Shown here in pieces: positions 1-64,000 of a stretch of 64,000 nucleotides of DNA. The DNA lies in NCBI GenBank assembly GCA_965217775.1, contig CBDCJH010000002.1, positions 3,872,001 to 3,936,000 on the forward strand. Reading direction: 5' to 3'. The stretch is from Acidobacteriota bacterium (GTDB taxonomy: Bacteria > Acidobacteriota > UBA6911 > RPQK01 > JAJDTT01). Under the pieces are notes generated by a model. It had not been told where the DNA came from. It did not search any database and was given only the letters and a program-made list of their open reading frames with translations. Both the position numbers and the translations under genes were made by a program. Every line of letters starts with the position of its first letter. Position 1 is the first letter of the stretch.

Positions 1-370
1 CCTTTTTGTTCTTGAGGCTGCGGCGCTGAAAAAAGCGCCCGTCGCGCTCGAGCATGGTGTAATAAAAGCCCGACTTTTCATGGAAAAAACTGTTGTTTTT
101 TTCATAGTCCTCAATCGTGTTCGCAGGTATGGGGCGAGAGAACGAGCGTGCCATTGCAACACGTTGGTAGGAGTCGGTGATTTCCCTGTGACAGCTAGCG
201 CACGTATTTTGTCCGACATGGCCTTCGGCCTGACGAGGCTCGGCTGTGGAGAGAGGCGTGGTCTGGCCGGTCGAACCCTGTGGAAAGAGCGCCAGAAGCA
301 CGGCTGGAAATACCAGGATGGCGCACCCGGCGACGCCGGTTCCGATCAGGATTCTGCTAAACACCTGTTG

Positions 371-1999
371 TCATTGAATCTTGAATCGGTCGCGGGTTCC
401 GGCCGATTCTCTGGAAATGCCGTCACGTACGGTCACTCGTAGCGAATAGTCGCCAAGCGGGAGGCCGTCCAAGTCAAGATATTGAACGAAAACCGCTCGC
501 TCCGGTGAGAAATAGGCAAGATTCTGGCTGGCAGTGTCGGCGACGTTCTTGACAATCTTCCCGTTCCTGGTGATTTCGTAGACAATCTCAGGGTCCGGTC
601 TGGCCAGGGCCTGATCTACCTGTAGGTTGTACACCTGAAGATAAACCGGCAGCGAAACGGTGGAGGCAAACGTACGATTGACATTGGGGATCACTTTCAG
701 GTCACCGAGCACGAACATCTGGATCGAATCCGGCACCGCACCAAGCTTCTGAATCGACTCGGCCAGAATCAGAGAGGCGGCAAGTTGTTTTTCGTCATAC
801 TTGGGAGCCGGCAAGCGAATCTCGGTTGAACCCATCCTTTCACCGTGCAAATCTTCAAGGATCAGAGTCAGCTTGTAGAGACCGGCCGGGACTGCTATCT
901 GATTCTGATAAACGGACCGTTCCGTCAAGCTCTTTTCGAATTCTTCGGCTTCGTAATCAATTGCCAGTTCCTGCTCGAACTCGGTCAGCATTCGGCCGCT
1001 CACACTCATCACGCGTCCATAGATTCTAAGGCGGCCCTGCTGGATGCCGGATTGCTCTTGAAAGGTCAGGTCCTGATTGCGCACCTCGACGGTAATGGCA
1101 ATCAACACCCTGGCATCGTCCAGTTTGATCGCGTTGGTGGTGATGTCGAACGGCAGACTGTGAAAAAAGACTCTGCTGTCGACCAGCTTTTGGAGGTCTT
1201 TGTAGCGAATCTCGGGAGCCCGCTGAACATCGAAGTAGCGCGCCAGGCGAGCGAAGGGACGATCTTTTGCGCGCATGCCCATGATCCCCTGAATAAAGGG
1301 GTTATGGGCACTGGACGGAGTGAAATAAGGGCGTTGGGACTTATCCATCATCCCCAGTTGTTCTGCCATGGTCAACCCGCCTTCGCTGTGGAGGAGCGCA
1401 TCTTTCTCCTCCAAACCAAGCGCTAGACGGTATTCACCGGTACCTGACTGATCGACAAATTCCAACTCGATATCGGACCCGATTCCTGGGATGTGGCGAT
1501 AAATCCAGCGCTCGAAGGGATAAGTTGTAGTCGTTCCTCCGCCCTCGTAGATAAGCCTTTCATAGCGGCCGCCCGATGGACGCATTTCGCGGTCGTCAGG
1601 CGGACCCCAGAGGATGTAGGTCCTGCCACGATCCGTTCTCCACCCTGCCTTGGCGCTGAAGAAATGGTCATTGGCGTAGGCAATACGCCGGTAATGTTCT
1701 TCCTTGAATTCATTGACCGCGGTGCGGAGATCCGAATCGCGCCGTCGCCAGAACTGTTCGATGAAGCGTTCCCGCTCGTCATCGTTGGTGAGTCGCAGGA
1801 AAACGTCTTCTTCCTCCTCGGTGATGATGTAGACGACGTCCTGTTCGAGCCACTTTCTAAAGTAATCCTGCGCCTCTTCCTGCACCAGGGCTCGATCGAT
1901 TCCCTTGGGAGGAGGAGTGGGTTGTTGAGACCAGCCGGTCTCCACCAGTGCAACAAGTGCTATTAAGGCAAGGCTTCGGCCCCCCATGTACCGTTTCAC
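371..1999 (-). CDS. GWxTD domain-containing exported protein
   Basis: 542 aa ORF, N-terminal signal peptide, KWLEQDVVYII...FWRRRD...EHYRRIAYAN...GWRTDRG motif typical of Acidobacteria GWxTD proteins. Confidence 0.9.
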   Translation of the reverse strand: MKRYMGGRSLALIALVALVETGWSQQPTPPPKGIDRALVQEEAQDYFRKWLEQDVVYIITEEEEDVFLRLTNDDERERFIEQFWRRRDSDLRTAVNEFKEEHYRRIAYANDHFFSAKAGWRTDRGRTYILWGPPDDREMRPSGGRYERLIYEGGGTTTTYPFERWIYRHIPGIGSDIELEFVDQSGTGEYRLALGLEEKDALLHSEGGLTMAEQLGMMDKSQRPYFTPSSAHNPFIQGIMGMRAKDRPFARLARYFDVQRAPEIRYKDLQKLVDSRVFFHSLPFDITTNAIKLDDARVLIAITVEVRNQDLTFQEQSGIQQGRLRIYGRVMSVSGRMLTEFEQELAIDYEAEEFEKSLTERSVYQNQIAVPAGLYKLTLILEDLHGERMGSTEIRLPAPKYDEKQLAASLILAESIQKLGAVPDSIQMFVLGDLKVIPNVNRTFASTVSLPVYLQVYNLQVDQALARPDPEIVYEITRNGKIVKNVADTASQNLAYFSPERAVFVQYLDLDGLPLGDYSLRVTVRDGISRESAGTRDRFKIQ

Positions 2000-2207
2000 C
2001 TTCCGGCCACCTCACTTCGAGCTTCGAGTTTCGAAAACTTGTTTTCAAAAACGATAGGATGCCAGTCGAACGTCTGTCAAGCGGTCTGAACGTAGGGGCG
2101 CCTCTACGGCGAAGAAATTTGGGTTCCGGCTACGCCGGGTCCGGGAATTGGACTTGGTGCGCGCCTCATCTTGAGCTCTTTTTGGGCAAACAGGTATCAT
2201 CAGGACC

Positions 2208-3617
2208 ATGCTGCCGCTTTGGACCTTGAGTTTGGCTTTCATTGCGGTCGCAACTCCGGAATTGCCTCCACCGCCCCAGTTGGCCGAACGGTTGCTGGCC
2301 GCTTTCGAGCCCCGCGATCGCCAACGGCTGCTTGAAACCTACAGAGAAGCTCTGGCAAATCCGACGGATGGCGAACTCAATGGCCGGCTGGCAATGCTTC
2401 TGCACGGTTTTGGACAATATGAACTCGCATCCACATTTTACCGGCGCGTTGGGTCCATCGAGCCGTCCAATTTTCGCTGGCCATATTATCTAGGGGTGGC
2501 GATGACCGCGATCGGCCGAGAGGCGGAAGCGATCCCTGCTCTTCGGAGGGCCGTCGCATTGGACCCGGACTATCTTCCAGTTCAGCTAAGACTTGCCAAA
2601 CTGCATCGGACGGTGGGCGACTGGGATGAGAGCAGAAAGATTTATCGGAAGGTGGTTCGGCAGCGTCCCGATTGTGCCCGTGCCCATTACGGACTGGGCC
2701 GGGTTCAGTTTGCTCGAGGCGAGACTCAGGCGGCCTTGAAGAGTTATCAGACCGCTTCCCGGTTGGCGCCCGATTTTGGGGCCGCCCATTATGGGCTCGG
2801 CACTGTGTACCGCAGCCTGGGAGAAAAAGAGAAGGCTCGCCGGCATCTACTCCTTTTTGAACGGACTCATGGGAATCCGCCTCCCTTGGCGGACCCTCTG
2901 TTGGATTCGCTCCGCCAGCTTCAATCAAAGGCGGAATACCATTACTTGCGAGGGCTGGGATTTCAACGTAGAGGGCAAATTTCTGAAGCGCTTGGCGAAT
3001 TTGAGCGGGCCTTGAAAGAAGACCCCCGGCATGCGGGGGCACACGCCAACCTGTTCTTCAGCTTTCTCACCCTGGGAGACTTCGTCAAAGCAGAAGAACA
3101 TTATCAAGCGGCGCACAGACTCGATCCCCGGCTTCACGAAATCCACCACAATCTGGGTATTCTCCGAACGCTTCAGAAGCGTGATCGGGAAGCTGAAGAA
3201 GCTTTCCGGCAAGCTCTGGAACTCAATCCTTTTCGGGCCGAGTCACATTTCCTTTTGGGTACCATTCTGGCAAATGGCGGTCAGGTGAGAGAGGCGGAAA
3301 AACGCTTCCGCCTGGCGATCGAGAACCGGTCGCAATTCATGGATGCCCATTTTCAGTTGGGTCTCCTGCTTCAGAAACAGGGGAGGGATGCGGAAGCCGT
3401 CCCCCATTTCCTGAAGACTCTAACCGTAGAGAATGAGAGCACTCCCGTGTACCTGTACCTGTTGGCCCACAGCTATGCTCGCCTGGGTGACCTGGAGAAA
3501 GCCGTTGAATCCGCCACCCAGGCCCGAGACAAGGCGCTTTCGGTGGGGAAGGGTGAATTGGCAGTTGACCTGGAGAGGTTCCTGCAGCAGTTGCACCAAG
3601 CAGGCAAACGGCCATGA
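2208..3617 (+). CDS. Tetratricopeptide repeat protein
   Basis: 469 aa, signal peptide, many TPR units (AHYGLG, AHANL, IHHNLG, AHFQLG); overlaps next start (ATGA). Confidence 0.9.
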   Translation: MLPLWTLSLAFIAVATPELPPPPQLAERLLAAFEPRDRQRLLETYREALANPTDGELNGRLAMLLHGFGQYELASTFYRRVGSIEPSNFRWPYYLGVAMTAIGREAEAIPALRRAVALDPDYLPVQLRLAKLHRTVGDWDESRKIYRKVVRQRPDCARAHYGLGRVQFARGETQAALKSYQTASRLAPDFGAAHYGLGTVYRSLGEKEKARRHLLLFERTHGNPPPLADPLLDSLRQLQSKAEYHYLRGLGFQRRGQISEALGEFERALKEDPRHAGAHANLFFSFLTLGDFVKAEEHYQAAHRLDPRLHEIHHNLGILRTLQKRDREAEEAFRQALELNPFRAESHFLLGTILANGGQVREAEKRFRLAIENRSQFMDAHFQLGLLLQKQGRDAEAVPHFLKTLTVENESTPVYLYLLAHSYARLGDLEKAVESATQARDKALSVGKGELAVDLERFLQQLHQAGKRP

Positions 3618-5374
3618 GAGAGATGGCGGGCTTTCCGGCCCGGGGCGCTTGCCCACGGCCCGCTGGCCGACTGCTGGTCACCCTGCTTTGGGGAGCCTCT
3701 GCCTGGCCGTCTCTTGGGGCTCAAGACCCGTCCACACCAACTCCCCTGTTCTCGGAAGTGGCCTCCCGGGTGGGGCTGGATTTCAAACATTTCAACGGAG
3801 CCGGCGGAAATTTTTACATCCCTGAAATCGTGGGCTCAGGAGCCGCCCTGTTGGACTACGACGGCGACGGCGACCTGGATGTCTATCTGGTACAAGGCAC
3901 GATGCTGGAACCGGGCAAGAGTCCCTCCCAGTCCTGGTTTGCTCCAGACCCTGGGTGGAGGCCGGGGCACCGGTTGTATCGAAACGAGCTGATCCCCGGG
4001 GGAAGTCTCAAGTTTCGGGAGGTCACCGCGGAAGCTGGGGTCGACTCGGTCAGCTACGGGATGGGGGTGGCGGTAGGAGATTACGACAATGATGGAGATC
4101 TTGACCTTTACCTGACCAACTACGGCCCCAATCTGTTGTATCGCAACAACGGGGACGCGACCTTCACCCCAATGCAGGGAATGGGAGCCGAGGATTCCCG
4201 CTGGACCACCAGTGCTGCCTTTCTGGATTATGACCGCGATGGTGACCTCGACTTGTTCGTGACGAATTACGGAAATTTCACTGTCAAAGGAAACAACCCC
4301 TGCCACAATAAGATGGGTCTCCGGGATTATTGCGGTCCCAGTGGCTATCGACCCATCCCGGATCGTCTCTTCCGGAACGAGAGGGGCCGGCAATTTGTCG
4401 ACGTGACAGAGGATGCCGGACTGGGGGCCGCCTTTGGAACCGGGTTGGGAGTCATTTGTGCCGATTTCAACGGTGACGAGTGGACGGATATCTACGTAGC
4501 CAATGACAGAACTCCCAATCAGCTCTGGCTCAACCGGGGAAACGGAAGCTTTGAAGAGGCGGGGTTGTTCTCAGGGACAGCGTTCAACGTCGATGGCAAT
4601 GCCGAAGCCAGCATGGGGGTCACGGCCGCCGATTTCAACAACGACGGCAGCGAAGACCTCTTCATGACTCATCTGACGGAAGAGACCCACACCCTCTACC
4701 TGAACGATGGCGCCGGCGGTTTTTCTGACCAGACCAGTCGTTTTGGATTGACCCGGGTTGATAACTACACCGGTTTCGGCACCCAGTGGTTCGACTACGA
4801 CAATGACGGCCAGTTGGATTTGTTCATGGCCAATGGTGCGGTGCGAATGACGCGGCTGGCCGAACCGGCCGATTATGCTTACGATCAAATCAACCAACTG
4901 TTCCACAACGACGGGGAAGGGAACTATCGAGAAACGACTGCCGAGGCGGGAGCGGCCCTGCAACTGTCGGAAGTGAGCCGGGGAGCCGCCTTTGGCGACA
5001 TTGACAACGACGGTGACGTGGACATTCTGGTCAGCAACAACAACGGACCGGTGCGGTTGCTGTTGAATCAGATCGGGTCGCGACACCACTGGCTGCAGGT
5101 TCAACTGGAGGGGGTGCAAAGCAATCGCTACGGGGTAGGAGCCCGGGTGGGAGTGCAGCGCCAGGGTAAGAGAACGTTATGGCGTCGCGCGCATACCGAC
5201 GGCAGCTATTTGAACGCCAACGACCATCGGGTGCACTTTGGCTTGGGCCGGGACCAGGAGGTCAAGGCAGTCATCGTCCACTGGCCCAGCGGCAGCAGCG
5301 AGAGCTGGGAAGGGGTGGAAGCTGACCGGCTCGTCACCCTCCAAGAAGGCTCCGGAATACCGTGGAAGCCGTAG
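3614..5374 (+). CDS. CRTAC1-family protein (FG-GAP repeats + ASPIC/UnbV domain)
   Basis: Repeated DxDxDGDLD motifs; C-terminal GSYLNANDHRVHFGLG...VHWPSG. Confidence 0.9.
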   Translation: MREMAGFPARGACPRPAGRLLVTLLWGASAWPSLGAQDPSTPTPLFSEVASRVGLDFKHFNGAGGNFYIPEIVGSGAALLDYDGDGDLDVYLVQGTMLEPGKSPSQSWFAPDPGWRPGHRLYRNELIPGGSLKFREVTAEAGVDSVSYGMGVAVGDYDNDGDLDLYLTNYGPNLLYRNNGDATFTPMQGMGAEDSRWTTSAAFLDYDRDGDLDLFVTNYGNFTVKGNNPCHNKMGLRDYCGPSGYRPIPDRLFRNERGRQFVDVTEDAGLGAAFGTGLGVICADFNGDEWTDIYVANDRTPNQLWLNRGNGSFEEAGLFSGTAFNVDGNAEASMGVTAADFNNDGSEDLFMTHLTEETHTLYLNDGAGGFSDQTSRFGLTRVDNYTGFGTQWFDYDNDGQLDLFMANGAVRMTRLAEPADYAYDQINQLFHNDGEGNYRETTAEAGAALQLSEVSRGAAFGDIDNDGDVDILVSNNNGPVRLLLNQIGSRHHWLQVQLEGVQSNRYGVGARVGVQRQGKRTLWRRAHTDGSYLNANDHRVHFGLGRDQEVKAVIVHWPSGSSESWEGVEADRLVTLQEGSGIPWKP

Positions 5375-5514
5375 CGGACCAGGATTCCCGAAAAGCGACG
5401 TTGGAACCCCCAGTCAGCTTTCAAAAAATCTGGAAATAGGGAGGAACTATTGGTGACGATAGGAGTTCTCGTGCAGAGATCCAAAAAAACCATTGACGCT
5501 CGAAGGAGGTTCTC

Positions 5515-6273
5515 ATGGCAGCCAGTCTCGACAACCGAATTGCTTTGGTAACGGGCGGAGCCTCGGGGATTGGCCGAGCCACCTGTCTACTGCTTGCTCG
5601 GGAAGGCGCCAAAGTGGTTGTGGCGGATGTACAGGAGGATAAAGCGAGCGAAACCGTCCAGTTGGTCAAAGCTGCCGGTGGGGAGGCGATGTCCGTTGCC
5701 TGTGATGTGACGAAAGCCGGTGAAGTCGAGGGGTTGGTCCAAGCATGCGTGAGCCGGCATGGCCGGCTGGATTGCGGTATTAACGTCGCCGGCATTTTGG
5801 GAGAAATGGGCAAGATCCACGAGTGTACCGAGGACAACTACGATCGTGTGATGGCAACCAACACCAAGGGCATATGGCTGTGCATGAAATATGAAATTAT
5901 CCAGATGCTTGCGCAGGGGTCGGGAGTGATCGTGAACATCGCCTCTGTCGCTGGTGAGGCGGGAACCCCCGACTTGGCGGTTTATGGAGCGTCCAAGGTG
6001 GCTGTCACTATGCTGACACGGGCGGCAGCGGTCGACCTGGTCGCCAGGAATATTCGTGTGAACGCCATTAATCCCGGCTTCGTCCAGACTGCAATGGTCG
6101 ACCAGCAGGAAGCGGACTATCCCGAAAAGGTCAAGGAATATCAAGAAGGTCTTAGAATCGGTCGCATGGGACGTCCCGAGGAAATCGCCGAGGCGGTCGT
6201 GTGGTTGTGTTCGGACAAAGCCTCTTTCGTCGCCGGCCAAACGATGAACGTCGACGGAGCGGCTCTGGCCTAA
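5515..6273 (+). CDS. SDR family oxidoreductase
   Basis: TGGASGIG Rossmann motif, YGASK catalytic motif, IRVNAINPG; AAGGAGG RBS. Confidence 0.93.
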   Translation: MAASLDNRIALVTGGASGIGRATCLLLAREGAKVVVADVQEDKASETVQLVKAAGGEAMSVACDVTKAGEVEGLVQACVSRHGRLDCGINVAGILGEMGKIHECTEDNYDRVMATNTKGIWLCMKYEIIQMLAQGSGVIVNIASVAGEAGTPDLAVYGASKVAVTMLTRAAAVDLVARNIRVNAINPGFVQTAMVDQQEADYPEKVKEYQEGLRIGRMGRPEEIAEAVVWLCSDKASFVAGQTMNVDGAALA

Positions 6274-6307
6274 CAGCCCGTGGCAAAAGTCGTCACGGCA
6301 TTCGACC
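6274..6307. mobile_element. Single terminal end (34 bp) of the 158-bp MITE family, possibly the end of a related longer IS
   Basis: cagcccgtggcaaaagtcgtcacggcattcgacc matches the MITE end, preceded by CTAA (6270-6273), then diverges. Confidence 0.8.
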
Positions 6308-6329
6308 TCCAAATCGAGAAAATCTGGCC

Positions 6330-6470
6330 TCGATTCCCCACTTTCTCGCTACGATCACTCCTACGGCGCAGACTCCTAGCTTCAGCAGTTTCCCGCGCAG
6401 GGTCCAACTCTGCGCCCGTGCCAGCTCCGTCCCCGCCAGCGGCTTGCCTCGAGCCGACGCCAGACGCCGG
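6330..6470 (-). pseudogene. IS1380-family transposase C-terminal relic
   Basis: Translates LAGTELARAQSWTLRGKLLKLG, resembling the GTELARAxxxTLRxKLLKxG C-terminal motif of IS1380 transposases. Confidence 0.6.
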
Positions 6471-6671
6471 ATCTCTCCCGTCGGGTCGTCCCGGTCACAT
6501 AGCAGGGCCAGGAGGCGGCCCCGATCCTTGAATGAGACCCTTGCGGACCGTACTCTGCTGGCAATGACCGTCCTGCATTTGCTGCCTGAGACCGTCCTGA
6601 AGTTGGTTCTTCCGGTCAGGAAAGTAATCCGATGCCTGACGCCGGCAACGGGGTTCGACACCAAGAACAGA

Positions 6672-9011
6672 ATGCCGGTGCGGTTCGCGATAGCCGTCGT
6701 CTCCCTGAGTCTGGCGATACCGGCCGCGGCTCAGGAGTCCTCCGAGACGGTGCCGGACCGATTCGTGACGCTGTGCTCAAGCTGCCACGGTGAAAAGGCC
6801 CAGGGCACCGAACGGGGTCCTTCGTTGGTCCACAGCCGGAAGCTGCGAAGCCTTTCCGAGAACGAAATCCGCTCAGTGATCCGCAACGGCACCCAGGGAG
6901 GGATGCCGCCGTTCGCGATGGAGGACTCGGCGCTGTTGACCTTGGCGGCTTGGGTCCACTCGCTGAACGCCTCGGCCTACGATATCCAGCCGCCCGGGGA
7001 TGTCCTCGCCGGCGAGCGCTTCTTCTTCGCAGAGGGCAAGTGCGGGACGTGCCACATGATCGCGGGCCGCGGGGGTACGAATGGTCCCGATCTGTCGGAT
7101 ATCGGACGTCAACTCACGGCACTCCAACTGGACCAGTCTCTGGACGATCCCCTCGCCCGCGCCGCCGTCCGCTCTTCCGCTTCTTGTCCCGGCTGGGCCT
7201 TCTGTCCCGAGAACCCGTGGGAAGTCGCCACCGTCCAACAGCGCGATGGACCGGTGCTGCGCGGGTTCATTCGCAGCCGCGGAATGCACGACCTGCAGGT
7301 TCAGACTCTCGACGGTGGTTTACACCTGCTGCTCGACACCGAATACACCGGCATCTCCGTCGAAGCAGAACCCCTGATGCCGGCCCTCGAGGCTTCGGCC
7401 CGGGAGCGCCGCGATCTGGTGGCCTACCTGAGCCGCCGCTCCGGTACTTCGGTCGGTCCCCTGGCCGGTGAACCGGTGCCGGTGTCGAAGGAGGAGATGC
7501 GGCGAATCCTCTCTCCCGAACCTGGGGAGTGGCCCACCTACAACGGAAACCTGAACGGGAACCGTCACAGCCCTCTCGATCAGATCCATACCGGCAACGC
7601 CGGAAAGCTGCAGCTTCGATGGTCCCATTCCCTTCCGTACTCGCCTCTCGAAACCACGCCGCTGGTCAGCGACGGGATCATGTTCGTGACCGGGCCCAAC
7701 CGCGTCTGCGCGATGGATGCGCGCACGGGACGGCGGATCTGGTGCTACATCCGTCCGCGCAGCTTGGCGGGCACCATTTCCGGCGACGCCGCAATCGGAG
7801 CGAACCGGGGGGTCGCGATCCTGGGTGACCGGGTCTTCTTCACCACCGACAACTCCCACCTCATCTGTCTGAACCGATTCACAGGGGGATTGATGTGGGA
7901 CGTCGCCATGCCGGAGCCGGACCTCCCGGGGCCCTACGGATCGACCAGCGCGCCCTTGGTCGTCAACGACCTGGTCATCGCGGGGGTCGGCGGCGGCGAT
8001 GAGGGAATTCGAGGGTTTCTGGACGCCTACAAGGCGGCGACCGGAGAACGCGCCTGGCGCTTCTGGACCGTCCCGGCGCGGGGCGAGCCGGGCTCGGAGA
8101 CCTGGGTCGGAGACGCCATCGAGCTCAGCGGCGGGGCCACTTGGCTGACGGGCTCCTACGACGTGGAATCCGGGTGGCTCTACTGGACCACCGGAAACCC
8201 TTGGCCCGACACGGACCCGACCGACCGAATCGGTGCCAACCTCTACACCAACTCCGTCGTGGCGCTGGACGTGAAGACCGGCAAGCTGCAGTGGTATTTC
8301 CAGTTCACTCCGGCCGACGTTCACGACTGGGACGCCACCGAGCCGGTCCTCCTGGTGGACACGGAGTTTCAGGGACGGGACCGGAAGCTCCTGCTGCAAG
8401 CGAATCGCAACGGTTTTTTCTATGTACTCGACCGCACCAACGGCAAGTTTCTGCTGGGGGAACCCTTCGTCAAGAAGCTGACTTGGGCCAGCGGCATCGA
8501 CGACAACGGTGCGCCGCAACTACTCCCCGGCAATGAGCCGACGCTGGGCGGAACGAAGTCGTGTCCCGCCGTGCGGGGAGCGACGAACTGGTACTCGACG
8601 GCCTTTCACCCGGCGACCCGGTTGCTGTACGTGATGGCCGTGGAGGACTGCACCATCTACCAGAAGGCCCGGCTCGGGGGATTCCTGCCGTACCGGAATC
8701 CGGAGGACCCGCCCCAGAAGTTTCTGAGGGCGTTGGAAGTCGACACGGGGAAGATCGCCTGGGAGATCCAGCAAGTCGGCACTCCCGAGTCGAACTACTC
8801 CGGCGTCCTGTCCACCAACGGAGGATTGGTGTTCTACGGCGAGACGGGAGGAGGATTCGCGGCCGTCGACGCCAGGAACGGCGAGACGCTGTGGCACTTC
8901 GAGGCAAATGAGATCTGGAAGGGATCGCCCATGACCTACAAGGTCAAGGGCAAGCAGTACGTCGCGATCGCTTCGGGGGGCAACATCCTCTCGTTCGCGC
9001 TGTCCGATTAG
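6672..9011 (+). CDS. PQQ-binding beta-propeller dehydrogenase with N-terminal cytochrome c domains
   Basis: Signal peptide from MPVRF; CSSCH and CGTCH heme motifs; WPTYNG, HDWDA, NRNGFFYVLDR, GKQYVAIASG motifs. Confidence 0.88.
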   Translation: MPVRFAIAVVSLSLAIPAAAQESSETVPDRFVTLCSSCHGEKAQGTERGPSLVHSRKLRSLSENEIRSVIRNGTQGGMPPFAMEDSALLTLAAWVHSLNASAYDIQPPGDVLAGERFFFAEGKCGTCHMIAGRGGTNGPDLSDIGRQLTALQLDQSLDDPLARAAVRSSASCPGWAFCPENPWEVATVQQRDGPVLRGFIRSRGMHDLQVQTLDGGLHLLLDTEYTGISVEAEPLMPALEASARERRDLVAYLSRRSGTSVGPLAGEPVPVSKEEMRRILSPEPGEWPTYNGNLNGNRHSPLDQIHTGNAGKLQLRWSHSLPYSPLETTPLVSDGIMFVTGPNRVCAMDARTGRRIWCYIRPRSLAGTISGDAAIGANRGVAILGDRVFFTTDNSHLICLNRFTGGLMWDVAMPEPDLPGPYGSTSAPLVVNDLVIAGVGGGDEGIRGFLDAYKAATGERAWRFWTVPARGEPGSETWVGDAIELSGGATWLTGSYDVESGWLYWTTGNPWPDTDPTDRIGANLYTNSVVALDVKTGKLQWYFQFTPADVHDWDATEPVLLVDTEFQGRDRKLLLQANRNGFFYVLDRTNGKFLLGEPFVKKLTWASGIDDNGAPQLLPGNEPTLGGTKSCPAVRGATNWYSTAFHPATRLLYVMAVEDCTIYQKARLGGFLPYRNPEDPPQKFLRALEVDTGKIAWEIQQVGTPESNYSGVLSTNGGLVFYGETGGGFAAVDARNGETLWHFEANEIWKGSPMTYKVKGKQYVAIASGGNILSFALSD

Positions 9012-9133
9012 CCTGAACCAGCCGCGGGGAGCGATGCGAAGGTCAGCCCGCATTTCCCACCGGGGGGCACACTCCGGGCATCTGTTCAGGAAATCCGAAT
9101 CGGCGTGGAGGACTGACGAAGAGGTCCATCCGG

Positions 9134-9812
9134 GTGAAGATGATGAATCGACTCTTTTGCGCCTTTCTGCTGCTGATTGGCTTGGTAGCAGTCCGTGGTG
9201 AAAGTCCCGCGAGCACCGAGACCGTTCCTGCGCCCGCCGGACAAGGCGCGATTCGGGTGCATACCGGGAGTATGTGCCCGAATCGCAACGCAGTCCGCCG
9301 GGATGCAGGGACGGTCGAATGCCGTGGCGACTTTTGCCACGGGCTGGTAGGGTCCATGACAGCCGAGACATCCCGGCAGCCAGGACGCGAGATCGTCGCA
9401 CCCGCGGGGGATCGGCCCGCACGAGTATTGGGACAAGCTCGAACGGAGGCGGAATATGAAGCGTTCGTGGCTCTCAAATCGGCGCTCGGACCGCTGGGAA
9501 AGGCCGAATCGGCGCAAGATTTCCTGGAAAGGTTCCCTCTGAGCGGGCTCTCGCCGCTTGCCCACCAAGCGGACAGGGCATCCGGCAGTTACGCGCGCGG
9601 CGGCCCTGGACGGATTTACGTCGTCGCTGGCCCGTCAGCATCTCGAAAAGATCTACAGGCACCTCCACCCTCCCCTACCGGATGAGGACCAGGAGCGATA
9701 TGAGCTGCGGATCTCGCACGGCTTGAACGGACTCGTCGCTCAAGAGAGGGAATACTACCGATTACGGCAAGGACTTCCCCGAACGGCCAGGAGCGGCGGC
9801 TCGGAGAAGTGA
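9134..9812 (+). pseudogene. Exported (TPR-like) protein gene with in-frame MITE insertion and apparent internal deletion/frameshift
   Basis: Signal peptide MNRLFCAFLLLIGLV, 54 MITE-derived codons, then EAEYEAF...FLERFPLS; plausible coding continues in another frame to 9812. Confidence 0.5.
9189..9346 (+). mobile_element. 158-bp MITE copy, TSD GTAG
   Basis: Ends cagtccgtgg / ccacgggctg (9 of 10 bp inverted); GTAG at 9185-9188 and 9347-9350. Confidence 0.95.
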
Positions 9813-9842
9813 CTTCCGGGCGCCCAATCCTCCACTTTCCAG

Positions 9843-10970
9843 TCAAGCCGTGACGCCGGAAACGGCCTTGTTCAAGGCAGGCATCAGTTCCTTGGCGAAC
9901 AGTTCCAGGTTGCGAATCCAACTCGCCTTGTCGTCCCAGTCGAAGCCCATCAGGACGAGGGTGCCGAAGGGACCACTCTCTTCCATCAGCTCCAACAGCC
10001 GCCGGAGCACCTCGTCGACGTCGCCGGCGATGATCTGCTCCTGGAGCCATAAATCCATGTTGCAGTCGGCGTCCGGCATGTCGAGGTCGCGTTTCAGGAT
10101 CCCCCGGTGCCCCAATGAATTGTCCAACAGGGAGGCGATGTACTCGTAGTTCCCGCCCACCGAGTTGTTGCGCGCCAGCTTTACGGCCTCCTCGGTGGTG
10201 TCGGCGAGGAAAATGGCGCGACAGACTTTCCAGGTCCCGGGATCGGCTTCGCGCCCCGCTTCGGCGGCGGCCCGGGCGTAGGTCGCCCAATTGTCCGCCA
10301 GGACGTTCCCGGTGGCCAGAGCTGCCGAGAAGGGAGCGTACCCGCGCTGGCCAGCCAGGGTGAGGGTGCCCGAGTTGCGGCTGATGCCCGGCATGGCGAT
10401 GGGCGGATGCGGCTGCTGGAGCGGCTTGAATATGAATCCGATCCCCGTCGCCTCATCGACGTTCTCTTCGAGCGAGAACTGCCAGAATTTGCCTTCGTGG
10501 TGGTAGGGCGGGTCCGACGCCCACAGTTTCAGGATGGCGTCCAACGACTCCAGTGTCATAGCCCCGCCATCCTTTGGATGCTGGCCGTAGAGCTCCATGT
10601 CGGTGCTGACGCTGTTGGGCCCGAAGCAGAGGTTGAGCCGTCCCTTCGAGAGGTGATCCAGAAACGCGAGCCGCGTGGCTACGTAGGCCGGATGATGCAG
10701 ATTGAGGCACACGGGCGCGGCTCCCAGACGAATGCGTTCGGTCACTCCGAGCACGCGGCCGATGAACACCTCGGGGACCACGATCGGCTCGAACCTCATG
10801 GTGTGGTGCTCGCCGATCCAGAATTCGTCGAAACCGAGTTCCTCCGCCCGGATGACCAGTTCGACATCCTCGTCGAAGCACTGAGCCAGCGGCTTGCTCG
10901 ATGGGTGGTAGGGCATGATGAAAATGCCGGTTTTGATGGGTCGTGCGCCAGCGTTGGTGTCACCTGTCAT
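9843..10970 (-). CDS. LLM class flavin-dependent monooxygenase
   Basis: AEELGFDEFWIGEHH, ERIRLG, LDHLSKGRLNL, KPLQQPHPPI; GAGGAG RBS before ATG at 10970. Confidence 0.92.
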   Translation of the reverse strand: MTGDTNAGARPIKTGIFIMPYHPSSKPLAQCFDEDVELVIRAEELGFDEFWIGEHHTMRFEPIVVPEVFIGRVLGVTERIRLGAAPVCLNLHHPAYVATRLAFLDHLSKGRLNLCFGPNSVSTDMELYGQHPKDGGAMTLESLDAILKLWASDPPYHHEGKFWQFSLEENVDEATGIGFIFKPLQQPHPPIAMPGISRNSGTLTLAGQRGYAPFSAALATGNVLADNWATYARAAAEAGREADPGTWKVCRAIFLADTTEEAVKLARNNSVGGNYEYIASLLDNSLGHRGILKRDLDMPDADCNMDLWLQEQIIAGDVDEVLRRLLELMEESGPFGTLVLMGFDWDDKASWIRNLELFAKELMPALNKAVSGVTA

Positions 10971-11551
10971 GCGCCGTGTTCTCCTCTCGTCGACGGGGCC
11001 TTTGGGGAATGGTTCCGTGCCAGAAGAATGTTGCGATCGGATTATGGAGTCAACCTCAGAAGAGGAATAAGGAGTGAGAGAAGAGAAGGTGACAGGCACG
11101 CTCCCATGGTGATTGGCTCCCGCTCGACGAAACTGAACCAGGAGTGAAAGTAAGGATATAGAACCTGGGCGAGGCGGCGGCACGAATCCCTCGTCGGGTG
11201 GTTCGCACTTCCCCACTTCACCGGTAGCGGGAGCCGGTCGAGCTCGACCCCCGGTTTCTCCCCTGAATCCGCCGGGTCGCCCCCCGTTGGGGAAGCTTCC
11301 GAGTCGTCCAGGCCGGACCTGTGTCGGCAGCCTGCTTGACGTGTGTTTGCGGCCCGTTTGCTCTGGGGGAACGTTCCGCCGGCCCGTTGGTCTGGAACTC
11401 GGAAATCTGTTTTGTAATATTGGATTTTACGGAGATGCGTACGACGGAACCCGCCACGAACTTACCCGATGGGGAGCTCCGCGGGGTTCTCCATTTCTCC
11501 AAGTTCCATGTTCATCCGGCCCGATTTGTCCTGCTGGCCGAAATAGCCTAG

Positions 11552-11709
11552 CAGCCCGTGGCAAAAGTCATCACGGCATTCGACCGTCCCTGCATCCCGG
11601 CGGACGGCGTTGCGATTCGGGCACATACTCCCGGTATGCACCCGAATCGCGCCTTGTCCGGCGGGCGCAGGAACGGTCTCGGTGCTCGCGGGACTTTCAC
11701 CACGGACTG
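11552..11709 (-). mobile_element. 158-bp MITE copy, TSD CTAG, just upstream of the TonB-dependent receptor start
   Basis: Reverse orientation; CTAG at 11548-11551 and 11710-11713. Confidence 0.95.
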
Positions 11710-11739
11710 CTAGTCGATTTCATGCGGGAGATTTCCATC

Positions 11740-14700
11740 ATGTCGATCAGAAGCCTGATCCCTTCTTCCTCTCATCCTCGCTTATGGCGCTCTCTGCGCC
11801 GACTGGGGATCGCGGCGGCGATTCTGTTGGCCGGCACGGTCCTGCTTTCCGCCCAGACCGACACCGGCACCATTCGCGGCTACGTCTACGATGAGACCCG
11901 GGCCGTTCTCCCCGGCGTCACCGTTACCGCCACTTACCAAGGCCGCGGCGTGACCCGGGAGACCCTCACCTCGGAGATCGGCGAATACGTCCTGAGCCGG
12001 GTCGATCCCGGCCTCTACACGCTCCGCTTCGAGTTGCCCGGGTTCGCTCCCTACGTGGCCAAGGACCTGGAGGTGCTGGTGGGACAGACCCAGTCCTTTT
12101 CCCCCGAGATACCGGTGGCCGCCGAGGCCGTTGAAATCACGGCGGAAGCGACGCGGGTCAGCATCGCCCACGACAAGACCCAGCAGTCCAACCATATCGA
12201 CTCTGCCAGCATCGAGGATCTGCCCGTCAACCGCCGCGACTACCTGGACTTGGCGCTGCTGACTCCCGGCGTCGTCGACTCGAACTATGTGGCGGATGAC
12301 CGCGACTACCGCATCGCCCCGACCCCCGCGTCCGGACTCGGTATCGGCGGCGGCGGCGGGCGCGGCAACACCTTCACCATCGATGGATTGGACAACAACT
12401 ACGCCACCGGAAGCGTCCGCTCCTCCATCAGTCAGGACGCGGTGCAGGAGTTTCAGATCAACCGCAATTCGTTTTCCGCGGAACTGGGCGGAGCGCCCGG
12501 GGGAGCCATCAACATCGTCACCAAGGGAGGGACCAACGAGTTTCGCGGGTCCATCTTCGGAGTGCTCCGCAACCGGCGCTTCCAGACCCGCAACCACTTC
12601 GATCCGGCCGACTCGGCGTATACAAGGAGCCAGAGTGGGGGGTCTTTTGGCGGCCCCATCCTGCGAGACAGGACATTCTTCTACACCGCCTACGAACGCC
12701 TCGACCGTCACGAATCCTCGTTCGTTCCGCTGCTCCGGGACAGATCGTTCCTGTACGAGCCGACGCCCTCGCAAAAGGCCTTGGCCGGGGCGCTCGGGGA
12801 CGCGGTTCCGCCCCAGTTGGCCCCGCTGGTCCAACAACTTACGGCGGCCTTGATTCCGGGAAACTTCCCCCACGTCGTCCATCTGTTCGAGAGCAACAGC
12901 GGGGTGTTCCCGTTCTCGGAAGAGCGGCAGCAAGTCATAGGGCGCATCGACCATGCGGTGGGCTCCGGGCACAATCTCTTCTTTCGAGGAAACTGGACAG
13001 GACAGAACAGCCAGAACACCAGCTTCGGTTCGCTGGTGGCCCGCAGCCGGGGACGCAACAACAATGTGAACGATTTCGCCCTGGCGGTCGGAGACACCCT
13101 GGTCGTGGGTCCGGAATGGATCAGCGAGACCTGGTTGGGACTGTCGTACCACGACTTCGGGGTCTTCCCGACCGACCCCCACGGACCCTCCATCGACATC
13201 AACGGATTCGGCCATTTTGGACGAGACTTCATCCTGCCGACTCGAAGCCTCCAACGCAGGGGACAGGCCCGGCAGAATTTCACTTACGTCTCCGGGGGGC
13301 ACACGTTGAAGTTCGGTGCGGACGTCAACCTGGGATACAGCAGAGTTCGGTCCGAGACCTTCTTCAGCGGGCGATTCATCTTCGGAGCGGCCGTCCCCCT
13401 TTCAGCTCTGATCGACGCCAGGGGCGGGCCCGGCGCATCCCAATTCGTCAAGCTGTTGCTGACGGGAGCGGGGGCTCCCCACCTGGCGGCGGCAGTGGAC
13501 CACCCCATCTCCTCACTTCAGGCCTACGCGCTGGGCCTCCCCATCGTTTACCAACAGGGCTTCGGCGATCCTTTCTGGCGCGGAGGGGCGAGTACCTACG
13601 GGTTCTTCGTAGAAGACTCCTGGCGGATCCGCCCGAAATTCCTGCTGACTCTGGGACTGCGCCACGAGCTCTTCCGCAAGTCGAATTTTCCCAGAGACAA
13701 CAACAACTTCGGGCCACGCATGGGATTCGCCTGGAGCCCCGATACCAAGACCGTGGTGCGGGGCGGCTACGGTATTTTCCATGCCCGGATCGACGGCCAG
13801 ATCACGTACATTCGGGACCTGCTCTCAGACGAAGTCCAGCAGATCTTTCAGGTCTTCATCCCCTTGACCGGCATCCCGGGAATCAACAGCGCGCTGACCG
13901 GGCAGACGCTCACGTCGGCGGAGATCTACCAGTCGGTGTTGGCCCGGGGCATTCTGGGCAAACGGCAAATCAGGCCTGAGGACTTGGCCATCCACGGCCT
14001 GGTTCCGACTCCCGGACTGCCGTTGCGCGTCGCGTTCACCGTGGCCGACGATATGGTGAACCCCTACGCCCAACAGGCAAGCCTCGAGATCCAAAGAAAC
14101 GTCGGCGGATTTGCCCTCTCGGCCGGGTACAACTTCAACCGCGGCGTCCATATCAGTCCGTGGTGAAAGTCTCGCGAGCACCGAGACCGTTCCTGCGCCC
14201 GCCGGACAAGGCGCGATGAGGGAGCATACCGGGAGTATGTGACCGAATCGCAACGCAGTCCGCCGGGATGCAGGGACGGTCGAATGCCGCGACGACTTTT
14301 GCCACGGGCTGATATCGTCCGCCCGCTCGACGTCAACATCTACCGCGCCGGAACCAACGCCCAAGGACGACCCATCGTCGGTTTTCACAGGCCGGAGATC
14401 CTGCAGGACAACGTCTATGGCAGTTGGTCCAATTCCTTCTATCACGCCCTGATTCTGCAATTGGAGAAGCGCTTTTCGGACGGCGTCGTGATCTCGGCAC
14501 ACCACACCTGGAGCAAGGCGATGGACGAGATCACCGACTACAACTCCTCGTTCCAACCTCACCTGCAGTGGGACGCCGCGGCCGAAACGGCCCTCTCGTC
14601 CTACCATCGCGGTCACCGCTTCGTCTTGCGCACCCTGGCGAAGCTGCCCTGGAAGGCCGGCCGGGGGAAAGGGCTCGGACACAACCTGTTGGGCGACCTC

Positions 14701-15090
14701 ACCCTTTCCGGGATTGTCACGGCACGCTCGTTTGCCCCCTTCAACCTCAATGCCGGCTTCGACAACGTGGGCGACCGCCACACCGACACGCACCGTCCCT
14801 GGGGCCTGGGCCGCAACGTGGGCATCGGACCCAACCTCTTCAGCGTCGACCTGCGCCTGAAGCGCCGAATTTCGCTCGGAGAGGACAAGAGCCTGGACAT
14901 CGTCGCCGAAGGGTTCAACATCCTCAACCGCACCAACTTCAAGCACGTCAACGGCACCGTCGGTACGCTCACCCTGGAGGAGCTCCCGTCCTCGTACACG
15001 GGACGCCGGGGGCCGGTGACGGAACCGTTCTCGTACACCTCGGCATTCGCACCGAGGCAGTTCCAGTTTTCTCTCCGTCTCAATTTCTGA
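11740..15090 (+). pseudogene. TonB-dependent receptor (carboxypeptidase regulatory-like N-terminal domain) interrupted by a MITE
   Basis: GTIRGYVYD...PGVTVT, VQEFQINRNSFSAE, NNFGPRMGFAW, C-terminal PRQFQFSLRLNF; removing 162 bp rejoins GVHI-VRPLDVN in frame. Confidence 0.9.
14154..14311 (+). mobile_element. 158-bp MITE copy, TSD ATAT, inside the TBDR gene
   Basis: ATAT at 14150-14153 and 14312-14315; most diverged full copy. Confidence 0.95.
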
Positions 15091-15202
15091 TGGGCCGAAC
15101 GTAGCTTCCCCGGACGGCAAAGCGAAGGACCGAAGAAATCCGTGCTATTTGCTCCACTATGCGCCGGAGCCGACCCGCCGGCGGTCGGGAGCCGCGCCGG
15201 GA

Positions 15203-16876
15203 TCAGACTCGCGTGGGCAGCGTCCGGTATTCGATGCTCAACTCCAGGCTGTGGAGGATCATCTCGATGCGGACCTGGGGGTTGCGCTTCTCGAGGGTGG
15301 CCTCCAACCGGTTGACTCCCTGCCGGATCCAGTCTCCGTGCGTGAGGTCGTAGGACATGATGTAGTTGCCCTGGTACTCGATGGGCCCCGGACCGACCCG
15401 GTTCATGGGGATCTCCAGGCCGGGGTTTTCAGGCAACGGACGCCCGTTCCAGTTCAGTTCCAGGTCATCTTCCCACGTCAATCCCACCACGGTCAGGCTC
15501 AGCTTGATCTCCTGGAGCATGCCTCTGCGGCGCGCCATGTCCAGGTCGTCCGCCACCAGGACTTCCACCGTCTTGGTCTTCCCTTCGGCCAGCGCCTCGG
15601 GCAGTTGATGCACGAAAGCCTGGAAGACGTCACTGCTGCGGGGGTACTTATTCAAGCAGTCGTAACAGCCGACCTCGGTATAGAGCTTGTCCTTGTGCTC
15701 CAGCGTCTTGGGATTCCCCAACTCCTGGAACACCACCTCGGCCTCCTTCAGATTGTGGCCGATATGGTGGTGGAAGTTGAACATGTAGATCCCGTCGACT
15801 CCCTGACGCCAGGCGTTGGCGGCTCCGGCCCGGAGTGTCGCCGCGGGTGGACGCCGGTGGTAGCCCGGCCCCACTTGTTCGGAAGTGCAGGCGTAGATCC
15901 GGCACGAGGTCCCTTTCGCCAGGGCGACGAACTCGTCGTAGGGCATGCTCGTGGCCGTATCCCAATGGACCCCGGGAGAGACGTAATCGACCAAGCCCTC
16001 CTGGATCCAGGTCTTCAACTCCAGTCCGATCTGATGGCACTTTTCCAGCGTCGCCGGGACCCGGATCCCGAATCCCAGGGGGCGGCCTCGATCGGTTCCG
16101 ATGCGGCTGAACAAGGCCCTGGCTTCACGCAGATACCGGGTCAGGATCGGCCTCCCCTTCTCGATGTCGGGGAAATAGTGCCCGGGCTCGCGCAGGAAAT
16201 CCCACTCGAAGCCGTCGGCATCATAGCGGGTGCACGCGTCCTCTACCAGTTGCAGACGGTGCGCCCGGACCTCAGGTATCGAGAAGTTGAGGCCGACGCA
16301 TTTCTCGGCGTAGACGCTTTCGGGACTATGGACGCCCGAGCCACAGTTGTCTCCCAACTCGTATTCTCGATGGGCAACCCGAAAGTGGCTGGGCCATTGA
16401 AAACGGGGACCGTGCAGATCATTGAAGCGCATGCCGATCCAGTACTGCAGGCCGGCTTCGTGAGCCAGCTCCAGAGAGAGCTGCCAGGGATCGATGCCCT
16501 GGTCCAACAGTCCTCGGATACAGGTCTGCTGTTTCCACTCGCTGACGTGAAGGAACGTGTCCCGATCGATCCCCTCGGCCTCGGGGACCCGGGTGGGAAA
16601 CAGGGGGACCGCGTCGCCGAAGCCGAACATGTGGCAGACGACGGCGCCGATCTGGGTCCCGACGAACCGGCCCACGGCTTCGTAGACGAAGTCCTCAGGC
16701 GTCCTGGGAGGAGCGGGGTAGAAGAGGAAGCTGCCGTCGTTGTTGTAGAACAGAGGCGGCAGCGAAAGGCGCTCCGTCTGGGCCTCAAGAGGCCGGGCCG
16801 ACGCGACTCCGGCCCCCGCCAAGGTCAGCGCGCCCACGTTCCGCTGAAACTCCCTTCGGTTCAGCCTCTTCGCCAT
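15203..16876 (-). CDS. Tat-exported TIM-barrel glycoside hydrolase-like protein (GHL10/DUF187-like)
   Basis: NRREF Tat motif; YNNDG, GMRFNDLH, YDADGFEWDFLR, QGVDGIYMFNF. Confidence 0.75.
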   Translation of the reverse strand: MAKRLNRREFQRNVGALTLAGAGVASARPLEAQTERLSLPPLFYNNDGSFLFYPAPPRTPEDFVYEAVGRFVGTQIGAVVCHMFGFGDAVPLFPTRVPEAEGIDRDTFLHVSEWKQQTCIRGLLDQGIDPWQLSLELAHEAGLQYWIGMRFNDLHGPRFQWPSHFRVAHREYELGDNCGSGVHSPESVYAEKCVGLNFSIPEVRAHRLQLVEDACTRYDADGFEWDFLREPGHYFPDIEKGRPILTRYLREARALFSRIGTDRGRPLGFGIRVPATLEKCHQIGLELKTWIQEGLVDYVSPGVHWDTATSMPYDEFVALAKGTSCRIYACTSEQVGPGYHRRPPAATLRAGAANAWRQGVDGIYMFNFHHHIGHNLKEAEVVFQELGNPKTLEHKDKLYTEVGCYDCLNKYPRSSDVFQAFVHQLPEALAEGKTKTVEVLVADDLDMARRRGMLQEIKLSLTVVGLTWEDDLELNWNGRPLPENPGLEIPMNRVGPGPIEYQGNYIMSYDLTHGDWIRQGVNRLEATLEKRNPQVRIEMILHSLELSIEYRTLPTRV

Positions 16877-16938
16877 GATGATCCTCCCGCGAGCCCTGTC
16901 GATGCGGGTTTTGGAATTCGCTTCCCGTCAAGAGACCC

Positions 16939-18171
16939 TCAGGCCGGAATTCGCACGGCCCGGCGGCTGGCCGACGACTCCTTGGCCGCCTCGATGATCT
17001 CCAGCATGTGGACATTGTCTCGAATCGGCGAGGGGGCCGGGGCCCCGGTCCGCGAGGCCTCCAGGAAGTCCCGGAACAACTCTTCGGCCATGATGCCGCC
17101 GTAACCCGGAGTCTGCGGAATCTGGTAGGTCTTGCGGTGGCGGCGGCCGCTGACCCAATGCCGGGCCTCACTGTAGAGGGTGTAGGTTCCACCCGCCACG
17201 GCGGCATTCGTCGTCCCGTGCTCCACCGGCTCCACCAGCGGCAGGATGGAATAGCCTTCCGTTCCCCGCATGCCGATGTAGAAATCGTAGACGGCCCGGC
17301 TGCCCTTCAAGTGATATCCGGCCTGGAACGTCCCCAGCTTGCCGCTCTCGAAGCTGAGCAACAGCAATCCCGTGTCTTCGACGGCAATCTTCTCCGGATT
17401 CAGGTTCCCCACCAGGGCCATGACTTCCACCACCCGCTCCTGCATCAGGTACAACACCAGGTCCAGGCAATGGCACCCCAACCAGGACATGATTCCGCTG
17501 CCCGCGGTCTTGGGATCGAAGATGTAGGCGGAGGTGTCCCGGTATTCCACCAACCCGTTCAGGAGCTTGGCCTCGATGGTCATGATGCGGCCCAGCGCAC
17601 CATCGTCCAGGGCCCGCTTAAAGTCCATGACCATGGGATTGTAGCGCCACTGCAGCATGGCGCCGGCCGTCACGCCCTTCTTCTCCGCCACTTCCGCAAC
17701 CCGGCGGAGGTGGGAGGAGTGGGTCGTCGCCGGTTTGTCGTACAGGACCGGCAAGCCGGCGGAGACGACCTGCTCCAGAATGCCCGGCGCCTGGTCCGGA
17801 CGGGCGCAGACCGTCACCGCGTCCAGGTCGTCTCTGGCCAGGAATTTGCCCAGGTCGGTGGATTTCGAGGCCACCTTGGACGACTCTGCGGCAAGTTTTT
17901 CGACGTCGGCCAGCTCGGTGGCGGCACAGACGTGGATCTTGCCCACCTCCGAAAGCTGGTCCAGGACACGCACGTGTCCCCCGGCATGACCGTGGCCGGA
18001 GATAGCTCCCACCACCATGGACCCTTCCCGGATTGGGCTCGACCCGAGGTTCGATGGGAGGACGCCGCCGCTCGATCCCAACGGCTCGCCACCCCCCAGA
18101 GCTTCCCGTCTCAAGTTGCCCATCGCCGCCACCGAAGGCAGCGCATAGCCGAGAAAGCTGCGTCTCTGCAT
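16939..18171 (-). CDS. Gfo/Idh/MocA family oxidoreductase with Tat-like signal
   Basis: MQRRSFL; VLYDKP, QWRYNP, GSGIMSWLGCHCLD. Confidence 0.88.
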   Translation of the reverse strand: MQRRSFLGYALPSVAAMGNLRREALGGGEPLGSSGGVLPSNLGSSPIREGSMVVGAISGHGHAGGHVRVLDQLSEVGKIHVCAATELADVEKLAAESSKVASKSTDLGKFLARDDLDAVTVCARPDQAPGILEQVVSAGLPVLYDKPATTHSSHLRRVAEVAEKKGVTAGAMLQWRYNPMVMDFKRALDDGALGRIMTIEAKLLNGLVEYRDTSAYIFDPKTAGSGIMSWLGCHCLDLVLYLMQERVVEVMALVGNLNPEKIAVEDTGLLLLSFESGKLGTFQAGYHLKGSRAVYDFYIGMRGTEGYSILPLVEPVEHGTTNAAVAGGTYTLYSEARHWVSGRRHRKTYQIPQTPGYGGIMAEELFRDFLEASRTGAPAPSPIRDNVHMLEIIEAAKESSASRRAVRIPA

Positions 18172-18466
18172 TTCCGATTCCTCCATATTCCAGATTCGAT
18201 CCAGAGCCGTTGCTGAAGACGGCTCCGAATTCCGCGGGCCGCCAACGGCACGGCGATTGTAGTGGCCATGCGCCCTGAGTTGCCACCCAAGTCGGTGAGC
18301 CCATTCCGGCAAAAAAATCACATCTATCGAGGTGGAGACCCCCTCTCGTGGGTACGGAGAGTGCGAAACACGAGGAGTGCAGGAGACTGTTGATCCGCCG
18401 GCCACGTTTTCTGCCGGTGCACAACGTTGAATCCCAGCGACTGAGCGATTTCGAGGAGGTGGCGCT

Positions 18467-19027
18467 ATGGCAAGTCTCACACTTAAGAACAACAGATGGA
18501 TCCGGAAAACCACGATCGTGGGACTGGCCCCCTTGACGCTGGTGCGAATCTTTATCGCCCTGATGTGTCTTCCCCAGACCTTGAAGGCCGGTTCGGAGAT
18601 TCGCCGTGAGTTGGCCTGGGAGGACCTTCCCGCCGTTCTTCACGGAGAGAAGGTCACCGTCATGCTGTCGGAGGGGGGCGCCGTCCGTGGTGGCGTGGTC
18701 GTGGTTCAGGAAAACGCCGCCTACCTGCCCAAGGTCACCGTGGCCACCGACGGAAAACGTTACGCCGGTGGATTCGAGGCCTCGATCCCGAGAGAATCGG
18801 TCAAAGAATTTCAGGTGGAGAAGGTGCTGGAGGACGCAGCGATCGGGGGTGCGGTTGTGGGAGCCATTGCGGCCTTTGGGCTGACCGGCCTCACGCTCCT
18901 CGGTGCTCGTTGGGACCCACGTCTGGAGTGGACGGCCCTATTGGTTTCGCCTGTGGGAGGCGGTTTTCTTGGACACCAGTTTGGCAAACGCCTGGGTCGC
19001 GAGACCACTATCATCACGATCCGTTGA
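18467..19027 (+). CDS. Hypothetical membrane protein
   Basis: 186 aa with GAGGAGG RBS and a C-terminal glycine-rich hydrophobic pair. Confidence 0.65.
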   Translation: MASLTLKNNRWIRKTTIVGLAPLTLVRIFIALMCLPQTLKAGSEIRRELAWEDLPAVLHGEKVTVMLSEGGAVRGGVVVVQENAAYLPKVTVATDGKRYAGGFEASIPRESVKEFQVEKVLEDAAIGGAVVGAIAAFGLTGLTLLGARWDPRLEWTALLVSPVGGGFLGHQFGKRLGRETTIITIR

Positions 19028-19150
19028 CCGGCTGGCTCTTCGGAACCCGCTCCCGTATTGCAGGCGATTCGAGCCGTTCGCGGCTTTGTGCGCCGGCCGC
19101 CGCCACGATCTCCCGGCCGTAAGACCAACTTCACCCTGCCTTGGGGGTAT

Positions 19151-20632
19151 TCAATTCCTGCGAATGCGAAACGCGTAGACACTGCCTCCACGCAGCCACA
19201 GGCGCAGTTTCACGATCCGTCCCCGCAATTGGCTCAGGTCCCGCCGATTCTTCCAGCGCACCGGCACTCGCAGGCCGTCGACCTGCCGCAGCACGAGGGC
19301 CTCTTCTCGGGAAAAGCCCGGGATCGGCTCATCGTCGGCATTCAGAACCTCGACTGTGAGTTCGCCGTTCGGGACCTCCAGGTTGACCACGACTTCCTCG
19401 CCCTCGACCCGAAACGGCCGGGTGGTGGCCCAGCCCAATCGATCGGATGCAGTCAACGAAACGAAACGATCCAGCGGGACCGTGGCCAAGCCGATGCCGG
19501 TGGGCGCTCCAGCGCTTCCCTGGCCGCTGTGAGAGATGGGACGCCCCACGTAGTAGATCCAGTGCTGGTCCTTCCAGGTGACGATGTTGGGAGCCGGCTG
19601 GATCCATTTGGCGTCGAAGCTTCCGGCGGGGCCGCGGCGCAGGAACGGCTGGTTCCGGTACACCCACTCCAGATTCCAGGGGCGATCCCCGCGAGTCATG
19701 GCCAGAAAGAAGTCCATCTCCTCGCTCTCCCCCGGCCGTTCCAGCGACCAGAGCAGCCCGAATTGGACACCCTCGTAGATCCATCCGTTCAAGCTGTAGA
19801 TCTGGCGGGTCCACTCGTAATCCTTCCTGCCGCTCTCCCGCCCCAGACACCACTCGCGCACGGTCGTCCACTCTCCAAGGTGACTCCGGAGCTCCGTCCA
19901 TGAGTTCACCATGTCCCGGGTTCCCCGAATCTCTCCGCTCCCTCCCCCCGTTCCATAGTCGGTACGGGTGTAGAGTCGGTAGACACCCGAATACGGATCC
20001 CAGAGCACTTGGTTGATGGTGTCCGCGGCCCGGCCGGTGATGGGCCGGCCCTGATCGTAATAGCTCCAGCGCAGGCCGTCGGGGGAATAAGCCAGGGCAG
20101 TGGTGGTGCCGTATCCCTTCCCGGCTCCGACGGCCGACTTGTACTTGTGGCGAGGGTCCTTCTCGTTGGGATCCACAAAGGGGCAGTAGGCCTGCGGCCG
20201 GCCGATCTGATAGATGTTGTTGGCCCGGCTGCCGTCGAATTCCACGAGCCCGAGCCGGGGCTTGACCCAGCGGACCCCGTCCCGGGATTCGGCATAGCAG
20301 TAGGTCGCCGCATCCGCGCCGGAGCCGGCGGCCCGGTACCAGATGCGGAACCGGCCGTCCTCCCGGAGCACGGAACCGACGATGGGCACCCCGAAGTCTT
20401 CCCACGGAGTGTCGTCGACGATGACGGGCCGGCCGCCATTCGCTTTGGTGGGCCGCCTGAGCCGGCGCGCCAATAGGTGCTTCCCGGCAATGACGTGGTC
20501 ATCCACCAAAAGCTGCTTCCGCTCTCCGAATTGAAGAACGGGTCCGTCACCCGGCTCGCCGGCATGGGCCGAGGCGAAGAGCGTGATCACGAACAGCGCG
20601 AAGAGTGGCCGGCGACACCACGGGCAGAGCAT
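19151..20632 (-). CDS. Exported beta-propeller glycoside hydrolase-like protein
   Basis: Signal peptide, QLLVDD, FRIWY, YAESRDGVRWVKPRLG, SPDGLRW (Asp-box-like), DRFVSL, C-terminal beta-sandwich. Confidence 0.75.
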   Translation of the reverse strand: MLCPWCRRPLFALFVITLFASAHAGEPGDGPVLQFGERKQLLVDDHVIAGKHLLARRLRRPTKANGGRPVIVDDTPWEDFGVPIVGSVLREDGRFRIWYRAAGSGADAATYCYAESRDGVRWVKPRLGLVEFDGSRANNIYQIGRPQAYCPFVDPNEKDPRHKYKSAVGAGKGYGTTTALAYSPDGLRWSYYDQGRPITGRAADTINQVLWDPYSGVYRLYTRTDYGTGGGSGEIRGTRDMVNSWTELRSHLGEWTTVREWCLGRESGRKDYEWTRQIYSLNGWIYEGVQFGLLWSLERPGESEEMDFFLAMTRGDRPWNLEWVYRNQPFLRRGPAGSFDAKWIQPAPNIVTWKDQHWIYYVGRPISHSGQGSAGAPTGIGLATVPLDRFVSLTASDRLGWATTRPFRVEGEEVVVNLEVPNGELTVEVLNADDEPIPGFSREEALVLRQVDGLRVPVRWKNRRDLSQLRGRIVKLRLWLRGGSVYAFRIRRN

Positions 20633-20777
20633 CTCCCCTGCCGCTGGCCCCGCCAGCCGAGAGACGGCCTCCGATGTTCGGACCAGGAACGGAGGGACGG
20701 CCGCGGCGGCAGAGTTGGTGAGGCTCATTGCGGGAAGAGGCAAGGTTCGCAGATCCTCGACGAACTTGTCAGGCCCC

Positions 20778-22208
20778 TCAGGGATCCGGCGAGCGGATTC
20801 CGAACAGCACCTTGGTGCGCGCCTCCAAGCCTTGCGCCAGGGATTCGACCAATCTCAGACCATTCAGGGCTTCGGTCCGGCTGTAGTAGGTGAGAGCGTC
20901 TTGGGCCAGATCCCCTTCTCCGGCCTGCAACAGCGCCAGCGCGATTCCCTCCACCGTGGCCTGCTCGTCAATCAGGCGAGACTCGAAGGCGGTCAAGGCC
21001 TCCATGACCTCCGGCAGGAATTTCGCTTCGTGGGATTTGGCCAGATAGAACAGACGCTTGCAGGCGCGGAACGCGTACCGCGTCGATTCCACCCCCATGT
21101 CCTGGTCCCTGATGTGGCGGGAGTCCTCGCCTGCGGTGAGGTAGCGATGCTTCTTGAACTCGGGCGGCACATCTTGAACGCCGATGCGGTAGGGGACAAA
21201 CGGCGCCGCTACCGGAGGGGCCGGAGCGACCCACAAGGTCCCCAACTCCCGATGGACGCCTTGGCGCAAGTGGGCCACCTGACCGTAACCGGCGGAATCC
21301 CTGGTGAGTTCCGGGGTCCGAACGACCTCGATCATGTCCTTCAGGCCGATCCGGCCTGCCCTGGCCCGCAGGCGGTCCTCGATCATCTGGACTGCCTCGG
21401 CCTTGTGGGCAGACCGTCCATACACCTTTCCCACATGAAAGGGCTCTCCCGATCCGGGGTCGTACCAGCCACGTTCCACGGCGAAGGAAATCAAGTTCCT
21501 GGATCCCATGAAATCCGGATGCTCCCGGTAATTGAGTGGAACCTCATGGATATAGCCGGGACGAGACACCCGAATGTCGTCCGGTCCCAATCGTTCGGCA
21601 ACCCAGAGGCCCTGGCCGCCCGCGAAGTTGATCAGGACCCACCCCTCATCGGCGTCGGCGAAGAGATGGGAGTTGCCTCCGTAGGTGGAAAAACCGTACC
21701 GGTCAATCAGCTCGCCCACGATCTCCACGGCCGCGCGTGCGCTTCGGGCGCGTTCCATCACAATCCTGGACAGGTCGCTGTAGTTTGGCCCGCGCTGCGG
21801 ATTGGGCGTCATCTCCCGCAGCTCGATCCGGGAGCCGGACGACACGTCGCGGGCCGCGACACCGTGTTCGTTCAATCCGCCATTCGTCAGGGGCGCCGGG
21901 AAACCCGCAAAGTAGGAATAGTTCATGGTCAGGTAGCGAAACGTGGTGGGCACCTGCGGAATCTCGATGAGTTCTCCGGGATAACGGGATTCCGGAGTCG
22001 CTCCCACCGTCAGGGTGGAACCGGCAGGATGCTGCCGGCGGGGCACGATCTCCAACCAATGGCTGGAAGGCTCATCGCCGTATCCGGCCAGAAACACACT
22101 GCCGTCCCGGGTCAGGTTCTTCCCCACGTAGATTGCATAGCTGGCCTCGGCGCCAGAGCCGGTGGCGAGGCTGATCATCAAGCTGGTCAGCACGGTACGT
22201 ATTTTCAT
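20778..22208 (-). CDS. Peptidase C69-like (dipeptidase/Ntn hydrolase) exported protein
   Basis: Signal peptide then SYAIYVGKNLT, GGLNEHGVA, ERARSARAAV, FADADEGW. Confidence 0.75.
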   Translation of the reverse strand: MKIRTVLTSLMISLATGSGAEASYAIYVGKNLTRDGSVFLAGYGDEPSSHWLEIVPRRQHPAGSTLTVGATPESRYPGELIEIPQVPTTFRYLTMNYSYFAGFPAPLTNGGLNEHGVAARDVSSGSRIELREMTPNPQRGPNYSDLSRIVMERARSARAAVEIVGELIDRYGFSTYGGNSHLFADADEGWVLINFAGGQGLWVAERLGPDDIRVSRPGYIHEVPLNYREHPDFMGSRNLISFAVERGWYDPGSGEPFHVGKVYGRSAHKAEAVQMIEDRLRARAGRIGLKDMIEVVRTPELTRDSAGYGQVAHLRQGVHRELGTLWVAPAPPVAAPFVPYRIGVQDVPPEFKKHRYLTAGEDSRHIRDQDMGVESTRYAFRACKRLFYLAKSHEAKFLPEVMEALTAFESRLIDEQATVEGIALALLQAGEGDLAQDALTYYSRTEALNGLRLVESLAQGLEARTKVLFGIRSPDP

Positions 22209-22264
22209 GGCGGTGTCCTCATTTTCTTGGCGGCCAGCTCAATCCTGACAGAAAGAGGGGAGAA

Positions 22265-22330
22265 TGCGGGGGTTTGTAACCCTCGATTCCGGGTCGCCGA
22301 TGAAGAGGGGGACAGGAATGTCCCCCCTCC
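22265..22330. repeat. REP-like palindrome pair (REPIN-like)
   Basis: gcgggggtttgtaaccctcg and agggggacaggaatgtcccccctcc (GGAG foot on minus strand); similar pair at 34837-34915. Confidence 0.6.
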
Positions 22331-22414
22331 TGGAGTGCCCCATGTTTCTCCCCGGACTCTGCCGGGGTGCCAGCCGGTGGGGAAACGTCTATCTGATACG
22401 AGCGTCGTCCAAGA

Positions 22415-22828
22415 CTACACGTCCACCCGGACGTGCTTCATGGCCTCGTAGGCCGGAGACGGCTTGCCCTGTACGTGGAGGAAGGGGTATCGGTAGTCCT
22501 CCTCTCCCACCCAGCGGGACTCGCCGGTCATGAAAATCACGGTGTAGGCGCGCCGGGAGCGCGGGCTCCGGTTGGGCTCGCTCCGGTGATAGGTCAGGCA
22601 ATGGTGGAACCCAACGCTTCCTTTGCTCAGCTCCACCGGAATCTCATCCCCCAGACGGCTCAGAGCCTCTTGGGTCAGCTTCCAGGTATTCCCGGGCACG
22701 TCCGTCCGCTCGTGATCGAGCAGGCCCAACTTGTGGCTTCCGGGGATCACGGTGAGGCAACCGTTCTCGCGGGTCGCATCCTCCAACGCGATCCAGGCCG
22801 TCAGCATCCGGTAGGGCTGGAAACTCCA
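22415..22828 (-). pseudogene. Orphan 3' fragment of the PhyH gene at 24221-24982
   Basis: About 408 bp direct repeat of 24227-24634 (offset 1806); no 5' half. Confidence 0.92.
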
Positions 22829-22913
22829 ACGCGCAGCTGATGGTGACTGTCACCTGCTTGCTTGCTGGTGGTTACCCGGTCGCCTTCTATCATGATCACC
22901 CGCTCCCTTCTTT

Positions 22914-24083
22914 TCATGCGTTCTGAAGCAACATCGCCAGCTCGGAGACGCTGATCGCCTCAACGCCTTCGGTGACCGGGAAGCGCTCGTCGCCGGAATG
23001 CGCGACGAACGCATGGGCCGGCCTCAGGTCCGCGCGGGCGTTGTGGAAGCCGCGGTCCAGTCTCGGGGCGCGGCCCCGCTTGATCTCTATCGCCCACAGT
23101 TCGCCGCTCGGCAACTGAAGCGCGAGATCGACCTCGGCGCCGGCGGAAGTGCGGTAAAAACTGGCCGTCGTCCGTTCCGGGGCGGCCGCGAGCAGATTCT
23201 CTATCACATATCCTTCCCAACTGGCGCCGGCCACAGGATGGCCGGCCAGCGCATTGAAATCGCCAATGCCGAGCAGAGCGTGCAGCAGGCCGCTGTCGCG
23301 TATGTAGATCTTCGGCGATTTCACAAGCCTTTTCCCGACATTGGCGCGCAAAGGAGCCAGGCGCCGCACCAGCAGCAAATCGGTCAAGAGTCCGATATAG
23401 CGATTCACGGTTTGCACGCTCACACCCAATGACGAAGCCAGCCGGGAGGCATTCAACAGGCCTCCCTGGCTGTGGGCCAGCATGATCCAAAGGCGTTCCA
23501 GCGTTTCCGCGGGGAGGCGGGGCCCGAACAAGGCGACGTCGCGCTCCAGGTAAGTCCGGATAAAGTCCTTGCGAAGAAGAAAGCTACGCCTTCCGTCAAC
23601 GGCCAGAAAGCTGTCCGGGAAGCCGCCCCGCACCCAGAGCCGGGTGGGCGTGTCACTGCCGCCCGCCACCTCGAGGAGGTGGAACGGCTGCATGTCAATA
23701 TAGGCGATCCGGCCGGCAAGGCTCTCGCTGGACTGGCGCAACAGATCCATCGACGCGGAGCCGAGGATCAGGAATCGTCCGGTCCGTTTTCCTCGCCGCC
23801 GGCCGCTGTCGATGACCCCTCGAAGATCCTGAAACAGTCCGGGAACTCTGTGGATTTCATCGAGAATCACGAGGCGGTTTTCGTAATGGCTCAGGAACAG
23901 CGCCGGGTCGCTCAGCTTTTGCCGATCGGTTCGGTCTTCGAGGTCGAGATATAAGGCTCCGCGCTCTTCGCCGATATCCAGCGCGAGCGTGGTCTTGCCA
24001 GCTTGGCGCGGGCCGATAATGGCCACCGCTGCCTGGTAACCAAGCGCCTCAAGAACGCGGGGCTTGATATGCCGCTCTATCAT
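22914..24083 (-). CDS. AAA+ ATPase with DUF4143 domain (COG1373-like)
   Basis: GPRQAGKT Walker A, VILDEIH Walker B, SESLAGR, KRLVKSPKIYIRDSG, EVDL...AIEIK. Confidence 0.92.
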   Translation of the reverse strand: MIERHIKPRVLEALGYQAAVAIIGPRQAGKTTLALDIGEERGALYLDLEDRTDRQKLSDPALFLSHYENRLVILDEIHRVPGLFQDLRGVIDSGRRRGKRTGRFLILGSASMDLLRQSSESLAGRIAYIDMQPFHLLEVAGGSDTPTRLWVRGGFPDSFLAVDGRRSFLLRKDFIRTYLERDVALFGPRLPAETLERLWIMLAHSQGGLLNASRLASSLGVSVQTVNRYIGLLTDLLLVRRLAPLRANVGKRLVKSPKIYIRDSGLLHALLGIGDFNALAGHPVAGASWEGYVIENLLAAAPERTTASFYRTSAGAEVDLALQLPSGELWAIEIKRGRAPRLDRGFHNARADLRPAHAFVAHSGDERFPVTEGVEAISVSELAMLLQNA

Positions 24084-24122
24084 CCTTGTATATTATCCAT
24101 ATAATGGACAATTAACAAGGAT
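24082..24122. promoter_or_regulatory. AT-rich 19-bp imperfect inverted repeat at the ATPase start (candidate operator)
   Basis: atccttgtatattatccat ata atggacaattaacaaggat; 16 of 19 positions complementary. Confidence 0.55.
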
Positions 24123-24220
24123 AGGATCCACTCCGAGGAAAGAAGCCGTCTATGTATTCCACAGGAACGAGAATGCCTCCGCTCGTGGACGCGTGGGCGG
24201 GTCCGGCACGCGTTCCCGAC

Positions 24221-24982
24221 TTACCCGTCCACCTGGACGTGCTTCATGGCCTCGTAGGCCGGAGATGGCTTCCCCTGAACGTGCAGGAAGGGATACCGGT
24301 AGTCCTCCTCCCCCACCCAGCGGGATTCGCCGGTCATGAAGATCACGGTGTAGGCGCGCCGGGAGCGCGGGCTCCGGTTGAGCTCGCTCCGGTGATAGGT
24401 CAGGCAATGGTGGAATCCCACGCTTCCTTTGCTCAGCTCCACCGGAATCTCATCCCCCAGACGGCTCAGAGCCTCTTCGGTCAGCTTCCAGGTATTCCCG
24501 GGCACGTCCGTCTGCTCGTGATCGAGCAGGCCCAACTTGTGGCTTCCGGGGATCACGGTGAGGCAACCGTTCTCGCGGGTCGCATCCTCCAACGCGATCC
24601 AGGCCGTCAGCATCCGGTAGGGCTGGAAACTCCAGTAGTACATGTCCTGGTGGGGCGGGACCACGCCCCCGTCCAGCGCCGGCTTGGCAAAGAGCCCGTC
24701 GGCGTAGATGTCCAGGTCGGGGCCGAGGATCCGCTCGACGACCGCTGCCAACTTGGGATGCGTGGCCACGGACCGAAAGGCGGACTCGCGGTGGAGCAGC
24801 CCGAAGGCGTTCCGGAGCGCGGAAGGATTGGTCGGCTCCCACTTGAGATCGCCCTCGGGGTAAGGAAGCTCCCTCCTTTCCAGGACATCCACCCGGGCCA
24901 TGAGTTCGTCCATCTCCGCAGGAGTGAAGACGTTGTCCACAGTGACGTAACCGTTCTCGTCAAAGAAGCTCTTGAGGCTCAT
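24221..24982 (-). CDS. Phytanoyl-CoA dioxygenase (PhyH) family protein
   Basis: FFDENGY, PPHQD, TAWIALEDATRENGCL, HCLTYHRS...RRA. Confidence 0.92.
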   Translation of the reverse strand: MSLKSFFDENGYVTVDNVFTPAEMDELMARVDVLERRELPYPEGDLKWEPTNPSALRNAFGLLHRESAFRSVATHPKLAAVVERILGPDLDIYADGLFAKPALDGGVVPPHQDMYYWSFQPYRMLTAWIALEDATRENGCLTVIPGSHKLGLLDHEQTDVPGNTWKLTEEALSRLGDEIPVELSKGSVGFHHCLTYHRSELNRSPRSRRAYTVIFMTGESRWVGEEDYRYPFLHVQGKPSPAYEAMKHVQVDG

Positions 24983-25109
24983 CGATTCTCCCTCTCCGGA
25001 CCTTCCTGCCCAATGCAGCACAACAATATAGACGCAGCTCCCTTCCGGAGCAAAGCCGGGTGTGGTTCTGGCAAGACGGTCGGAGCCGCCGGAAACGGCG
25101 CCATTGTGG

Positions 25110-25892
25110 TCAGCTGGAACTCTTGCCGGCGGCTTTCAGTCCATACAAATTCAGGAGTTCGATGAAGTCCTGACTTTGACGAAATCCGTCGAAAACGCCG
25201 TCCGCCGCCAGCCGTTCCTGGTCCGCGAATCCAGCCGCCAGCGCCCTCCCCAGATACTTCAGGCACTGGGGCTGGTCCCCCATTTCGGCAAAGAGGCGGG
25301 CCAGATTGTAGTTCGTCTCCGAGTCCATTCCCATGGGGTCCGGATAGGTCACGCGGGAGACATTCGTTGTCTTGAAGATTTCCGGGTCCAGGAGCGCGGC
25401 TTGGAGGTAGGCTCGGCGTGACTCCTCGTACCGGCCCCGCATCATCTGGCCGTAACCCAGATTGACGTAGTAGGACGGCTTGGGATCGAGGGCGATGGCC
25501 TTTTCGAAATAGCCGGCCGCCTGCTTGTACTTTCGATTCGAAAGGGCGACGATTCCCAACGTGTTGTAACCCGAGGCGTATCCCGGCTGGAGCCGGATGG
25601 AGCGTTGCGCGGCCTTCCTTCCCTGCCAGTATCGCCCGGTCCGGCAATAAGCGATGGCCAACTTGTTGAAGATGGCTTCGTGATACGGATTCAGCGTCGT
25701 CGCTTCGACGTATTTCAGGACCGCCAGATGGTCCTTTCCCTCTTTCATCATCTCGTCGGCCTCCCCCATGAGGCGGTATGCCGCGATCACTTGCTCCTGT
25801 GGAACCGGCAACTTCTTGATGCGTGAAGTACCGCAACCGAGGAGCGACCCGGTCAAAACGATGATGGCTGCGTCCCGGAATCGTAGGGACAT
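25110..25892 (-). CDS. TPR lipoprotein
   Basis: Lipobox LLGC, TPR units, YNLARLFA. Confidence 0.82.
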   Translation of the reverse strand: MSLRFRDAAIIVLTGSLLGCGTSRIKKLPVPQEQVIAAYRLMGEADEMMKEGKDHLAVLKYVEATTLNPYHEAIFNKLAIAYCRTGRYWQGRKAAQRSIRLQPGYASGYNTLGIVALSNRKYKQAAGYFEKAIALDPKPSYYVNLGYGQMMRGRYEESRRAYLQAALLDPEIFKTTNVSRVTYPDPMGMDSETNYNLARLFAEMGDQPQCLKYLGRALAAGFADQERLAADGVFDGFRQSQDFIELLNLYGLKAAGKSSS

Positions 25893-26057
25893 TGTTCAGT
25901 TGCGTCCGAAACTCCCCGGCGTCTCGGACCTGGGTTCGGAGCGCGAAACTCGGCGACGGGAACCGTATCCTTGTATGCTCCCGATTATATCGAGAAAGTT
26001 CGTTTTCGGGTGCCGGGCTCGAATCCTTGGCGCTTCATGAAAAGGGAGGTCGCAAGT

Positions 26058-27563
26058 ATGACTCTTCACAGGATGTTGGTTGTTCTCATCGGAATCGGCC
26101 TGTCGCTGCAGCCAGGCGCCGGGGCCGGCAAGGAGACGGTCCTTTTCCCGTTCGACGACTACAGCGTTCCCTTCAGCAAGGGCTTGGTGCTCGAACTGAT
26201 CCCGGGCCGGAAGGGCGCGGTCAACAAGGGCACCGGAGCCGATCCCCTGCACCCGAGCAAACCGGTCGTCCCTCCGGGCATGCCGGGAGACCCGGACCAC
26301 CCGCGGGTCTACTACTACGGCACCGTCCTGAAAATCGATGGCGAGTACCGCATGTGGTACACCGGTTGGGACAAGGACAGGAAGAGGCAGGTCCTCTATG
26401 CCGTCTCCCGGGACGGGGTCCGCTGGGACAAGCCGGACCTGGGACTCGTCGAGTACAACGGGAACCGGCAGAACAACCTGGTGCTGTCCGACGGCAAGGG
26501 GCCCATGAAGGGAGCCTTCTGCCTGGTCCTCCACGAGCCGGACGATCCGGACCCCGGACGGCGCTTCAAGATGGTCCGGGAAGAGCATCCGCGAGCCATC
26601 ATGGCAGCCTACAGTCCCGACGGGCTGCACTGGACCGACTCCTCCAACAACCCCATCATCAAGAGCAGCGGCCTGGAGACGGGCGGCCTGATTCGGTTCA
26701 ACGGCTTCTACTATTTGAACGGTCAGGGGGGACCGATCCCCCACCCCGTCCCCAAGGCCCGGAACCGAATCATGGTCACTTTCGTCTCCCACGACTTCGA
26801 CCATTGGAGCGATGCGGCCCATCTCAGCTTCCGGAGGGATCCCATCCCACCGCGTCCTCTCAACGATTTCGAGATCCATCGCGGCGAACAGGTCCACATG
26901 GGGGCCAGCCTCTGGAACCGGGGGAACGTGATCCTCGGCTTCTACGGCCAATACCACAACCAGACCAACGACCGACGCTATTCGACCTGCGACCTGGGCC
27001 TGGTGGTGAGCCACGACGCCATCCATTTCAAGGAGCCGATCCCCGACTTCAAGATCCTGCCCTCCTACGAGGAACCGGACGGGGCGGAACCGCGGCTGAT
27101 CCAGGGGCAGGGGTTCGAGAACATCGGCGACCGGACCTTCTTCTGGTACAGCATCTGGGTCGCGTTCGACCCGGAGGGGCCCACCGGTGTCCGTCTGGCC
27201 ACCTGGGGCCGGGACCGGCTGGGATATTTCGCTGCGGCGCCCCGGACGCAGGGCGCCCATTTCTTCTCTACGCCAATCGAATTGGATTCCCCGCAGACGG
27301 AGATCTACGTCAACGCTTCGGGGTTGTCCGAGACGAGCCAACTCCGGGTCGAGGTCCTGGACGGCCGGCTCCAGCCAATGCCCGGTTATTCGGGAGACGC
27401 TTCGATTCCGCTCCGGAAACCGGGACTGCGGCAACGGGTGGCCTGGAGCGGCAAGGACCAACTGGCAGGAGCGGACGGGCCAATCCGCGTGCGCGTGAAC
27501 TGGGAAGGGATTTATCCGGAAGACGCTCGCCTTTACGCCGTCTATGTGGTGGAGAGCGATTAG
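26058..27563 (+). CDS. Exported beta-propeller glycoside hydrolase-like protein (related to 19151-20632)
   Basis: GGGAGG RBS, signal peptide, YRMWY, YAVSRDGVRWDKPDLG, SPDGLHW, DRLGY. Confidence 0.78.
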   Translation: MTLHRMLVVLIGIGLSLQPGAGAGKETVLFPFDDYSVPFSKGLVLELIPGRKGAVNKGTGADPLHPSKPVVPPGMPGDPDHPRVYYYGTVLKIDGEYRMWYTGWDKDRKRQVLYAVSRDGVRWDKPDLGLVEYNGNRQNNLVLSDGKGPMKGAFCLVLHEPDDPDPGRRFKMVREEHPRAIMAAYSPDGLHWTDSSNNPIIKSSGLETGGLIRFNGFYYLNGQGGPIPHPVPKARNRIMVTFVSHDFDHWSDAAHLSFRRDPIPPRPLNDFEIHRGEQVHMGASLWNRGNVILGFYGQYHNQTNDRRYSTCDLGLVVSHDAIHFKEPIPDFKILPSYEEPDGAEPRLIQGQGFENIGDRTFFWYSIWVAFDPEGPTGVRLATWGRDRLGYFAAAPRTQGAHFFSTPIELDSPQTEIYVNASGLSETSQLRVEVLDGRLQPMPGYSGDASIPLRKPGLRQRVAWSGKDQLAGADGPIRVRVNWEGIYPEDARLYAVYVVESD

Positions 27564-27635
27564 CGGATTCTTATGGGTTCCAGGGAAATCCCTCCCGCAC
27601 TACGAGATCTCTGCCCGACGGGTCCCGGGGCAAAC

Positions 27636-28004
27636 TCATACAGCGATGACCTTTTGGCGGGGAGAATAGCAGTCCGTGGTGAAAGTCCCGCGAGCACCGA
27701 GACCGTTCCTGCGCCCGCCGGACAAGGCGCGATTCGGGTGCATACCGGGAGTATGTGCCCGAATCGCAACGCCGTCCGCCGGGATGCAGGGACGGTCGAA
27801 TGCCGTGATGACTTTTGCCACGGGCTGATAGAGTCGAATCACTTTCGGTCGATCGCGCTTTTCAAAATGACACCGGACAGCATCCGGCATCGCGGCGTAA
27901 AGCTGCGGAAGCGTGCCTGCTTCTGTGAGAATCGAAACCCCCAATGCGCGCGCCGTGAATCCACTCTCTGGCGCCTCTTCGACGACGAATACAATTTCCT
28001 TCAT
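27636..28004 (-). CDS. Small HicB-like protein carrying an in-frame 54-aa MITE insert
   Basis: MKEIVFVVEEAPESGFTARALG...DAVRCHF...PKVIRLY [insert] SPRQKVIAV. Confidence 0.72.
   Translation of the reverse strand: MKEIVFVVEEAPESGFTARALGVSILTEAGTLPQLYAAMPDAVRCHFEKRDRPKVIRLYQPVAKVITAFDRPCIPADGVAIRAHTPGMHPNRALSGGRRNGLGARGTFTTDCYSPRQKVIAV
27670..27827 (+). mobile_element. 158-bp MITE copy, TSD ATAG
   Basis: ATAG at 27666-27669 and 27828-27831. Confidence 0.95.
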
Positions 28005-28039
28005 GGCGAGTTCCCAACATTTCTCACTGCGACGCATGG

Positions 28040-28285
28040 TCAATTGCTCCACGCATCATCGCCCCAAACGAAGTCCTCTTCGGGAGCGGAAAACTCTCCC
28101 GGGGTGGTTGGAAGCCGACGATAACCGGCCCGGTGCCGCTCTTCCAATTCCGCATCGTCGTAGCGGTCCAACGCGGCTTGCAAGGCCTCCCGGGCAAACG
28201 CGGATCGTGTTGCACCGAGCTGCTGAACGCGTTTGTCAATCCGTCCCAAGAGTTCCGTGTCCATCGCAACTTTTATAGTCATCAT
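28040..28285 (-). CDS. Ribbon-helix-helix (CopG/MazE-like) antitoxin
   Basis: MTIKVAMDTELLGRID...TRSAFAREAL...HRAGY...GEF. Confidence 0.75.
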   Translation of the reverse strand: MMTIKVAMDTELLGRIDKRVQQLGATRSAFAREALQAALDRYDDAELEERHRAGYRRLPTTPGEFSAPEEDFVWGDDAWSN

Positions 28286-28542
28286 AGATGTCATTTACCT
28301 GGTTCCTATAGTTATTGCGGACGTGGATGCTCTTTACGATACAACGGTCAAGCTGCGAGTTCGACGTCCAAATATTCTCCCCCGGTGGACTGCCAAGACT
28401 CGACTTACATGGTTGTTTCAGGCATTGTGGCCAGGGTTCATCGGCGTTTTCCTTTTGGCTCCCCGGGATGAAGCCCGGAAACGGAAGATGACGGGCAAAC
28501 CATAGTGCTGAATAGAGTTAGAATCTGCCAGGAAGGACGCCC

Positions 28543-30156
28543 ATGCCCGGAATGATCGTCGCTCCCCAGCCCGTGGCGGTGGAAGAGGGGGCCAAGGTGT
28601 TGATGTCGGGCGGCAACGCCGTAGACGCCGCCGTCACTTGCGCGCTGGTGCAGTCGGTCCTGAGTCCCCACATGTGCGGGGCCGGGGGTTACATCATCCT
28701 GACCCTCCACGTCGCCGGCGATTCGGAGGCCAAGGGACGGGTCCTGGACGCTCCCGCTGTGGCCGGTTCGAAAGTCTCTCCGGCCATGTGGGAAAAGGTG
28801 GTCCTGGGGCCCAACCCCGACGGCTGGGGCTTCTTCCTGAAGGACAAGGTCAACGACCTGGGCTACCAGTCCATCTGCGTCCCCGGAGCGGTCAAGGGAT
28901 TCGCCGCCATGCTGGAGCGCTGGGGAACCCGTTCCTGGCGGACCGTCCTCGGGCCCGCAGCCCGAATCGCCCGGGAGGGGTTCTTGGTGGACAAGAATCT
29001 GGCGGACGGATGGAGGGCGAGGCCGGCCTATCCGGAAGCCTCCTGTCTGATGGACTACGTCCAGGGCAATGCCGAGGCCAGCCGGATCTATCTCAACGAC
29101 CAGGGGCTCCCCCGCGAGGTCGGGGATCGGCTCACCAACCCCGACTACGCCGCGACTCTCGAGCATCTGGCCGAACACGGGCCCGAAGATTTCTATCGGG
29201 GGGAATTGGCGGAAACCATGGCCGCCGACCTCGCGGCCAACGGAAGCTTCGTCACCGCAGGAGACTTGGCGGGTTACCGGCTCCGGGACCCGGAACCGGT
29301 GGTGAGCAGCTATCGAGGATATCGCGTTGTCGGTTCCCAGCCGCCCCACGGGGGACCGACCCTGGCGGCCATCCTCAACATCCTGGAAGACTGGGATCTG
29401 GCCAGCTTGGGACACAACTCCCCGGCCTTTATCGAACGGGTCGCCATGGCCATGAAGGCCGCCTTCGCCGACCGGAGCCTGCAGCTGGCCGATCCGGATT
29501 TCGTGGACGTCCCCCTGGATTGGATGACCTCCAAGGAACGCGCTGCCCAGTGGCGCCGCACCATCGAGGAGGGCGGCGCAATCAATGTGGAACCCATGGC
29601 TCCCGAGCCTCCCGACACCACCCAGGTCAGCGTGGTGGACTCTGACGGAAACTGCGTCTCGCTGACCCACTCACTGGGAGTCTCGTCGGGAGTGATCACG
29701 CCGGGCCTGGGCTTCATGTACAACAACTCCATGATCAACTTTCACCCCCTGGCTGGCCATCCCAACTCCATCGCTCCAGGCAAGGGGCGCACCACGGGCA
29801 TGACTCCGACCCTGGTCTACAAGGGAGATCGTCCGGTGGTGGTGATCGGCGCGCCGGGGGCGACTCGAATCATCACCTCCGTCCTCCAGGTCCTGGTCAA
29901 CATCCTGGATTTCGGGATGAGCGCCAGCGACGCGGTGCTGGCTCCGCGTTTCGACTGCCAGGGAGACCTGATCCGTTGCCAGGCTCGTATCCCCGAATTC
30001 GTTTGCGCCCAGGTCCGCAAAGATCACCCCATCGAGCGGCTGCCCCTGAGTCACGGGGGGATGGGCCTGGTTCACGCCATTGTCATCGATCCCGAGACCG
30101 GACAACTCTCGGGAGGCGCCGACACCGGCAGCGGCGGGATGGCTCTGCTAACCTGA
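28543..30156 (+). CDS. ggt: Gamma-glutamyltransferase family protein
   Basis: GGNAVDAAV, VPGAVKG, FYRGELA, DTTQVSVVD (Ntn threonine), YNNSM, IGAPGA. Confidence 0.92.
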   Translation: MPGMIVAPQPVAVEEGAKVLMSGGNAVDAAVTCALVQSVLSPHMCGAGGYIILTLHVAGDSEAKGRVLDAPAVAGSKVSPAMWEKVVLGPNPDGWGFFLKDKVNDLGYQSICVPGAVKGFAAMLERWGTRSWRTVLGPAARIAREGFLVDKNLADGWRARPAYPEASCLMDYVQGNAEASRIYLNDQGLPREVGDRLTNPDYAATLEHLAEHGPEDFYRGELAETMAADLAANGSFVTAGDLAGYRLRDPEPVVSSYRGYRVVGSQPPHGGPTLAAILNILEDWDLASLGHNSPAFIERVAMAMKAAFADRSLQLADPDFVDVPLDWMTSKERAAQWRRTIEEGGAINVEPMAPEPPDTTQVSVVDSDGNCVSLTHSLGVSSGVITPGLGFMYNNSMINFHPLAGHPNSIAPGKGRTTGMTPTLVYKGDRPVVVIGAPGATRIITSVLQVLVNILDFGMSASDAVLAPRFDCQGDLIRCQARIPEFVCAQVRKDHPIERLPLSHGGMGLVHAIVIDPETGQLSGGADTGSGGMALLT

Positions 30157-30175
30157 GGTCAGGAGGGATTGCTCC

Positions 30176-31942
30176 ATGAGCCAGAACCTGATCGCCCTGC
30201 AGAACAAGTTTCTGGGTCACGGACAGACCGTCTACGACGAACTCTCGAAGCTCCACGAGCGGCAGGGCTACATCGGCGACCAGGACATCGACCGTCTGGC
30301 CCGTCAACACCACCTGCCTCCCCAGCAGATCCGGGCGACGGCCAAATTCTATGAGGAACTCTCCCACGACCGGCCGGCCGAACGGGTCATCAAGGTCTGC
30401 AACGGCGAGGCCTGCCGCGTTGCCGGGTTCGTTTCCTGCGAAGAACAGCTTCTGGAAGCTTGCGGACTCGAAGCTCCCGGGGGCGTCGGCACCAACGGGG
30501 TGCGGGTCGAGCACGTCACCTGTCTCGGCTATTGCGGACTGGGTCCCAACGTCATGGTCGACAACGACCCGGTCAGTCTCGCCGGCGAAGGCGCTCTCGA
30601 GTCGGTTCTGGAGTACGCGCGGTCCGGCGCTTCCCATGGACTGAACGAACCCAACAACCCGACCCACATGCCGCAGGGAAGCGAACCCTGCATTCTGCTG
30701 AGGCGGTTCGACCGGGACGTAGTGCCTCTCGAAGGCGCCCGGGATGCCGGAGTCTACAGTTCTCTGGAGAAGGCTCTCGCGTCCATGAGTCCGCAGCAGG
30801 TGATCGACGAAATCAAGGCCAGCCGGCTTCGGGGACGGGGGGGAGCCGGTTTTCCCTCGGGCATCAAGCTGGAAACGGTTTCGCGCTCCGCTTCGGCCGA
30901 CGGCCGCAAGTTCGTGGTGGTCAACTGCGACGAGGGGGACGCCGGATCCTACATCGACAAGGAACTGATGGAGCGAGACCCCCATACTCAATTGGAAGGA
31001 GCCCTGCTGGCCGCCTATTCCTGCGGCGCCCAGGAGGTGATCCTCTACATCCGGTTCGAGTACCCCCGCCTGCTTCGAGTGATGCGCCAGGCGATCGCCG
31101 AGGCCGAAGGAGCGGGCCTGGTGGGACCGAACATTTTGGGAAGCGATTTCTCCTGCCCGGTGCGGATCGTCATGGGTCAGGGGGCCTACATCTGCGGCGA
31201 GGAGACCTCGCTGCTCCGTTCCATCGAAGGGGTCCCGGCCATCGTCAGCTTCAAGCCGCCTTTCCCGGCCGAGAAAGGGCTCTACGGTTGCCCCACGGCG
31301 GTGAACAACGTCGAAACCCTGCACAACCTGCCCTGGATCATCGAACACGGCGGCGAAGCCTTTGCCGCCTACGGCCACGGAAACTCCCGGGGCACCAAGC
31401 TGGTCAGCCTCAACACCCGGGTCCGGCGGCCGGGGCTCTACGAGATCGAGTTGGGCGTCACCTTGCGGGATCTGATCTTCCACCGGGCCGGCGGGATGGC
31501 GCCCGGAGAGGTCTTCAAGGCGGTCCAGGTGGGAGGGCCCTTGGGAGGCATCCTGCCCGAGAGCAAGCTGGACACGCCCTTGGCCTTCGAGACCATGGCC
31601 GAAGCCGGCGGCATTCTGGGGCACGCCGGTGTGGTCGTCTATTCCCAACGGGACGATCTGGTGGAGATCGGACGGGCCCTGATGGCCTTCTGCGCCGTCG
31701 AAAGCTGCGGAAAGTGCTTCCCCTGCCGCATCGGCGCCGTACGGGGCACCGAGCTGTTCGACCAGTTCCTGGACCCGAACGGTATCGGCGTGACCGATGA
31801 CAAGCTGCAGTTGCTCTCGGAACTGTGCGAGACCATGAAGTACGGCAGCCTCTGCGCGCTGGGCGGAATGATCCCCATTCCCATCGAGAACCTGATGGAA
31901 TTCTTTCCCGAAGAGATCGACAGGTACCGGAGAGGCGCGTAG
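30176..31942 (+). CDS. NAD-linked formate dehydrogenase beta/gamma subunit (NuoE-NuoF-like fusion)
   Basis: 2Fe-2S Cys (CNGEAC, CLGYC), LRGRGGAGFP, NCDEGD, YICGEETSLL, ESCGKCFPCRIG, SLCALG. Confidence 0.92.
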   Translation: MSQNLIALQNKFLGHGQTVYDELSKLHERQGYIGDQDIDRLARQHHLPPQQIRATAKFYEELSHDRPAERVIKVCNGEACRVAGFVSCEEQLLEACGLEAPGGVGTNGVRVEHVTCLGYCGLGPNVMVDNDPVSLAGEGALESVLEYARSGASHGLNEPNNPTHMPQGSEPCILLRRFDRDVVPLEGARDAGVYSSLEKALASMSPQQVIDEIKASRLRGRGGAGFPSGIKLETVSRSASADGRKFVVVNCDEGDAGSYIDKELMERDPHTQLEGALLAAYSCGAQEVILYIRFEYPRLLRVMRQAIAEAEGAGLVGPNILGSDFSCPVRIVMGQGAYICGEETSLLRSIEGVPAIVSFKPPFPAEKGLYGCPTAVNNVETLHNLPWIIEHGGEAFAAYGHGNSRGTKLVSLNTRVRRPGLYEIELGVTLRDLIFHRAGGMAPGEVFKAVQVGGPLGGILPESKLDTPLAFETMAEAGGILGHAGVVVYSQRDDLVEIGRALMAFCAVESCGKCFPCRIGAVRGTELFDQFLDPNGIGVTDDKLQLLSELCETMKYGSLCALGGMIPIPIENLMEFFPEEIDRYRRGA

Positions 31943-31995
31943 GCGTTATCCATTAAAACGTAGTAGACTGACGGGTACCGCATAGGAATTCACTT

Positions 31996-34815
31996 ATGAG
32001 CCAACAGAATGGGCACGTATCCGCGACCATCGATGGACAATCCGTTTCCGTCCTTCGCGGAGCGACCATTCTGGAGGCCATGAAGCCCATTGGGCGCACC
32101 GTTCCCACGCTCTGCTACTCCGATCGAATGGAACCGTTCGGCGCCTGCCGGACCTGCCTGGTGGAGCAGGTGGGAGGCAAACCGGTCGCTTCGTGCCACA
32201 CCCAGGTTCGGGAGGGCGGCGTCTACACCACCCGATCCCCCCTGCTGACCCGCCTGCGGCGCAACATCACCGAGTTGATCGTCTCGGACCATCCTCTGGA
32301 ATGCCTGGACTGCACCGCCAACGGGCGCTGCGAGCTCCAGTCGCTGGCCCAGGACGTGGGTCTGCGCACTCCTCGCTACGACAGTCCGCGCATCCACACC
32401 CCGCCGATGGACAACACCCATCCCTTCATCAAGCTGGAGATGGACAAGTGCATCGGCTGCGCCCGGTGCGTGCGGGCGTGCGACGAGATCCAGGGTTCCT
32501 TCATCCTGGGAATGTCCGGGCGCGGCTATGACGTCCAGGTCATTGCGGGCAACGACACCGGGTTCGAGGAGGCGGACTGCGTCAGTTGCGGCCAGTGCGT
32601 TTACGAGTGCCCCGTCGCCGCCCTGGAGGAGACCCAGACCCGGGCTCATGGCCTGCCTGACGAGACCGTCACCACGACCTGCAGTTACTGCGGAGTCGGG
32701 TGCTCTCTGAACGTGAACATGAAGGACGGGGAGATCGTCAACATCGAGCCGAATCCTGAGGGGAGCGCCAATCTGGGGCACACCTGCGTCAAGGGGCGGT
32801 TCGCCCATCAGTTCGGCAAGAGCAAGGACCGGCTTCGAGTTCCGCTGATCAAGGACGGCGACGGCAATTTCCGCGAGGCCTCCTGGGACGAGGCCTTCGA
32901 CCTGATTGCCCGCAAGCTGTTGGAAGTCCGGGAACGGTACGGCCCGGAAGGTTTCGCCTTGATCAGTTCGTCCCGCTGCACCAACGAAGAGAATTTCCTG
33001 ACCCAGAAGTTCACCCGCACCATCATGCGGACCAACTCCGTGGACAATTGTTCGCGGGTCTGCCACTCCCCCTCGGCCTTCGCCCTGGGCGCGGCTTTGG
33101 GGACGGGAGCGGGGACCAACAGCTTCCAGGACGTGGAAAAGTCGAAGCTGCTCATGATCGTGGGCGCCAATCCCACCGAGGCTCACCCGGTCTTCGGCGC
33201 CCGCATGAAGCAGGCCGTCCTCAAGGGCTGCCAGCTCATCGTACTGGATCCCCGGAACACGGAACTGGCCCGGTGGGCGGACCTCCACCTGGCTCTGACA
33301 CCGGGTTCAAACGTCGCCGTCATCAACGCCATGCAGCATGTTCTCCTCACGGAGAGGCTCATCGACCAGAACTTCATCGACCGGTACAGCGAAGGCTTCG
33401 AGGAACTCAAGGCCGAGTTGGCTTCCTGCACGCCCGAGTGGGCCGGTGAGATCAGCGGAGTGGAACCCGATCTGATCCGAAAGGCGGCCCGGATGTATGC
33501 GGCCAGCGGCGCCAGCCAGATCCTGTGGGGTCTGGGGGTGACCGAAGCCGGACACGGGTCCAATGCCGTCTTCGGCATGATCAACATGGCCGTCATGACC
33601 GGAAACATCGGCCGGCCGGGCACCGGAACCTGTCCCATCCGGGGACAGAACAACGTCCAGGGCGCGTCCGACATGGGCGCGCTGCCCAACGTCTTCAGCG
33701 ACTACCGCCAGACCACGGATCCCCAGGCTCGGGCCGAGCACGAAGAGGTCTGGGGATGTCCGGTACCGGACAACACCGGACTGCGCATTCCCGACATGTT
33801 CGACGCGGCGCACGAGGGAACGCTCAAGGCCATGTACGTACTGGCCGAAGACATCGCCCAGTCGGACCCGGATACGGCCCATGTGGTGGGGGCTCTGGAA
33901 AAGCTGGATTTCCTGGTGGTCCAGGACATCTTCATGTGTGAGACGGCCAAGTACGCCGACGTCGTGCTGCCCGGATCCACCTTCCTGGAAAAGAACGGCA
34001 CCTTCACCAACTCCGATCGCCGGGTCCAGCGCGTCCGAGAAGTGGCGGCGCCTCCAGGCGAACTCATGGCCGACGGAGACGTGGTCAACACGGTGGCCCG
34101 CCGCATGGGTTTCGACCTCGGTTTCGACGACGGTCCGGGGACCCCCATCGATCCCAGCCGGATCATGGACGAGATCGCGCGGCTCACTCCCAAGTGGGGC
34201 GGCGTCCGCTACGACCGGCTCGAGCAGGAGGGGTTTCTCCAGTGGCCCTGCTACGACGAGAACCACCCGGGCACTCCTATCGTCCACGAGGGGGGCGACT
34301 TCCTGCGCGGCAAGGCGCAGTTGACGGTCACGCCGTGGCAGGAACCGGGTGAGCTGCCCAGCGACGAGTTCCCCTTCTATCTGACCACCGGCCGGATGCT
34401 CTTCCACTACAACGTGGGGACTCAGACCCGCCGCACCGCCGTGAGCAAGCTGGACAAGGCCCGGGAAGAGAAGGTGCGGATCCATCCCCGAGACGCCCGC
34501 TCCCTGGGCATCCGGGAAGAAGAGTTGGTGGACGTCATCTCCCGCCGGGGACGGGTTCGGGTCAAGGCCGAGATCACCAAGGCCAGCAACGTGGGCACCG
34601 TCTTCATGACCTTCCACTATCCCGAGACCCGAACCAACATCCTGGTGGGAGACGCCAAGGACGAGTTCACCGGTTGTCCCGAATACAAGGTCAGCGCGGT
34701 TCGGCTGGAGAAGGTAGCCACCGGGATCGAAGAGAGCTTCGCCCTACCCGGCGTGACCATCGAAGGCGAGCCGGTGCCGGTGGACCACCGGGAACTGGCC
34801 CTGGCCAAGGCGTAG
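31996..34815 (+). CDS. fdhF: Formate dehydrogenase alpha subunit (FdsA/FdhF-like, Cys-type)
   Basis: N-terminal Fe-S clusters, CSYCGVGC, CVKGRF, NCSRVCH, RGQNNVQG, PEYKVSAV. Confidence 0.93.
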   Translation: MSQQNGHVSATIDGQSVSVLRGATILEAMKPIGRTVPTLCYSDRMEPFGACRTCLVEQVGGKPVASCHTQVREGGVYTTRSPLLTRLRRNITELIVSDHPLECLDCTANGRCELQSLAQDVGLRTPRYDSPRIHTPPMDNTHPFIKLEMDKCIGCARCVRACDEIQGSFILGMSGRGYDVQVIAGNDTGFEEADCVSCGQCVYECPVAALEETQTRAHGLPDETVTTTCSYCGVGCSLNVNMKDGEIVNIEPNPEGSANLGHTCVKGRFAHQFGKSKDRLRVPLIKDGDGNFREASWDEAFDLIARKLLEVRERYGPEGFALISSSRCTNEENFLTQKFTRTIMRTNSVDNCSRVCHSPSAFALGAALGTGAGTNSFQDVEKSKLLMIVGANPTEAHPVFGARMKQAVLKGCQLIVLDPRNTELARWADLHLALTPGSNVAVINAMQHVLLTERLIDQNFIDRYSEGFEELKAELASCTPEWAGEISGVEPDLIRKAARMYAASGASQILWGLGVTEAGHGSNAVFGMINMAVMTGNIGRPGTGTCPIRGQNNVQGASDMGALPNVFSDYRQTTDPQARAEHEEVWGCPVPDNTGLRIPDMFDAAHEGTLKAMYVLAEDIAQSDPDTAHVVGALEKLDFLVVQDIFMCETAKYADVVLPGSTFLEKNGTFTNSDRRVQRVREVAAPPGELMADGDVVNTVARRMGFDLGFDDGPGTPIDPSRIMDEIARLTPKWGGVRYDRLEQEGFLQWPCYDENHPGTPIVHEGGDFLRGKAQLTVTPWQEPGELPSDEFPFYLTTGRMLFHYNVGTQTRRTAVSKLDKAREEKVRIHPRDARSLGIREEELVDVISRRGRVRVKAEITKASNVGTVFMTFHYPETRTNILVGDAKDEFTGCPEYKVSAVRLEKVATGIEESFALPGVTIEGEPVPVDHRELALAKA

Positions 34816-34836
34816 CCTCCGAACTTTCCATGTACA

Positions 34837-34915
34837 GGAGCGGCGGTTTCCCAGCCGCCGAACTCCTTTCTAAGCGTCGAAGATTGGGGGAATGGGGGAC
34901 AAGAATGTCCCCTCT
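34837..34915. repeat. REP-like palindrome pair downstream of the fdh stop
   Basis: GGAG-cggcgg tttcccag ccgccg and ggggaca agaa tgtcccc. Confidence 0.65.
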
Positions 34916-34930
34916 TACGTCTCTCTCGGA

Positions 34931-35136
34931 AAGAAGGGGACAGTCTGTTTTGCTGCCGTGCTGCCGTGCCGCGCGTGCTGCCGTGCCGCGCGCGTTCCGT
35001 TCCGGAAAGGGACAGTCTCGATTCCGGTCTGGAACGGTCCTACACATCGAGCGGGTCCGAAAGAAGGGGACAGTCTGTTTTGCCGGTTTTTCCGTGCCGC
35101 GCCGGGAAGCCGCGGAAAGGGACAGTCTCGATTCCG
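34931..35136 (+). repeat. Left short-repeat array flanking RAYT
   Basis: aagaaggggacagtctgttttgc at 34931 and 35061 alternating with ggaaagggacagtctcgattccg at 35004 and 35114. Confidence 0.88.
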
Positions 35137-35378
35137 ATCCGGATCCGCGGATCCGCGAGTGGGCCCGCGCGATTGCGGATGGGATCAAGCTGCTCTTGTA
35201 TGGCCGGGCCGCCGGGATTGGACCGCCTCGTCGCGATCCTCGTTCAAACCTGCTTCCCCTGTTCTCCTGAACCGTCAGGAAAGTGGGGAAAGTCCAGAGT
35301 CTATTGGGCGGTTTCCGTGATCTGGGTCGTTCGGTGCCACGGTGGCAGAATCGACGGACGGGCGGAGATCAGGCGAGT

Positions 35379-36314
35379 CTACGTGACGAAGGCGTGCGAG
35401 CGCTGCTCCCGCAGGGAAAACAGCACTCCGCCCAGTTGGGGGATGGGGTGTCGGCGACGCCGATATCGACCTTGCTTTCGATACGTCTCCAGCAGCTGCG
35501 CCACCTTCTCTGCCGGACCGACGGCCAACCCGTCCGTCAGAAATCGCAAACGCCGGAGAAAGGCTCCGGCACGGGTAAATCCACGTCGCTGCTCCTGAAG
35601 GAGGATCCACCGGGGGATCGCAGCCTGGTTCTCCCGGGTGGGGACGGCTCCTCGATAGTACAAGCGAGCCCGGTAACTACTGTACACGTCCGCTCCGGGA
35701 TCCGAGGGGAACAGTTCCTCCAGTGGAATCAGATCTTGATCCTCGCCAGTGAGTCTCCAGCGGGCCGAGCCCCACTGCCATTGCTCGGGCCTTTTGACCA
35801 GTCCGGCCCGGACGGCGTTGAGTTCCACGTAGAGGATGGCGTCCTGGACGGCTTCGCTTCCCAAGAGTTCCAGGTTCTTGAAACGATCACCCCAAAGATG
35901 GCCTCGCCGTTTGAAATTGCGGTTGAACCACCGGGCATAGAACCCGTCCACGTTCGCCATCAGTTTCGACACGTCAAAGAGACGCTGGTTGAAAGCCTCC
36001 CACTGGGCGACGGTCCAATCGGCGGTTTTCTTCTCTGCCTGTTGTCCATAAAGCTTGTGGGCGCTGTCCATCAACTCGTCGCGGGACAGGGGGCGGGGTT
36101 TCTCAAAATGGATGACGAAGTGGAAGTGATTGCCCATGATCTGGAAAGCGGCCAAACGACACCGGTAGACATTGACGTAGAACGACATCATGTCCAGGAG
36201 TTTGCGACCGGCTTCGTGGTTTTTAAAGGGGAACCAATCGGAATTGCCGGCGACTCGATTGGTGAGGTGATAGAAGGCGGCTTCTGAACTCTTGTGTCGT
36301 GCGGCTCGGGGCAT
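35379..36314 (-). CDS. REP-associated tyrosine (HUH/Y1) transposase, RAYT-like
   Basis: MPRAAR...FYHLTNR, IMGNHFHF (HUH), RRGHLWGDRFK, YVELNAVRAGLV...WQWGS. Confidence 0.9.
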   Translation of the reverse strand: MPRAARHKSSEAAFYHLTNRVAGNSDWFPFKNHEAGRKLLDMMSFYVNVYRCRLAAFQIMGNHFHFVIHFEKPRPLSRDELMDSAHKLYGQQAEKKTADWTVAQWEAFNQRLFDVSKLMANVDGFYARWFNRNFKRRGHLWGDRFKNLELLGSEAVQDAILYVELNAVRAGLVKRPEQWQWGSARWRLTGEDQDLIPLEELFPSDPGADVYSSYRARLYYRGAVPTRENQAAIPRWILLQEQRRGFTRAGAFLRRLRFLTDGLAVGPAEKVAQLLETYRKQGRYRRRRHPIPQLGGVLFSLREQRSHAFVT

Positions 36315-36514
36315 GGCCACGATCCTCGGTTCGGTTAATCGGACTCGGACTCGCGGGGTAGTCGTTTCGCAAACCTTTATGACACCAACGATTCAGAACT
36401 GAGAAAGGCGAAGGAAACTCAAGAAAATCACCAAACCTCCCGTTTGCGGAAGCAACCGAGGAAACTTGACCAAGTCGCCACCTCAGTTGTCTTTGCAGGC
36501 CCGTGCCCCTCGGT

Positions 36515-36836
36515 AAAACAGACTGTCCCCTTCTAATAAAACAAATAAAACATGCCCGTCCCCGTCCCGGGCAAAACATGCCCGTCCCCGTCCCGGCAAA
36601 ACAGACTGTCCCTTTCTTGCCTTCGGCGTGTCCCTTTCTTGCCTTCGGCGAAGGAGCCGACACCTTTGTGGTCTGCCCTGTGCCTCCCGTCCCAGCAAAA
36701 CACAGCAAAACAGACTGTCCCCTTCTTGCCCCGGCATGCCCCGGCATGCCCCGGCAAAACAGACTGTCCCCTTCTTGCCGTCCCCTTCTTGCCCCCCCTT
36801 GCCCGTCTGCCCTGCCTCGCTTGCCCGTCTGCCCGA
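36515..36836 (-). repeat. Right short-repeat array flanking RAYT, inverted relative to the left array
   Basis: Four aaaacagactgtccc(c/t)tt copies (~36515, 36598, 36707, 36756) among stuttered micro-duplications. Confidence 0.88.
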
Positions 36837-36838
36837 CC

Positions 36839-37035
36839 ATCCCGAGACCCGCACCAACATCCTGGTGGGAGACGCCAAGGATGAGTTCACCGGTTGTCCC
36901 GAATACAAGGTGAGTGCGGTTCGGCTGGAGAAGGTGGTCACCGGGATCGAAGAGAGCTTTGCCCTGCCCGGCGTGACCATCGAAGGTGAGCGGGTGCCGG
37001 TGGACCACCGGGAACTGGCCCTGGCTAAAGCCTGA
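36839..37035 (+). pseudogene. Orphan duplicate of the last ~65 codons of the formate dehydrogenase alpha gene
   Basis: Direct repeat of 34619-34815 (offset 2220), ending in its own TGA. Confidence 0.93.
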
Positions 37036-37050
37036 TCGCCGGATTCAATC

Positions 37051-38112
37051 TCAATCCCCGTTCCAGTTCGTGGAATCCAGCCCGAAGTGTTTCATCTGCC
37101 GGCGGATCCGGTCCCAGGTCTGGTCGTCCACCTCGATGCCTTCCGACTCGCGCTTCCGGGCACTCCGGAATTCCGGCTCGCCGGGAAGCAGGATCTCCCG
37201 GAAGCCGGGAGCCAGACGGCTGGTTCGGATGTGGGCGATCATGGCATCCAGTTCATCGTAGTAGGTTTCCAGTTCGGTGAAGTGCTCGATGTGGTAGACG
37301 GTCAGGAGTACTCCATTGCTGACGAACTTGGGGGCGCCGGCCGCGCAGCCCTCGCCGCCAACGGCTCCTCCCATGACCTCCACCATCATGGACAGTCCGT
37401 AGCCCTTGTGAGCTACCACCCCGCCCAGAGGGAGGAGCGCCCCGGGTGGATCGGATTTCACCTTCTGCGGGTCGGTGGTGGGCCTGCCCTGGAAGTCGAC
37501 GGCCCAACCCTCGGGGATGGACTCACCGCGGTTGATGGCCACACGAACCTTCCCTTCGGCCACCACCGAAGTGGTCATGTCCAACAACAGCGGTTCGTGG
37601 CCGCGGCGGGGGGCGGCGAAGGCCAGGGGATTGGTGGACAGCCGGCCTATCCGGCCCCCGAAGGGGATCACCTGCGCGCCCAGATGTCCCGCGTTGGCGA
37701 AGAGCTGGGCCATGAATCCGGACCGGGCGGCCATCAGTGGATAAGCCCCCACCCGGCCGATATGGCTGGTGTTGCGCAGGGTCACGGTCGCCACACCGTG
37801 GACTCGCGCCTTCTCCATGGCCAGCCGGGTCGCGAAGGCGGCACCCACCTGCCCCAGGGCGCCTCCTCCGTCCACCACGGCCGAGCTGGGACGTTCCTGG
37901 ACGATCCTGGGCCGGGCGCCGGGATTGAAGCGGCCGTCACGAATCCCTTGAGCGTACTCGTAGAACCGGATGGCTCCATGGGAATCGTGGCCGAAGAGGC
38001 TCGACTCCACCAGGTGGTCCACTACGACCTGGGCATCCTCCGGACGACAACCCGCGGCCTGGAAGAGCCGATAGCCGACTTCCCTCAGGGCTTGGGGGGA
38101 GAACCTGGGCAA
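37051..38112 (-). CDS. Ldh_2 family (malate/L-lactate-like) oxidoreductase
   Basis: GHDSHG, RNTSHIGR, STNPLAFAAP, LDMTTS, HKGYGLS, ILLPGE. Confidence 0.92.
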   Translation of the reverse strand: MPRFSPQALREVGYRLFQAAGCRPEDAQVVVDHLVESSLFGHDSHGAIRFYEYAQGIRDGRFNPGARPRIVQERPSSAVVDGGGALGQVGAAFATRLAMEKARVHGVATVTLRNTSHIGRVGAYPLMAARSGFMAQLFANAGHLGAQVIPFGGRIGRLSTNPLAFAAPRRGHEPLLLDMTTSVVAEGKVRVAINRGESIPEGWAVDFQGRPTTDPQKVKSDPPGALLPLGGVVAHKGYGLSMMVEVMGGAVGGEGCAAGAPKFVSNGVLLTVYHIEHFTELETYYDELDAMIAHIRTSRLAPGFREILLPGEPEFRSARKRESEGIEVDDQTWDRIRRQMKHFGLDSTNWNGD

Positions 38113-38148
38113 GGGAGTACTCCTTTCCTGCGCCGTATCCGTCGTTCT

Positions 38149-39204
38149 CTAACCGGCCGCCGGCAGGGGCAAGCCGAGACGTTCCATGTCAGCGCCGATG
38201 AGGGACCAGGTCTTGGCGTCGATGTCGATTCCATTTATTTCCCTCTGTTGAGCCGATCGCAGCTCAGGCTCCCCTGGAAGCAGGATCCCGTGAAACCCCG
38301 GGGCGGGCGGGCTGGACCGGACGTACCGGATCAACGCCTCCACCTCCTGGTAGTAGTCCTCCAGGTCGATGAAGTGATCGATCCGATGGACCACCAGGAG
38401 CATGCCGTTGCTGACCATCTCCGATTCACCGACGCAACATCCCTGGCCGCTCAGGGTTCCCGCCAAGAGCTCCACCATGAGGCTCATCCCGTATCCCTTG
38501 TGGGACGCGATTCCGCCCAGGGGGAGGATCGCGCCTCTCGGTTCGGCCCTGAAACTGTCGGGATCGGTGGTGGGGCGTCCCTGGTGATCGATGAGCCATC
38601 CTTCCGGCACCCGTTTCCCGGCGTAGGAGGCGACCCGCACCTTGCCTTCGGCGGCCACTGACGTGGTCATGTCCAGAAAGATGGGCTCCGTGTCGCGCCG
38701 GGGGGCCGCGAAAGCCAGGGGATCGGTGGTGAGACGCGCGTCGATGCCACCGAAAGGCGCAATCTGGTTTCCGAAGCGGCCGCCGTTGACAAAAGCCTGG
38801 CCGATCATTCCGCCGCGGGCCACCATCAACGGGTAGGCCCCGACTCGGCCCACGTGGCTCGTGTTGCGCAGCGAAACCGCGGCCACTCCATGCTGGGAGG
38901 CCTTGTCCATGGCCAAACGGGTGGCGAAGGCGGCGCCAACCTGACCCAGCGCGCCGGCGGCGTCCACGACCGCACAGGAGGGATGGTCCCGGACCACTCT
39001 GGGCTGGGCCTTGGCCTGGAAACGCCCCTTCCGGATGGCGTCCATATACTCAGGGTAACGGATGACCCCGTGGGAATCGTGTCCGAAGAGATTCGACTCC
39101 ACCAGATGATGGGTGACGACCCGGGCATCCGCCGCGTCGCATCCGGCGGCCTCGAAGAGCTGGTAGCCGATCCGGCGCAGGGTTTCGGCTTGGACGATGG
39201 GCAT
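38149..39204 (-). CDS. Ldh_2 family oxidoreductase, tandem paralogue
   Basis: GHDSHG, RNTSHVGR, LDMTTS, HKGYGMS, ILLPGE. Confidence 0.92.
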   Translation of the reverse strand: MPIVQAETLRRIGYQLFEAAGCDAADARVVTHHLVESNLFGHDSHGVIRYPEYMDAIRKGRFQAKAQPRVVRDHPSCAVVDAAGALGQVGAAFATRLAMDKASQHGVAAVSLRNTSHVGRVGAYPLMVARGGMIGQAFVNGGRFGNQIAPFGGIDARLTTDPLAFAAPRRDTEPIFLDMTTSVAAEGKVRVASYAGKRVPEGWLIDHQGRPTTDPDSFRAEPRGAILPLGGIASHKGYGMSLMVELLAGTLSGQGCCVGESEMVSNGMLLVVHRIDHFIDLEDYYQEVEALIRYVRSSPPAPGFHGILLPGEPELRSAQQREINGIDIDAKTWSLIGADMERLGLPLPAAG

Positions 39205-39362
39205 GGCGGCAATTTCTCCAGCGGCGGATTGTAAAGGATGGGGTCCCTACTGTCAGCCGCCGATCCGGCAAGAATCGGCGGGGGAGATTGCCAGACTCGG
39301 CTCTCCGTTGGCAAAATGGAGCCCGCCAACGTCTTTGAGACGTTCACGGGAAGGGTAGCGCA

Positions 39363-40235
39363 ATGGACACCTCTTTCACCAACAGTCGAGAAAGCCTGGA
39401 GCGGGCGAACCGGGTCCCGGAAAGCCATTGGCACAGTCTGAACCGCGCCCAGCAGTTTCGTTCCATCGAGTTGGACGGTTTCGCCGTCGTTCCTGATCTC
39501 CTGAGCGAGGAACTGATGGAGGAGATCCGGGAGGAGACCTCCAGAGTCCCCACCACCGCGGTCGATTACAGCGAGCATCAGCGATACTTTTCCGATGTGC
39601 AGTGGACCGACTCACCCCACGCCACCTCGGTCATTGCTCTGCCGGCCACGGTGGAGTTCCTGGAAGAACTCCTGGGTGACAAGCTGATCTGCACCTCCTC
39701 CTCGTATGTCGAGTCCAGGCCGGGCCACCCGGGAATCTCCATTCACACCGATGCCCAGCCCTACGGGTCCAAGATATTCGGAATCGCGTCCAGCTCGCCC
39801 TGCCTGGTCCGAGTCCTCTACTACCTGGACGACCTGACTCCGGAGTGCTCCCCCTTCAAGGTCATTCCGCGCTCCCACCTGTCGCTGCACAGCGACGCCA
39901 ACCCCTACAACAAATACCTTTCCCACGACGATGAGTTGATGGTGACCTGCCGCGCCGGCTCGGCGGTGATCATCAACCAGAAGGTGTTTCACGGCAACTT
40001 TCCCAACTACAGCGACCGGATCCGCCGCATGTTCGCCATCGCCTACCGGCCCGCCTGGGCGGGTCCCATAGACGAGGTTCCCGAGCGCGACCCGGAGCAG
40101 GTGGCCGGTCTACCTCCGGCCGTCCGTAAATACTTCAGGAGCCTGAATACACGGAGGATCGAGTTCGATTTTCCGAACCGCCCGGACAACCTGGCGAGGC
40201 ATGCCGCGGGCATCTCGCCCGGCCGCTGGAGCTGA
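39363..40235 (+). CDS. PhyH family dioxygenase, tandem copy 1
   Basis: HTD facial-triad motif, YYLDDLT...FKVIPRSH, distal FHGN. Confidence 0.88.
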   Translation: MDTSFTNSRESLERANRVPESHWHSLNRAQQFRSIELDGFAVVPDLLSEELMEEIREETSRVPTTAVDYSEHQRYFSDVQWTDSPHATSVIALPATVEFLEELLGDKLICTSSSYVESRPGHPGISIHTDAQPYGSKIFGIASSSPCLVRVLYYLDDLTPECSPFKVIPRSHLSLHSDANPYNKYLSHDDELMVTCRAGSAVIINQKVFHGNFPNYSDRIRRMFAIAYRPAWAGPIDEVPERDPEQVAGLPPAVRKYFRSLNTRRIEFDFPNRPDNLARHAAGISPGRWS

Positions 40236-40347
40236 TCCAGGTTATGAGGGGATGGGACGCCGCGATTCACCGCCTGGACCGAAGCGCACCTTGCCCCAGA
40301 CAGGAACGATTCGGACCAGGAAGAATGAAGGGAGGAAGGGGAGAGAA

Positions 40348-41220
40348 ATGGACACTTCTTTCACCAACAGTCGAGAAAGCCTGGAGCGGGCGAACCGCGT
40401 CCTGGAGGGCCATTGGACCAGTCTGACCCGGCCCCAGCAGTTTCGCTCCCTCGAGTTGGAGGGTTTCGTCGTCGTTCCTGATCTGCTGAGCGAGGAACTG
40501 GTGGAGGAGATCCGCGAGGAGACTTCCAGGCTCCCCACCACGGCGGTCGATTACAGCGAGCATCAGCGGTACTTGTCCGATGTGCAGTGGACCGACTCAC
40601 CCCGATCCACCTCGGTCATTGCTCTGCCGGCCACGGTGGAGTTGCTGGAAGAGCTCTTGGGCGACGAGCTGATCTGCACCTCGTGCACGTACGCCGAATC
40701 CAGGCCGGGCCACCCGGGAATCTCCTTTCACACCGATGCCCAGCCCTACGGGAACAAGACCTCCGGAGTTCTGACCAGCTCGCCCTGTCTGGTCCGCGTC
40801 CTCTACTACCTGGACGACCTGACTCCGGAGTGCTCCCCCTTCAAGGTGATTCCACGCTCTCACCTGTCGCTGCACAGCGACGCCAACCCCTACAACCGCT
40901 ACCTTTCCCACGACGATGAGTTGATGGTGACCTGCCGCGCCGGCTCGGCGGTGATCATCAACCAGAAGGTGTTTCACGGCAATTTCCCCAACTACAGCGA
41001 CCGGATCCGCCGCATGCTGGCCATCGCCTACCGGCCCACTTGGGCGGGTCCCATAGACGACGTTCCGGAGCGCGACCCGGAGAAGGTGGCCGGTCTCCCT
41101 CCGGCCGTCCGAAAATATTTCAGAAGTCTCAACACGCGGAACATTAATTTCGATCTGCCGAACCGCCCGGACAACATGGCGAGGCATGCCGCGGGCATTT
41201 CGCCTGGGCGCTGGGGCTGA
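40348..41220 (+). CDS. PhyH family dioxygenase, tandem copy 2
   Basis: 290 aa from MDTSF, collinear with copy 1. Confidence 0.88.
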   Translation: MDTSFTNSRESLERANRVLEGHWTSLTRPQQFRSLELEGFVVVPDLLSEELVEEIREETSRLPTTAVDYSEHQRYLSDVQWTDSPRSTSVIALPATVELLEELLGDELICTSCTYAESRPGHPGISFHTDAQPYGNKTSGVLTSSPCLVRVLYYLDDLTPECSPFKVIPRSHLSLHSDANPYNRYLSHDDELMVTCRAGSAVIINQKVFHGNFPNYSDRIRRMLAIAYRPTWAGPIDDVPERDPEKVAGLPPAVRKYFRSLNTRNINFDLPNRPDNMARHAAGISPGRWG

Positions 41221-41333
41221 TCCCGGGATATGGGAGGACGGGACGCCGCGATTCCTCGCCTGGATTCAGGCGGACCTGGCCCCAGACGGAGTAGACTCAG
41301 ACCAGGAAGAACGAAGGGAGGATAGTTAGAGAA

Positions 41334-42206
41334 ATGGATACTGCTTTCACCAACAGTCGAGAAAACCTGGAGCGGGCGAACCGGGTCCCGGAAAGCCATT
41401 GGCACGGTCTGACCCGCGCCCAGCAGTTTCGTTCCCTCGAGTTGGAGGGTTTCGTCGTCATTCCGGATCTGCTTAGCGAGGAACTGATGGAGGAGATCCG
41501 GGAGGAAACCTCCAGGGTTCCCACCACGGCAGTCGATTACAGCCCCCATCAGCGGGGCTGTCCCGATCTCCAGTGGACCGACTCGCCCCGAGCCACGTCG
41601 GTGATCGCCCTGCCGGCCACGGTGGAGTTCGTGGAAGAGCTCTTCGGAGACGAGTTGATCTGCACCTCCTGCCAATATGCCGAGTCCAGGCCGGGCCACC
41701 CGGGAATCGCCATTCACACCGATTCCCAGCCCTACGGTTCCAAGATCTTCGGAGTCCAGGCCAGTTCCCCCTGCCTGGTCCGCGTCCTCTACTACCTTGA
41801 CGACCTGACCCCGGAATGCTCCCCCTTCAAGGTGATTCCGCGCTCCCACCTGTCGCTGCACCGCGACGCCAACCCCTACAACCGGTACCTTTCCCACCAC
41901 GATGAGTTGATGGTGACCTGCCGGGCCGGCTCGGCGGCGATCATCAACCAGAAGGTGTTTCACGCCAACTACCCCAACTACAGCGACCGGACTCGCCGCA
42001 TGCTGGCCATCGCCTACCGGCCCACCTGGGCCGGTCCCATAGACGATGTTCCGGAGCGCGATCCGGACAAGGTGGCCGGTCTCCCACCGGCCGTCCAGAA
42101 ATATTTCAGGAGCCTCAACACGAGGAACATCGATTTCGATCTGCCGAACCGCCCCGACAACATGGCGAGGCATGCCACGGGCATCTCGCCCGGCCGCTGG
42201 AGTTGA
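41334..42206 (+). CDS. PhyH family dioxygenase, tandem copy 3
   Basis: 290 aa, collinear with copies 1 and 2. Confidence 0.88.
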
Positions 42207-42292
42207 TTCGGGATACCCAGAGGACGGGCCGCTGGCCTTCGCCATCCGGAGGGGAGCGGACCTTTCTCCAAAAAAGGAGAAGGACTCAGACC

Positions 42293-43051
42293 ATGAAGAA
42301 CGAAGGGAAGATCGCCATCGTCACGGGGGCCGGATCGGGAATCGGCCGGCACACCACCTGGGCTCTGCTGCGTTCCGGATTCAGTGTCGCTCTGGCGGGA
42401 AGGCGCCTGGAAGCCCTGGAAGAGACGGCCCGCCTGGCGGGACCGGACGGCTCCCGAACCCTGGCGGTCTCGACCGACGTGAGCGACCCCGAAGCGGTCT
42501 CGAACCTCTACTCCCGAACCCGGGAAACCTTCGGCCGGCTCGATCTCCTCTTCAACAACGCCGGAATCTCGGCTCCCGCGGTTCTGCTGGAGGATCTGAC
42601 CTACGAACAGTGGCAGTCGGTGGTCGGTGTCAACCTGACCGGCTCCTTCCTCTGCACCCGGGAAGCGTTCCGCATGATGAAGAGTCAGGACCCCATGGGG
42701 GGGCGAATCATCAACAACGGCTCGGTTTCGGCCCAGGTGCCCCGCGTCAATTCGGCACCTTATACTTCCACCAAGCACGCCATCACCGGCCTGACCCGAT
42801 CCACCTCTCTGGACGGCCGCAAGTACAACATCGCCTGCGGCCAGATCGACATCGGAAACGCGCTGACCGAAATGACCCGGAGAATGCAGACGGGAGTCCC
42901 GCAGGCCAACGGAACCGTCATGGTCGAGCCCAACATGGACGTGGACGACATCGCCGACGCGGTCGTCTACATGGCCAGCCTGCCGCTGGACGCCAACGTT
43001 CAGTTCATGACCGTGATGGCGACCAAGATGCCCCTCGTCGGCCGCGGTTGA
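42293..43051 (+). CDS. SDR family oxidoreductase
   Basis: [28 protein letters not shown]. Confidence 0.92.
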
Positions 43052-43082
43052 CGAGCCGGCATACCCGGGCCGGCCATCGCTG

Positions 43083-44231
43083 TCAGATTGCGGCGTCGAT
43101 CCCCCGGCGGGTTTCGGCGATCACCAGATCGACCACGGAGCGCAAGGCTTCCATCTTGGTGGCCCCGTCCAGACGGAAGAGGCGGTAGTGGTCGAGTTGC
43201 CGGTCGGCGCTGCTCCCTTGCCGGATGATGGAGGACACGCGCCCCAGCTCCTCCTGGCAGCCGAGTGCCCGGGCGTCGCCATCCAGTTCCTCCAGCAGCC
43301 CCAGGGCGTAGTCGTTGATGTCCGTGCGCCCGCCGCGGCGAGTGTCGCCGAGGAACGCGAAGGCTCCGTAGCGCTGCGCCAGCCAGCGATTCTCGGCGAT
43401 GATCTCGGTGCGGGGCTCCGGGGGCAGGGCGCCGGCTCGATCCTGCCGCAGCAGCCATCGGATGAGGGATGCGTAGAGCGCCGCGATGCAGACCGCATCG
43501 TCGATGAGCGGGCAGACGTCGCAGATGCGCATCTCCACCGTGGGATGGAGGTCGGCGGGCCGAATGTCCCACCACAGCTCGTTGCCGCCCTCGATGAACT
43601 GCATGCGCTTGTAGTCCGCCACGAGCCGGTCGTATTCCTCCCGGGAATGCAGCGGGGCGGGGAGGCTGGTGCGCGGGAGCACTCCGAAAAGACTCAGCCG
43701 ATACGACTTGAACCCGGTGAGGTGTCCCGCGTTGAACGGGGACGAGGTGGACAGGGCGTGGAGCAGAGGCAGGTACTGACGGAGGGCGGTCATGACGCGG
43801 ATCCTTTCATCCGGGTCGCCAAAGCCGGCGTGGATGTGCATGCCGCCGATGAGCAGCCGCCGTACGGCCTCCTGGAACGTGACCACGAACCGCTCGTACC
43901 GTTTCTTGGGCGTGGGCATCTGCGCGGTCCACGACGCGAAGGGATGGGTGGACGCTGCCAGCACCGCCGCACCGTGCTGCGCCGCCGCCTCGGTCACCAG
44001 CCGCCGGGTCTCCACCAACGCCTCACGGACTTCGGCCACGGAAGCGCAGACCCGGGTGTTGGTCTCGATCTGGGAGCGGAGAAACTCGGTCACCACCTTG
44101 TGCGGTCCTCGATTCTGCTCGCAGGCGTCGTAGATGCCCGGGTCGGGATCGGAAACCATGTCGCGGGTCTCGGGGTCGACGAGGAAGAACTCCTCTTCGA
44201 TGCCGAGTGTGATTTCGAGGTCCTTGCTCAT
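43083..44231 (-). CDS. Carboxylate-amine ligase (YbdK/GCS2 family)
   Basis: TLGIEEEFFLVDP, GGMHIHAG, ALSTSSPF, WWDIRP, TVEMRICD. Confidence 0.92.
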   Translation of the reverse strand: MSKDLEITLGIEEEFFLVDPETRDMVSDPDPGIYDACEQNRGPHKVVTEFLRSQIETNTRVCASVAEVREALVETRRLVTEAAAQHGAAVLAASTHPFASWTAQMPTPKKRYERFVVTFQEAVRRLLIGGMHIHAGFGDPDERIRVMTALRQYLPLLHALSTSSPFNAGHLTGFKSYRLSLFGVLPRTSLPAPLHSREEYDRLVADYKRMQFIEGGNELWWDIRPADLHPTVEMRICDVCPLIDDAVCIAALYASLIRWLLRQDRAGALPPEPRTEIIAENRWLAQRYGAFAFLGDTRRGGRTDINDYALGLLEELDGDARALGCQEELGRVSSIIRQGSSADRQLDHYRLFRLDGATKMEALRSVVDLVIAETRRGIDAAI

Positions 44232-44464
44232 GGCGTTCAATTCGGATCCATGCCGATCGACAGCGAGGGTGGGAACGTCGGGGTCGTCCAGTAGATTTCT
44301 ATTGGATTCAGCATATGTCTCACCGTCCTGGAACTGGAGCCGTTCCGGCAAGACGAATTACCGGCACGTCACGATGAAGGCCAATCCGTCGATCCGGCGA
44401 TTTCCAATCTGGAACGTCAATTGAGGTCAACGACCAACGGCATCTGCTCCGGTACGAAGAGAGA

Positions 44465-45232
44465 ATGGTAACACAGCACGTCCCTGGCCGATCCTCGCTG
44501 GGAGCAGGGTTTCGCCGACGTTCAACGGCGATTCCGAGCGTCTGGCTCTGCGCTCTGCTCGCGGCCGTGCTGGCCCTCAGCGCGTGCGGCGGCCGCAAGA
44601 AAATCAAGCTCCCGCCGCCCGTCGAAGCCAAGAGGGGGTGGTCCGAGGTCGGCATCGCCAGTTGGTACGGGTATCCCTACCACGGGCGTAAGACCAGCAA
44701 CGGTGAGACCTACGACATGAACAAGATGACGGCCGCCCATACGCGGCTGCCGTTCGGCACTTGGATCAACGTCGAGAATCTCCGGAACCGAAGGTCCACA
44801 CAGGTCCGGATCAATGATCGGGGGCCGTTTACCGCCCGGTACATCATCGATCTTTCCCGGGCCGCCGCTTCGGAAATCCAGATGATCGGGGCCGGCACGG
44901 TCCGGGTTCGTCTCACGGTGATCAACGGTCCCAATACAAAACGCAGAAGCTCGAAGCGCAGTACGCGCTCCGTAACCTCGCGGCCGGCGTCTCCCAGAGG
45001 CGGGTACGAAATTCAGATCGGTGTCTTCAAGAGCCAGGCGAATGCCAAGACGCTGGCCTGGGCGGCCAACCAGAAAGGCCACAGTGCCGAGATCAAACCA
45101 TTCCGGCGAGGCGGCCCGAGACTCTACCGCGTCGTGGTTGCGGGAGGAACCCGGGAGGCGGCGAACAAGCGCCTTCGGAAGCTCAAGAGCCAGGGTTTCA
45201 AGGGGTTCGTGAGACAACGTCGAGGCAATTAG
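44465..45232 (+). CDS. rlpA: Septal ring lytic transglycosylase RlpA family lipoprotein with SPOR domain
   Basis: Lipobox LSAC, GIASWYG, TAAHTRLPFGT, RINDRGPF, IIDLS. Confidence 0.9.
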   Translation: MVTQHVPGRSSLGAGFRRRSTAIPSVWLCALLAAVLALSACGGRKKIKLPPPVEAKRGWSEVGIASWYGYPYHGRKTSNGETYDMNKMTAAHTRLPFGTWINVENLRNRRSTQVRINDRGPFTARYIIDLSRAAASEIQMIGAGTVRVRLTVINGPNTKRRSSKRSTRSVTSRPASPRGGYEIQIGVFKSQANAKTLAWAANQKGHSAEIKPFRRGGPRLYRVVVAGGTREAANKRLRKLKSQGFKGFVRQRRGN

Positions 45233-45254
45233 GGACAGCGTGCCGCTTACCGCC

Positions 45255-47384
45255 CTATGGTGCCTCGGGCAAGGCGAAGGTCACGTAGGTGTCTCCGGAC
45301 GGAGTGCCCATCTTGCCTCCACCGGCGGCGATGACGACGTACTGCCGGCCCCGGACCGAATACGTGGCGGGTGTGGCGTAGCCGCCCGAGGGCAGCCGGA
45401 CCTCCCAGAGAATCTCTCCGGTATCGGTGTCGAACGCGCGGAAACGCTCGTCCATGGTCGCGCCGATGAAGAGCAAGCCGCCGGCGGTGACGACAGGCCC
45501 GCCGTAGTTCGTGGTTCCAGTGGGTGGAATTCCGCGCTCGGTCAGCTCATCCAGGCGCCCCAGCGGCACCTGCCAGACGAGGGTCCCTGCATTGAGATCG
45601 AGAGCCGTCAACTGGCCCCATGGGGGCTTGATGGCCGGGTACCCGTCCGGGTCCAGGAAGTGATTGTATCCCGTGAACGTGTAGGGGATCCGGCCTTCGG
45701 TGACGGCCCATGGCGGCACGTTGTCGGCGTCGGCGCCGGCGAGAAAATCGACCACCGCGTCCAACTCCAGGTCCGAGAGTCGCGGCATGGGCGCCATCCG
45801 GCCCACTCCCCGCCGGATCAGATCCCGGGTTTCCTTGCGAGGATAGACCTGCTCCAAGGGGAGCGGAGGGTTGTTGTGGCGCGGACTGCCTTGCCGCCGG
45901 TCCCCGTGGCAGCCGGCGCAGTGGACCTGATAGACCCGGGCTCCGGGTGACGGCTCCGGAAGTTGCCGATCCTTCGTGGAGACCATGGTCAGGATCCACG
46001 GCATCTCGGTGGAATTGACGTACAACCTGCCGTTGGAAGCGTCGAAGGCCGCGCCGCCCCATTCGGCGCCACCGTTGAATCCGGGAAAGACGAGCGTCCC
46101 CTGAGTGCTAGGCGGTTCATACATGTTGCCCCGGCGGACCTGGCGAAAGCGTTCGAGCACGGCGGCGCGGGCGCGTGGAGAGAGGTCCGTGACGTCCGCT
46201 TCGGTGAAGGACTGACGGGAGAAGGGGGGCGGTTTGAGGGGAAACGGCTGCGTGGGCCATGCTTGTTCCCCGGCCAGGTCCGAGGGGGGCGCCGGCCTCT
46301 CCTCCACCGGAAACAGCGGTTCACCCGTATCCCGGTCCAAGACGAAAACGTCTCCCCACTTCGTGATCTGGGCGACGGCATCGATCCTCCTGCCCTCCCG
46401 GTTCAGTGTGACCAGATTGGGGGGCGCGGGCAGGTCCCGGTCCCACAGATCGTGGTGCACGGCCTGGAAATGCCACCGGAGCTCTCCAGTGCCGGCGGCG
46501 AGGGCCAGGACGCAATCGCCGTAAAGGTTCTTTCCCTTCCGGTCCCCGCCCCAGAAGTCGAAGGACGGGGATCCGGTGGCGGCGAAGACCATTCCGCGTT
46601 TTTCATCCACCGTCATCCCGGCCCAGGCGTTGGCTCCGCCGGCGTAGGTCCAGGCATCCGCCGGCCAGGTCTCGTGTCCCTTCTCACCCGGCCGCGGAAT
46701 GGTATGGAAGGTCCATCGGAGCTGTCCCGTCCGGACGTCGAAGGCTCGAATGTGTCCGGGCATGGCGGGTCCGGGCCCCTCTCCCACCCGGCTGCCCACG
46801 ATCAGGAGGTCCTGGTACAGGGCGGGCGGGGTAGTCAACACGACCCAGGCCTCTTCAAGGTCTTCGGCTCCCAAGCCGGCCCTCAGGTCGATTCGGCCGT
46901 TGTCCCCGAAGGACCGTGCCGGGAGCCCGGTTGCGGCGTCCAACGCGAAGAGCAGATGCCCGGCGGGATAGAAGATCCTCTGCTCGGAGCCGCCTTCCCA
47001 GTAGACAAGGCCCCGATTCACGCTCGTCGAGTTGAGTCCGGCCTCTTCGGCCGGATCGTAGACCCAGATCTCCCGGCCTGTCGCCGCATCCAGACAGAAG
47101 GCCTTCAGCTTTGGCGAGGTGCCGAACAGACGGCCCCCGACGACGAGGGGATTGCACTGGATCTGGCTGGAATCGGTCTTGTCCCCGGTGCCGTAGGTCC
47201 AGGCGACCTGGAGCCGATGGACATTCTGCCGGTTGATCTGGTTCAAGAAGGAATAATGGGAGGCTGCGGCGTCCCCCAGGTAAACCGGCCAGTCCGACGG
47301 GTCCGCCTCACTCGACGGCCGGCAACCGGCCTGAGTCGTCAGACAGACGAAGACCAGGATCGGGAGAGCAAGGAGTATTCTCAT
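45255..47384 (-). CDS. PQQ-dependent glucose/quinate dehydrogenase-like protein with cytochrome c domain
   Basis: WPVYLG, GGANAW, VHHDLWDRD, CAGCH, PPWG, GRQYVVIAAGG. Confidence 0.9.
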   Translation of the reverse strand: MRILLALPILVFVCLTTQAGCRPSSEADPSDWPVYLGDAAASHYSFLNQINRQNVHRLQVAWTYGTGDKTDSSQIQCNPLVVGGRLFGTSPKLKAFCLDAATGREIWVYDPAEEAGLNSTSVNRGLVYWEGGSEQRIFYPAGHLLFALDAATGLPARSFGDNGRIDLRAGLGAEDLEEAWVVLTTPPALYQDLLIVGSRVGEGPGPAMPGHIRAFDVRTGQLRWTFHTIPRPGEKGHETWPADAWTYAGGANAWAGMTVDEKRGMVFAATGSPSFDFWGGDRKGKNLYGDCVLALAAGTGELRWHFQAVHHDLWDRDLPAPPNLVTLNREGRRIDAVAQITKWGDVFVLDRDTGEPLFPVEERPAPPSDLAGEQAWPTQPFPLKPPPFSRQSFTEADVTDLSPRARAAVLERFRQVRRGNMYEPPSTQGTLVFPGFNGGAEWGGAAFDASNGRLYVNSTEMPWILTMVSTKDRQLPEPSPGARVYQVHCAGCHGDRRQGSPRHNNPPLPLEQVYPRKETRDLIRRGVGRMAPMPRLSDLELDAVVDFLAGADADNVPPWAVTEGRIPYTFTGYNHFLDPDGYPAIKPPWGQLTALDLNAGTLVWQVPLGRLDELTERGIPPTGTTNYGGPVVTAGGLLFIGATMDERFRAFDTDTGEILWEVRLPSGGYATPATYSVRGRQYVVIAAGGGKMGTPSGDTYVTFALPEAP

Positions 47385-47535
47385 TTCGAACCGAAGACGG
47401 GGACCGTGCCGCTCGCGTCCAGTCTACTACCAACTGCGGGGACGAATCTCTTTCCAGTGGTCCGGCGGCGCACGAGGGGGTAGACGTTTCCGCCGGGCTC
47501 AGCTACAGGGCCAGGATCACCAATAGCAGACCCTA

Positions 47536-49173
47536 ATGAGAGAATTCCCGACTGATCTCATGAGGTTGCTTCATTTTGGGTGCCACGCTATCGCGACGGC
47601 TCTGCTACTGGTCCCGCTCCTGGGCTGCCCTCCGGCGGCTTCGTCTCCCGGCATGGAGCAACCCGCGGAGAAAGACACGGTTTCCGCCGGTGTCGAGATC
47701 GAAGAGCTGAGGCACAAAGCCCGGTGGCGCAAGCGGCGCCTCATCTTCAACAACGACGGAGACGATGCACTCTTCTTTCCGTCCGACCTTCCCGCCACGC
47801 CGAGGAACCTTCTGGAGCGACGGACCATCCCCGTCATCGGAACCCAGGTGGACACGATTTTCTATTGCACCACCCAGAGCATCGGTGCCTACACCCATCG
47901 CAGTGAGATCGCCGAACTCCTGGTGCGGGACCTGCCCAGAGAGGGATTTCGGAATCCGGTCGGGGAATTCGCCAAACAGGGTACGGACCCGTTGGAGATC
48001 GTAACGGAGCACTGTAGGAAAGAGGGGGTCGAGATCTTCGCCACCCTGCGCATGAACGATGTCCACGACAGTACCGACCGGTTTTCGGTCCTGGGTTCCA
48101 AGTTCAAGCGGAAAAACTCCCGTGCTCTTTTCGGGACCTCCCGAAAGCCGCCTCCCTACGGATACTGGTCGGGCGCCGATTTCAGTTGGAAGGTGATTCG
48201 GAACATGACTTTCCAGGTGTTGGAGGAGATGGCCTCCAACTACGACCTGGACGGCCTGGAACTCGACTTCTGGCGCCACCCTCCGTATTTCAAGACCTAT
48301 GCCTGGGGAGAACCGGTCACTCGCGAAGAAACGGAATCCATCACCCGGCTGATGCGCCGGGTCCGCAGGATGGCCGATGCCCGGGGCCGGGAGCGGGGAC
48401 GGCCACTGCTGATCGCGGTCCGGGTCATGGACTCGCCCGAGTTGAGTCAGGACATGGGGTTGGACCTGGTGACCTGGCTCCGGGAAGACCTGGTGGATCT
48501 GGTGATCGTCGGCGAGGTGGCGCTGGCGCCCTGGGAGGAGACCATCCGCCTGGCTCATCGTTACGGCGTGCCCGTCTATCCTTGCATCCGAAGGTCCATC
48601 ATCGGGGAAGAACGGGGATCACTGGAGTCGTTCCGGGCTCAGGCCCTGACGGCCTGGAAGCAGGGGGCCGACGGGATCTATCTCTTCAATCTCTTTCCCG
48701 ACGAGGACCATGACCGGAAGTATCGCGAGCTGGGAGACCCGAATGGCCTGGAGCGGCTGGACAAGCTCTACAGCCTGGACCCGGTGGGCCGGGAATCCTT
48801 CAAGCGGTACATCCACGACTTTGAGAAGTACAAGGCGCAAAAGCCGGTTTCTCCCCTCTCTCCGGTGGAGTTGGAACCGGACACGATCCATACCATCCCC
48901 ATGTACCTGGCCGACCGGTCCCTGAGTCAAGCCATCGTCGGCAAGCGTCCCCTGGTGCGGGCGCGCCTGCAACTGGAAAACCTGGATCCGGAGGTGGCCG
49001 TCCGGTTTTCGGTCAACGGTCATCGGTTGGAAACCAGCGAGCGCGTCCAGGACGAACTCCGCTACTCGATCTCGCCTACGCAACTGCACACGGGATACAA
49101 TCACTTCCGCATTTCCGTCCCGGCCGGCCCGGCGCCGCGCTTGAAGGACATCCTGGTAAACGTTCTCTACTGA
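47536..49173 (+). CDS. GHL10/DUF187-like TIM-barrel lipoprotein (related to 15203-16876)
   Basis: LLGC, IFNNDG, LRMNDVH, YDLDGLELDFWR, GADGIYLFN. Confidence 0.75.
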   Translation: MREFPTDLMRLLHFGCHAIATALLLVPLLGCPPAASSPGMEQPAEKDTVSAGVEIEELRHKARWRKRRLIFNNDGDDALFFPSDLPATPRNLLERRTIPVIGTQVDTIFYCTTQSIGAYTHRSEIAELLVRDLPREGFRNPVGEFAKQGTDPLEIVTEHCRKEGVEIFATLRMNDVHDSTDRFSVLGSKFKRKNSRALFGTSRKPPPYGYWSGADFSWKVIRNMTFQVLEEMASNYDLDGLELDFWRHPPYFKTYAWGEPVTREETESITRLMRRVRRMADARGRERGRPLLIAVRVMDSPELSQDMGLDLVTWLREDLVDLVIVGEVALAPWEETIRLAHRYGVPVYPCIRRSIIGEERGSLESFRAQALTAWKQGADGIYLFNLFPDEDHDRKYRELGDPNGLERLDKLYSLDPVGRESFKRYIHDFEKYKAQKPVSPLSPVELEPDTIHTIPMYLADRSLSQAIVGKRPLVRARLQLENLDPEVAVRFSVNGHRLETSERVQDELRYSISPTQLHTGYNHFRISVPAGPAPRLKDILVNVLY

Positions 49174-49233
49174 TCGGCCGGCGACTTGCCGTTTCGGTCG
49201 ATAAGTTCAAATCCGGACCGAGAGGAGGTCGAC

Positions 49234-49791
49234 ATGGTTTCGATCGTTTCACTTTGGCTGCCGGTGTTGCTTTCAGCGGTGCTGGTCTTCATCGTCAGCT
49301 CCATCATTCACATGGTTCTCCGGTACCACAGAGCGGACGTGGGAGCAGTTCCCGACGAGGCCGAGGTGATGGACGCACTCCGGCCGTTCAAGATCCCGCC
49401 GGGCGACTACTGCATTCCGCACGCTGCGGACTCTAATGAAATGAACTCGCTGGAATTCGTCGAGAAGACCAAAAGGGGACCAGTTGCCCTCGTTACGGTG
49501 CTGGCCAACCGGCCCGTGACCATGGGCAAGAGTCTCGCCCTATGGTTCTGCTATTGCGTGCTCGTCGGTGTCTTCGCCGGCTATGCCGCCGGATTGACGC
49601 TCGGACCGGGCGCCGAATACATGGCCGTCTTCAAAATGGTCAGCGTGGTCGCATTCGCAGGTTACTCGCTGGCGATCCTGCAGAGCGCCATCTGGTGGCA
49701 CCGAGGGTGGGGCTCCACGCTGCGCACCATGTTCGACGGTCTGATCTACTCCCTCCTGACGGCCGGAACCTTCGGCTGGCTCTGGCCCTGA
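49234..49791 (+). CDS. Hypothetical integral membrane protein
   Basis: GAGGAGG RBS, four hydrophobic segments, ends AGTFGWLWP. Confidence 0.75.
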   Translation: MVSIVSLWLPVLLSAVLVFIVSSIIHMVLRYHRADVGAVPDEAEVMDALRPFKIPPGDYCIPHAADSNEMNSLEFVEKTKRGPVALVTVLANRPVTMGKSLALWFCYCVLVGVFAGYAAGLTLGPGAEYMAVFKMVSVVAFAGYSLAILQSAIWWHRGWGSTLRTMFDGLIYSLLTAGTFGWLWP

Positions 49792-49819
49792 CCGGCGGCG
49801 GCAGAGGAGGCATTCGGGA

Positions 49820-50398
49820 ATGCCCATCGACGACGGCCAAGAACGCCCCATGGAGAACAGCTACTGGATTCAGCCAAGCCGTTTTGCGGCGGGCGAGTAC
49901 CCTGGTCATTGGGACCCGGTCTGGGCGTCCGAAAAAGTTCGCAAACTGCTGGACGCGGGAATCGACCACTTCATCGACCTGACGGAGCCGGGCGAGCTGG
50001 AGCCGTATTCTGGAATCGTCGCGAAGGAGGCCCGTCGACGCGGCTCGGAAATCGGGTGGGAGCGGCATCCCATCGTCGACCTGAGCATTCCGTCCTCCCC
50101 CGAGAAGATGGTCAAGATCCTCGATGCCATCGACGCCGCTCTCAGCGATGGCAAGACTCCTTACATCCACTGCTGGGGCGGTGTGGGAAGAACCGGCACC
50201 ACCGTGGGCTGTTGGTTGGTCCGGCACGGGCACACCGGTGAAGAAGCCCTCCGCCGGATCGCCGAGTGGTGGAAGGGAATGGAAAAAATCTACTATCACC
50301 CCAGATCGCCGGAAACCCGGGAACAGAGAGAATACGTCCGGTCCTGGCCCGAACCGTCGGCTCGCTCCGTGACTGGCAACCTGGGGGAGGCCCAATAG
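49820..50398 (+). CDS. Dual-specificity/tyrosine phosphatase family protein
   Basis: AGEYP, IHCWGGVGRTG (CX5R), SPETREQ. Confidence 0.88.
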   Translation: MPIDDGQERPMENSYWIQPSRFAAGEYPGHWDPVWASEKVRKLLDAGIDHFIDLTEPGELEPYSGIVAKEARRRGSEIGWERHPIVDLSIPSSPEKMVKILDAIDAALSDGKTPYIHCWGGVGRTGTTVGCWLVRHGHTGEEALRRIAEWWKGMEKIYYHPRSPETREQREYVRSWPEPSARSVTGNLGEAQ

Positions 50399-50717
50399 TC
50401 GGCCCGGCCAGCATGCCACCGCGGCTCCGCGGCATTGTTGCGAAGTAGGCTCTAGAAAGACTGTAACTAATTGTCACTTCTTGCGTTACTATCATCATGG
50501 TCTGCCGGATCTCCCCATTTCATCCTGCCAATGTCCATTGACACTAGGACGCCGTGAATCACTTTGAACGAGCCGGGAACTTCAAGTCTGCGGCATGGCC
50601 CTTAGTCGATCCCTCGCCCTCGTCTCTCACCCGACGGTAGCTGGGCGCTCGGAGGTGATAACACGAGAACTAGAACGGTAGTGGGCCGGCCCTGGATCCT
50701 TGCCTACGTTGAGCCAG

Positions 50718-53700
50718 TCAGACACCTCGTCTTGTAGAGTCTAGGAATTGATATACGGCATCCCGAACATTGCCGTTCTGGTCGCCCTTCATGAGTTCCG
50801 CCGCCGCCGCAGATTCGCTGGGGTCGATTCCGGGATGAGCTAATACGCGACGAACCACAAAGGCTCGGAAGGCAGCATCAGAATCGTTGCGCAGAGCCCC
50901 CAGTCTTGCCAAGTCAGCAGCCGTATACGGGACTTTCGAATCAAGGAGTCTGTCGCAGCGGCGCACCTGGAACCGTTTTGCACAGATCATGTCGACAAGC
51001 TTCTTTCTTTGGTCAGGTGATTCAACGGCGTACGCAGTCAGACAGTCAACGGCGGCATCGGAGACATCGCTCCTTGTATCCGCGGATAGCTGCGCGAGTT
51101 GGTCAAGACCGAGTTTGTCGACTTCGCACAACGTGCGGAGAAGGGCTTCCCTCGGGCTATCGGGCACAAGCCCACCTTCGACCGGGTACGGGTCTTCGTG
51201 TTCAAGCCAGTGGTCCATCGCTCGCACGAGCAGAGGCACAAGCCACCCATCCGACGCCTTCGCGACGCCCTGGCACCATCGTGCCGCCGCCACGGCTGTT
51301 TTGGCACCCGAAACCAACAAACCGTTCTCCAAGACGCGGAGATAGGCGGGGACCAACTCCAATTCGTCTTTGAGTAGCAGGTCGAACAGATAGTGCAGGC
51401 CTTCAACCGGCTGCATTTCGAGCCTGCGCAAGATCAGGTCCCGACCTCCATGATCGGGTAGGGCCATTGCTAACGCGGCACCCCAATGCAGAGCGGCCCC
51501 CTTACCCGATATAAGGATCCGCTCGCACACGGGGGCACGTTGGAATTCGCCCAATCGAGCGTGCAACAGTAGTGTAGCGAGACGACTCACCCAGCCCGAC
51601 GGATGATGGAGCAAGGTTTCGAGGAAGCCATCGTCGATGCGGAGGTCAGTGGCAAGTTTCCAATGGGTCTCGGGCGCATCCACGTCCGGAAATATATCGA
51701 GGACGGAAGAGGGATTACCTTCGGCTACCAGGACCTCAATGGCGTCAACCGCACGTTGCGCTTCTGCGGCCAGCCTTTCGGTCGGAAGACCGAACACCGA
51801 CGCAGCGGCACGGAAGAGCGCGTGCACCTCCGACAGCTGCGCCCCACCGGACGGTAGGGCGTTGATGTCACTGAGTGGTGCGTCCAGCATGCCCGACATG
51901 CGGAGGAACGCCGAAAGGAACTTCAGGCCCGTTTCGGGCGGGTGCTCGGAGGGCTCTCTGAGGAATGCGGCCGATACGACATCGCTCATGACAGATGCGG
52001 TCCGTCGCGTATCCCTGGAAAGAGCCGCGAAGTCGATTGAAGTGAACAGGCGGTTCCATCGCGAATGATGGCGTAGTGCATCTTTGCGGCCCAGTTCGCA
52101 AAGTACAGCGTCGAAGCGCGAAACGAAGTCAAGAGTAAAGTTCCGCTTATCGCTTACTACGGCGATGAGTCGGTCTTGATAGTGGGCGCCCTTGCCCGTG
52201 AGCAGAAGTCTCAACGCACCGATCAGGAACTCCTCATAAACCCCTCGGTCGGGGAATCGTCCGAAGACGAAGTCCTCTAGGACAAAGAATTCGTCATCGC
52301 GACTACGCATCACGAAATGGTGGAACGCGTCCTCCAGTGCGCCTAGGTCTAGACTCCCCGGGAAGCCGTTGCAAAGTATCGCCCAACCTACGAGATGCGA
52401 CCACTCAGCCGGAGCCGTCAGGAGCCGGGACGCCATCTCCTCAGCCTCGGGTAGACGGCTCAGATCGTTGCGCGTCAGGCAGAGTCCAACGCGGTACGTT
52501 TTCTGACGATCTGCCGATCGAACGAGAGCGAATAGGCGTTCGAGAAACAACCTGCGTTGCGTTGACGAGAGTGTGGTCTCGGGTCGCGCAAGGATTCGCA
52601 GGAGGCGGTTCAATATATCCAGGTTGGGCTCGACTGCCTCGAATTCAGCCATAAGCATCTCCGCCAAAGTCGTGGCCAATGGCGTCTGGGTGGCGAAGTC
52701 GAGGATTTCATCCGAACCGGGATTCGCGAGCTCGCGCCGTATCAGCCTACGTGCTTGGTCCGGGTCCATGGCGACAAGATGGCGTGCTGCCGCGAACTCC
52801 CCGCAGGTCTTGTGGACGAACGCGATCAGCTCTATGCCTGCATGGCGCAAGCGTTCGACTAGCCCAGCTGCTTCCCAGTATTTGATCGATTGCTGAACGT
52901 CGGAAAGGGCTTGTAGGTACGTTGTGCCCATTGCGGCTTGCAGTCTCTTGGCGCAGCGGTCCTCAACGTCATCCGAATCTAGAAGTGGTGAAGCAAAAAC
53001 CTGCCAGCCGAGTTCGTTCAAGACGCTGTGGCGGATTGCTTTGATAGGACCTTCAGAGGTTTCCATTCTGGGGGAGGGCAGATCGTCGATCAGCGTGAAG
53101 ATGCGGTCGTAGAGTTCCGACTTGCTCCGGCAGGGATGCTGCCACTTGAGGAACAGAGATGCTCCGAACGCCAACAACAGCGGCGTGCGTGCCAAGATCC
53201 GTGCTGAGTCGCCTTTTCTCAAATAGGTCCGTATGCGGTCCCGCAATTGATTCTCGCTAGCGCCATCGCTCCCAAGGGCAGCCCGGCAGAGAATCTCCAG
53301 GTGCTTTGGTACGTCCTCCGCGCCAAGAGGTGTGAGCTCGTAGTGGCGCCAATTGCGGAGTTCGCTCGTGCTGTAGCCGATCGGTCGCGTCGTGACGACT
53401 ACCCGGTAGGATGGATGGGACTCGGCAATGTTTCGCAGCCCCGACGCGATGATTGACTGACGGTTGCCGCATTCGTCGAGCCCGTCGCAAAGAATGACCA
53501 GCTCCGAGAGCGACGCGGCGCGCAGTTGCTCCGGCGAGATTCCGCTGCCGTCGAGACCAAGTCCGAAGATGCCTTCCTCGACGGTACACCCATCCCGCTC
53601 CATTCGCCTCGCCAAGTCCCGCAAACGGACGCGAAGACTGACGAACGAATCCTTCGCAAACTCGCGCGCTAGGACTTCAAGCAACAGCGACTTTCCGCTG

Positions 53701-54689
53701 CCGGGCCCACCGATGACTACACAGAGCGTTCGGAATGTGCCTATCGTCCTTGCGTCGATCTCACCGTCGAGTTGCCGTTTCGACTCCTCGCCGATCGCGT
53801 GGTACGCCGCCAGTGCTTCCTCAACCGAGGATTTATTCTCGACATACCTGTCGCGGACAAGTGCCTTGAGAGGTAGCCATGCTTGGTCGGTTGGCAACAG
53901 GGTTGGCATCCCTAGAATCTCGAAGTACTCGGTTCGAGACAGTGTCCATTCGAGGGTCGAGGCGCCGATCACCGCAGGCGAGTCATTTGATGGTCTCGAC
54001 AGGTCGATCTGGGATTTTCGCAAGACCGAGACGAGATTGACGAATATCCTGCGCCCCCTTGTAGTTATCCCGGACACAGCGTCCCGGTAGAGAGCGTTCC
54101 AAGCCGGCCTGACTTGATGGGCGTGAACACAGACATGCCCGAGTTCCGAACGTGCCGCCACGACCGCGGCATCGTCGTCGATCAGGGCAGGAACGGTCTT
54201 AATGCGAATGCGCGAGCAAACCTTGATGACATCGTATCCCTTCTCCACGAGGAAGTGTGCCAGCTTGGTCTGCTCCTCCGACGGGTGATCGCCGCGCTGA
54301 TCGCCGAGCCGACGAAATGCGAGCGCGTAGTGTTTTCTAACCGGTAGGCTGGACTGCGGGCAAACGGCCAAGATGCCGTAGTCGCAGCACTCTGAGTCGA
54401 TGCCCTCGCAGAGGGAGTCGAGTGCCAACCAGAATCGCTTGGACGCAGTGAGTCCCTTTTTCGCTTGTACTTCGATGGTGGCGCCGTCGGCAAGCGTCAA
54501 CGAGATGTCATCGCCCGGACCGCCGGTCTCGAAGGACACAGCAGTGGGAGGTGAAGCCGTCCAACCATCAATCCAGGGGATGGCTGTTCCACGCAGCGCG
54601 TGTACGTAAACAATTGCGCCAAGCGCGGCTTGGAAGTCGAATCCGCCAGCTGCTGCGGCGCCGCCGGATGTGTTTAATACTTCGGTCAT
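50718..54689 (-). CDS. NACHT/STAND NTPase with N-terminal PD-(D/E)xK-like nuclease (Avs-like)
   Basis: GFDFQ...GDDI...IEVQAK; GGPGSGKS Walker A; CDGLDE Walker B; TPLLL; FVHKTCGEFAAA; long helical C-terminus. Confidence 0.82.
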   Translation of the reverse strand: MTEVLNTSGGAAAAGGFDFQAALGAIVYVHALRGTAIPWIDGWTASPPTAVSFETGGPGDDISLTLADGATIEVQAKKGLTASKRFWLALDSLCEGIDSECCDYGILAVCPQSSLPVRKHYALAFRRLGDQRGDHPSEEQTKLAHFLVEKGYDVIKVCSRIRIKTVPALIDDDAAVVAARSELGHVCVHAHQVRPAWNALYRDAVSGITTRGRRIFVNLVSVLRKSQIDLSRPSNDSPAVIGASTLEWTLSRTEYFEILGMPTLLPTDQAWLPLKALVRDRYVENKSSVEEALAAYHAIGEESKRQLDGEIDARTIGTFRTLCVVIGGPGSGKSLLLEVLAREFAKDSFVSLRVRLRDLARRMERDGCTVEEGIFGLGLDGSGISPEQLRAASLSELVILCDGLDECGNRQSIIASGLRNIAESHPSYRVVVTTRPIGYSTSELRNWRHYELTPLGAEDVPKHLEILCRAALGSDGASENQLRDRIRTYLRKGDSARILARTPLLLAFGASLFLKWQHPCRSKSELYDRIFTLIDDLPSPRMETSEGPIKAIRHSVLNELGWQVFASPLLDSDDVEDRCAKRLQAAMGTTYLQALSDVQQSIKYWEAAGLVERLRHAGIELIAFVHKTCGEFAAARHLVAMDPDQARRLIRRELANPGSDEILDFATQTPLATTLAEMLMAEFEAVEPNLDILNRLLRILARPETTLSSTQRRLFLERLFALVRSADRQKTYRVGLCLTRNDLSRLPEAEEMASRLLTAPAEWSHLVGWAILCNGFPGSLDLGALEDAFHHFVMRSRDDEFFVLEDFVFGRFPDRGVYEEFLIGALRLLLTGKGAHYQDRLIAVVSDKRNFTLDFVSRFDAVLCELGRKDALRHHSRWNRLFTSIDFAALSRDTRRTASVMSDVVSAAFLREPSEHPPETGLKFLSAFLRMSGMLDAPLSDINALPSGGAQLSEVHALFRAAASVFGLPTERLAAEAQRAVDAIEVLVAEGNPSSVLDIFPDVDAPETHWKLATDLRIDDGFLETLLHHPSGWVSRLATLLLHARLGEFQRAPVCERILISGKGAALHWGAALAMALPDHGGRDLILRRLEMQPVEGLHYLFDLLLKDELELVPAYLRVLENGLLVSGAKTAVAAARWCQGVAKASDGWLVPLLVRAMDHWLEHEDPYPVEGGLVPDSPREALLRTLCEVDKLGLDQLAQLSADTRSDVSDAAVDCLTAYAVESPDQRKKLVDMICAKRFQVRRCDRLLDSKVPYTAADLARLGALRNDSDAAFRAFVVRRVLAHPGIDPSESAAAAELMKGDQNGNVRDAVYQFLDSTRRGV

Positions 54690-55039
54690 AGGTTGTGTAA
54701 CCGGTTCAATCCTTGTCCATAAGTGAAAGAAATGCCTCGGCGACATTTCGGAGGGCCGCCCGCGCCGCGTGCCACAGGATCGGCGCTCGACGGCCTTCCT
54801 GAAAGGACTGATGGAATGGGAGCGACCCCATGAGGGAGCGTGGCACGGGCGTGCACATGCACCTCATTGTCTCATGTGGAATTGCCGATCAGCATCGACC
54901 TTCGCCCATCTGCTTTCACGATCACTCTCCGACGACCGGCTCGATGACGATTGCCTCGAATGCGCAGATCTTATTCGGTTCGGTCGGGAGCCACGGCACG
55001 TCAGGATGCTCGACCATGTGGGCGACAAGGGTCTAGGAC

Positions 55040-55392
55040 TAAATGCGCCAGCGCCGCCTCGACGACCTCGCGCGGATGGTCCGTCTCCTCGGCCGCCCAG
55101 TCCCGGAAGCTCGTCCAGAACCCATCGGGCACGACCTCAATCTCGAGCTTCCGGAGTAGCCGGCGCAGTTGCTTGTCGAAGATCGGCTTCCCGTGGCCAA
55201 CGGTGAACACCAGTGGGCTGCCGAGCCTGATCGTCCGCGCCTCCTCGAGGATCTCCAGCGCGCGGCCACCCAGCGGCACCCGGTGCTCCCGCCCCATCTT
55301 CATCCGAGTCGCGGGAACCGTCTACACCCCCTCCGCCCGATCAATCCCGTCCTACTCGGCCAACCGCACCACGCTCCACCTCGCCGCCGTCA
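55040..55392 (-). pseudogene. P4-like tyrosine integrase C-terminal relic
   Basis: TAARWSVVRLAE*...V*TVPATRMKMGREHRVPL...GFWTSFRDWAAE...EAALAH, with stops and truncation. Confidence 0.8.
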
Positions 55393-55644
55393 CTCGGATG
55401 CTTCATAGGCAGAGACCAGATAGTCGTCGTGGCGGCGGCCGACATCGCTACGCCTGGAGCGAAACCGTCCGGCTGCGGAGATTGCACGCTGCGCCCGAGT
55501 CGTGTGGGCCCCCTGCCCCTTCTGAGCCAGGACATTGTCCACGCCGTTGCGTGCCAACTCGGAAATCGACAGCCCGCGTTCCGCGGCAAGCGTTCGCAAT
55601 CGGCGAAGCTGCCATTCCTGCAACTGAACTTGAATCCGAATCAT
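55390..55644 (-). CDS. CopG/RHH antitoxin (orphan)
   Basis: MIRIQVQL...AAERGLSISELAR...AGRFRS...HDDYL. Confidence 0.75.
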   Translation of the reverse strand: MIRIQVQLQEWQLRRLRTLAAERGLSISELARNGVDNVLAQKGQGAHTTRAQRAISAAGRFRSRRSDVGRRHDDYLVSAYEASE

Positions 55645-55807
55645 AGCCGGCATGGTGGCATATCATCGCTTTATTGACACATGCGGTTACCGTTTTCCGC
55701 ATCAGATTCGGAAATGGCGACTGCATCGAAATCGGCGTTGAAGTAGCCCCGGATGAAAACGTTTCGGCCTCTTGACAGTTGTACGGTCGAATTTACATCT
55801 TATACAT

Positions 55808-56056
55808 ATGAAACGTACGACTCTTGTGCTTGATGAGCAGATATTGGAAGAAACCCTACGGCACAGTGGCGAGCGCACCTACTCGAAAGCAGTGACACGA
55901 GCGATGGAGGAGTTCGTTCGAAGGGCGAAAGCAGGTCGTATCTTGCAACTGGCCGGTCTGGGGTTGTGGGAGGGGGACTTGGCGCAGATGCGCAATGATC
56001 AACGGCGCCGTCGCCAATCTGGGCCTGAGCATGGGACTGGCCGTGTACCTTGTTGA
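55808..56056 (+). CDS. vapB: VapB-family antitoxin
   Basis: MKRTTLVLDE...TYSKAV..AMEEFVRR...WEGDL; TTGACA at 55772 upstream. Confidence 0.8.
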   Translation: MKRTTLVLDEQILEETLRHSGERTYSKAVTRAMEEFVRRAKAGRILQLAGLGLWEGDLAQMRNDQRRRRQSGPEHGTGRVPC

Positions 56057-56441
56057 CACCTCGGTCTGGATCGAAGTATTTGCGCGCCCGGCTCGAATTC
56101 ACGTCGAATCGGCCGCCCATCTGGAGGAAATCGTCACCTGCCTCCCGATCATGCAAGAGGTTCTCCAAGGCTTGCGCGACGAGAGCGCATTCCGGATTGC
56201 ACGAGACGCGATGCACGCATTGCCGATCGTCGAGGCACCGTTGGAGACGGCGGTGTTCGACGAAGCGGTCGACCTGTACCGCCTGGCGCGCCGGATTGGT
56301 ATCACGGTGCGTTCAAGTGTCGACTGCCTGATCGCAATCTGCGCGATCAGGAACGACCTGACGCTGCTACACCACGACCGCGACTTCGACCGGATCGCAC
56401 GAATCTCACCGTTGCGTTCACACCACCTGGGAAGACATTGA
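56043..56441 (+). CDS. vapC: VapC PIN-domain toxin
   Basis: LVDTSVWI, QEVLQG, SSVDCLIA, LLHHDRDF. Confidence 0.9.
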   Translation: MYLVDTSVWIEVFARPARIHVESAAHLEEIVTCLPIMQEVLQGLRDESAFRIARDAMHALPIVEAPLETAVFDEAVDLYRLARRIGITVRSSVDCLIAICAIRNDLTLLHHDRDFDRIARISPLRSHHLGRH

Positions 56442-56540
56442 GAACGACGAGCCCCGGCACCCCAGACTCGCTGTTCACAACTCTCATCATGTCTCCGTCG
56501 TCGGGATACCACCAGGGAGAGTAGAAAATCTCCCGGAGTT

Positions 56541-56618
56541 GTGGACCTGTTTTTTGTACCCCAGGGTGGGTCATTCTTGGGTGATCACGCCGGGTCACTT
56601 TTCCACCGACGTTATCCA
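56541..56618. mobile_element. Possible orphan IS21-like terminal repeat region
   Basis: Three ~24-bp-spaced units (gtggacctgttttt, gtgggtcattcttg, ccgggtcacttttc) ending in CA; no transposase nearby. Confidence 0.4.
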
Positions 56619-56646
56619 TAGACCGAATGGCTCAGCCAGACTGAGC

Positions 56647-57051
56647 TCAAAGATGATCGAGAAAACCGGCCACCGTCTGGATTCTAATACCGAAGGTTTT
56701 TTCCGGCTGGTTCATGAATGCACCAAAGTCCTTCAAATCTCCGGTCAGCAGATGGGTGGCCCGGCATGCGACCGCCGCCTGAAAAATGGGCTGATCCTTC
56801 CTTGGTAGCCCAGGGGGAAATTCAAGTCCAACGGCATGAGGTGCAAGCCGGAGAACATCCGAGAACATACCCAGGTTCTCCACGAACTCCGGAAGTTTCC
56901 GTTTCAGATTTCGGCGCGCCTCTTCCACTGCATAAGCACTGGAGTAGATCTCCCAATGCCCCTGTCTGGAGAGCTCAATCACCAACGCGGCCTTACCCCG
57001 CGGATTGTGTGTCGCAGTAAACAAGACATTGGCGTCAAGAAACAGCCTCAT
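56647..57051 (-). CDS. PIN-domain toxin
   Basis: MRLFLDANVLF, EEARRNL, KDQPIF..A, LLTGD.KDFG. Confidence 0.85.
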   Translation of the reverse strand: MRLFLDANVLFTATHNPRGKAALVIELSRQGHWEIYSSAYAVEEARRNLKRKLPEFVENLGMFSDVLRLAPHAVGLEFPPGLPRKDQPIFQAAVACRATHLLTGDLKDFGAFMNQPEKTFGIRIQTVAGFLDHL

Positions 57052-57299
57052 TCCGATCCGCTGAACTTATCGAGGATGCGTGTTCGCTCCCGGTCTGACA
57101 GCACGTCTGCAGCGTTCCACTCGGCGATTTGTTCGTCGCTGTAGTATTGGATCTCAAGCACCACCCCGGGTTTGAGTACGATTTCATTGCCACGATCTTC
57201 CAGGATCAGGACATCCCCGTTCTTGATTCCAAAGCGCTTCCGCAACACGGCTGGCAGAGTGATCTGGCCACGACTGGACACGACTAACGTTTCCTGCAT
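57048..57299 (-). CDS. AbrB/MazE/SpoVT family antitoxin
   Basis: VSSRGQITLPAVLRKRFGIKNGD; overlaps PIN start; gaatatc-g-gatattc palindrome upstream (57349-57363). Confidence 0.88.
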   Translation of the reverse strand: MQETLVVSSRGQITLPAVLRKRFGIKNGDVLILEDRGNEIVLKPGVVLEIQYYSDEQIAEWNAADVLSDRERTRILDKFSGSE

Positions 57300-57719
57300 G
57301 TCAACCTTCCATTTCCGAACCTGCAGACATTAAGTTTACGTATATTCAGAATATCGGATATTCCGCAGAGGAACAATTGGAAGGCCCCGCCTCAATGGTT
57401 TCCCTCACGGAGCCGGTTCACGGTGTAGGCGGCCAGCTTCGTCACCAGCGATTCGCCGTCTTGGGAACGAATTCTCCGCCCCGGGCGCAGTTCGTACACA
57501 CGATCCTTCAACAAGGGATCCGAAAGGCGGAGCGACACTCGGCGTGCATCTTCCGAGACGGACACCTTCTCGATCCGGACCGGCGTCACGTCCGTCTTGG
57601 GAGACCCGTATTCCCCGTGGTAGCGGTAGTAGTAGTGGATCAGGGAATAGTCGTCGGCGAGCGCCGCGGTGGCCGGATCCACGGGCTTGGTGAAGACGAG
57701 GTCGAACCCCGATTCGGTC

Positions 57720-59636
57720 GTCACGGTAGGAACGGCAGTTTCCTGCCGCCCCCCGCACAGATCCGGACGTGCCCGTTAAGGCATCCGGCTCCTACCTTGG
57801 GTGTGGACGGCCAGCGGAACCGCTGCCCCGGCCACGGGTGACGGATCTTCACGGATGGCCAGAGCAATTCCGTCATCCGTCGCAACCGTCCCCAGCTGAA
57901 GCGGTCGCGTTGGGACCGGCGGCGCAAGGCTCGCAGCCACCGCCGTTGCAGCAGATAGCAGAAACCTCGCAGCCAGCGCGTACTCCCCGGAACCGCAAAA
58001 TAGTTCAGCCAGCCGTTCAGGACCCGGCTCAACCATTTCCCGACCTCCCAGTGATCCGCGTGCCGTTGTCTCCACAGCCTCTCCCCCAACCGTTGCAGGG
58101 TCCGGTTCATCCGTTTCGCGCTTGGCTTCCGCCCCAGCCGGAAGCGTCCCTTCCGGGTCTTCGCACAGTAGTGCGTGAACCCCAGAAAGTCGAACGTCTC
58201 CGGTTTCCGCTCCCCGCGTCGTCGCCGATCCGCTGCCGCAAATCGTCCGAACTCCACCAGTCGCGTCTTTTCCGGGTGCAGTTCCAGCCCGAACTCGGCG
58301 CACCGTTCCCCCAGGTCTCGGAGAAACCGTTTCGCGTCCGCCCGTCTCTGGAATCCGGCCACGAAGTCGTCCGCATATCGCACCAGGATCGCTTCGCCTT
58401 TCGGGACTCGTGGGCGCCACGTCCGATGGAACCATTGGTCCAGCACGTAGTGCAGGTACACGTTGGCCATGACCGGCGAGACGTTGGCGCCCTGAGGCGT
58501 CCCTCTCCCCGTGTCCGACCAGGTCCCTTCTTCCATCACGCCGGCGTTCAGCCACTTGCGCAGCAGCCGCAGCACCCGCCGGTCTCCGATCCGCCGTTCC
58601 ACGAACTGCATCAGGCAGTCCCGGTCGATCGCATCAAAGAACGTCCGAATGTCCGCGTCCACGATCCAGTTGACTTTCCGCCGTTCGATCCCGTAGGCCA
58701 GTGCATCCAGCGCGTCATGCGCCTTCCGTCCGGGCCGGAACCCGTAGCTGAGCCCGAGAAACTCCGCCTCGTAAATCGGCGTCAGGAGCTCGTCCACGAC
58801 TGCCTTCTGGAGGATCTTGTCCTCCAGCGCGGCCACGCCGAGCGGTCGTGTCCTTCCATCCGGCTTGGGGATGTTCACCCGCCGGACGGGAGGCGCTCGG
58901 TACGCGCCCCGGTGCACGCGGCGATGCAGGTCCAGCAGTCGCTCTTCCAGCTTCGCCCCGTACTCCTCCCACCGGACCCCGTCGATTCCCGGCGCAGCAT
59001 CCTTCCTCAGTCCGAGGTAGGCGCGGCGCAGGGCCTCCACAGTGATATGGTGCAGCAGCGCGGTCAGTCGCTCCTTGGGGTTTCTCGCGATCGCTCGCCG
59101 TATCCGGTCCACCGCTTGGGACACGCTCCCCCGACTCTGCGTCCGGCGCGTGCTTTGGCTCACCGAATTCCCCTTGGTTCCATCCCTTCGCTCCACCGGC
59201 TCCGCCGAGGGTCGCCCCTCTTTGTTCGCCCGCTTCATCGCTACTATGGATGAATCCGATTGCTTCGTTCCGTCCATCATGAGTTTCGGGTTACTCCTTT
59301 CTCATGCGACCCCGGGGCGACCCCCCGGCGTGAAATGAAGCCCTCCCAGGTCCCGGAACAAGATTTGCGTACGTGCCTGGGTTCTTTGACACCGCGGAGC
59401 CCGGCCGTCCCTCACCTGGGCGGTCCAGCCGGTGTTGCCTTCGACCGCGACTACAGTCTCGGCACTTCCGATCATGGAGCTTTCGATGCTCAATAGCCTG
59501 CCCATACGCACCGCTACCGACGCTTCGCCGACACCCTCACGGGTGCCAACGCACGGCTCGCGGAGAAACGTGGATGGTTAGTCCTTCGTTTCGGCGGACT
59601 TCCACCGCCTATCTTGTGCCAGTTAGCCTGGCGCAC
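57720..59636 (-). mobile_element. Group II intron (1917 nt)
   Basis: 5' GTGCG; domain V GAGCCGGATGCCTTAACGGGCACGTCCGGATC; domain VI; terminal AC; EBS1 AGUCGC pairs with IBS1 GCGGCU. Confidence 0.93.
57721..59280 (-). CDS. ltrA: Group II intron reverse transcriptase/maturase (no endonuclease domain)
   Basis: LTALLHHI, APGIDG, IPKPDG.RPLG, SYGFRPGR, GTPQG, RYADD, FDFLGF. Confidence 0.95.
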   Translation of the reverse strand: MMDGTKQSDSSIVAMKRANKEGRPSAEPVERRDGTKGNSVSQSTRRTQSRGSVSQAVDRIRRAIARNPKERLTALLHHITVEALRRAYLGLRKDAAPGIDGVRWEEYGAKLEERLLDLHRRVHRGAYRAPPVRRVNIPKPDGRTRPLGVAALEDKILQKAVVDELLTPIYEAEFLGLSYGFRPGRKAHDALDALAYGIERRKVNWIVDADIRTFFDAIDRDCLMQFVERRIGDRRVLRLLRKWLNAGVMEEGTWSDTGRGTPQGANVSPVMANVYLHYVLDQWFHRTWRPRVPKGEAILVRYADDFVAGFQRRADAKRFLRDLGERCAEFGLELHPEKTRLVEFGRFAAADRRRRGERKPETFDFLGFTHYCAKTRKGRFRLGRKPSAKRMNRTLQRLGERLWRQRHADHWEVGKWLSRVLNGWLNYFAVPGSTRWLRGFCYLLQRRWLRALRRRSQRDRFSWGRLRRMTELLWPSVKIRHPWPGQRFRWPSTPKVGAGCLNGHVRICAGGGRKLPFLP

Positions 59637-59929
59637 AGCCGCATCTCCTGGATGTCCAGGGGTGTCTTTCCCGTCCAGGCCACCCGCTGCAATCCCTCTC
59701 CGATTCCCCAGATCCGTGAGGTCTGTGCCACATAGAGATCTCCATTCGGGGAGAAGGCCAGCCGAAGGTTTCCCTTGCGAAGCCCGCGCCCCTCGATGAA
59801 TGGGAAGCAGGCTCCCTGATAGGTCCCCGCGACCTTTTCCAGGTAGACCCGGTGAATCCGGGGATAGGTCCAGTCGGCGATGAACATCTGGCCCGCGTAC
59901 GGCCCGAACCCGCCTCCGGTGCGGTCCTC

Positions 59930-61650
59930 TCCCGACCAGGATCTCAAAGCGAGTGTCCCTGTCGATGGGAATCCGAACACGGTCCTTCTCTACGGTTCCC
60001 CGGCTCGCAGTCATCCGAACCGGACCTACGACGATCGCGTCGAACCGGAGCGGAACCTGGACCCGCTCGATCCGAAACTCCCACCGAAATCCGTCCGCTG
60101 CTGCCGTGGGACGGATTCGTTCGTAGACTTCCGATCCGCCCACCGAGTAATGGAATTCCGGGACATCGTCCCGCAGGCGGTAACCATGAAAGCGGGTCTC
60201 CGGAACGCGTTCGGAATCGGCCAACCGGAATGGGAAACGGGTCGACCGGAAAAATCGCCTCCCAGGGATCTTGGGGGTGAGTGTGTAACCGTCGGCTCCG
60301 GTCTTCCTGTGCATGGTGGCCTCAAGATCCAGAAACTCCCCCCGCCAGGCGTACAGGAGACGGTGCGTGCCGGCATCGAAGCAGTAGGAGAGACCGCCGG
60401 GAAGACCCACTGCGATCGCCGCCGGAGTCGCCTCCGGCATGATGGTCCGAACCACGACGCTCGCATCGGAGGGAACCGGGCGGGTTTCGGCCGTCCAGGG
60501 ATCGGGCGGCGGATCCAGCCCGACGGGAAAAGGACCGGCCGCACCGACGCCGAGCGCCCCCCAGATCCTCTGAATGCTCTCTTCCCTCTCCTCCGGTGCG
60601 ATGTCCGTGAAGTGCTCCGGCATCGAGGTGCCGGACAGGACCCGCGCAGGATTCAACATGAATCGCCGGTACCACGGATAGCGGAGGCGATGAGCGGCTT
60701 CGGCCAACTGGGGCGCCCGCTCCCCCTGGGCCCGGTAGTCCGCCCAGTCATGACAGCCGATGCAGCCCAGGCTCTTCCCTTCCGTGTCCCGCCCCAGCAG
60801 CGTCAGTCCTCGATTCGTATCTTGCTGGGACGTCACCGACTCCACGACAGGCGCCGAAAGATCGAGACCCGATGCCTTGGCGAATCCGTGGATCAGCGGT
60901 TCTACCTGGCTTCGAGAAAACCGGGGCATGCGCAGAGCCAGCCAACTCCTGAGCCGGACATTTTCCAGAAGCGCCTGTTCCAGGAATTCGAGCCGCAACC
61001 TCTCGCCGGCCGCAGTCAGGACCGGCGCCCCGTCCGCCTGCCCGCCGCCGAAGTGGTCCATGACGTGACAGGCCGTGCAGCGGAGCCGGCGGACCCGGCG
61101 GTAGAAGTCGTAGACGGGTGCGGGGCTGGTGTCGGGGAATCGTTGTTGAAGGCGGATGAAGTCTCGAATCGCCGCCCGCTGTTCTCCGTCCATTCGATAC
61201 CGGGGAAGGGTGGGTCCAGGATTTTCCGCCAGACATCCCCCATCCAGAGAGAGGTCGGCTGCGGCGGGGGCCGGCGGATGGGAATCGGCGGCATGCTCGC
61301 GGTCCTCCAGCGCGTGACAGGAGAGACATCCCCGGGATCGGATCAACTCTTCTCCGCGGGCCGCATTGCCTCCCGTCACCGGCTTTCCTGGCGACTCCGG
61401 TCCGGAACTGGTCAGGTAGACGGCAATCTGTAGCGCCTCCGCGTCATCCAGGTGCAGCGAAGGCATACGGCTCCCAGGATGGTGGCGGGCGGGGTCCTCC
61501 AGGTAACGGGCCAAGCCGGCGACGGTCAGCTTCGACCCGACGCCGTCCAGGGAATAGCTTTCCGAGGTGTGGCATGCGGTGCAACCCAGAGAGGCGTAGA
61601 GGTCGCGGCCGCGGCCGGCGTCCACGGCCGGCCGGTCCGCTTCTCGAACC
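59930..61650 (-). pseudogene. Multi-heme cytochrome c protein lacking native start and stop
   Basis: Four CxxCH motifs (CTACH, CLSCH, CTACH, CIGCH), RMPSL, AVGLPGGLSYCFD; fused at both ends to unrelated frames. Confidence 0.75.
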
Positions 61651-62452
61651 GGCGTATTCGGGGACACCCGCATATTGCAGATCCGCGACGAGCTCATCTC
61701 AATCGTCGCCGGACACCACACGCGGGTCGGGACGAGCGACGAAAGGCGTCTCGCTGCGGACCTCGATCTCGACCTGAAAGGCGAACGCCTCATCTCGACC
61801 GCGGTCGGCCTTCGCGGTGCGTTCGTTCACCAGGAACACGGAGACGGAGCGGGTTCCCGGCGCGATCCAACCGGCAAAGCTCGCCGTGTCGACCGGTCGT
61901 GCGACGGAATGGAGAGCCAGCCCACCGGAGTCGGGAACCGAGCGCGTGCTTGGATCATCCGTCGCCGGCAGGACCATACGGACGGTCTCCTCGCGGGGAG
62001 TCCGCTGCCACCAACTCCGCACGCCACCTGCTCGAGTCTTGGCCCCGGCGCCGTCCACTTGATCGCCGGCGCTTCCATGGCCGTTCTGCGTCCCCGCACC
62101 CTCCTGGACGAGGTGGTAGTCGCCCCAGCGGACGGTGACCTCCAAGGCTTCGACACTTTCGCTCACCAGAAAGCTCAGACCCATCGACGAGGGAAAGAAA
62201 CCCTTTTTGGCGGGTCTACGGTCTTCGCTGGAATCGTCGCCGAGTCCCGCTTTCTCCTTGACCTCGGCCTCGAAGTCGTCGTCTGCATCCGCGTCGCCCC
62301 GCTGCTCGGCCGGCGCCCGGCGCGGGACCAGAAACCCCGTCAGGTACCAGTTGGACGGCCTCTCCCAGCCCCGCCCAGGGACCGACCAGATCGAGATCGA
62401 GCGCCTCCCGGAGCCCGGTGCGGACTTCAACGGGTCGGTTCAGCTTCGCCAC
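61650..62452 (-). pseudogene. drmA: DISARM helicase DrmA N-terminal relic
   Basis: EALDLDLVGPWAG / frameshift / ERPSNWYLTGFLVP...PSSMGLSFLV...VRWGDY...WQRTP...SVFLVN...D*DELVADLQYAGVPEYA, then truncated. Confidence 0.78.
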
Positions 62453-62474
62453 GTCACCTCCGATCGATTACCGT

Positions 62475-63053
62475 TCACCGCAACAGCGCGCTGACGGCGC
62501 GCCACATCTTATCGAACGAGGGAGCACGCCGACGCGCCACCTCCAGGTCGAAACGGGCGGTCAATGCTGCTTGATCGGCCGTGGGACGATACGATCCACT
62601 CATCTTGCTGCGGAGCCACCCCTTGGCTCCCTGGATCGATTCGGGATCTTCAGGTACGTCCGTGTCGTTCGTAATACCACGTACTCCTCGCAGGGAATCA
62701 ACCGCGGCGATGAACCAGGATTCGTACTCACGGTTCGCCAAAACGACTTCGATCGGAAGGTCGGAGCGCACCGCCCGGGCACGGTCGAGAATGGTCGTCC
62801 GCAGTTCAGCCGGGCAATCGCCATTTGCATCCAGCAGGACGAGGATACGGCCCTCAGCGCCAACACGGATCGCGGCCAATCTCACGTAGCGATCCAATTC
62901 ACCCGCCTTGAGCATACGCCCCCGCGGCACACGGATCGGTTTCACGACATCCGGTGTCGAGAGCGGAGAGACCTCTTGGCCGATTCTTCGAATCAGCAAG
63001 GGTACCGCTTCCGCTTCGCCGTGCCCTTCGACGATGGCGACAACTCTCGCCAT
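62475..63053 (-). CDS. DUF4276 family (TOPRIM-like) protein
   Basis: IVEGHGE, LLDANGD, REYESWFIA, PESIQGAK, YRPTADQ, SFDK. Confidence 0.82.
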   Translation of the reverse strand: MARVVAIVEGHGEAEAVPLLIRRIGQEVSPLSTPDVVKPIRVPRGRMLKAGELDRYVRLAAIRVGAEGRILVLLDANGDCPAELRTTILDRARAVRSDLPIEVVLANREYESWFIAAVDSLRGVRGITNDTDVPEDPESIQGAKGWLRSKMSGSYRPTADQAALTARFDLEVARRRAPSFDKMWRAVSALLR

Positions 63054-63056
63054 GGA

Positions 63057-64000
63057 TCACGCCCCTTGGTGGAACAGTTTCAACCGCTCGGGTGTAGCCT
63101 GCTCCGGGTCCGGCGCGAGTTGGTCCATGCGAAGCAGCTCGCCCGCCGTAAACAGTCCTTCGCGAAGGACAGTGCGGCCGGCATCGTCGAGCCGGGCAAC
63201 TTTCGTTTCGCCATGTTCGGAGACCACGGCCAGAATGGATTCCGCTGGGATCGTCCCTCGATCAAGCAGGTCCGCGCTGTGGCTGGTGACGATCACCGGC
63301 ACGCGCTCGCTCGCTTCGTGCAGTACGTCTGTCAGCACCCCCGCGGCGGCAGGATGAAGGGCCCCTTCCGGTTCTTCGATACCAACGAGCTTTGCATTTC
63401 CCGAATCCATGTCGACGCCTTGAAACAGGGCCACAAGCACACCCAGCGCCCGTAGCGTTCCATCGGATACGTTGTTGGCGAGGAAAGGCCAAGGGTGAGA
63501 ATCGCCGCGGACACGCTGGAGAAACTCCAATGTCAGCTTGGGCCCGAGGGTCTTGGACTCGACACCCACGATTCCGGGCACAATCTTCGAGAGGTACTGG
63601 TTGACGCGCTTCGCGTTGGCAGGGGAACGCGACTTAATGGCATTGAGGACACTGGCGATGTTGCCCCCATCTCTATCCAGGAGATCGCCGGGATCGGGTG
63701 ACTGGAGTTCACGGATCTGCTCCGGATTGAGGTTGTAGAATCCCATTCCTGCCAACGCGTCGTAAACGGGTCGGAACGGCAGGTATCCCGATGCCGGCCA
63801 CAGGTAGAGCCGGTCGCGTGCGCCCGCCGGTGGCGGGTGCGAAATCGAACTGCGCTGGGAACGACCGCGTTCTATCCGGAAGAAGCCTGTCCGATCGGGG
63901 TCCTGGGATTCGACAACGCACTCCTCTCGACGGACGATGTAGCGTCCTTTTGGACCGGCGCCTACTTCGAACGCGTACCAGCCGGTCGCGTTGGGCAACT
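63057..64000 (-). CDS. AAA_21/ABC-type ATPase (5' end outside window)
   Basis: VSDGTLR, IEEPEGALHP, VTSHS. Confidence 0.88.
   Translation of the reverse strand, partial: LPNATGWYAFEVGAGPKGRYIVRREECVVESQDPDRTGFFRIERGRSQRSSISHPPPAGARDRLYLWPASGYLPFRPVYDALAGMGFYNLNPEQIRELQSPDPGDLLDRDGGNIASVLNAIKSRSPANAKRVNQYLSKIVPGIVGVESKTLGPKLTLEFLQRVRGDSHPWPFLANNVSDGTLRALGVLVALFQGVDMDSGNAKLVGIEEPEGALHPAAAGVLTDVLHEASERVPVIVTSHSADLLDRGTIPAESILAVVSEHGETKVARLDDAGRTVLREGLFTAGELLRMDQLAPDPEQATPERLKLFHQGA

Follow-up and report, generated by a model that had tools for sequence, protein, structure and literature searches.

IS5-group insertion sequences (IS) generate 4-bp duplications of a YTAR-type target. The ERICs of enterobacteria are imperfect palindromes with a core conserved across many genera; they are mostly intergenic and occasionally lie, with an open frame, inside genes. 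Intragenic ERICs also figure in PMC10969869, where Rickettsia palindromic elements (RPEs) are described as palindromes of ~150 bp that sit in frame within genes and add a peptide to the product, nearly half of them being located in open reading frames (ORFs). QMITE2 of Coxiella burnetii is presented in PMC5896051 as a hairpin MITE that serves as the insertion site of the IS110-family IS1111 and is bordered by direct repeats of 7–11 nt whose sequence varies; the same account includes a MITE that extends a gene in frame at its 3' end.

The element that we describe here is present in four full copies of 158 bp in the window, i.e. the whole 64,000-nucleotide stretch of Acidobacteriota DNA that was analysed (Table 1). 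It is a MITE, since it is short and without a gene, has inverted ends and target-site duplications (TSDs), is missing from empty sites in related DNA and has the same ends as an IS. Like the MITEs derived from IS5/IS1182, it is small, non-coding and multi-copy, a resident IS that encodes a DUF772 + DDE transposase has identical inverted ends, and its 4-bp TSD is of the YTAR type; unlike them, it has a 112-nt interior that is unrelated to the partner IS, exceeds the ends in conservation and covaries. With ERIC it shares an imperfect palindrome of similar size, a conserved core and a mostly intergenic location, but, unlike ERIC, it is bounded by defined inverted ends and by duplicated targets, a partner IS has been identified for it, and its core stands behind many unrelated end sequences. 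As described for QMITE2 (PMC5896051), it hosts IS110-family insertions: the genome contains four copies of an IS110-family element of 1522 bp, all of them inserted at one and the same position in the apex of this MITE. Its duplication is 4 bp, however, as compared to the 7–11 nt repeats given for QMITE2. Our literature searches yielded no description of this 158-bp family.

Table 1. Location of the element copies and associated features in the window
Feature	Position	Strand	Remarks
Solo end fragment of the MITE	6274..6307	-	element positions 125-158; begins directly after the stop of ORF 5515-6273
MITE copy 1	9189..9346	+	158 bp, TSD GTAG, intergenic
Structured core of the element, 112 nt	9212..9323	+	copy 1; present in every copy; alignments A2, A3, A5, model R1
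MITE copy 2	11552..11709	-	158 bp, TSD CTAG, divergent intergenic region upstream of the receptor gene
TonB-dependent-receptor-like outer membrane protein gene	11722..15090	+	divided by MITE copy 3 into two pieces in the same frame, 11722-14166 and 14239-15090
MITE copy 3	14154..14311	+	158 bp, TSD ATAT, within the receptor gene, in-frame TGA 14164-14166
MITE copy 4	27670..27827	+	158 bp, TSD ATAG, intergenic, 107 bp past the stop of gene 25971-27563

The four copies had been recognized earlier from the letters of the window alone (hereafter the sequence-only reading), and their coordinates and TSDs were all reproduced, with the TSD present on both sides of each copy. The same holds for the net gain of 162 bp, for the three peptides quoted from open frames (copy 1 is devoid of stops in five of its six frames) and for the absence from the window of a transposase for the element. 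The inverted ends (CAGYCCGTGGYRAAAGTC, both sides) start with CAGYCCGTGG, as previously proposed, and continue for ~18 bases; matches to this 18-base end pattern number nine in the window for 0.36 expected, a figure reached in none of 100 shuffles. The solo end fragment, which is missing from the earlier list of copies, is among these nine matches.

Copies 2 and 3 have empty counterparts, both in the closest relative (G007) and in public runs, which bears out the recent activity ascribed to the element. At copy 2, the flanks abut in G007 with a 4-bp overlap. At copy 3, the abutting flanks are 99% and 98% identical in G007, the site is likewise empty in other relatives, and position 14151 is followed directly by 14315 in contigs from the public runs X1 and X4. 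Copy 1 sits in a ~480-bp segment that is specific to the source genome, with unrelated sequence in G007 from 9087 to ~9564, and the spacer orthologous to that of copy 4 is ~141 bp shorter in G007 and G005, with no match to the element there.

Three of the four copies had been placed inside genes, two of them reading through without a stop. Only copy 3 proved to lie in a gene with protein-family support, and it supplies an in-frame stop. This receptor gene, which gives CarboxypepD_reg and OMP_b-brl_4 Pfam matches on both pieces flanking the copy, is uninterrupted in relatives; its coding score is positive from 11722, and translation most likely begins with one of two ATGs, at 11722 or at 11740, both of which lie downstream of copy 2. 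The ORFs spanning copies 1, 2 and 4 gave no Pfam matches and look non-coding, with a codon-usage score outside the element of −0.18 to −0.34 per codon as compared to +0.23 to +0.31 for the neighbouring real genes (the score is negative past the element in ORF 9134–9685, over copy 1, and in the 11287–11550 part of the ORF near copy 2). The gene claims were misled by the stop-poor frames of the element, which in this high-GC genome yield long spurious ORFs and spurious 5' extensions, a point of concern to annotators.

Genome-wide, the family comprises 213 full-length and 65 partial copies, dispersed singly and without arrays. The length is 158 bp in 149 of the 213 full-length copies (full range 143–162 bp; 159–160 bp in older copies), 154 are flanked by a perfect 4-bp duplication and 46 are mutually identical. 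The target logo drawn from the 154 sites reads C-YTAR-G, position 2 being T in 91% and position 3 being A in 86% of them. No orientation bias was observed with respect to neighbouring genes (55 same and 65 opposite in tandem contexts), at stop-codon sites (19 same, 17 opposite) or with respect to replication (102 vs 106), and a BLASTN search of the plasmid collection with the element gave no match.

The ends of the element recur in an IS5/IS1182-like IS, of which the genome carries three full copies of 1475–1476 bp (C2:310455–311929, 316892–318366 and 2325898–2327373). The two share the same 16–20 bp ends and nothing else: the IS ends are CAGCCCGTGGCAAAAG, 20 out of 20 bases match the right end of the element, and the internal 112 nt are unrelated. 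The duplications flanking the IS are CTAG and TCAA. Its 452-aa transposase contains DUF772 and DDE_Tnp_1_6 domains, with Pfam scores above the cut-off (60 vs 23 bits and 26.7 vs 25.1 bits, respectively); the best NCBIfam match is IS1182, the NCBIfam scores being below the curated cut-offs (171 vs 270 bits for IS1182, 80 vs 140 bits for IS5_4). On known plasmids, nothing exceeds 52% identity to this protein. The existence of this partner supports the earlier proposal of a non-autonomous element having the ends and the target of an IS5/IS1182-type DDE transposase.

The explanation that we favour, and to which we assign a probability of about 85%, is that of a geneless MITE moved in trans by the resident 1475-bp IS5/IS1182-like IS, whose genic copies are mostly lost and whose 54-residue inserts are a side effect. 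It builds on what was directly observed, namely the copies, their target duplications, the partner IS, the depletion in genes, the empty sites and one exact 54-residue insert. The DDE transposase of the IS would act on the element, which has no gene of its own, by cutting a C/YTAR/G-type target, the central 4 bp of which would be duplicated. Insertions do occur in genes as well, and selection would remove most of them, so that the surviving copies would be found between genes, often right at a stop codon, where the 4-bp duplication would regenerate the stop. Because the common version brings in 158 + 4 = 162 bp and has few stop codons, an insertion in the right frame adds 54 residues without truncating the protein, and a few young insertions of this kind are still present; we take the in-frame gain to be a side effect rather than an adaptation. 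The element is an ordinary MITE, and it can serve to mark very recent changes in the genome of an uncultured Acidobacteriota lineage.

The plain MITE model leaves unexplained that, across the phylum, conservation is higher in the core than in the element ends. Matches to model R1 of the core were obtained in 19 of the 151 sampled genomes (a number that includes the unpublished G016) and in 14 of the 105 genera of the phylum; within Acidobacteriota, no fewer than ten different end sequences accompany the core, the duplications being of 3 bp or 4 bp. When 15 cores aligned with MAFFT were assayed for covariation, compensatory changes were found in 23 of 31 pairs, as against 14.5 ± 1.7 in shuffles and 9–16 in slid controls, with a covariation score of 0.60 (at most 0.10 in the controls). 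The asymmetric internal loops are conserved as well, and 13 of the 15 sequences retain a particular G.U pair. Together with the fact that the partner IS shares the ends alone, these data suggest, at odds that we judge slightly short of even, that the core is a selected, strand-specific folded module (RNA or single-stranded DNA) with three conserved asymmetric internal loops and a variable apical hairpin, carried through Acidobacteriota between at least ten kinds of IS5-type ends. The element would then be mainly the vehicle of this module, captured or kept by many IS5-type ends, a view that we hold just as tentatively: the cargo would be conserved and the vehicle, an IS5-type transposon, would change. 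Such a module would have a function of its own, serving either the element or its host; it could aid transposition or persistence, or could be a small RNA.

Several results temper this view. Covariation is weak within the source genome (nine double-change pairs among 144 distinct copies vs 4–7 in slid controls), because the copies are too closely related; it is the distant lineages that made the test informative. Repair rather than selection might keep palindromes symmetric. Rfam gave no match in the window between 9000 and 15000 at E ≤ 1, and six copies taken from other lineages, searched at E ≤ 10, returned only chance matches to miRNA hairpins (18–21 bits for cut-offs of 79–268). The lack of orientation bias with respect to genes or replication also counts against a selected module. 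In RNA libraries X15 and X17, the excess of element over flank contigs is about equal to that in the DNA-like runs X1 and X4; as this coverage resembles that of DNA runs, transcription cannot be inferred from it. A viral_contigs scan gave no match to a single degenerate core motif and, being limited to one pattern, is little informative. Note that a likeness of the element ends to parts of RNase P RNA or of cobalamin riboswitches was considered and dropped; Rfam gives it no support. If the core is functional, a structured nucleic-acid module is retained while transposon ends are exchanged around it, and the reason for which some MITEs conserve their interior becomes directly testable.

A further explanation is that the 162-bp gain and the shortage of stops are adaptations for settling in frame within genes as 54-residue inserts, in the manner of RPEs; the sequence-only reading went in this direction when it held that length and low stop content let the element colonise coding sequence. 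We consider it improbable, first of all in view of where the copies are. Insertions were classed as genic or intergenic after in-silico excision, by means of our own crude codon-usage gene caller, which flagged as genic 16% of 395 'intergenic' controls and missed 12% of 2052 deep-genic positions. By this estimate, 17 of the 213 copies are intragenic, as compared to 64.4% of 3000 random positions and to the 99 out of 154 that an even use of the target tetramers would give, an approximately eight-fold depletion; four intragenic cases were confirmed by homology. The genome-wide tabulation thus upheld the prevalent 158-bp length and the TSDs but not a predilection for genes. By comparison with RPEs as described in PMC10969869, the element similarly sits in frame in at least three genes and adds a peptide; it is, however, at most ~8% intragenic, where nearly half is the figure given for RPEs, and several of its host genes are broken. 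The element is also set apart by its clear target duplications, its partner IS and a different phylum.

Read-through itself is real but does not exceed chance. Eleven of the 17 intragenic candidates read through when 8.3 are expected (p = 0.14). The in-frame gain of 54 codons did turn up elsewhere in the genome, where it is confirmed in three cases. These three in-frame insertions have empty sites in relatives, and one of the proteins is 94% identical to its G006 orthologue save for the exact 54-residue insert, which falls between two Pfam domains; they make up a clean natural example, with empty alleles at hand for comparison. Another read-through candidate, L080, had no homologue in five relatives and is only a putative gene. 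Truncation or fragmentation is apparent in L081 (outer membrane protein), L086 (copper amine oxidase) and L087 (sulfatase), the one insertion shared between species lies in a fragmented sulfatase gene, and no in-frame insertion shared between species was found in an intact gene. Intragenic copies are also younger on average (median identity to the query 97.5% vs 94.9%, one-sided p = 0.02).

The length and frames of the element bear on the same explanation. The commonest copy, its master version, has five of six frames open, which a mononucleotide shuffle achieves in 0.7% of trials; 158 bp is the commonest length in distant lineages too, and the length plus 4 is divisible by 3 in 12 of 17 copies from other genera with standard ends (10 of them being 158 bp). 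Because of these open frames and frame-compatible lengths, some selection for frame compatibility may have operated. Copies from other lineages, however, are open in just 2–4 frames, the older copies of 159–160 bp depart from the 162-bp gain, and the conserved length is accounted for by the conserved fold. Moreover, a second MITE, family B, which brings in 163 bp, is found inside genes about as often (three distinct cases in 53, Fisher p = 0.77). The 54-residue additions look incidental, as the trans-moved MITE explanation has it, and the colonisation claim is not supported.

A REP/RAYT-type or integron attC-type palindrome without DDE-transposon origin, which the long imperfect hairpin (−120 kcal/mol, z = −12) and its conserved unpaired bases might evoke, was rejected as highly improbable on account of the clear inverted ends, the 4-bp duplications, the precise empty sites, the full-length IS with the same ends and the single, dispersed copies.

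Finally, the duplication contains the stop codon of a called gene in 36 of the 213 copies. Targeting of stop codons as a separate mechanism was not retained, as target preference, tolerance and crude gene calls can explain the excess, which is modest: stop codons are found in 22 perfect duplications, for 12.5 expected from an even use of tetramers outside genes (Poisson p = 0.009).

The four 158-bp copies that the sequence-only reading had described in the window were recovered at the same positions: each starts with CAGYCCGTGG, ends with the inverted complement of this motif and carries the same 4-bp duplication on both sides, as claimed (GTAG, CTAG, ATAT and ATAG). An 18-base end pattern occurs nine times in the window, as opposed to 0.36 expected, a number reached in none of 100 shuffles, and the element folds on itself into a single long hairpin (-120 kcal/mol, z = -12). 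BLASTN with copy 1 against the genome assembly (6.43 Mb, 62% GC) detected 278 loci, 213 full-length and 65 partial. We tabulated length, target duplication and intragenic frame usage, as had been proposed. Full-length copies measure 158 bp (149 of 213), 159 bp (34), 160 bp (20) or other values (10), the longer ones being older: the median identity to the query falls from 97.5% to 91.2% and 88.1% from the 158-bp to the 159-bp and 160-bp copies. The 4-bp duplication is perfect in 154/213 copies and mostly matches at three of four positions in the remainder; the commonest sequence variant is represented by 46 identical copies. The target logo (154 sites) is C-YTAR-G, with a mild asymmetry: a purine at position 4 in 124/154 and a pyrimidine at position 1 in 105/154. 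Read in element orientation, the duplications of all perfect-duplication copies are likewise asymmetric (12 GTAG vs 2 CTAC, 8 GTAA vs 0 TTAC), which gene orientation does not account for genome-wide.

The sequence-only reading had inferred an IS5/IS1182-type transposase, had noted that none lies in the window and had suggested looking for an insertion sequence with the same termini. The inference proved correct, since a genome-wide search for paired end motifs 300-6000 bp apart identified, elsewhere in the genome, three copies of an insertion sequence (the partner IS) with ends CAGCCCGTGGCAAAAG. DUF772 and DDE_Tnp_1_6 domains are present in the 452-aa protein that the intact copy encodes. In one copy, the right end agrees with that of the element at 20/20 bases; the partner IS and the MITE have only their ends in common and no internal sequence. 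Two partner copies have the same sequence, from which the third diverges (84% identity); the flanks of the three are CTAG/CTAG, TTAG/CTAG and TCAA/TCAA. In NCBIfam, IS1182 is the best and IS5 the next match of the transposase, both under the curated cut-offs, and none of its plasmid-borne relatives exceeds 52% identity. A distance of 5 kb separates the identical copies, in both of which the C-terminus is altered, probably by a frameshift; the partner IS is also represented by fragments at C2:2803309, 3755059 and 1874963.

The MITE is real and abundant, and the search for empty sites in relatives showed that it has been active recently. The site of copy 3 is empty in the closest relative, G007, where the flanks, 99% and 98% identical, abut; this copy is missing from the other relatives as well, and in contigs from two public sequencing runs (X1 and X4) position 14151 is followed directly by 14315, the flanks (about 700 bases) showing 1-3 differences. 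Copy 2 is also absent from G007. Where this genome has copy 4, the corresponding spacers of G007 and of another relative, G005, are about 141 bp shorter and give no element match, and copy 1 sits in a ~480-bp segment in place of which G007 has unrelated sequence. This segment (9087-9564) separates a PQQ-dehydrogenase gene from the conserved block that follows, and a signal-peptide-like ORF start (9134) lies at its beginning; its replacement in G007 is of similar length.

The claim that three of the four copies lie inside genes, and that two are read through, did not hold. Pfam domains were found around copy 3 only: the ORFs 11287-14166 and 14239-15090 are in the same frame and each contain OMP_b-brl_4 (a TonB-dependent-receptor-like barrel), but the TGA at 14164-14166 is supplied by the element, so that the receptor gene is interrupted rather than extended. 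The ORFs across copies 1, 2 and 4 have no Pfam match, and their codon usage outside the element scores -0.18 to -0.34 per codon, compared to +0.23 to +0.31 for neighbouring real genes; the positive score of the receptor gene begins only at ATG 11722, downstream of copy 2. The in-gene claim therefore arose from stop-poor element frames fused with chance ORFs in high-GC DNA. Note that copy 3 breaks the receptor gene (11722-15090) in this assembly only, and that this gene has two paralogues, 82-86% identical, at C2:3141198 and C2:3810912. Another instance of the long false ORFs of this genome is 25892-27649 (GC3 0.46), which overlaps 25971-27563 (GC3 0.82) on the plus strand; only the latter has coding-like codon usage.

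Genome-wide, genes were called with a codon-usage model trained on long ORFs (4284 genes, 85% of the genome), and a copy was considered intragenic if, after in silico excision of the element and one duplication, one stop-free frame scored as coding on both sides. By this classifier, 64.4% of 3000 random positions are intragenic; the rate is 88% for deep-genic (n = 2052) and 16% for intergenic (n = 395) positions. Only 17/213 copies were intragenic (binomial p about 4e-67 vs 0.644), and even use of the observed target tetramers would place 99 of the 154 insertions in coding sequence; the MITE is therefore strongly depleted from genes. The intragenic copies are younger on average than the others, as slow purging would predict. 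The duplication contains the stop codon of a called gene in 36/213 copies, and insertion therefore regenerates the stop; among perfect duplications such sites are in modest excess (22 vs 12.5 expected).

Eleven of the 17 intragenic candidates cross the element without a stop and six are stopped, whereas 8.3 read-throughs are expected from random frame and orientation given the open frames of each copy (p = 0.14). Five of six frames are open in the master copy and four of six in the majority consensus, as opposed to about 1.6 on average in mononucleotide shuffles, an excess less striking than it appears because the two strands of a near-palindrome are not independent. A second MITE family in this genome, whose insertion adds 163 bp (not a multiple of three), served as a control. 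Four of its 54 rows were intragenic, two of them being one locus seen on both strands; the corrected proportion (3/53) does not differ from 17/213 (Fisher p = 0.77), although this control has little power.

Seven of the 11 read-through ORFs (L080-L090, except L082, L083, L084 and L090) were checked against relatives. Genuine in-frame insertions exist: the L089 orthologue in the relative G006 is unbroken across the site and the two proteins are 94% identical besides an exact 54-residue insert, and homologues of L088 lack residues 917-969 in 5/5 relatives (see also L085 in the table). L081 orthologues align only as far as the insert, L086, a copper amine oxidase, is truncated downstream, and L080 has no homologue in five relatives. 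The insertion in L087 (a sulfatase) is shared with G006, where the gene is in pieces, which counts against long-term tolerance; no in-frame insertion common to several species within an intact gene was found among these seven ORFs. Frame preservation thus describes a few copies but, given the depletion from genes and the 11 vs 8.3 read-throughs, is unsupported as a strategy of the element. In-frame MITE fusions are described for Rickettsia palindromic elements (RPEs), intragenic ERICs, QMITE1 and Anabaena MITEs (PMC10969869, PMC5896051). The element acts RPE-like in a few genes, but it does not show the frequent in-frame residence that defines RPEs; the best classification for it is as a new IS5/IS1182-type MITE family.

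By BLASTN, the MITE is present in 8/8 other genomes of the genus, 0/6 of the sister genus and 0/26 others of the order; in a wider sample of the phylum, a match at E <= 1e-8 was obtained in 19/301 genomes (11/185 genera). Outside the genus, copies show 71-78% identity and are mostly full-length; their ends are of the same kind, their duplications are of the NTAN type, and most of them are 158 bp long. One distant copy has the same interior and quite different ends. A covariance model of the 112-nt interior (R1, 25 sequences) matched 19/151 sampled genomes in 14/105 genera (one of the 19, G016, is unpublished), and among twelve further loci examined at least ten different types of inverted-repeat ends surround the core, with TA-containing duplications of 3 or 4 bp. 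In a MAFFT alignment of 15 cores drawn from the different end types, 92.5% of cells pair and 23/31 pairs show compensatory double changes, compared to 14.5 +/- 1.7 in shuffles (0/500 reach 23) and 9-16 in slid controls, with a covariation score of 0.60 vs at most 0.10. The full-length alignment (27 sequences) gives the same picture (28/45 pairs, 0.36 vs at most 0.09). Non-symmetric internal loops between the stems are conserved, one G.U pair is retained in 13/15 sequences, and the element plus strand has 120 G.U cells as opposed to 27 A.C cells, these cells not being independent. What is conserved in the interior is therefore a fold, and its conservation exceeds that of the ends, whereas a plain MITE would need the opposite. 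The conserved fold accounts for the conserved length, and reading frames are not needed as an explanation. A host RNA function of the core is argued against by the absence of an Rfam match for the element, of an orientation bias among MITE copies and of usable expression evidence; the core is nonetheless the part of the element worth a further look.

Coordinates of the features (C2, contig CBDCJH010000002.1; the window spans C2:3872001-3936000)
Feature	Coordinates	Remarks
MITE copies 1-4	window 9189-9346, 11552-11709, 14154-14311, 27670-27827	158 bp
Solo end fragment of the MITE	window 6274-6307	one of the nine end-pattern occurrences
Partner IS, three full copies	C2:310455-311929, 316892-318366, 2325898-2327373	1475-1476 bp
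Second MITE family	C2:3340079-3340240 and 53 other loci	161 bp, TA duplications, ends GGAGCCTGCGCGG; about 54 copies
L085	C2:3462527-3463504	G006 unbroken across insertion site
L088	C2:5280871-5284494	He_PIG/laminin-G protein
L089	C2:6054954-6056810	AlbA_2 before insert; HATPase_c_4 and helix-turn-helix after
Short derivatives of the MITE	C2:985933-986027, 3579131-3579227, 4889634-4889730, 5007959-5008055	~97 bp
IS110-family element	C2:1656632-1658153, 3134897-3136418, 5760211-5761732, 6039606-6041127	outside the window

Several other forms of the MITE were observed. Head-to-tail pairs 4-5 bp apart (C2:483865-484186, 2174457-2174777, 4957274-4957593 and 515390-515583) look like the product of one copy inserting at the other's duplication. 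The four short derivatives lack element positions 53-106, so that the ends are present and the apex of the core is absent. Finally, a 1522-bp IS110-family element, whose 317-aa transposase scores 217 bits against the NCBIfam IS110 RNA-guided transposase model, has four genomic copies, all inserted at one position in the apical stem of the MITE (between element positions 64 and 71 in 4/4), an arrangement resembling that of IS1111 in QMITE2 of Coxiella.

Follow-up and report, generated by a model that had tools for sequence, protein, structure and literature searches.

The closest described systems are the TIRtrons with their TIRYT genes (Di Nocera 2013, PMC3733652), which later surveys list as subclass 2.1 (Quentin 2018, PMC6006769) and as RAYT Group 1 (Bertels 2017, PMC5581495). 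No other RAYT group reaches the duplication rate of Group 1 (6.2%), and in the literature consulted the TIRYTs appear to be uncharacterised. The tnpAREP gene has been described as occurring mostly once per genome, and a 2021 paper states that there is "no evidence of tnpAREP mobility" (PMC8266576). The initial annotation of the locus described here took its transposase gene for a RAYT, on the premise that RAYTs are generally regarded as domesticated and rarely seen to move. That premise falls in part: the gene belongs to the TIRYTs, the genome has 11 copies of it, and it is not a single-copy, REP-associated gene.

The locus lies in a window of 64,000 nucleotides (the whole stretch of DNA that was analysed) from an Acidobacteriota genome (G000), and consists of the following features:

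31996–34815, plus strand: formate dehydrogenase alpha subunit gene (fdh), open reading frame of 939 aa, intact, its 3' end being repeat copy 1 (TIGR01591, 823.6 bits, cut-off 666)
34619–34815, plus strand: repeat copy 1, the functional fdh 3' end (alignment)
34816–34914, no strand: spacer allele A with two host REP-like hairpins (about 34836–34867 and 34895–34912), orthologous to the empty-site spacer of G002/G003
34915–34926, minus strand: 12-nt remnant of an A-type Ldh_2 3' end (R-E-T-stop), as in G003 (alignment)
34927–35135, minus strand: downstream TIR array of four GGGACAGTC-core units, alternating R-type and inverted L-type, with short stutter duplications
35379–36320, minus strand: Y1 HUH transposase (TIRYT; PF01797), likely start ATG at 36314, 311 aa, with NHFH, YVELNA and WGS motifs
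36508–36838, minus strand: upstream TIR array of four L-type units with stutters, adjoining the orphan
36839–37035, plus strand: repeat copy 2, the orphan fdh 3' end, whose last codons and stop are matched by G007
37036–37050, no strand: short spacer allele B, as at the G007 empty site
37051–38112, minus strand: Ldh_2-family dehydrogenase, intact, convergent with fdh (PF02615, 358.7 bits)

The two fdh ends (34619–34815 and 36839–37035) align without gaps over 197 bp at an offset of 2220. The 15 differences between them comprise 11 synonymous codon changes, two non-synonymous changes (A>V and P>R) and a TAG/TGA stop swap, exactly as first annotated; a partial codon at the 5' edge of the repeat also differs, but falls outside it. 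The repeat has 49.7 synonymous and 142.3 non-synonymous sites, which gives the synonymous bias a binomial P of 1.6e-5, and this codon pattern shows that both alleles evolved as coding sequence, which upholds the original claim. The direct repeats around the element could also be an old, long target-site duplication with a decayed orphan copy. This reading deserves next to no credence, since the 11:2 bias contradicts it and the variant bases and spacer are common to other lineages.

The duplicated unit is longer than 197 bp: the leftward copy runs on through 34816–34926, a different allele of the spacer and Ldh end. Downstream of the functional fdh end, the spacer is orthologous to the one in G002/G003, and the orphan end has a G007-like termination and then the short spacer of G007. 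The cassette has a foreign spacer and an Ldh stub on one flank, and the spacer on its other flank is of native type. The copies enclose two hairpins, two repeat arrays and the Y1 gene, and the orphan adjoins the right array at 36838/36839, both as annotated. The hairpin pair had been counted as part of the module, and in this respect the annotation did not hold. Both hairpins fold better than shuffles (z -4.45 and -2.31), genomic copies at up to 2 mismatches number 10 for hairpin 1 and 64 for hairpin 2, and the pair is present at empty sites; judged by orthology, it belongs to the host spacer of another lineage and not to the element. A GGGGTCAG motif is found in the A-type Ldh end beside the junction and may be due to chance.

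The start chosen for the transposase agrees with the homolog length of 311. H63, H65 and Y162 are invariant across 58 aligned transposase proteins, most copies carry YVELNA (the ending is NP in four), and W(G/S) and GS motifs are also present. The predicted fold matches 4ER8 (E 2.4e-6) and IS200/IS608 TnpA, and no solved structure matching the transposase by sequence was found. The model has two extra helices at residues 78–111 and a structured C-terminal region; the protein has no Pfam match to Bac_DnaA_C, HTH_23 or HTH_28 at E 0.001, and its NF047646 score (51.3) is under the cut-off of 80. The L-type units carry GGGGACAG and the R-type units GGGACAG, in inverted orientation around the gene. 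None of the eight units folds better than shuffles (z -1.55 to 1.31), so the arrays are not REP hairpins. By its sequence architecture, the element is a TIR-flanked Y1 transposase (TIRtron/TIRYT) and not a lone domesticated RAYT. A metagenome scan for the element returned mostly distant short loci.

An assembly artefact, which the initial annotation had named as a threat to its reading, was not borne out as far as testable. Short-read contigs from public runs were compared with the locus; four of the runs (X12–X15) come from one study, possibly including the source sample. The fdh-side junction is covered by contigs with 0 mismatches over 34776–35221 in X12 and X13, and such contigs extend to 35173 in X14 and to 35139 in X15; X16, from a second study, covers it at low depth. 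At the other junction, 36664–36868 is matched in X12 and X14, extending only 30 nt into the orphan, one nucleotide below the threshold for counting a junction as bridged, and 37000–37103 is matched in X14 with 1 mismatch. Whole-module coverage by a single contig piece was not obtained. This, together with the 7.5% contamination of G000, a contig (C1) that repeats a region of another (C2) at 93–94%, and the several related strains within runs, would suit a chimera of two strains in the metagenome-assembled genome. We nevertheless consider a chimera very improbable, because of the zero-mismatch junction in four runs and, at low depth, in the second study, the 30-nt match at the other junction in two runs, and the recurrence of the architecture in seven other assemblies, with repeats common to G000/G007 and to G002/G003.

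The fdh/Ldh site is empty in 6/8 congeners, and G006 carries an independent element there in the opposite orientation, a mirror-image event that duplicates the Ldh end instead. No congener was found with the element at this site but without a duplication. The empty sites and the two lineage-specific spacer alleles support the annotated arrival of a cassette with 3'-end replacement. Besides the 11 TIRYT copies in this genome, seven congeners hold 4–11 each. Three other copies in G000 are within 11–16 nt of the window transposase, and three other genomes contain sets of 98–99.9% identical copies with unrelated flanks. The TIRYT family is thus clearly mobile, as judged from presence and absence at the orthologous site and from near-identical copies in unrelated sequence contexts. 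Elements in different genomes occupy the same set of roughly 15 sites, the two flanks of some elements come from different sites, and element sites without repeats have 68–206 bp less target sequence.

Flanking host-gene duplications, for which a search at other loci had been proposed, were found within the genus and not beyond it. Diverged duplicated gene ends flank 16/63 genus copies compared with 7/300 random sites, with repeat lengths of about 60 to 1618 bp. Such repeats were present at 0/40 loci with element copies in other genera, so duplicated ends are not an obligatory footprint. In a quick screen, lone TIR cores elsewhere in G000 had no gene-end repeats of the fdh kind. The pooled genus repeats contain 95 synonymous and 56 non-synonymous changes (pN/pS 0.21). 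This pool comprised 20/27 segments, with the reading frame set by codon usage; R10, L045 and both L073 segments were left out as redundant. R7, one of the L077 segments and the short one at R11 were also excluded, being non-coding or paralogous. The 60-bp repeat at R7 was dropped as an element footprint, as it corresponds to a neighbouring paralog. Repeat identity (81–100% in ungapped coding segments) overlaps the between-genome range of 86–99%.

For the locus in the window, we regard it as an even call that a circle, made up of the cassette and about 310 bp of sister-lineage junction DNA, integrated by a single homologous crossover within the fdh 3' end. The transposase would cut ssDNA at a variable distance outside the TIR and then join the ends, so that adjacent host DNA would be captured. 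The orphan ends lie within about 0–60 nt of a TIR unit, and among 15 orphan-side junctions there is no conserved dinucleotide and no CT (0/15), the cut site of E. coli TnpA_REP. An HUH-made junction would be plausible. The circle reading is supported by TnpA_REP, which cuts more than 400 nt from its site and for which flank capture was suggested (PMC3333891), by ISCR1, which has been modelled likewise, with a flank-carrying circle and homologous integration (PMC7707992), and by near-identical TIR-anchored copies of neighbouring flank at R6 and L050. The circle would then get into a co-occurring relative (a ComEC gene is present), and a RecA-type crossover in the captured piece would duplicate the captured DNA; fdh would thereby acquire a foreign end, and the orphan left over would be chimeric. 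Because integration would occur by homologous recombination, the host gene would gain a new end and stay intact. Convergent gene ends are probably favoured, since both genes survive, where "convergent" was judged from the repeat loci and by direct reading. The unit flanked by repeats could pop out and re-enter through recombination alone. The transposase gene is not foreign and these genes cluster by genome, so a later conversion must be assumed under the circle reading. The short-read contigs, which would not resolve one, showed no circle junction.

Affinity to G007 switches inside the repeat. Among the 15 differing sites, G007 equals copy 1 at 6 of the first 7 and the orphan at 7 of the last 8 (permutation P 0.016; counting the stop as a single site gives 0.027, and allowing for either direction doubles the P value), and the likelihood ratio of a switch over no switch is roughly 4–54 for match rates of 0.6–0.75. 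Copy 1 is identical to G007 throughout 34616–34715 and has 13 differences from it in 34716–34815; in its 3' half the orphan retains about 9 differences from G007. Because the genomes are mosaic (0–13 differences per 100 bp in comparison with G007), the switch could instead reflect a tract in G007 itself. A similar switch is seen at L073 and a weak one at R5. At R8, R11, L033/L045, L043, L075 and L026, the majority of the remaining loci for which relatives can be used, no clear switch is seen: over its whole length one copy looks native and the other foreign. The R8 and L073 repeats differ in length; end erosion can hide a switch, but this fits the rival readings equally.

It is possible, if doubtful, that the repeat was instead born identical in place, by a transposase-nicked local duplication, and that an ordinary double crossover later replaced one side with the allele of a relative; one of the two crossovers would lie within the repeat or within the 1.3-kb cassette, which is common to lineages with an element at the same site. 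Near-identical TIR-anchored flank copies at R6 (915 bp with 3 mismatches) and L050 (247 bp at 97%) are consistent with this, as is a segment at L058 whose changes (0 synonymous, 3 non-synonymous) arose mostly in the orphan, a pattern that resembles neutral decay. Left-native, right-foreign patterns without a switch dominate, and the recurrence of the roughly 15 sites, the elements with mixed flanks and the mosaic genomes also fit. However, the longest identical run between differences is at most 33 bp, two separate crossovers would tend to leave a longer one, and both would be needed within about 33 bp here; otherwise the 100-bp identity of copy 1 to G007 would be a coincidence, with 4 synonymous changes there in the orphan. 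Moreover, only one congener holds an element at this site, in the opposite orientation.

Closest to the idea in the initial annotation is a one-ended integration (homology-facilitated illegitimate recombination) of linear foreign DNA carrying the fdh end, spacer and cassette, which would have recombined homologously upstream in fdh and had its free TIR end joined, perhaps by the transposase, to recipient position 34619. The closeness of orphan ends to a TIR unit, the native-left, foreign-right patterns at L026, L043 and R8, and the target loss at non-repeat sites, which fits variable joining points, would agree with it. We judge it improbable, as under it the orphan should be native and copy 1 foreign over their full length, whereas in the 5' half G007 matches copy 1 and not the orphan; no extended foreign tract is evident upstream in fdh, though mosaicism blurs this.

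Extending the circle reading to the genus, TIRtrons may spread between species carrying their own landing homology, through circles made by the Y1 enzyme from the cassette and a neighbouring gene end, host recombination at the matching locus of a relative that leaves both convergent genes unbroken, and pop-out and re-homing by way of the repeats, to which we give somewhat less than an even chance. If true, the elements would home in a cycle that needs no integrase; this would account for the arrival of RAYT-like genes in new genomes, and protein C-termini would be swapped from one species to another. The recurrent footprint in one genus offers many natural examples. It defines ends, targets and predictions for this enzyme class and points to a possible route for the exchange of gene 3' ends between co-occurring bacterial species.

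The locus resembles TIRtrons/TIRYTs in having a Y1 HUH gene between inverted repeats with a GGGGWSAS motif, often clustered, and no REP hairpin ends. Diverged duplicated host gene ends are unmentioned in the available text of the TIRtron/TIRYT descriptions. Copy number is 4–11 per genome here, at 73–100% identity, compared with a mean of 1.9 copies at 49% in subclass 2.1 (PMC6006769). Of the subclass 2.1 motifs (NH[YF]H, W[EQ] or FQ, Y---NP, SS), NHFH fits, whereas W(G/S), YVELNA (in most copies, in place of Y---NP) and GS deviate, and the C-terminal HTH-like domain of that subclass has no Pfam match here. In its insertion behind the HUH strand, the protein (311 aa) resembles subclass 2.3 TnpA_Y1 (Quentin 2018), which shares the long protein (median 325 aa), beta3-alphaC insertion, multi-copy occurrence and lack of REPs. 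Subclass 2.3 is reported mainly from Chromatiales and Alteromonadales, its motifs are NHYH, WE, YVDLNP and TS rather than NHFH, W(G/S), YVELNA and GS, and its insertion is 55 aa compared with about 40 aa here, by eye. The REPtron/RAYT system of E. coli TnpA_REP (PDB 4ER8; PMC3333891, PMC8266576) gives the best fold match, and the local tandem amplification near the recognition site resembles BIME amplification models. However, that system needs GTAG-tagged hairpins, which are absent from the element ends here, and is described as mostly single copy, compared with 11 copies here, three of them within 11–16 nt of the window copy.

Integrative elements that replace the 3' end of a target gene, such as prophages in icd, restore the gene with a diverged end and leave an orphan, using an integrase and one fixed att site. 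The present element lacks an integrase, has many target genes and is flanked by repeats of variable length. The ISCR/IS91 enzymes are Y2 enzymes with ori and ter ends, whereas the enzyme here is of Y1 fold and family with inverted units at both ends. The likeness to ISCR1/IS91 (PMC7707992) lies in an HUH enzyme, a captured flank, a circle (proposed here) and homologous integration that duplicates the flank; the duplicated DNA here consists of chromosomal housekeeping gene ends from sister species.

The cassette at the window locus stands between two genes:

Left of the cassette: formate dehydrogenase alpha (fdh), convergent with the right gene, intact
Right of the cassette: Ldh_2-family dehydrogenase (Ldh), convergent with the left gene, intact

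Alignment of the two copies of the 197-bp repeat, the functional fdh 3′ end (copy 1, 34619-34815) and the orphan (36839-37035), revealed 15 differences, with 11 synonymous and 2 non-synonymous codon changes and a TAG/TGA stop swap. Given 49.7 synonymous and 142.3 non-synonymous sites, the synonymous bias (P = 1.6e-5) bears out the fdh-end duplication with coding-type changes described in the initial annotation, and because of it, simple decay of the orphan is extremely improbable. An assembly artefact is also very improbable, as the fdh-side junction is spanned by zero-mismatch short-read contigs in four public runs of one study (X12-X15), and other contigs in X12 and X14 extend 30 nt into the orphan; these runs may include the source sample, and no single piece extends across the whole module. 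In a second study (X16), the fdh-side junction was present at low depth and a related strain with an empty site at high depth. At 37023-37029, the X12-X15 contigs depart from the orphan-type sequence with mutually inverted loose ends, which look like another insertion sequence with a target duplication of about 7 bp in a co-occurring strain, judged from the contig sequences. Beyond the orphan, 37051-42206 contains a tandem pair of Ldh_2 paralogs, with a third homolog in contig C2 at about 3910264, as well as three tandem ORFs that resemble one another, of which the first encodes a PhyH-family dioxygenase.

The central gene carries the Y1 HUH signature (PF01797), with H63, H65 and Y162 invariant among 58 proteins. 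Inverted units with a GGGACAGTC core, accompanied by short stutters, form the element ends, and no hairpin folding was found in these terminal units. The element fits the TIRtron/TIRYT definition, including the GGGGWSAS motif, in the accessible part of PMC3733652, and its transposase lies between subclasses 2.1 and 2.3 in that of PMC6006769. The genome encodes 11 full-length copies (protein identity 83-100%), one with an internal stop; its congeners carry 7, 10, 11, 6, 7, 4 and 7, with 1 partial copy in a fragmented genome. The records for the relatives come from Acidobacteriota MAGs. At R2 (G000:C2:2873000-2874800), incomplete copies of the element's 5′ and 3′ ends lie on either side of a full gene, which suggests insertion into an older copy. 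Three copies occur at L092 (G000:C2:1199000-1214000), where a methyltransferase 3′ end is duplicated in nested fashion; the TIR-bounded cargo, named by eye, resembles a split restriction-modification gene into which a transposase has inserted, plus a trypsin-like protease. Transposase-less TIR-bounded blocks occupy G000:C2:4741160-4743014 and 4256140-4257544, where congeners have full elements. Two other Y1 proteins (about 220-240 aa) are encoded at G000:C2:5635604 and 4665981, and no member of the two hairpin families present in the window was found within 2.5 kb of their genes.

The proposed arrival of a cassette agrees with synteny in eight congeners: fdh and Ldh adjoin in six (G001, G002, G003, G005, G007, G008), other DNA of about 12 kb is present in G004, and G006 carries a TIRtron in the opposite orientation, with a 205-bp duplication from the Ldh 3′ end (95%). 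The outermost unit of the fdh-side array (34927-35135) is an inverted L-type TIR, possibly the remnant of an earlier element oriented as in G006. The segment after copy 1 (34816-34926) aligns to the G002/G003 spacer, both hairpins included, and takes in the final three Ldh codons of that lineage together with their stop; the spacer 3′ of the orphan is the short spacer of G007, the closest genome. By these spacer alleles, the cassette lies between two alleles of the whole fdh/Ldh junction, and the hairpins initially annotated as the REP pair of a RAYT module are host DNA. A 144-kb contig (G000:C1), probably from a sibling strain binned in, repeats a C2 region at 93-94% and has an empty R8 site.

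The search for flanking host-gene duplications elsewhere in the genus was also positive. Using fixed windows, direct repeats of at least 45 bp flank 16 of 63 copies in the genus, including non-independent related loci, versus 7/300 random positions unmatched for intergenic position. Five further repeat loci (R5, L043, L051, L066, L076) lie outside these windows, the repeat of L076 spanning 1618 bp (97.7%). The majority are gene 3′ ends reaching the stop or nearly so, sometimes both convergent ends, and in 20 pooled non-redundant segments 95 changes were synonymous against 56 non-synonymous (pN/pS 0.21). About 15 sites shared among genomes carry elements in either orientation, some elements connect flanks from different sites, and at several repeat-less sites 68-206 bp found at the empty site are missing instead. 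At L040, L030, L059 and L063 the two flanks correspond to different places in G000, or a single flank could be mapped, so that in this genus TIRtrons mark breakpoints of rearrangement. Transposase trees group mostly by genome rather than by site, indicating conversion or replacement, and transposase identity is therefore unusable for dating arrival.

Duplicated host gene ends were found at 0/40 loci in ten genomes of other genera, the sole 190-bp repeat being the element's own 3′ flank, and at none of four loci in G011 and G023. Near-identical copies occur in G063 (seven at >99%, L282-L288), G065 (five at >98%, L291-L296) and G062 (three at >99.7%, L302-L304). In G063 and G065 the flanks listed are unrelated, and the copies, which bear distinct terminal units and stutters, are well suited to pinning down exact ends and targets. 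Taken together, these copies and the 0/40 count indicate that the elements move like insertion sequences, and that the flanking repeats are an extra feature, observed so far only in the window's genus.

The accessible parts of earlier work describe RAYTs as housekeeping-like, with Group 1 most IS-like (Bertels 2017, PMC5581495), state no evidence of tnpA_REP mobility (PMC8266576), and, subject to a later caveat, connect recombination at lanthipeptide genes with members of subclass 2.1 (preprint 10.1101/2020.03.09.984088). Direct repeats, target site duplications and duplications are unmentioned in the main text of PMC3733652, as are direct repeats in the accessible part of Quentin 2018 (PMC6006769). 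No description of the duplicated-gene-end footprint was found in the mostly open-access literature, supplements excepted; Supplementary Figure S7 of PMC3333891, a partly accessible source, treats captured gene fragments and could bear on novelty. The footprint is real, recurrent and undescribed in accessible literature, and is assembled from known parts.

Its formation would require a means of copying the flank beside a TIR, together with an exchange of DNA among lineages. The former is visible in near-identical TIR-anchored duplications at R6 (915 bp, 3 mismatches) and L050 (247 bp, 97%), and the latter in the mixed alleles at the junction; ComEC is present. Flank duplication matches known TnpA_REP chemistry: the accessible part of PMC3333891 reports cutting >400 nt from its own site and proposes ssDNA circles and flank capture. 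Over 34616-34715 copy 1 is identical to G007, with differences at 13/100 sites thereafter, and towards the 3′ end the orphan becomes the matching copy (P 0.016-0.053, according to how the sites are counted; rough likelihood ratio for a switch inside the repeat, 4-54). This passage of the match favours a single crossover at the window locus. A circle plus crossover is our best explanation, at roughly even odds. Against crossover, the switch is absent at most other loci, where one copy is native and the other foreign, foreign-tract length tests gave it no support, the genomes being mosaic, and neither a cut-site signature at element junctions nor a circle in the contigs turned up. In-situ duplication of the flank followed by recombination is a less probable alternative, and one-ended integration is more doubtful still.

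Among known systems, E. coli TnpA_REP is the best fold match of the transposase model (pLDDT 87; E 2.4e-6), although the transposase scores below the RAYT family cut-off. The circle-plus-crossover route, in which a circle carrying cassette and flank would enter by a single crossover, resembles that of ISCR1 as described in the accessible part of PMC7707992.
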